Part shown: piece after piece, positions 1 through 64,000 of the stretch
Numbering within the stretch: position 1 is the first letter of the stretch
Layout: every line of letters begins with the position of its first letter
Assembly: GCF_020745735.1 (NCBI RefSeq)
Contig: NC_083401.1
Coordinates: 149,913,740-149,977,739, forward strand
Length of the DNA stretch: 64,000 nt
Source: Hemiscyllium ocellatum
Lineage: Eukaryota
Reading direction: 5' to 3'
Notes under the pieces: model-generated
What the model saw: only the letters and a program-made list of their open reading frames with translations
Database searches by the model: none
What the model was told of the DNA's origin: nothing
Made by a program: the position numbers and the translations under genes

Positions 1-885
1 GTGGCTTACATTTGCTGGTGGAGGAGGCCCAGGACTTGGTCGAGTGGGAAGGGGAGTTGAAGTGGTCAGCCACAGGGCGGTGGGGTTGGTTGGTACCAGT
101 GATATTCCCTGAAATGCTCTGCATGTTGGTGTTCTGTCTCCCCAGAGGAGACCACATTGAGAGCAACAGACACAGTAAATGAGGTGGGTGGATGTGCAGG
201 AAAATCTCTGCCGGATGTGAAAAGATCTTTTGGGACCTAGGACAGAGGTGAGGAGGGAGGTGCGGGCACAGATTTTATATCTCTTGTGGAGGCAAGGGAC
301 AGTGCCAGGTGTGGAGGCTGGGTTGGTGGGGAGCTAACAAATGAGTCACAGAGGGAATGGTGTCTGCAGAATGCAGGTAGGGGTGGGGAGGGAAATATAT
401 CTCATGTGGTGGGGTCTGACTGTAGGTGGGAGGGCTGGCAGAGGATAAGAAGGTCCTCATCTTCCACCCCACTAATCTCCAGAAACTAATCTCCTCCACT
501 TCCTGTCCCTCCACCTTTGAAACCCACCCCTCCAACAGCAACAAGGATAGGAACCCCCTGGTCCTCGCCTTCCATCCCACTAATTTCCGGATACAGCGCA
601 TTATCCTACTGTCCATTTTCCTTCCCATTTACCAGCTCCACCTTCCCCACCGACCTAATCACAATCACCCCCACCTGCATTCACCTATCGCTTTCCCAAC
701 AACTTTCCCTTGCCCCACCTTCCCATTTATCTCTCAGCCCCCTTCCCCCGTCTACATTCCTGATGATGGGCTTAATCCCAAAATGTCGATTCTCCTGCTC
801 CTCGGGTGCTGCCTGACCTGCTGTGTTTTTTTTTCAACGGCACACTTCAACTCTGACTCTCCATTATCTACAGTCCTCATTTAGA
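1..885. mobile_element. Rearranged Penelope-like element fragment: minus-strand ORF remnant, inversion near 450-480, plus-strand pLTR with decayed HHR at 756-791
   Basis: Similar to the Penelope remnant at 51020-52430; pLTR tail ctcagcccc...attcctgatgatgggc...gctgcctgacctgctgtg. Confidence 0.75.
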
Positions 886-2759
886 TGTCAACAAGAGTCA
901 GTCTCACTTTGCCTGTGGAAATCATGTGGTAGTCCAAATTGCATGGAGCACTGGTGAAGGGAAACTGGAGTGGGATTTATCACAGATCAGGGAGACTAGC
1001 CAAACCTTAGCTGCAGAGCCAAGGGTTCTGCCTGAGCTGCCAGCAGCTGATGAGCTACAACCTGGTGGAAACTGGTTAGCAGCAATAAAACAGTTCTGTT
1101 TGATGGGAGAAAATGCAAGTTTGTACACACAACCGGTCCACAGCAATAAATCTTTACTGATCATATTTCTCTGACATTTCCTGGGTCCCAGATCTCCATG
1201 TACCCTCAACACTTTGAAGATGAATATAATCTCATTATTTCTAAGACCACACATGTCAAACCAAGGAAGATAGAGGGCAGACTGTTGCATAAGAAGTAAT
1301 GGGATATCTTTGCTGTCCAGAATCATCCTGGAATAGCATTTGGTTTTGACTGTGGGTAAGGAAGCTTGTTAAAGGTTGATGCGGTCCAGCAACATCAGGT
1401 TGTCACCAGTCTGTGACCGTTAGACATGAGGAAGTGGAGGAATAACCACGAAGAGAGAGAGGAGATCTTTTACTGTGAATATGAGCATCGAAGACGCGGG
1501 AGTTATTCAGCAGATTGACAGAAGCAGAAAAAAAGGTAGGTGGCAGTTTGAAAATATGATAGCAAATGACTGGAGGGTGAAATTAGACTAGGGAATTGTA
1601 CAGGGGGATTGGGATTGGAAAGTGATCGGATCATTGAGATAGTGAAGAATGAGGAGGTGTTTGTGTTTGATTTTGTCCTTTAGTCAAGCCCATTTATCAT
1701 TGAAATAGGATCCTTGTGAGCTACAGCAACTGTCTTTAAAACTTTCTCATTCCCCACTATCCTGCTAATTTTGAAATGGTTACTTAACTGTTCAGGCATG
1801 GGATGCTGCACATGTTGGATGTCGGCTGCATTGCCTGCTCACCAGATGAGTGTACCTGCCTGGCAGAGTTTATCAGTGCAATCAGCGAACACATTGTCTT
1901 ACACAACACAACAGTCCATTTCAGAAAAAGGGCACAGGGTGAAATCACCACATCATTTACTTGCTTTAGTAGCTTTCAAGGCCTACTATTTTACTTTGAT
2001 CCCAGATTTGATGAGAAGGACATTGTGCGTTTCATTTGTAAAAAGCAGTGACACCATCTCTCATTTTAGTTTAGGTTTTAAGTCAACATTGAAAGTCAAT
2101 TTTTGTGAATGAATGAATTCTTTTGGTCTAAAGCGCCATGTACTTGCATCATCTGTATGCTTTTCCAATGACCAAAACTGCACTCTGTTCCCTTGCCTGA
2201 CTTGTTTAAAACATCAATGCAAGTAAAAATACATGGCTTGAAATTATAAATAAAAAAGCATGATCATCTTAATGGGAATGTACTATAGTCCCCTCAATAA
2301 TCAGGGAAATTGAGGAGCAAATACTAAGAGATCTCTCGAAGGGCTGAATTGCCTACTCCTGCACCTATTGCCTATTGTCTTATCTCAAGGATATGTCAGA
2401 ATAACAGGGTTGCAATAGTAAGAGATTTTAACTTTCCAAGCATTGACTAGGAATCCCATAGTTTTAAAGGTTTGAATGGTGAGATATTTGTTTAATGTGT
2501 TCAAGGAAATTTTCTTTATTAAAACTTAATGAAGAGAATGAGCACAAATTGACCTCTTGGGAAATAAGGAAGGGCGAGTGGCTGAAGTGTAAATAGGGGA
2601 ACACTTTGGGACTAATGCTTGTAATTCTATATGTTTTAAAACAGTTATGGAAAAGAATAAGCCTTCCATAAAAGCTAAAATTCTCGATTGGAGTAAGGCA
2701 CATTTTAATTGAATGAGACAGGAGCTTTCAAAGGTTGGTTGGAGTAGACTTATCGCAGG

Positions 2760-2887
2760 AGGAGAAAGTGAGGTCTGCAGATGCTGGAGATCAGAGCTGA
2801 AAATGTGTTGCTGGAAAAGCGCAGCAGGTCAGGCAGCATCCAAGGAACAGGAAATTCAACGTTTCGGGCATAAGCCCTTCATCAGGA
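2760..2887 (-). mobile_element. 128-bp Penelope pLTR-derived insertion (family A) with 14-bp TSD
   Basis: Direct repeat agacttatcgcagg at 2746-2759 and 2888-2901. Confidence 0.9.
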
Positions 2888-2888
2888 A
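2855..2888 (-). ncRNA. Minimal type-I hammerhead ribozyme motif, family A (intact core)
   Basis: Minus strand reads UUC CUGAUGA A GGGC UUAU GCCC GAAA CGUU GAA. Confidence 0.8.
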
Positions 2889-3033
2889 GACTTATCGCAG
2901 GCAAAGTCTGACAAATGGGAAGATTTCAAAAGCGTGATAATGAGAGTTCAGAGACATTGTGTTCCTGTTAGAGTGAAAGGTAAGGCTGGTAAGATTAATG
3001 AACAATAGATGAATAAAGATATTGAGGTTCTAG

Positions 3034-6000
3034 TCATAGAATCGTAGAGATACCAGTGCAGAAACAGATCCTTCGGTCCAACTTGTCCATGCCAACCAGA
3101 TATCCTAAATAAGTCTAGTCCTATTTTCCAGCATTTGACCCATACCTCTCTAAACACTTCTTATTCATGTAGCCATCCAGATGCCTTTTAAATGTTGTAA
3201 TTGTACCCACCTTCACCATTTCCTCTGGGAGCTCATTCCATACACACACCAATCTCTGTGTGAAAAAGTTGTCCCTTAGTTCCCTTTTAAACCTTTCCCC
3301 TCTCACCACAAATCTATACCATCTAGTTTTAGGCCTCCCTCACCCTAGGGAAAATACCTTCTTTATTTACCCTCTCCATGCCCCTCATGATTGTATAAAC
3401 CTCTAGAAGGTCACCCCTCAGCCTCCGATACAGCAGGGAGAACAGCCCCAGCCTATTCAACCTCTCCCTATCGCTCAAATCCTCCAGCCTTGGCAACATC
3501 CTTGTAAATCTTTTCTGAATCTTTTCCAAGTTTTACAACATCCTTCCTAGAGGAGAGGGTGCAGAATTGCATGCAGTATTTCAATAATGGCCCAACCAAT
3601 GTCCTGAACAGCTGCAAAATAATCTCTTAACTCCTATCCTCAAAGCTCTGACCAATAAAGGAAAGTATAGCAAATGCCTTCTTCACTATCCTATCTATCT
3701 GTGACTCAACTTTCAAAGAGTTATAAACCTGTACTCCAAGGTCTCTCTCTTCAGCAACATTACCCAGGACCTTACCATTAAGTCTATTAGTCCTGCCCTG
3801 ATTTGCCTTTTCAAAATGCAGCACCTCACATTTATCTAAATTAAACACCATCTGCCTCTCGTTGGCCCATCTGATGAAGATCCCATTGTACTCTGCTGTT
3901 ATCTTCTTAGTTGTCCACTACACCTCCAATTTTGATGTCATCTGCAAACTTACTAACTATACCATCTATGTTCACATCCAAATCATTTACATAAAGGATG
4001 AAAAGCAGTGCACCCAGCACCGATCCTTGTGGCACTCCACTGGTTACAGGCCTCCAGTCTGAAAACAACCCTCCACCATTACCCTCTGTCTCTTATCTTC
4101 AAGCCAGTTCAGCATTCAACTGACTAGTTCATTCCATGCAATGTAACCTTGCTAACCAGTCTACCATGAGGAACCTTTTCGACCGCCTTACTGAAGTCCA
4201 TATCGATCATGTCCAGTGCTCTGTCCTCATCAGTCCTCTATTACTTTTTCAAAAAACTCAATCAGGTTTGTGAGACATGACTCCTCCCCCCCCATGCACA
4301 AAGCCATGTTGACTATCCTAATCAGTCCTTGCCTTTCCAAATACATGTAAATCCTGTCCCTCAGGATTCCTTCCAACAACTTGCCCACCACTGATGTCAG
4401 GCTCACTGGTCTCTCATTCACTGGCTTTTCCTTACCATCTTTCTGAATTGAATTGAATTGAATTTATTGTCATATGTACAGAGGGACAGTGAAAAGCTTT
4501 GTTTTACGAGCAGTACAGGTAGATCACAGAGTTAAACAGCGTAGATAAGTAAATAATAGGTAAACAGCGGCAAAAACAAAAACACAGGTACAGGTGAATG
4601 CTAAGAGTTTGTGAATCCATTTCATATTCTATCAACAGTCGGGTACAAACTGTTTTGAAATTGGTGCATGTATTCAGGCTTCTGTACCTTCACGCCAATA
4701 TTAGAGGTTGTAGAAAAGCATTACCAGGGTGGGTTGGATCTTTTGAGAATGCTGGTGGCCTTTGCTTCCCAGCTGGCCTGATGGATTCTGTAAATGAGAG
4801 ATTGGTGTTTGTGATTGCCCGGGCCGAGTTCACCACTCTCTGTAACTATCTCTGATCTGGAATGGTACAGTTGCCATACCAGGTAGTGATATATGCAGAC
4901 AGAATCTCTCGACGGTGCACCCATAAAAGTTGGCAAGGGGATTCACCGTCATGCCAAATATCCTCAGCTGCCTGAGGAAGAAGAGATGTTGTTGGGCCTT
5001 TGTGACCAATGCGTCCACATGAAGAGTCCAAGAAAGCTTGTTGCTGATGTTCACTCCCAGGAGCTTGACACTCGCCACTCGTTCTGCCTCTGTGCTGTTA
5101 ATGTGTAGGGGGACATGAGTAACATCCCACCGAAAGTCAATTGAGTTCCTTGGTTTTGCAGCATTGAGAGTTAGATTGTTCTCAGTGCATCATTTTTTGG
5201 TCTTCCACCTCCCGTCTGTTTCGTTACCATCTGAGATTCGACCGACTGTGGTGGTGTTATCAACGAACTTGTAAATGGCATTAGTCTGGTATTTGGTGAT
5301 GCAGCTGCTCCTGAAGTGACAGGCTGACACCCAAGTGCCAACTGGAACAAGTTCTCATTGAGAATGTGTTAAAAGATTGCCCCCTCATTTCATTGTGGTT
5401 ACCACTATTCTTAATACTACATTAGCCAACCAGTCTTCTGATACCTCACCTGTGACTATAGTTGATACAAATATCACAGCAAGAGGCCCAGCAATCATTT
5501 CTCTAACTTCCCATAGAGTTCTACAGTACACCTGAACCAGTCCTGGGGATTTATCCACCTTTTTGTGTTTTAAGATGCCCAGCACCACCACCTCTGTAAT
5601 ATGGACACTTTTCAAGATGTTACTGTTTATCTCCCCACATTCTATATCTTCCATCTCCCTCTCCACAGTAAACACTGATGCAAAATACTCATTTAGTATC
5701 TCCCCCATCTCCTGTGATTCCAGACATAGGCTGATCTTTAAGGGACCCTATTCCCTCCCTAGTTACCATTCTGTCCTTAATATATTTTTGAAATTCCTTT
5801 GAATTCTTCTTAACACTATTTGCCAAAGCTATCTCATGTCCCCTTTTTGCCCTCCTGATTTTCTTCTAAAGTATACTCCTTCTGCCTTTATATTCTTCTA
5901 GGGAATCATATAATTTCTGCTGATAATACCTGACAAATGCTTACTTTTTATTCTTGACCAAAACCTCAATTTCTTTAGTCATCCAGTGGTTCCCTATGTC

Positions 6001-6352
6001 GACCAGCCTTGCCTTTCACCTTAACGTGAACATAATGTCTCTGGACTCCCATTATCTCATTTTTTTTTGAAGGCTTCCCATTTTCCAGCCATCCCTTTAC
6101 CTGTGACGATCCAGCCCCAATCAACTTTTGAAAGTTCTTGCCTGATTCTATCAAAATTCATTGTTTTCCAACTTAGAACTTCAACCTTTAGACCCGGTCT
6201 ATCCTTACCCATTGCTATTTTAATACTGATAGAATTATGGTCCCTGGCCCCAAAGTGCTCCCTCACTGACACCTCAGTCACTTGCCTTGCCTTATTCCCC
6301 AAGAGTAGGTCAAGTTTTGCACTTTCTCTAGTAGGTACATCCACATACTGAA
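3034..6352 (-). mobile_element. CR1/HER1 LINE ORF2 remnant interrupted by a Rex1/Babar insertion
   Basis: Frameshifted CR1 peptides MDVPTRESAKLDLLLGN, EILNEYFASVFT, RPVSLTSVVGKLLE, QKRFTRMLP, FFTQR..WNELP; 3' tail near 3035. Confidence 0.92.
4445..5398 (-). mobile_element. Rex1/Babar-type LINE 3' fragment nested in CR1
   Basis: KLLGVNISNKLSWTLHVDALVTKAQQHLFFLRQLR peptide; (TTCAA)n 3' tail at ~4445-4463; degenerate TSD ttaccatctttct / ttaccactattct. Confidence 0.8.
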
Positions 6353-7215
6353 TCAGAAAAAGTATTTTAAAAATGATATATTAAGTATAAACAACTGAGA
6401 CAAAATTAAACCCTGGAGTATCAAAGTGTAGAGGCATTTGTAAGAGGGAAGTCAGGAAGGCAAAGAGGGAATATGAGAGAGTCTTGACAGATAAGGTTAA
6501 GGACAATCCAAAGAGTTTCTGCAAGTATGCTAATGGCAAAAGAGTAACCAGTGATAGATCACTTTAAAGATCACTGAGGCCATCTTTGTGTTTAATCTCA
6601 GGAGATGGGAGAGATATTAAATGAATATTCTGGGTCAGTTTACTGTGGAGAAAGAAATGGAGGCTAGAGAACTCATGGAAGTATGTATTGATGTTTTGAA
6701 TACAGTTCACATTACAGAAGAGGAGGTGCTAAGAAAACAGCAAGGTGAATAAATATCTGGGAACGGATTAAGCTGCTGAGTAGACTGTTTGTTGTAATCA
6801 AGACCATTCAATAAATTGAGTTGAAGAAAAGTTAAGAAAAATAGCTAGAGAATGAATAAATGATTGGAAGGGTTTGGAGGGATATGGGCCGGATGCTGGC
6901 AGGTGGGACTAGATTGGGTTGGGATATCTGGTCGGCATGGATGGGTTGGACCAAAGGGTGTGTTTCCATGCTGTACATCTCTATGACTATCTCAGAACGT
7001 TATGGGAAGTTAGGGAGGAAATTGCGGAGCCCCTAGCGGAAGTATTTTTATCGTCTGTAACCACGGGTGAGATCCAGAGGACTAGAAGGTAGCTAATGTT
7101 GTGCCTTTGTTTCAGAAAGGTTTCAGGTCTGGAAATATAGACCGGTAGGATAGGATTTACACGCATTTGGAGACGCAGGGACTGATAAGTGAGAGTCAGC
7201 ATGGCTTTGTGCATC
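6353..7215 (+). mobile_element. Continuation of the old + strand CR1, with a further CR1 3'-end insertion at ~6850-6988
   Basis: gagatgggagagatattaaatgaata (EMGEILNE); CR1 3' UTR ggcatggatgggttggaccaaagg...ctgtacatctctatgac. Confidence 0.75.
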
Positions 7216-8195
7216 TATAAAATTACAAAAGCATGTTTGTCGGGGACAGGATAGCATGGTGTGTTAGCAGAACGTTGTCCTTTCACACTCCTAAATCTGG
7301 TTGTAGTTGTACCTCTGTGACAATGAAAGTCTGCTCTCTCTGAAATCTCCTCAGTGAAATGAGGGAGCAATCTTTTAACGTGTTCTCGATGAGAACTTGT
7401 TACAGTTGGCACTTGGCTGTCAGCCTGTCACTTCGGGAGGTATTGAAGAGAGCAGCTGCGATAGTACAGCAACAGATGGTTTTTTTGAAATTAGGTTTAA
7501 GTAGCAATGCAATCAAGGGCAAGTAGAGACCGAGTATAGGGCAGACCATCAGTGCTACATTCTCTCTGACCGTGTTTGAGTGAAAATGGTCAATCGTGCC
7601 GTTTTTCAAAGTGCTGATACTCATCAGTTTGTCATGCATAAATGCAAGTGTAGCATATTAACATATGTTAATTTTAAATTTGAATTTCATCAAAAAAATG
7701 TCTTCAGTTTCACAAATATTGCTTCAAATAATATTTTCGAATCTATCCAATTCGATATAACCAGGTGAGGATGAATCATGACAACCCTTTTTTTTTAAAC
7801 TTTCTCTTGCTTAGTCACAATTTTTCTCCCCAGTGTATAACTAATACACTTCAGTTTAATTAATTGACCAGATCAGAAATGAAGGAGAGTCCATTCCAAG
7901 GTTTTCTTGAGTGGGAGTGAAATTTTATTATCTGCTACCCTGAAAAAGTAATAAAACACAGCATTGAACTCACATAGATATGCAGGTAATGAGTTTACAA
8001 AGAAGGGGGGCGGTGGTGTTTGGTATGTGTGGGAAGGTGAGGTAGTTACAGTTAAAATTGTTTTAGCATCTTTAAGGTGTGAGATCAAAAGAGCTGAATC
8101 CGACTCTTTAGCTGTCCTTGGCAAATCATTCTTGGTGAATCATTGTTATTGTTCCAATTTGTTTTTTAGTGGCATTGTTTGATCTTGAGGGGGAT

Positions 8196-8201
<6 letters not shown>

Positions 8202-8240
<39 letters not shown>
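8202..8240 (+). repeat. (AG)n microsatellite
   Basis: Direct inspection. Confidence 0.95.
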
Positions 8241-8243
<3 letters not shown>

Positions 8244-9146
8244 CCTTCTAGTATCCTTGCTGTTATGAGCACACATTATTTTTTCTGTCTCTGCTCTGTT
8301 GCACAGAGCAAACTGCTGAAATATAGTTCATTTGTATATCCGCAGTGCGGCTCCATTATCCTTTTCAAACTGAACACTCCACAGGCAACCTATAATCTCT
8401 AGTATATGAAGTAATCATACAAGTGTGAGTAACAGAGGATATGCAAATTTCTATGCCTTTTGATTAAAAATGTTAATTCTGAGCAGCTGATTTTATATGT
8501 TCCATGTGGTTGCCTGGGCTTTTCAGGTGATTATAGCATCTATTTTAAGTCAGCAATGTCCTTTTATTTAAAACCATTAAAAGTTGAATGCTGAATGTTA
8601 GATATTATCAGTCCTTTTTCCTTATGAATGCAACAATATATAGATGGCTTAATACAATTGCTTATATATAAAGTGATTTGTCAAATTTTAAAATAGTCCT
8701 ATGCTATCCCAATGACGATATTGGCCATTCTCTTGTGTTAACCACTGACTTTGTGCTGCTATTATTCTGTAGGATTTGTGTCTGGTGTGTAAACATGGTA
8801 TACAATATCCTGGGCACTCTGGGCATGCAGTTTATTCTGGCATTAGCATGCAGTGGGAAAATCAGCAGCTCTTTTCATACCCTGTCTGACTTGCTATATT
8901 GTGAAGTCAAGTGTTTTGCTGATTCATTATTTCTTATGGTACACTACCTTTTGAAGACTGGTTTATTCCCCTGTGAATCAACTGATGGCAACACAAAAAC
9001 TTCAATATTGCACTATTTTGTAATCTTTTCAATGAAATTTTTTTTGTCATTCTCTTCTTTCTTGACCAGCTCCCTGATATTGAAAAAAAGTTCTGCTGCT
9101 TTATTATCATTTTACATCACCTTCCATCCAGGCTGTTTAACTCTGG

Positions 9147-9432
9147 GGGGCGGCGCAGTGGCTCAGTGGTTAGCACCGCTGCCTCACAGCACCAGCAGGT
9201 TTGAGCCCCACCTTGGGCGAATGTCTGTCTGTGTGGAGTTTGCACGTTTTCCTCGTGTCTGCGTGGGTTTCCTTCGGGTGCTCCAGTTTCCTCCCACAAT
9301 CCAAAGATGTGCGGGTTAGGTGAATTGGCCATGCTAAATTGCCTGTAGTGTTAGGTGCGCTAGTCAGGGGGAATGGGTCTGGGTGGGTTACTCTTCAGAG
9401 GGTCGAAGGGCCTGTTTCCATACTGTTGGGAA
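9147..9432 (+). mobile_element. HE1-type V-SINE (tRNA-derived)
   Basis: A/B-box head gtggctcagtggttagcacc; V-domain gtggagtttgcacg..gggtttcc..ggtgctcc.gtttcctcccaca; CR1-like tail. Confidence 0.9.
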
Positions 9433-9699
9433 TGGAATGGTCATAAGCATATGTGATTTGTTTTTTTTTTGTTTGGTTTCCAAAACCTCCATAACCAAGT
9501 TACTAATACCTCAGGAGCTGAGGTTCAGGTCTGCTCACAACCCTTTGCCACCAATAACAGTCTCTGTGAGGAGCCAAACAATCTGTTGACTGCACCTACT
9601 GTCCTTTCCTGATCGCAGCTTAGGCTGACATTATGAATGCGTGCAAAACAGCACTTTTCACTGTATTTCGATACATGTGACAGCAATCAACCAATGGGA

Positions 9700-9995
9700 C
9701 AGCCCTGCTGCCTTACAGCACTAGGGTCCCAGGTTCAATTACACCTTTGGGTGACTGTCCGTATGAAGTTTGTACATTCTCCCTGTGCCTCCGGGTGCTC
9801 TGGTTTCCTCCCACAGTCCAATGATATGCAGGTTAGGTGAATTGGCCATGTTAAATTGCCTGTAGCATCCAGAGATGCACAGGCTTGGTAGATTAGCCAT
9901 GGGAAATGCAGAGTTACAGGGATGAGATCGAGGGTGGGTCTGGGTGGGATGCTGTTCAGGGGGTCGGTGAATGACCTGCCTTCCACATTGATTAG
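9700..9995 (+). mobile_element. Older V-SINE copy
   Basis: Degenerate V-domain. Confidence 0.75.
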
Positions 9996-10216
9996 AATCA
10001 TAAAATCCCTACAATCAACTGTCTCGACCAAACGTCCAGCATAATTTGCAGCAGTCCAGAGACACGGTGAGCAGAATAAATCCCTGGAGGTGATGCTGAA
10101 TATGGCACTACCTTTTATAAACTCCCCAATATTCAGTTTAAATAGTTCCTGAGGCGGCTGAACATCTGAATATTTGCAGAATTGCTTATTGTTTCCATCT
10201 GCTTTTTGCCTTACAG

Positions 10217-53542
<43,326 letters not shown>

Positions 53543-54750
53543 ACAGAAGGCTTTTGCTCCTTTTCAAACACATGCTTTAATGGGAAGTGGGTGGCATTGC
53601 AATCTCTTTTTTTAGACGTCAAATTAATTTCATGTGTTTAATATTATTTGAGTACAGTAGGAAGTGAAGACATTATGTGAGGTGAATAATCTGGTATCCC
53701 ACCTGCCTTTATCGAGCGACCTCTTCAGCTGCAATAAATGCTGCCATTTGGTGGAGATTCCATTTCGCTCATCTTATTCAAAAATTAATTTCCTTCCTCA
53801 TTAGACAGTTTTAGATAATGGTGGTCACTGTCAATGTGTCTTTGTATCCCTGTTATAATTTGTTTAGTGATCCCAAATAATGTGTCATGACTCAACATAT
53901 CAGGGCTTATTTGGAAGGGAAAGGAAGACTTGCATTCATCATGTAATTTTATAATTTAAGGGTGTAATGTGCTCACAAGTGTATGGAACTGAAAGTGTTC
54001 AAAGTGAAGGGTTACGTCTATCCAAGATTTCATTATGAGGTAAAAGGATAGGAGCACGTCATGTTGGCTGTGAATTGCAGAGTTGTTGTTGCTTAGTGTA
54101 TGAAGATGTTAATGTTCTGTAATGGTTTGAACATGACATATAAATGACCTTAATCAACCCAACAGAAATGGGGCTTTCCACAGCAAATTGTGAAACTTTC
54201 AGACTGAGCCCTTGGGAGACAAAACTATTTTACTCTTCTCAAGATTGTGAAAGTGCAGTTTAAACTATGTGTATGAACTTCACACTGTTGCCCAGTAATA
54301 AGAAATAATTAAGTGGTTGAACTTATCATTTTAGGGAATGTAAATGTATTAAATAGTGCGTAAAGAGTATGATGCAGTTTATGTGTTCTCTTAAAAATTC
54401 ATTTTGCAGTTAGCTAAAACTAAGGACAGTACCATATGATTGTAATGGGAATCTGACATGCTCTGTCTTTTTAACTGTCTAACAGTACAAAGTTCATGAT
54501 ATTAGTGTCTCATTTATTTTAGAAAGTGATTTCAGACCATCATACAGGATAATTCTCCATGCATTAAAACAATGTTGGGGTGTAATATTATGTCCTGTTT
54601 CTAAAGTTAAACATTACAGTGTTACCTCAGAAGTAGATAAGCAAAGCTGCTGCATATATTTATGTCCTTATATAAGTAAAAGTATACTAACCTGTCCAAG
54701 GTTTTGCTGTTTATTGTCTTAGTAATAAAGGTGAAATGTTGCCCAGTGGG
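53543..54750 (+). other. CPE: CPE 3' UTR (end approximate)
   Basis: AT-rich stretch with no recognisable repeats after the stop codon, ending at AATAAA plus a GT-rich element. Confidence 0.65.
53733..53738 (+). terminator. Possible proximal polyadenylation signal AATAAA
   Basis: Hexamer ~190 nt after the stop; weak downstream element. Confidence 0.3.
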
Positions 54751-54770
54751 TTGTTTTTTCTTGTTATTTC
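54724..54770 (+). terminator. Polyadenylation signal AATAAA (54724-54729) with downstream GU-rich element
   Basis: AATAAA followed ~20 nt later by gggttgttttttcttgttatttc. Confidence 0.7.
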
Positions 54771-54989
54771 TTCATGCTTGGTTATGCTTTCTGTACATAA
54801 ACTACATTGGGTATATCAGTATCATAATCAAAAATACAAAATACAGTAGAGTTCCTCCATTACAATTTAATTGTTAAAGTTACCTGTAACTGGAACACAT
54901 GCTGATTTGGAAAAGTTCCTTCTGATTAAAACTGTACAACTTCTCTTTTGTTCCTTTTGAACTTGAAGTATTTTTAAAAATCTCAATCT

Positions 54990-56010
54990 ACAAAATAGGA
55001 ACAGGAGTAGGCCTGCACTGTGATTCATTAGATCATAATGCAAGAAATTGGCATTGACGTTAATTGATTACAATGTCCTTTAATGTTATTAGTGTCCAGA
55101 AGCCTTTCTACAGTAGAGATTCCAAAGATTCAACACCTGCCATGTAAAGATATTTTTCCTTATCTTCATTTCTAGTGGCTTGCCCTTTTATCCAGAGACT
55201 CCTGATTCTAAAGTGACCAGCCTGAGGAAACATTTCATCTCCATCCACCCTGTCATGCTCAGTAAGGATTTGAAGTTTCAATAAGAACACCTCTCATTCT
55301 TCCAAACTCTGAAGAATGTAGACCCAGTTTTCTCAATCTCTTCTCATAAAACAGTCCTGTCAACACAGGGATGAGTTACCTCCTGTTTGGGATTTTAGTA
55401 AAAGCCTTCTGACATCCCAATCTACATCTACAGGTTCTCCTTTATCTATACTGTAAACGCCATCCTCCCAAAATTCCCAGTTCGTCAGCCATGATTTCCT
55501 TTCATAAACCCATGCTGGTTCTGCCAAAGTATCACCATTGTCTTCTAAATGTTGAGTTATTGTTTTCGTTATGGTAGATTCTAACATCTTATGCACTACT
55601 GATGTCATGCTATCAGGTCTGCAGTTCTCTATCCTCCCTCTTCCTACCTTATTTAAACAATGGAGTCACATTTGCCACTTTCCAGTCAATGGGAATCTTT
55701 CCAGAATCTATAGAATTATGAAAGGTAACCACCAAGGTATCCATTCTCTCTGAAGCTACTGCCTTCAAAACCTAGGGATGAGGCTTCTCTTTACCAAGAG
55801 ATTTATCAGTCTACAGTCCAGCTAATCTTTTCTCTAATGCTAATTTCTTTTATTTCCTGAGTTACACATGTCCCTTAGTTGCCTAATATTTCAGGGAGAT
55901 TTTCTGCTGTGAAGAGAGAGACGAAGTAACTGGTTTAGTTTCTATGGCATTTCCACATTAACTATATAAATGCACACCTGTAGTGGGTGGACATTTCTCC
56001 TTGCTAATCT
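54990..56010 (-). mobile_element. Old CR1 remnant
   Basis: MTSVVHKMLES...IDKGEPVDV peptide. Confidence 0.7.
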
Positions 56011-57002
56011 TTTCCCTTTCTATTCCTAGAAAGAATATTCTCTTTGTATGCGGCTTGATCTTATTCTAACCCAACATGATAAGAAATCAGCCTAAACACC
56101 AAGGTCACTTGGAGTAGTCCTGCCACCAGCTTAATGTTACTTGAGAATGAACCATTGCTACTCAGTGAGACATAAGGGAAACACCCCTTTTCACATTTAT
56201 TTGAGTTAGTTGTTTATTTACGTGACAATTAGTACTCGGTACTGCAACGTGGAGTACGCTATACTTACACTGAATGCTGACTGCATATTTTATGTTCTGA
56301 GATAGCATCAGTGATTCCAATTCATCACCTATCATTGTCATTATTTCAGGATGCATCTTTGTCAACTTTTTGCCCTCAAAATGCTTCAGTGAAATAATTG
56401 TTTTGGATTCTGTTGTTGTGTGAAGAGTGCACTCTAGAAGGGAGGTTTATTTAATGCCAATTGATGATGCCAGCGCTCCAATTGAAGGAACACTCAGAAA
56501 CCTAAGTTGCTGTGCCTGAATTAACATTGCATCTTCTGAAGAGAGTGACTGCATTTTTCTTTGATGTAGTTGTTTAAATCTCAGCTTCCATTACCTCAGC
56601 GGTATTCTGTCCATGAAGTGAGGTGCAATTTTGCAGCTTTGATGTCACCATTTCAAACAGAAGTCAATCTAAAACTAAACTCTGAATCTTCCGTTTCATT
56701 ATTGCTTAATATTAGATCAGGAGAACTTCATTTTGTGTTCTCTTTTATTGATTTCCTTTTAAATGTTAGCAAATGCATAAGTTTGCTGTAGCCAAATTCT
56801 GCAATGACTGGAACACAAAAACTCCCAAACCACGTCCCCCAACCTAACTCTCTCACAAACTCATTGTGCCAATGATACATTTGATGAGAAAACTGTCTAT
56901 AGGTAATGAACACACGTAATTCCCTACTATTAGCTAATGTTTCTGTCTGCTGCTATGACTCTGAATATGGCCCATTTTCGTTGAGGCTGTACAGGGAGGA
57001 TA

Positions 57003-57325
57003 ATTAGATTAGATTAGATTAGATTACTTACAGTGTGGAAACAGGCCCTTCGGCCCAACAAGTCCACACAGACCCGCCGAAGCGCAACCCACCCATACCC
57101 CTACATTTACCCCTTACCTAACACTACGGGCAATTTAGCATGGCCAATTCACCTGACCCGCACATCTTTGGACTGTGGGAGGAAACCGGAGCACACGGAG
57201 GAAACCCACGCAGACACGGGGAGAACGTGCAAACTCCACACAGTCAATCGCCTGAGTCGGGAATTGAACCCGGGTCTCTGGCGCTGTGAGGCAGCAGTGC
57301 TAACCGCTGTGCCACCGTGCCCCCC
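57003..57325 (-). mobile_element. Young V-SINE
   Basis: Full length, CpG-rich. Confidence 0.93.
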
Positions 57326-58594
57326 ATAATGGTTGGCTACCTACTAGCTGGCAGCAGTTAGCCAATGGGGTGATTAAATTCCCAGTTATGGACACTTGTC
57401 AGAAGTTGGCTGAATTTTCAAGATAGCAGAAACCCCACTGATGAATTGAGGCAGCCTCCGATGGCAGACTATGGACAGTGTCTCTATATTTCACACTCCT
57501 GTTGCTATTATTGCCAGCCTGCCATCATCTTCGGGGATTCTCCTTCCACAGTGACCATCCATCTGTTATGACCCCATCTTACTTTTAATGATTGTAAAAT
57601 TCTTCAAAGGTTACCACTATATTAGCACACCTTTTGCTTTCTCCTGCCCACAGCAGCTCCTACCTCTGACGTTGGGGCGACTGATTTCTCAATAATTGGC
57701 CTACTTGCCTTAATTAGATCAAGGAGCCAGTAGTTGTGGGTTCACAAACAGTGGGATTTGGACCTGGGAACGCAAACTCTGCCTTTAACGTTAAGGTGGA
57801 GAGTAAGTACTGATGGCAATACTGCTCTTTCAAAGTTCTATCAATGTTGTGGATTTAAATTCTCAATGCAGAATGACATTTTGTGCAGCTGTGACAAAGC
57901 TTGGAAGCACAATGAACCGGGAGAAGACGCAGAAATTAAAAAAGCCAAAAATAAAGTTGTGTGGGTTGAACGATGGCAGCTAGATTCTGTTCAGACAATT
58001 GTAAAAGAAATGCACAGTAGACTAAGTGGATTTCCTCGATGGTATTAAATTACCTAAAGCTAAAGTTGAGGGAGATCTGAGATGGAATCATCTCAATCTG
58101 CCAGAACATTTGGAAGAACATATGGGGAAAGTAACTATCCAGGGGGCACATTATGACAGGTTACAATGCTGCTATTATGTTCTCAGAATCCTTCAGATGG
58201 GTTTGGTTTTCCTGAACTTCAAAGTGGGAACTGTCTTGTTTTTATTACCATGTCATGAATGTTCATTAACACCCCGGCTACTAGAATTGTGTCCATGGCC
58301 TAATTCCATTAAAAGGAAACACATCCATTCACAAACACAGCCATACGTATGAGGTGTATGCCTGGCAAGATGGACTTCCTTCAAGCTCTGGTAAGGACAA
58401 ATTTCATTTACTTAGCTCCTTCATATCTACAGGCATTTCTTTATGCAAGCACTTACACTATTTGGGTGGGGGTGGGGGGCATGATGGTTGGTGAGATCAT
58501 GTTGATTAGTTTGTAAGCAGTCTCAATCATCTGCAGTCTGGCTTGTTAAACATTTATTGTGTGAGGGGTGAACCCTGACATAACCAACAAACCT

Positions 58595-58819
58595 AGGTAA
58601 AAACGAGGACTGCAGATGCTGGAAATCCAAGTCTGAATTAGAGTGGTGCTGGAAAAGCACAGCAGGTTAGGCAGCACCCAACGAGCAGAAAAATCAACGT
58701 TTCAGGCAAAAGCCCTTCATCAGGATGATTCCTGATGAAGACCTTTTGCCCAAAACATTGATTTTTCTGCTTTTTGGGTGCTGCCTGACCTGCTGTGCTT
58801 TTCCAGCACCATTCTAAAT
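58595..58819. mobile_element. Fold-back family A pLTR element; core-intact HHR on minus strand at 58693-58726, decayed mirror at 58728-58763
   Basis: TSD cataaccaacaaacct / cataaccaacaagcct at 58579-58594 and 58820-58835. Confidence 0.88.
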
Positions 58820-59260
58820 CATAACCAACAAGCCTGCCTCATGAGGCAGGCCCACTGGCTAATGCTGACTGAGGTACGAAAGTGGGATGGAATTCAAAAC
58901 AATTCCGTTCAAATGCCATCTTTTATAGTTGTGTCCTTGCCCCCACTCAAGCTTTTGGCGAGAATCTCTCAGATGTATGATGGGAGGTCAGTGACCTTAA
59001 GTGTGAAGTGCTGAGTGTTGCAGCTCCTTTTATGTTTCAAACGTGAACCCTGGCAGATGTGAGAGAGGCAACACAACTGTGGCACTGGTAGGGTTAACAT
59101 TGGTGGCTGGAGGAAGTGGCAGACAGTCGTTGAAGATGAGACATTAGGGGGAGAAGACTGACTCCCAATGTCCTGTTTGAAAGTCCTCAGCATTGCCAAC
59201 ATTAGAATGCAAATTCACACACGCAGAGGCAGGAAAAGTTGAATAGACAGTGCTGCATAT

Positions 59261-59886
59261 TGTCATGGACCAAACCCCCTCAAAATATAGTAAGACGGTC
59301 TGGACCCTAACTTTTTCTTATTTTAGAGTTAAGTTTAAGGTGTTGCATTCCAGATGCAATTCAATTGGTCAAACTAATGACGTTAAGCAAAATTCACTTT
59401 ATTGTTACACTGCAGTTAAAATACAGACAAAATAAAAAGAAAAGAATCGGCTTAACTGTAACTCTATCGAAATGCTTAAAACAAGATCTATTAACTACGA
59501 CTAATTAATTAATTCCAAAATAGTAATGGCCCATAAAAACACCCTTGGCTAAAGCAAATTCAGTTACACAGATTGTCTCACATACAATCTGAGCAGCAGG
59601 AAGGGAACCCTAGCTTTTAGCTGTAACAGAGGGAGGAATAACAGCTTCCACATCAAGCTTCAAGGCCCCAACAACTGCAGAAAACTAAAACTAAAATTCC
59701 GGGTTCTGTGGGAGCTTAACCCCAACTCGTTCAGGCTGCTTCTATTGTTCCGACCTTAAAAAAAAGGCCTCACAAACTGTTACTCCATTGGCTTCTAGCA
59801 GACTGCTTGGTACCTGTCTCAAACTTCATTCATTAAAAAATACCAGGACAAAGTACACCTCTTAAAGCTATAGAATCATCATGATA
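59261..59886 (-). mobile_element. Probable solo LTR
   Basis: Termini tgtcatg...catgata (decayed TG..CA inverted ends), ~625 bp, AATAAA on minus strand near 59400; no clear TSD. Confidence 0.45.
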
Positions 59887-60059
59887 CTGAATGCAGCAGG
59901 TCATTCATCCTCTTGCAATACTGGAGCCGTGATCTTTGAGCCATCATTGACCTATTGCTGTCCAAGTTGTCTTCATCTATTGGGATTGTGCTTGTCATAT
60001 GTAGGGAGAAGAACTGAACCCTTCTACCCCCGGCAGGCTTCAGGAGAATGTCTAGGGAT

Positions 60060-60477
60060 TCAAAGTTTGGGAGAAGATTTGTAGCTCGGGTGCTCGTTGT
60101 TGTTGTTCTGATCGCGAGCTGGGAATTTGTGTTGCAGACGTTACGTCCCCTGTCTGGGTGACATCCTCAGTGCATGGGAGCCTCCTGTGAAGCGCTTCTG
60201 TGATGTTTCCTCTGGCATTTATAGTGATTTGTACCTGCCGTTTCCACTCATCCACAGATTTAATCAATAAGCACATCGACCTGGACCCAATATACTGACC
60301 ACTGCAGCGGACAGCTGGAACTGACAACCGGAAGCGGCAGAGAAAAACCACTATAAATGCCGGAGGAAACATCACAGAAGCGCTTCACAGGAGGCTCCCA
60401 AGCACTGAAGATGTCACCTAGACAGGGGACAAAACGTCTGCAACGCAAATTCCCAGCTCGGTGAACAGAACCACAGC
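60060..60477. mobile_element. Fold-back family C Penelope element retaining the ORF C-terminus; both HHRs mutated (60134-60173 minus, 60402-60441 plus)
   Basis: TSD aatgtctagggat / aatgtttagggat at 60047-60059 and 60478-60490; HSSTDLINKHIDLDPIY encoded at 60245-60295. Confidence 0.85.
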
Positions 60478-60564
60478 AATGTTTAGGGATGTTGCTAAAA
60501 TGTGATCCATTATTTTCATCTGGTCTGTGACAACTCCGGAACGGATGAGCACAGGTTGAGTAAT

Positions 60565-61180
60565 GATTAGATTAGATTACCGACAGTGTGGAAACAGGCC
60601 CTTCGGCCCAATAAGTCCACACTGACCTTCCGAAGAATAACCCACCCAGACCCATTTCCCTCTGCCTAATGCATCTAACACCATGGGCAATTTACCATGG
60701 CCAATTCACCTGACCTACACCGTGGGCGGCACGGTGGCACAGTGGTTAGCACTGCTGCCTCACAGCGCCTGAGACCCGGGTTCAATTCCCGACTCAGGCG
60801 ACTGACTGTGTGGAGTTTGCACGTTCTCCCCGTGTCTGCGTGGGTTTCTTCCGGGTGCTCCGGTTTCCTCCCACTGTCCAAAGATGTGCGGGTCAGGTGA
60901 ATTGGCCATGCTAAATTGCCCGTAGTGTTTGGTAAGGGGTAAATGTAGGGGTATGGGTGGGTTGCGCTTCGGCGGGTCGGTGTGGACTTGTTGGGCCGAA
61001 GGGCCTGTTTCCACACTGTAAGTCTAATCTAATCTAATCTTTGGACCGTGGGAGGAAACCCACGCAGACAGGAGAGAATGTGCAAACTCTACGCAGACAG
61101 TCGCCCAAGGTGAGAATCGAACCTGGGACCCTGGTGCTGTTAGGCAGCAGTGCGAACTACTGAGCCACTGTGCTGCCCCC
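60565..61180. mobile_element. Older minus-strand V-SINE with a young plus-strand V-SINE (60724-61038) nested inside
   Basis: The two halves 60565-60720 and ~61039-61180 are collinear. Confidence 0.9.
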
Positions 61181-61229
61181 TGGGTTGCAGACAATGAAGG
61201 GGTGTGTGAGTGCCTTTTAAGATGGGTGC

Positions 61230-61547
61230 CATCCTGATGAAGGGCGTTTGCCTGAAACGTTGATTTTTCTGCTCCTTGGGTGCTGCCTAACCTGCTGTGC
61301 TTTTCCAGCACCACTCTAATTCAGACTTGGATTTCCAGCATCTGCAGTCCTCGTTTTTACCTAGGTTTGTTGGTTATGTCAGGGTTCACCCCTCACACAA
61401 TAAATGTTTAACAAGCCAGACTGCAGATGATTGAGACTGCTTACAAACTAATCAACATGATTTCACCAACCATCATGCCCCCCACCCCCACCCAAATAGT
61501 GTAAGTGCTTGCATAAAGAAATGCCTGTAGATATGAAGGAGTTAAGT
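61230..61547 (+). repeat. 318-bp inverted duplication of 58410-58727 (HHR at 61231-61264, pLTR and flanking host DNA)
   Basis: Same length; about 4 substitutions counted by eye. Confidence 0.93.
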
Positions 61548-62401
61548 CCAGGATGTCCAGGTGGACTTCAGAACTTACTGTCCAGACAATTTGCCGTTTT
61601 ACCTGCATGAACAGAAGCACTGAGCTGTGAAAAACATTATCTTGTGAGATAGTCTGATTGACTCCCATGTGTAAATCACTCCTACCATTTGGTTTACCTC
61701 AAAAAAAATCTTCTACCCTGAAGCCTTGGTAGACCCAGCTAAAAATGTCCAATAAATGCAGAGCAGCAAACAGCAAAACCAATAAAAATAATAAAGTACA
61801 ATGCAAAATGTTCAATTGGCCAAGAGGTAATGATGTTGCTCAGTGGGGGCAACACTTCCAAGAGATTAGCCTATTTGAAAATCTGGATGTCATTTGCAAT
61901 TTTGGCCATAGTTGCTGATTACCATAATATGGAGATACTGAAACAGAATATCTGCAGGTTTCCCCCAAGGTGATTAGATGGATGTTTATGGACTTTTGGT
62001 AGCTCTGACTGAGGCTTGCATGGCACAATGGCAGTGTCTCTATCTCTGGGCTACAAGACCTAGGTTTAAATGCCATCTTCTCCAAATGTCTGAACAGATT
62101 GATTAAAAATATCAAAGAGCTTTGGCTGACTTATGTTGGCCTGTTATAGCATGACTTAGGAACCAAGGAAAACCATACACAGGTTGTCAGATGTTACACT
62201 GGAAGCCTTGGAGGAGGATGTCCAGGATGTAAAGCCCTGAACCTGCAGGGGTGAGTGGTTATACCTCCCACCTCCTCAGTCTCCAGGTGCTCCCCTGCAG
62301 CAGCTAGTGCTATTTTGCCTCGTCTAACATCCTCTTACCTTTCCTCATTTCCAAACCCAACCAAGCTACATCCCGAGCAGGATGGAGATGATTCCATTCC
62401 T

Positions 62402-62638
62402 AGGCGAAAGTGAGGACTGCAGATGCTGGAGATCAGAGTTTGGATTAGAGTGGTGCTGGAAAAGCACAATAGGTCTGGTAGAATCTGAGGAGCAGGAAGA
62501 TCGATGTTTCGGGAAAAAGCCCTTCATCAGGAATGAAGGGCCCTCTGATGAAGGGCTTTTGCCAGAAACGTTGATTTTCCTGCTCCTCGGATGCTGCCTG
62601 ACCTGCTGTGTTTTTCCAGCACCACTCTAATCTAGACC
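62402..62638. mobile_element. Fold-back family A pLTR element
   Basis: TSD atgattccattcct / atgattccactcct at 62388-62401 and 62639-62652; arms turn between two back-to-back HHR motifs near 62535. Confidence 0.88.
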
Positions 62639-63544
62639 ATGATTCCACTCCTGGTAACTCTTGTAAGATGGAGGGCACAGCATTTAGACCTTTCATTTGA
62701 AATCCAGAGAATGTCCATTTTGGATATTGTATGAGAGTCTAAACAATTTTCCACGCAGCCTTCAGAGGTTGACTTCGCAACTCCAGGAATGATGTACATG
62801 AAATGATGAGTATTTCTTGTTTACATCAACATCATTGTGTTTGTTCTCAAACAGACTGCCATTAGGAGAGAGTATTAATTGAAATATTAGCCAACAGTAT
62901 ATAATGCATTCCTGTAATGAGTTTTAGCAAGCATTTTAAATGGCATTAACAATTTAACAAGTCTTCAGTCAGCCTTTCCTAGTACTGGCTTCAAATCCTT
63001 TAGCAAGGTGGCATCTTGGCTACAGGGTATTGCAGGGTAAAAGTCCATTTGGCCACCCAGGAGGCTCCTTAATGTTTTAAAGAAAGATAGTTTACAAGAT
63101 GGAAAGGAATACTCTGGGAGGTAGTCCATTTTAATTATACAAGATTATAAAAGGTGCTAAAAATATCAATCCAGAATAAAGTAAATGCTAAAAGGACAAA
63201 TGATAAGTATAAACTAAGATTTTTACAGAAGGATTGGGGTCAACTATAATGCTAACACAACTGAACAGCTTAAAGATGGTCTCAAGGTTCACGCATTAGA
63301 ATGAGGCTGAGTCTAAGAAGGAGCTATATCATAAAAGCTCATCAAATAGAAAAGAAAGTGGACAGAAAATTAAAGAAATAAAAAACTCTCATTTTTCTAT
63401 TTTTACTTACATATTCTTCTCAGATTTATGCATGAATTTGCACACTGACTAAAGTCCAATGAATTATTTTTTGGTTTTCCTTTCTGAACAGCTGTTAATG
63501 GCGTCTGATCTTCAGTGTTACTGTCTTGGGCCAGCGTAGGGGAG

Positions 63545-63995
63545 ACAATGCCTAGTGGTGTTATCATTAGCCTGTTAATCCAGAGACCCGGTCCGAATCT
63601 CACCATGGCAGATGGTGGAATTTGAATTCAATAAAAATCTGGAGTCAAGCGTCTAATGATAACCTCAGGTCAATTTTTGGGAAAACCCAATGTATGGGCA
63701 AATTACTGCAGGTGCTGGAATCTGAAATGAGGCAGGGGATGCTGGAGATTACAGGAGATCAGGCAGCATCCATAGAGAAAAAGTAAGCTAATGTTTTGAG
63801 TCGAGATCACCAAAGGTTGGCTTCCTTTCTCTCATGGATGCTGTCTGACCTGCTGTGATTTCCAACATGTTTTGTTTTCAGTTGGGAAAACCCATTTTAT
63901 TCACTAATGTCATTTAGGGAAGGAAACTGCTATCCTTACCTGGTCTGACCTACATGTGACTCCAGACTACCACAATACAGTTGACTTTTCTAAGC
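63545..63995 (+). mobile_element. Second-family SINE interrupted by a decayed fold-back pLTR element (~63695-63882)
   Basis: SINE body resumes at ttgggaaaaccc, which is duplicated on both sides of the insert. Confidence 0.7.
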
Positions 63996-64000
63996 CCTCT

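What the first reader, a model, noticed from the sequence alone, without database searches (positions are those of the whole stretch)
756..62580. Dispersed system of minimal type-I hammerhead ribozymes in four families, carried by short mobile Penelope-derived units
Seen: about 20 motifs fit helixI-CUGANGA-N-helixII-GAAA-NNUH-helixI'. Family A: AUUC CUGAUGA A GGGC-UUAU-GCUC GAAA CGUC/GAAU (15888, 42087, 41784-; close variants at 2855-, 58693-, 61231). Family B: CAC CUGAUGA A GGAGC-AUC-GCUCC GAAA GCUA/GUG (43453-, 25155-). Family C: GCA CUGAUGA U GUCUCCU-AGCC-AGGGGAC GAAA CGUU/UGC (12672, 12523-). Family D, decayed: GYU CUGANGA A GGGUC...GAAA..UU/AAC (18699-, 52308). Helices I and II have unrelated sequences between families yet always pair, and helix III is reduced to a self-complementary tetramer (ACGU or AGCU). 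This covariation argues against chance. Established: Penelope-like elements carry minimal type-I HHRs in their pLTRs, and these cleave efficiently mainly as dimers via the palindromic helix III. Inference: the genome carries a very large load of non-coding, ribozyme-bearing mobile units (SINE- or retrozyme-like) mobilised by Penelope RT/GIY-YIG, many inside a neuroendocrine gene. I do not know whether these shark families have been described.
Basis: partly seen in the sequence, partly recalled or inferred. Interest (0 to 1): 0.88.

Follow-up and report, generated by a model that had tools for sequence, protein, structure and literature searches.

The report
Penelope retrotransposon stubs carrying hammerhead motifs
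The window holds about 22 short, dead insertions of Penelope-like retrotransposons, each built around a minimal hammerhead ribozyme motif; the motifs are real and were kept intact in the parent elements, but this is a kind of element already described, and the copies here are decaying remnants near a carboxypeptidase exon.

Summary
All 12 listed sites exist. A strict minimal type-I hammerhead descriptor finds 10 intact motifs against 0.01 expected by chance. About 24 repeat arms carry the motif region.

The motifs show the four traits published for Penelope-like-element (PLE) minimal hammerheads. These are an extra base after A9, a G10.1-C11.1 pair, a palindromic loop-less helix III, and helices that covary between families.

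The carriers have the published PLE insertion scars:
- exact 12-14 bp target-site duplications;
- fixed 3' ends at two positions 36-38 nt apart (the "tail");
- inverted 5'-truncated partner arms;
- exactly one tail per insertion in 11 of 11 pairs.

Across copies, the non-CpG catalytic core is almost invariant (1/150 changes against 140/872 downstream). The two CpGs inside the motif decay.

- family D is a diverged branch of A, so there are three families;
- no PLE gene, tandem array or same-family direct dimer lies in the window;
- nothing shows that these copies are independent SINE- or retrozyme-like elements, or that they cleave.

The scan has flagged the same thing hundreds of times in this genome. 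It is a new member of a known kind, of low to moderate interest. One detail is worth following: the 5' ends pile up at the first base of the ribozyme.

The parts
15888..15923 (+). Intact minimal hammerhead, subfamily A1. Helix I AUUC/GAAU, extra A after A9, helix II GGGC/GCUC, helix III ACGU, predicted cut after GUC at 15919.
15635..15982 (.). Family A inverted-pair insertion. The left arm is a 45-nt 3' stub with tail. The right arm is about 186 nt of upstream (pLTR-like) sequence, the hammerhead, and a tail-less end. Exact 14-bp target-site duplication (TSD) at 15621-15634 and 15983-15996.
41689..42181 (.). Family A1 inverted-pair insertion. Intact hammerheads at 41784-41819(-) and 42087-42122(+), both arms reaching about 135 nt upstream. 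Left arm has the tail, right arm does not. 14-bp TSD at 41675-41688 and 42182-42195.
2760..2887 (-). Solo family A insertion, 128 nt, with tail. Hammerhead at 2855-2888; the outermost helix I pair uses a TSD base. 14-bp TSD at 2746-2759 and 2888-2901.
58591..58819 (.). Family A inverted pair joined at the first base of the hammerhead. Left arm (-) intact with tail (hammerhead 58693-58726). Right arm (+) decayed and tail-less. 12-bp TSD at 58579-58590 and 58820-58831.
61231..61366 (+). Family A unit with an intact hammerhead (61231-61264). It is part of a 318-bp inverted duplicate (61230-61547) of 58410-58727, so it is not an independent insertion.
62397..62638 (.). Family A inverted pair joined within about 10 nt of the hammerhead start. 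Left arm has the tail, right arm does not. Both hammerheads decayed. 9-bp TSD.
47134..47283 (.). Family A insertion: a full unit (-) with tail and G12>A, plus a 19-nt inverted tail-less stub. 14-bp TSD at 47120-47133 and 47284-47297.
49234..49379 (.). Family A inverted pair. Left arm is tail-less and starts inside the ribozyme (profile position 14). Right arm is a short stub with tail.
23689..24394 (.). Family A arms 23827(-) with tail and 24289(+), the latter with pLTR-like upstream sequence. Possibly one complex insertion. No TSD found. Both hammerheads decayed.
756..893 (+). Old family A copy with upstream sequence and tail. The hammerhead is inactivated (G12>A, CpG>TpG).
20716..20837 (-). 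Family A copy with tail, 5'-truncated inside CUGAUGA.
12486..12786 (.). Family C inverted pair with 96.7% identical arms and intact hammerheads at 12523-12562(-) and 12672-12711(+). Helix II is 7 bp, with an extra U after A9. Both arms end 55 nt upstream of the ribozyme. The tail is on the right arm only. 12-bp TSD at 12474-12485 and 12787-12798.
60060..60479 (.). Older family C inverted pair with both hammerheads decayed. The tail is on the left arm only. 11-bp TSD with one mismatch.
25064..25330 (.). Family B inverted pair. The hammerhead at 25155-25189(-) passes the descriptor with only 3 helix II pairs. Helix III is AGCU, with the predicted cut after CUA. The tail is on the left arm only. 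12-bp TSD at 25052-25063 and 25331-25342.
43367..43563 (.). Family B inverted pair joined at the hammerhead start. Intact hammerhead at 43453-43487(-) with a 5-bp helix II. The right arm has lost GAAA and the cut site. The tail is on the left arm only.
63690..63881 (.). Diverged A/D inverted pair. Both arms are truncated at profile position 23, so the ribozyme is incomplete. 13-bp TSD at 63677-63689 and 63882-63894.
18653..18730 (-). Family D (diverged A) copy. The CUGAUGA and GAAA boxes are present. Helix II has wobble pairs, helix III is lost through CpG decay, and there is no helix I.
48769..48884 (-). Family D copy starting at C3. Helix II is GGGUC/GACUC (5 bp), which gives U-A where family A has C-G at 10.4/11.4.
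52310..52422 (+). Family D copy, decayed (weak helix II, no helix I).
30960..31060 (+). A/D fragment that starts inside the ribozyme (profile position 26).
48367..48460 (-). A/D fragment starting near the predicted cleavage site (profile position 32; the cut would give 34). The alignment end is imprecise.
10174..10521 (+). ORF holding a coding exon of the host gene, an M14 zinc carboxypeptidase of the N/E type.

Best explanation
These are heavily 5'-truncated ('stub') insertions of Penelope-like retrotransposons (PLEs) from three families: A with its old branch D, B, and C.

Each stub is the 3'-terminal module of the element's template RNA. It consists of a minimal type-I hammerhead followed by about 45-95 nt that end at one of two fixed positions 36-38 nt apart.

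Shown here:
- The motif has every sequence trait published for PLE minimal hammerheads.
- The insertions have exact 12-14 bp target-site duplications.
- Most insertions are head-to-head pairs made in a single event.
- In every pair, exactly one arm carries the tail.
- The catalytic core was conserved during the diversification of the source elements, while inserted copies decay, fastest at the two CpGs inside the motif.

Inferred from published biochemistry of one purified PLE (PMC11167929):
- The element's GIY-YIG endonuclease cuts both DNA strands with a 12-14 bp stagger.
- Its reverse transcriptase primes on each strand at one of two internal start sites just downstream of the hammerhead.
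- The two cDNAs are joined at their truncated ends.

Also inferred: the hammerhead works in the parent element's multimeric transcript, as a dimer through the palindromic helix III and probably with help from the element's protein. The dispersed copies in this window are by-products. I expect them to have no ribozyme activity of their own, because none sits in a same-family direct tandem.
For: 1. Motif. There are 10 strict hits against 0.01 expected. All 10 have one extra base after A9. Eight of 10 have G10.1-C11.1 and the other two have G-U. All have a palindromic 15.2/16.2 and H17 = C, U or A. These are the traits listed in PMC4209133.

2. Covariation between families.
- Helix I: AUUC/GAAU, CAC/GUG, GCA/UGC.
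- Helix II: GGGC/GCCC, GGAGC/GCUCC, GUCUCCU/AGGGGAC.
- Helix III: ACGU versus AGCU.
- Within the A/D superfamily, position 10.4/11.4 is C-G in A and U-A in D.

3. Core conservation. Non-CpG core positions show 1 change in 150 cells, against 140 in 872 for the 60 nt downstream (Fisher p = 2e-9). None of 10,000 random column sets is as conserved. Copies were collected with a whole-unit profile, not by the motif.

4. Insertion scars. There are exact TSDs of 12-14 bp at 8 loci and shorter ones at 2 more. The 3' ends fall at 95 or 128-131 nt (A), 89 or 126 (B), and 77 or 115 (C) from the ribozyme start. Eleven of 11 inverted pairs have exactly one tail; chance is about 5e-4 if the arms were independent.

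5. Match to published descriptions. These scars match PMC8557442 (inverted 5'-truncated copy; 30-40 bp tail often at only one end). They also match PMC11167929 (both strands cut and extended; two internal RT start sites downstream of the hammerhead).

6. Wider occurrence. Contigs of a run that also covers the unique flanks (X5, presumably DNA) contain at least 49 head-to-head joints within 3 nt of the hammerhead start. Related contigs occur in runs of a second organism.
Against: - No PLE reverse transcriptase or GIY-YIG gene is in the window, so the parent elements were not seen. Assignment to PLEs rests on insertion anatomy and on the motif.
- Rfam gives no hammerhead hit.
- Self-cleavage was not tested and could not be. 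The sequencing runs were available only as assembled contigs, which show no molecule ends.
- Helix I of the majority family A sequence is weak (2 bp, a U-U mismatch, then 1 bp). In some copies one helix I pair comes from flanking or junction bases.
- The purified Anolis element showed no difference in start-site use between the two strands in vitro, whereas here every pair has one tail. The two-start-site reading of the tail is therefore not fully settled.
Confidence: 0.85

Rival explanations
1. The units are independent, non-coding, non-autonomous elements (SINE- or retrozyme-like). A short RNA that starts at the hammerhead would be transcribed on its own and copied in trans by PLE proteins.
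For: - The 5' ends pile up at the first 10 nt of the hammerhead in 13 of 25 arms.
- Many contigs in four RNA-library runs diverge into unrelated sequence exactly at 15888/15889.
- At least 49 contigs of run X5 join two arms within 3 nt of the hammerhead start.
- Three of 4 family C arms share one 5' end 55 nt upstream.
- The 318-bp inverted copy at 61230-61547 begins exactly at the hammerhead start and runs on into flank, as a read-through transcript from that start would.
- A preprint proposes that animal retrozymes derive from PLE terminal sequences and found them in one chondrichthyan (10.64898/2026.07.22.740005).
Against: - There is no tandem array in the window, no tRNA-like head and no tRNA, 5S or 7SL similarity.
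- Several arms continue 20-190 nt upstream into shared pLTR-like sequence, and contigs show a conserved continuation further upstream. Longer parents therefore exist.
- The pile-up could instead reflect where reverse transcription stops or where the two cDNAs are joined.
- No promoter or transcript start was demonstrated.
Confidence: 0.2
2. The hammerheads have been taken over by the host. Sense-strand intact copies (12672+, 15888+, 42087+, 61231+) would cut the carboxypeptidase pre-mRNA and tune its expression.
For: Four intact motifs lie on the same strand as the carboxypeptidase exon. Intronic hammerheads are known in other vertebrates (PMC6155905).
Against: - Each inverted pair contributes one arm to each strand, so the orientation is not selected.
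- Copies decay at CpGs at the rate expected for unselected DNA.
- A loop-less helix III needs a partner, and the two same-family sense copies are 26 kb apart.
- Whether the sites lie inside the transcript at all was not tested.
Confidence: 0.03
3. The inverted pairs are foldback or MITE-type DNA transposons whose terminal inverted repeats happen to contain the motif.
For: The pairs have inverted arms flanked by target-site duplications.
Against: - The outer ends are asymmetric in all 11 pairs (one tail).
- The inner ends vary from pair to pair, while the outer ends are fixed.
- Solo single-arm insertions carry the same 14-bp TSD (2760-2887).
- This is the signature of 3'-anchored reverse transcription, not of cut-and-paste.
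Confidence: 0.02
4. The motifs are chance matches to a short descriptor.
For: Rfam finds no hammerhead. The descriptor specifies only about 20 positions.
Against: - 0.01 hits are expected and 10 are found.
- Three families with unrelated helix sequences carry the motif at the same place in the unit.
- The features not required by my descriptor are still present: the extra base in all 10, and G10.1 in all 10.
- The core is conserved at p = 2e-9.
Confidence: 0.01

Closest known systems
Minimal hammerhead ribozymes (min-HHRs) of metazoan Penelope-like elements (Cervera & de la Pena 2014, PMC4209133; dimer cleavage by Lunse et al. 2017 as cited in PMC6765202)
   Same: Type-I order of the catalytic boxes, no helix III hairpin, palindromic 15.2/16.2, an extra unpaired base after A9, G10.1-C11.1, and a short helix I. 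Helix II is 4-7 bp. There are several consensus families per genome with covariation. Most copies are single motifs in truncated elements. Pairs on opposite strands 100-700 bp apart were already noted.
   Different: Cartilaginous fishes are not mentioned in that paper. The three family sequences here are specific to this genome and a relative. Activity is untested.
Poseidon-type PLE of Anolis carolinensis (PAc), the one biochemically characterised PLE (Frangieh et al. 2024, PMC11167929)
   Same: The hammerhead lies just upstream of the reverse-transcription start sites. There are two start sites roughly 30-40 nt apart, which explains the optional tail. Both DNA strands are cut and extended. 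Here the 3' ends lie about 77-95 and 115-131 nt from the ribozyme start. By my arithmetic from the published numbers, this is close to PAc's geometry.
   Different: - In PAc the ORF starts at helix II. Here, reading from the AUG inside CUGAUGA of the family A consensus meets a stop after 17 codons.
- PAc showed no strand bias in start-site use in vitro, whereas here each insertion has exactly one tail.
- The TSDs here are not conspicuously AT-rich.
General PLE insertion architecture (Craig et al. 2021, PMC8557442, fig. 2; Goubert et al. 2022, PMC8969392)
   Same: Strong 5' truncation, an inverted 5'-truncated copy next to the main copy, and a 30-40 bp tail often at only one end.
   Different: There are no full-length copies, pLTR-ORF-pLTR structures or direct partial tandems in this window.
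Non-LTR retrozymes of animals (Cervera & de la Pena 2020, PMC7229834; Li, Clavereau & Pollet 2026 preprint, 10.64898/2026.07.22.740005)
   Same: Non-coding DNA with type-I hammerheads, related to PLE terminal sequences. They have been reported in one chondrichthyan genome.
   Different: Retrozymes are direct tandem repeats that give circular RNAs. Here there are only solo or head-to-head copies and no tandem array.

Membership tests
PLE minimal type-I hammerhead (min-HHR) | CUGANGA and GAAA boxes in type-I order, with a helix II hairpin between them | tested here: met
   10 strict hits; 24 arms with a recognisable region
PLE minimal type-I hammerhead (min-HHR) | One unpaired nucleotide between A9 and G10.1 | tested here: met
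   Present in all 10 intact motifs: A in families A and B, U in family C
PLE minimal type-I hammerhead (min-HHR) | G10.1-C11.1 closing pair of helix II | tested here: met
   8 of 10 have G-C; 58726(-) and its duplicate 61231(+) have G-U
PLE minimal type-I hammerhead (min-HHR) | No loop 3, with palindromic 15.1-16.1 (ACGU or AGCU) so that helix III can form only between two copies | tested here: met
   CG or GC at 15.2/16.2 in all 10. RNAcofold forms the intermolecular AACGUU helix for the 2888 and 58726 variants. This is only a consistency check.
PLE minimal type-I hammerhead (min-HHR) | Consensus families with compensatory changes in the helices | tested here: met
   Every pair of helices I and III, and 10.2-10.4 of helix II, shows two-sided changes between families A, B and C (10.1-11.1 stays G-C or G-U). 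C-G versus U-A at 10.4/11.4 between A and D.
PLE minimal type-I hammerhead (min-HHR) | Site-specific self-cleavage after H17 | not testable with these tools
   The runs were available only as contigs, and no molecule ends were reported
Penelope-like element insertion | Target-site duplication flanking the whole insertion | tested here: met
   Exact 12-14 bp at 8 loci; 9 bp and 11 bp (one mismatch) at 2 more
Penelope-like element insertion | Fixed 3' end with variable 5' truncation | tested here: met
   3' ends fall at two fixed positions per family, while 5' ends range from profile position 44 to 186 nt upstream
Penelope-like element insertion | Optional 30-40 bp tail, often at only one end | tested here: met
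   The tail is 36-38 nt in families A, B and C. Exactly one per insertion in 11 of 11 pairs.
Penelope-like element insertion | Inverted 5'-truncated copy adjacent to the main copy | tested here: met
   11 head-to-head pairs, each inside one TSD where a TSD was found
Penelope-like element insertion | ORF with telomerase-like RT and GIY-YIG endonuclease sharing the terminal sequence | tested here: inconclusive
   None among 20 of the 21 ORFs of at least 110 aa; the only RT remnant is FADD-type, which I read as LINE-type. Truncated copies need not carry the ORF. The genome could not be searched.
Non-LTR retrozyme | Direct tandem repeats, each with a type-I hammerhead | tested here: not met
   Tandem Repeats Finder finds no such array. 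All close pairs are inverted.
Non-LTR retrozyme | Circular RNA of unit length | not testable with these tools
   Only contigs, not reads, were served
SINE (pol III-transcribed) | tRNA-, 5S- or 7SL-derived head with an internal promoter | tested here: not met
   ARAGORN finds 0 tRNA-like genes. Rfam at E<=10 gives no tRNA, 5S or 7SL match.

The most novel reading that the evidence does not exclude
Two regularities stand out. The 5' ends of the stubs pile up at the first nucleotides of the hammerhead, and every head-to-head insertion carries exactly one tail.

Together these could mean that the real template is a short RNA that begins at the ribozyme. A dimeric PLE ribonucleoprotein would copy two such RNAs in one coordinated event, one per DNA strand, each from a different start site.

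That would make the hammerhead-led module a true SINE-like parasite of PLEs. It would also give a genomic read-out of a step of PLE integration that has so far been seen only in vitro.
Probability: 0.2. Interest if true: 0.55.

Novelty: new member of a known kind. Interest (0 to 1): 0.25.

Why it matters
It adds cartilaginous-fish families to the catalogue of Penelope-like-element hammerheads. It also shows that a single 64-kb window already holds the full published set of integration scars in unusually clean form.

About 7.5% of the window (my sum of the insertion lengths) consists of these stubs, roughly one insertion per 3 kb. A genome like this would therefore supply very many natural integration events. 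That would let one test how PLEs choose reverse-transcription start sites, how they join the two cDNAs, and why synthesis so often ends at the ribozyme's 5' edge.

For genome annotation, the practical message is that these palindromic stubs should be masked as PLE fragments. They produce sub-threshold microRNA-like hairpin matches and should not be read as regulatory ribozymes of the host gene.

Tried and rejected
- Rfam 15 at gathering scores and at E<=10 gave no hammerhead family. It gave only sub-threshold miRNA-type hits caused by the palindromic pairs, plus a weak U6 hit.
- A MAFFT alignment of the motifs from all families (alignment A1) misplaced family B's GAAA and family A's helix II 3' strand. 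I therefore did not use it for the count of structure pairs or for a covariance model. Pairs were tabulated with a script instead.
- The sequencing runs came only as assembled contigs, so read starts at the predicted cleavage sites and back-joined (circular) reads could not be assessed. The many 'loose ends' at 15921 and 42120 reflect subfamily divergence, not cleavage. Depth in those tables is not a measure of expression. High-copy DNA contamination of the RNA libraries cannot be excluded. The RNA-library-to-X5 depth ratio does differ about tenfold between the unit and the central pLTR-like piece.
- I looked for copies that begin exactly at the cleavage site (profile position 34), which would indicate cleavage in vivo. 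Only one imprecise candidate was found (48367-48460, start near 32).
- No PLE protein sequence was available from any tool to search the window by translation. Only ORFs of at least 110 aa were scanned, and one of the 21 was not scanned.
- PDB sequence searches with the RT-region ORFs gave nothing useful.
- The paper of Lunse et al. is not held in the library, so it is cited through PMC6765202.
- A words search of earlier findings for the tail and TSD anatomy returned nothing.

Full report
**What is there**

I scanned both strands with a strict minimal type-I hammerhead descriptor. It required:
- helix I of at least 3 bp;
- CUGANGA, followed by at most one extra base;
- helix II of at least 3 bp, then GAAA;
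- a paired 15.2/16.2, U16.1, and H17 not G;
- the matching helix I 3' strand.

This scan gives 10 hits, against a mean of 0.01 in 100 second-order Markov shuffles. The hits are not independent. They represent seven insertion events plus one local duplicate, in three families.

Rfam 15 reports no hammerhead family, either at gathering scores or at E<=10. I think this is because the motif lacks a helix III hairpin, but I did not test that. With decayed copies counted, 24 arms contain the ribozyme region.

**The motif matches the published PLE type**

Cervera and de la Pena (PMC4209133) list four traits that emerged for minimal hammerheads of Penelope-like elements (PLEs) and that were not imposed by their search:
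- consensus families with covariation;
- a conserved G10.1-C11.1 pair;
- palindromic 15.2/16.2.

All four are present here.
- Every intact motif has the extra base: A in families A and B, U in family C.
- Eight of ten have G10.1-C11.1, and the other two have G-U.
- Helix III is ACGU in A and C, and AGCU in B.

The helices differ on both sides between families:

| Helix | Family A | Family B | Family C |
|---|---|---|---|
| I | AUUC/GAAU | CAC/GUG | GCA/UGC |
| II | GGGC/GCCC | GGAGC/GCUCC | GUCUCCU/AGGGGAC |

Family D is not separate. A profile of the family A unit finds the D copies at E 1e-6 to 1e-10. Between A and D, position 10.4/11.4 changes from C-G to U-A.

I collected A/D arms with a profile of the whole ~135-nt unit, not by the motif. 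I then compared substitutions against the column majority.
- Non-CpG core positions (C3, U4, G5, A6, G8, A9, A13, A14, A15.1, U16.1) show 1 change in 150 cells.
- The 60 nt downstream show 140 changes in 872 cells (Fisher p = 2e-9).
- None of 10,000 random sets of downstream columns is as conserved as the core.

Other parts of the motif are less conserved:

| Region | Fraction changed |
|---|---|
| Helix stems | 13-15% |
| Loop 2 | 25% |
| H17 (switching between the permitted C and U) | 41% |

Changes private to one copy are rare (3%) and are not significantly depleted in the core (p = 0.16). The picture is selection on the ribozyme in the source lineages and neutral decay after insertion.

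G12 and the 15.2/16.2 pair each sit in a CpG. About 23% of cells at these sites have changed to TG or CA. That is how most old copies lost the motif.

**What carries the motif**

Homology between copies begins at or near the first base of the ribozyme and runs about 95 or about 130 nt downstream.

Most copies are head-to-head pairs. Each pair lies inside a single exact target-site duplication (TSD):
- 14 bp at 15.6 kb, 41.7 kb and 47.2 kb;
- 13 bp at 63.8 kb;
- 12 bp at 58.7 kb, 25.2 kb and 12.6 kb;
- shorter ones at 62.5 kb and 60.2 kb.

A solo copy at 2760-2887 has a 14-bp duplication.

The outer ends are fixed and the inner ends vary. Measured from the ribozyme start, the arms end at these positions:

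| Family | Tail-less end (nt) | Tailed end (nt) | Extension (nt) |
|---|---|---|---|
| A | 95 | 128-131 | about 36 |
| B | 89 | 126 | 37 |
| C | 77 | 115 | 38 |

In all 11 pairs, one arm has the extension and the other does not. If the arms were independent, the chance of this would be about 5e-4.

This is the published anatomy of PLE insertions:
- Craig et al. (PMC8557442) describe strong 5' truncation, an inverted 5'-truncated copy beside the main copy, and a 30-40 bp 'tail' often present at only one end.
- Frangieh et al. (PMC11167929) worked with a purified Anolis element. Both DNA strands are cut and extended, reverse transcription starts at two internal sites just downstream of the hammerhead, and the tail is the sequence between those sites.

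The asymmetric ends and the solo copies argue against a foldback DNA transposon.

**What is not there**

- No PLE gene. Twenty of the 21 ORFs of at least 110 aa were scanned against Pfam. The only reverse-transcriptase remnant (28456-28785, minus strand) has a FADD motif, which I read as LINE-type rather than PLE-type.
- No tandem array.
- No tRNA-like head.
- No tRNA, 5S or 7SL match.
- No two intact motifs of one family in direct orientation closer than 26 kb.

A loop-less helix III needs a partner. Published activity is low even in dimers (PMC4209133, PMC6765202) or needs the element's protein (PMC11167929). I therefore expect the copies in this window to be inert.

**Evidence from sequencing runs**

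Runs holding this DNA were served only as assembled contigs.

In four RNA-library runs from two organisms, only the repeat is covered and the unique flanks have zero depth. A run that also covers the unique flanks (X5, presumably DNA) covers everything. Nothing can be said about cleavage or circles from these data.

The contigs do show that the family is very abundant and is shared with a related organism. They also show that many other copies diverge into unrelated sequence exactly at the ribozyme's first base (loose ends at 15888/15889). At least 49 contigs of run X5 join two arms within 3 nt of that base.

**One detail I cannot explain**

In the window, 13 of 25 arms begin within the first 10 nt of the ribozyme. 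The contigs show the same preference genome-wide. Cleavage cannot produce this end, because the cut lies 33 nt further downstream.

Possible causes are a transcript start at the ribozyme, a stop of reverse transcription there, or a preferred joining point for the two cDNAs. I give that about 0.2.

**Comparison with what is known, and verdict**

- PLE minimal hammerheads are described across metazoans, including fishes, coelacanth, amphibians and reptiles (PMC4209133).
- PLEs are listed in the elephant-shark and whale-shark repeat surveys (PMC4350176, PMC8455134).
- A 2026 preprint reports hammerhead retrozymes in its one chondrichthyan species, which also fell among the classes where PLEs were found (10.64898/2026.07.22.740005).
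- I found no paper that describes these particular families.
- The scan's own index holds 463 notes on hammerheads with Penelope in this genome. Two earlier follow-ups on other windows also reached 'known kind'.

This is a new member of a known kind. The claims of separate SINE- or retrozyme-like elements and of efficient cleavage are not supported.

The only host-gene evidence in the window is an ORF at 10174-10521(+) that holds an exon of an M14 N/E-type carboxypeptidase. I did not test that name, nor whether the insertions are intronic.

Noticed in passing
window 58410-58727 and 61230-61547: A 318-bp inverted duplicate (314/318 identical). It comprises one family A arm, its TSD and about 170 bp of flank. 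It begins exactly at the junction of the 58.7-kb inverted pair, which is the first base of the hammerhead. I saw no TSD around the 61.2-kb copy. It could be a read-through retrocopy or a break at the palindrome centre.
   Followed up: partly
window 15983-16073 (+), and 15621-15634: A decayed U6 snRNA pseudogene (Rfam U6, 25.8 bits, E 0.03, full model length). By my recollection of the U6 sequence, the 15.6-kb PLE pair inserted near its 5' end, so the 14-bp TSD would consist of the first U6 bases.
   Followed up: partly
A, B and D arms throughout the window (for example 2887, 47261, 58726/58728, 62534/62545, 43487/43491): The 5' ends of the stubs cluster within the first 10 nt of the ribozyme (13 of 25 arms). 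Three of 4 family C arms share a 5' end 55 nt upstream, at a TATAAA-containing sequence. The cause is unknown.
   Followed up: partly
window 12568-12666 and 41855-42050: The palindromic PLE pairs give long near-perfect hairpins that hit plant and animal microRNA models below threshold in Rfam. If transcribed, they would form long double-stranded RNA.
   Followed up: no
window 60731-61040, and copies at 57006-57318, 36311-36633, 49511-49817, 35479-35783, 14980-15285, 50330-50608, 30505-30773, 9158-9405: Another abundant repeat of about 310 bp (73-96% identity), often with an adjacent inverted ~130-bp piece. It is unrelated to the hammerhead units and was not identified.
   Followed up: no
window 28456-28785 (-): A reverse-transcriptase remnant with a FADD motif, which I read as LINE-type (Pfam RVT_1, 27.7 bits, just under the cut-off). 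It lies in a stretch with strong negative GC skew (28-32 kb).
   Followed up: partly
window 10174-10521 (+): An ORF holding a coding exon of a zinc carboxypeptidase of the M14 N/E type. The best solved relatives are carboxypeptidases N, D and M.
   Followed up: partly
families A, B and D, about 57-70 nt from the ribozyme start: A shared ACCTG(C/G)TG block sits at a similar distance downstream of the hammerhead in otherwise unalignable families A and B. 15 of the 20 window occurrences of ACCTGCTG lie in the A/D/B units. It may be part of the signal for starting reverse transcription.
   Followed up: no
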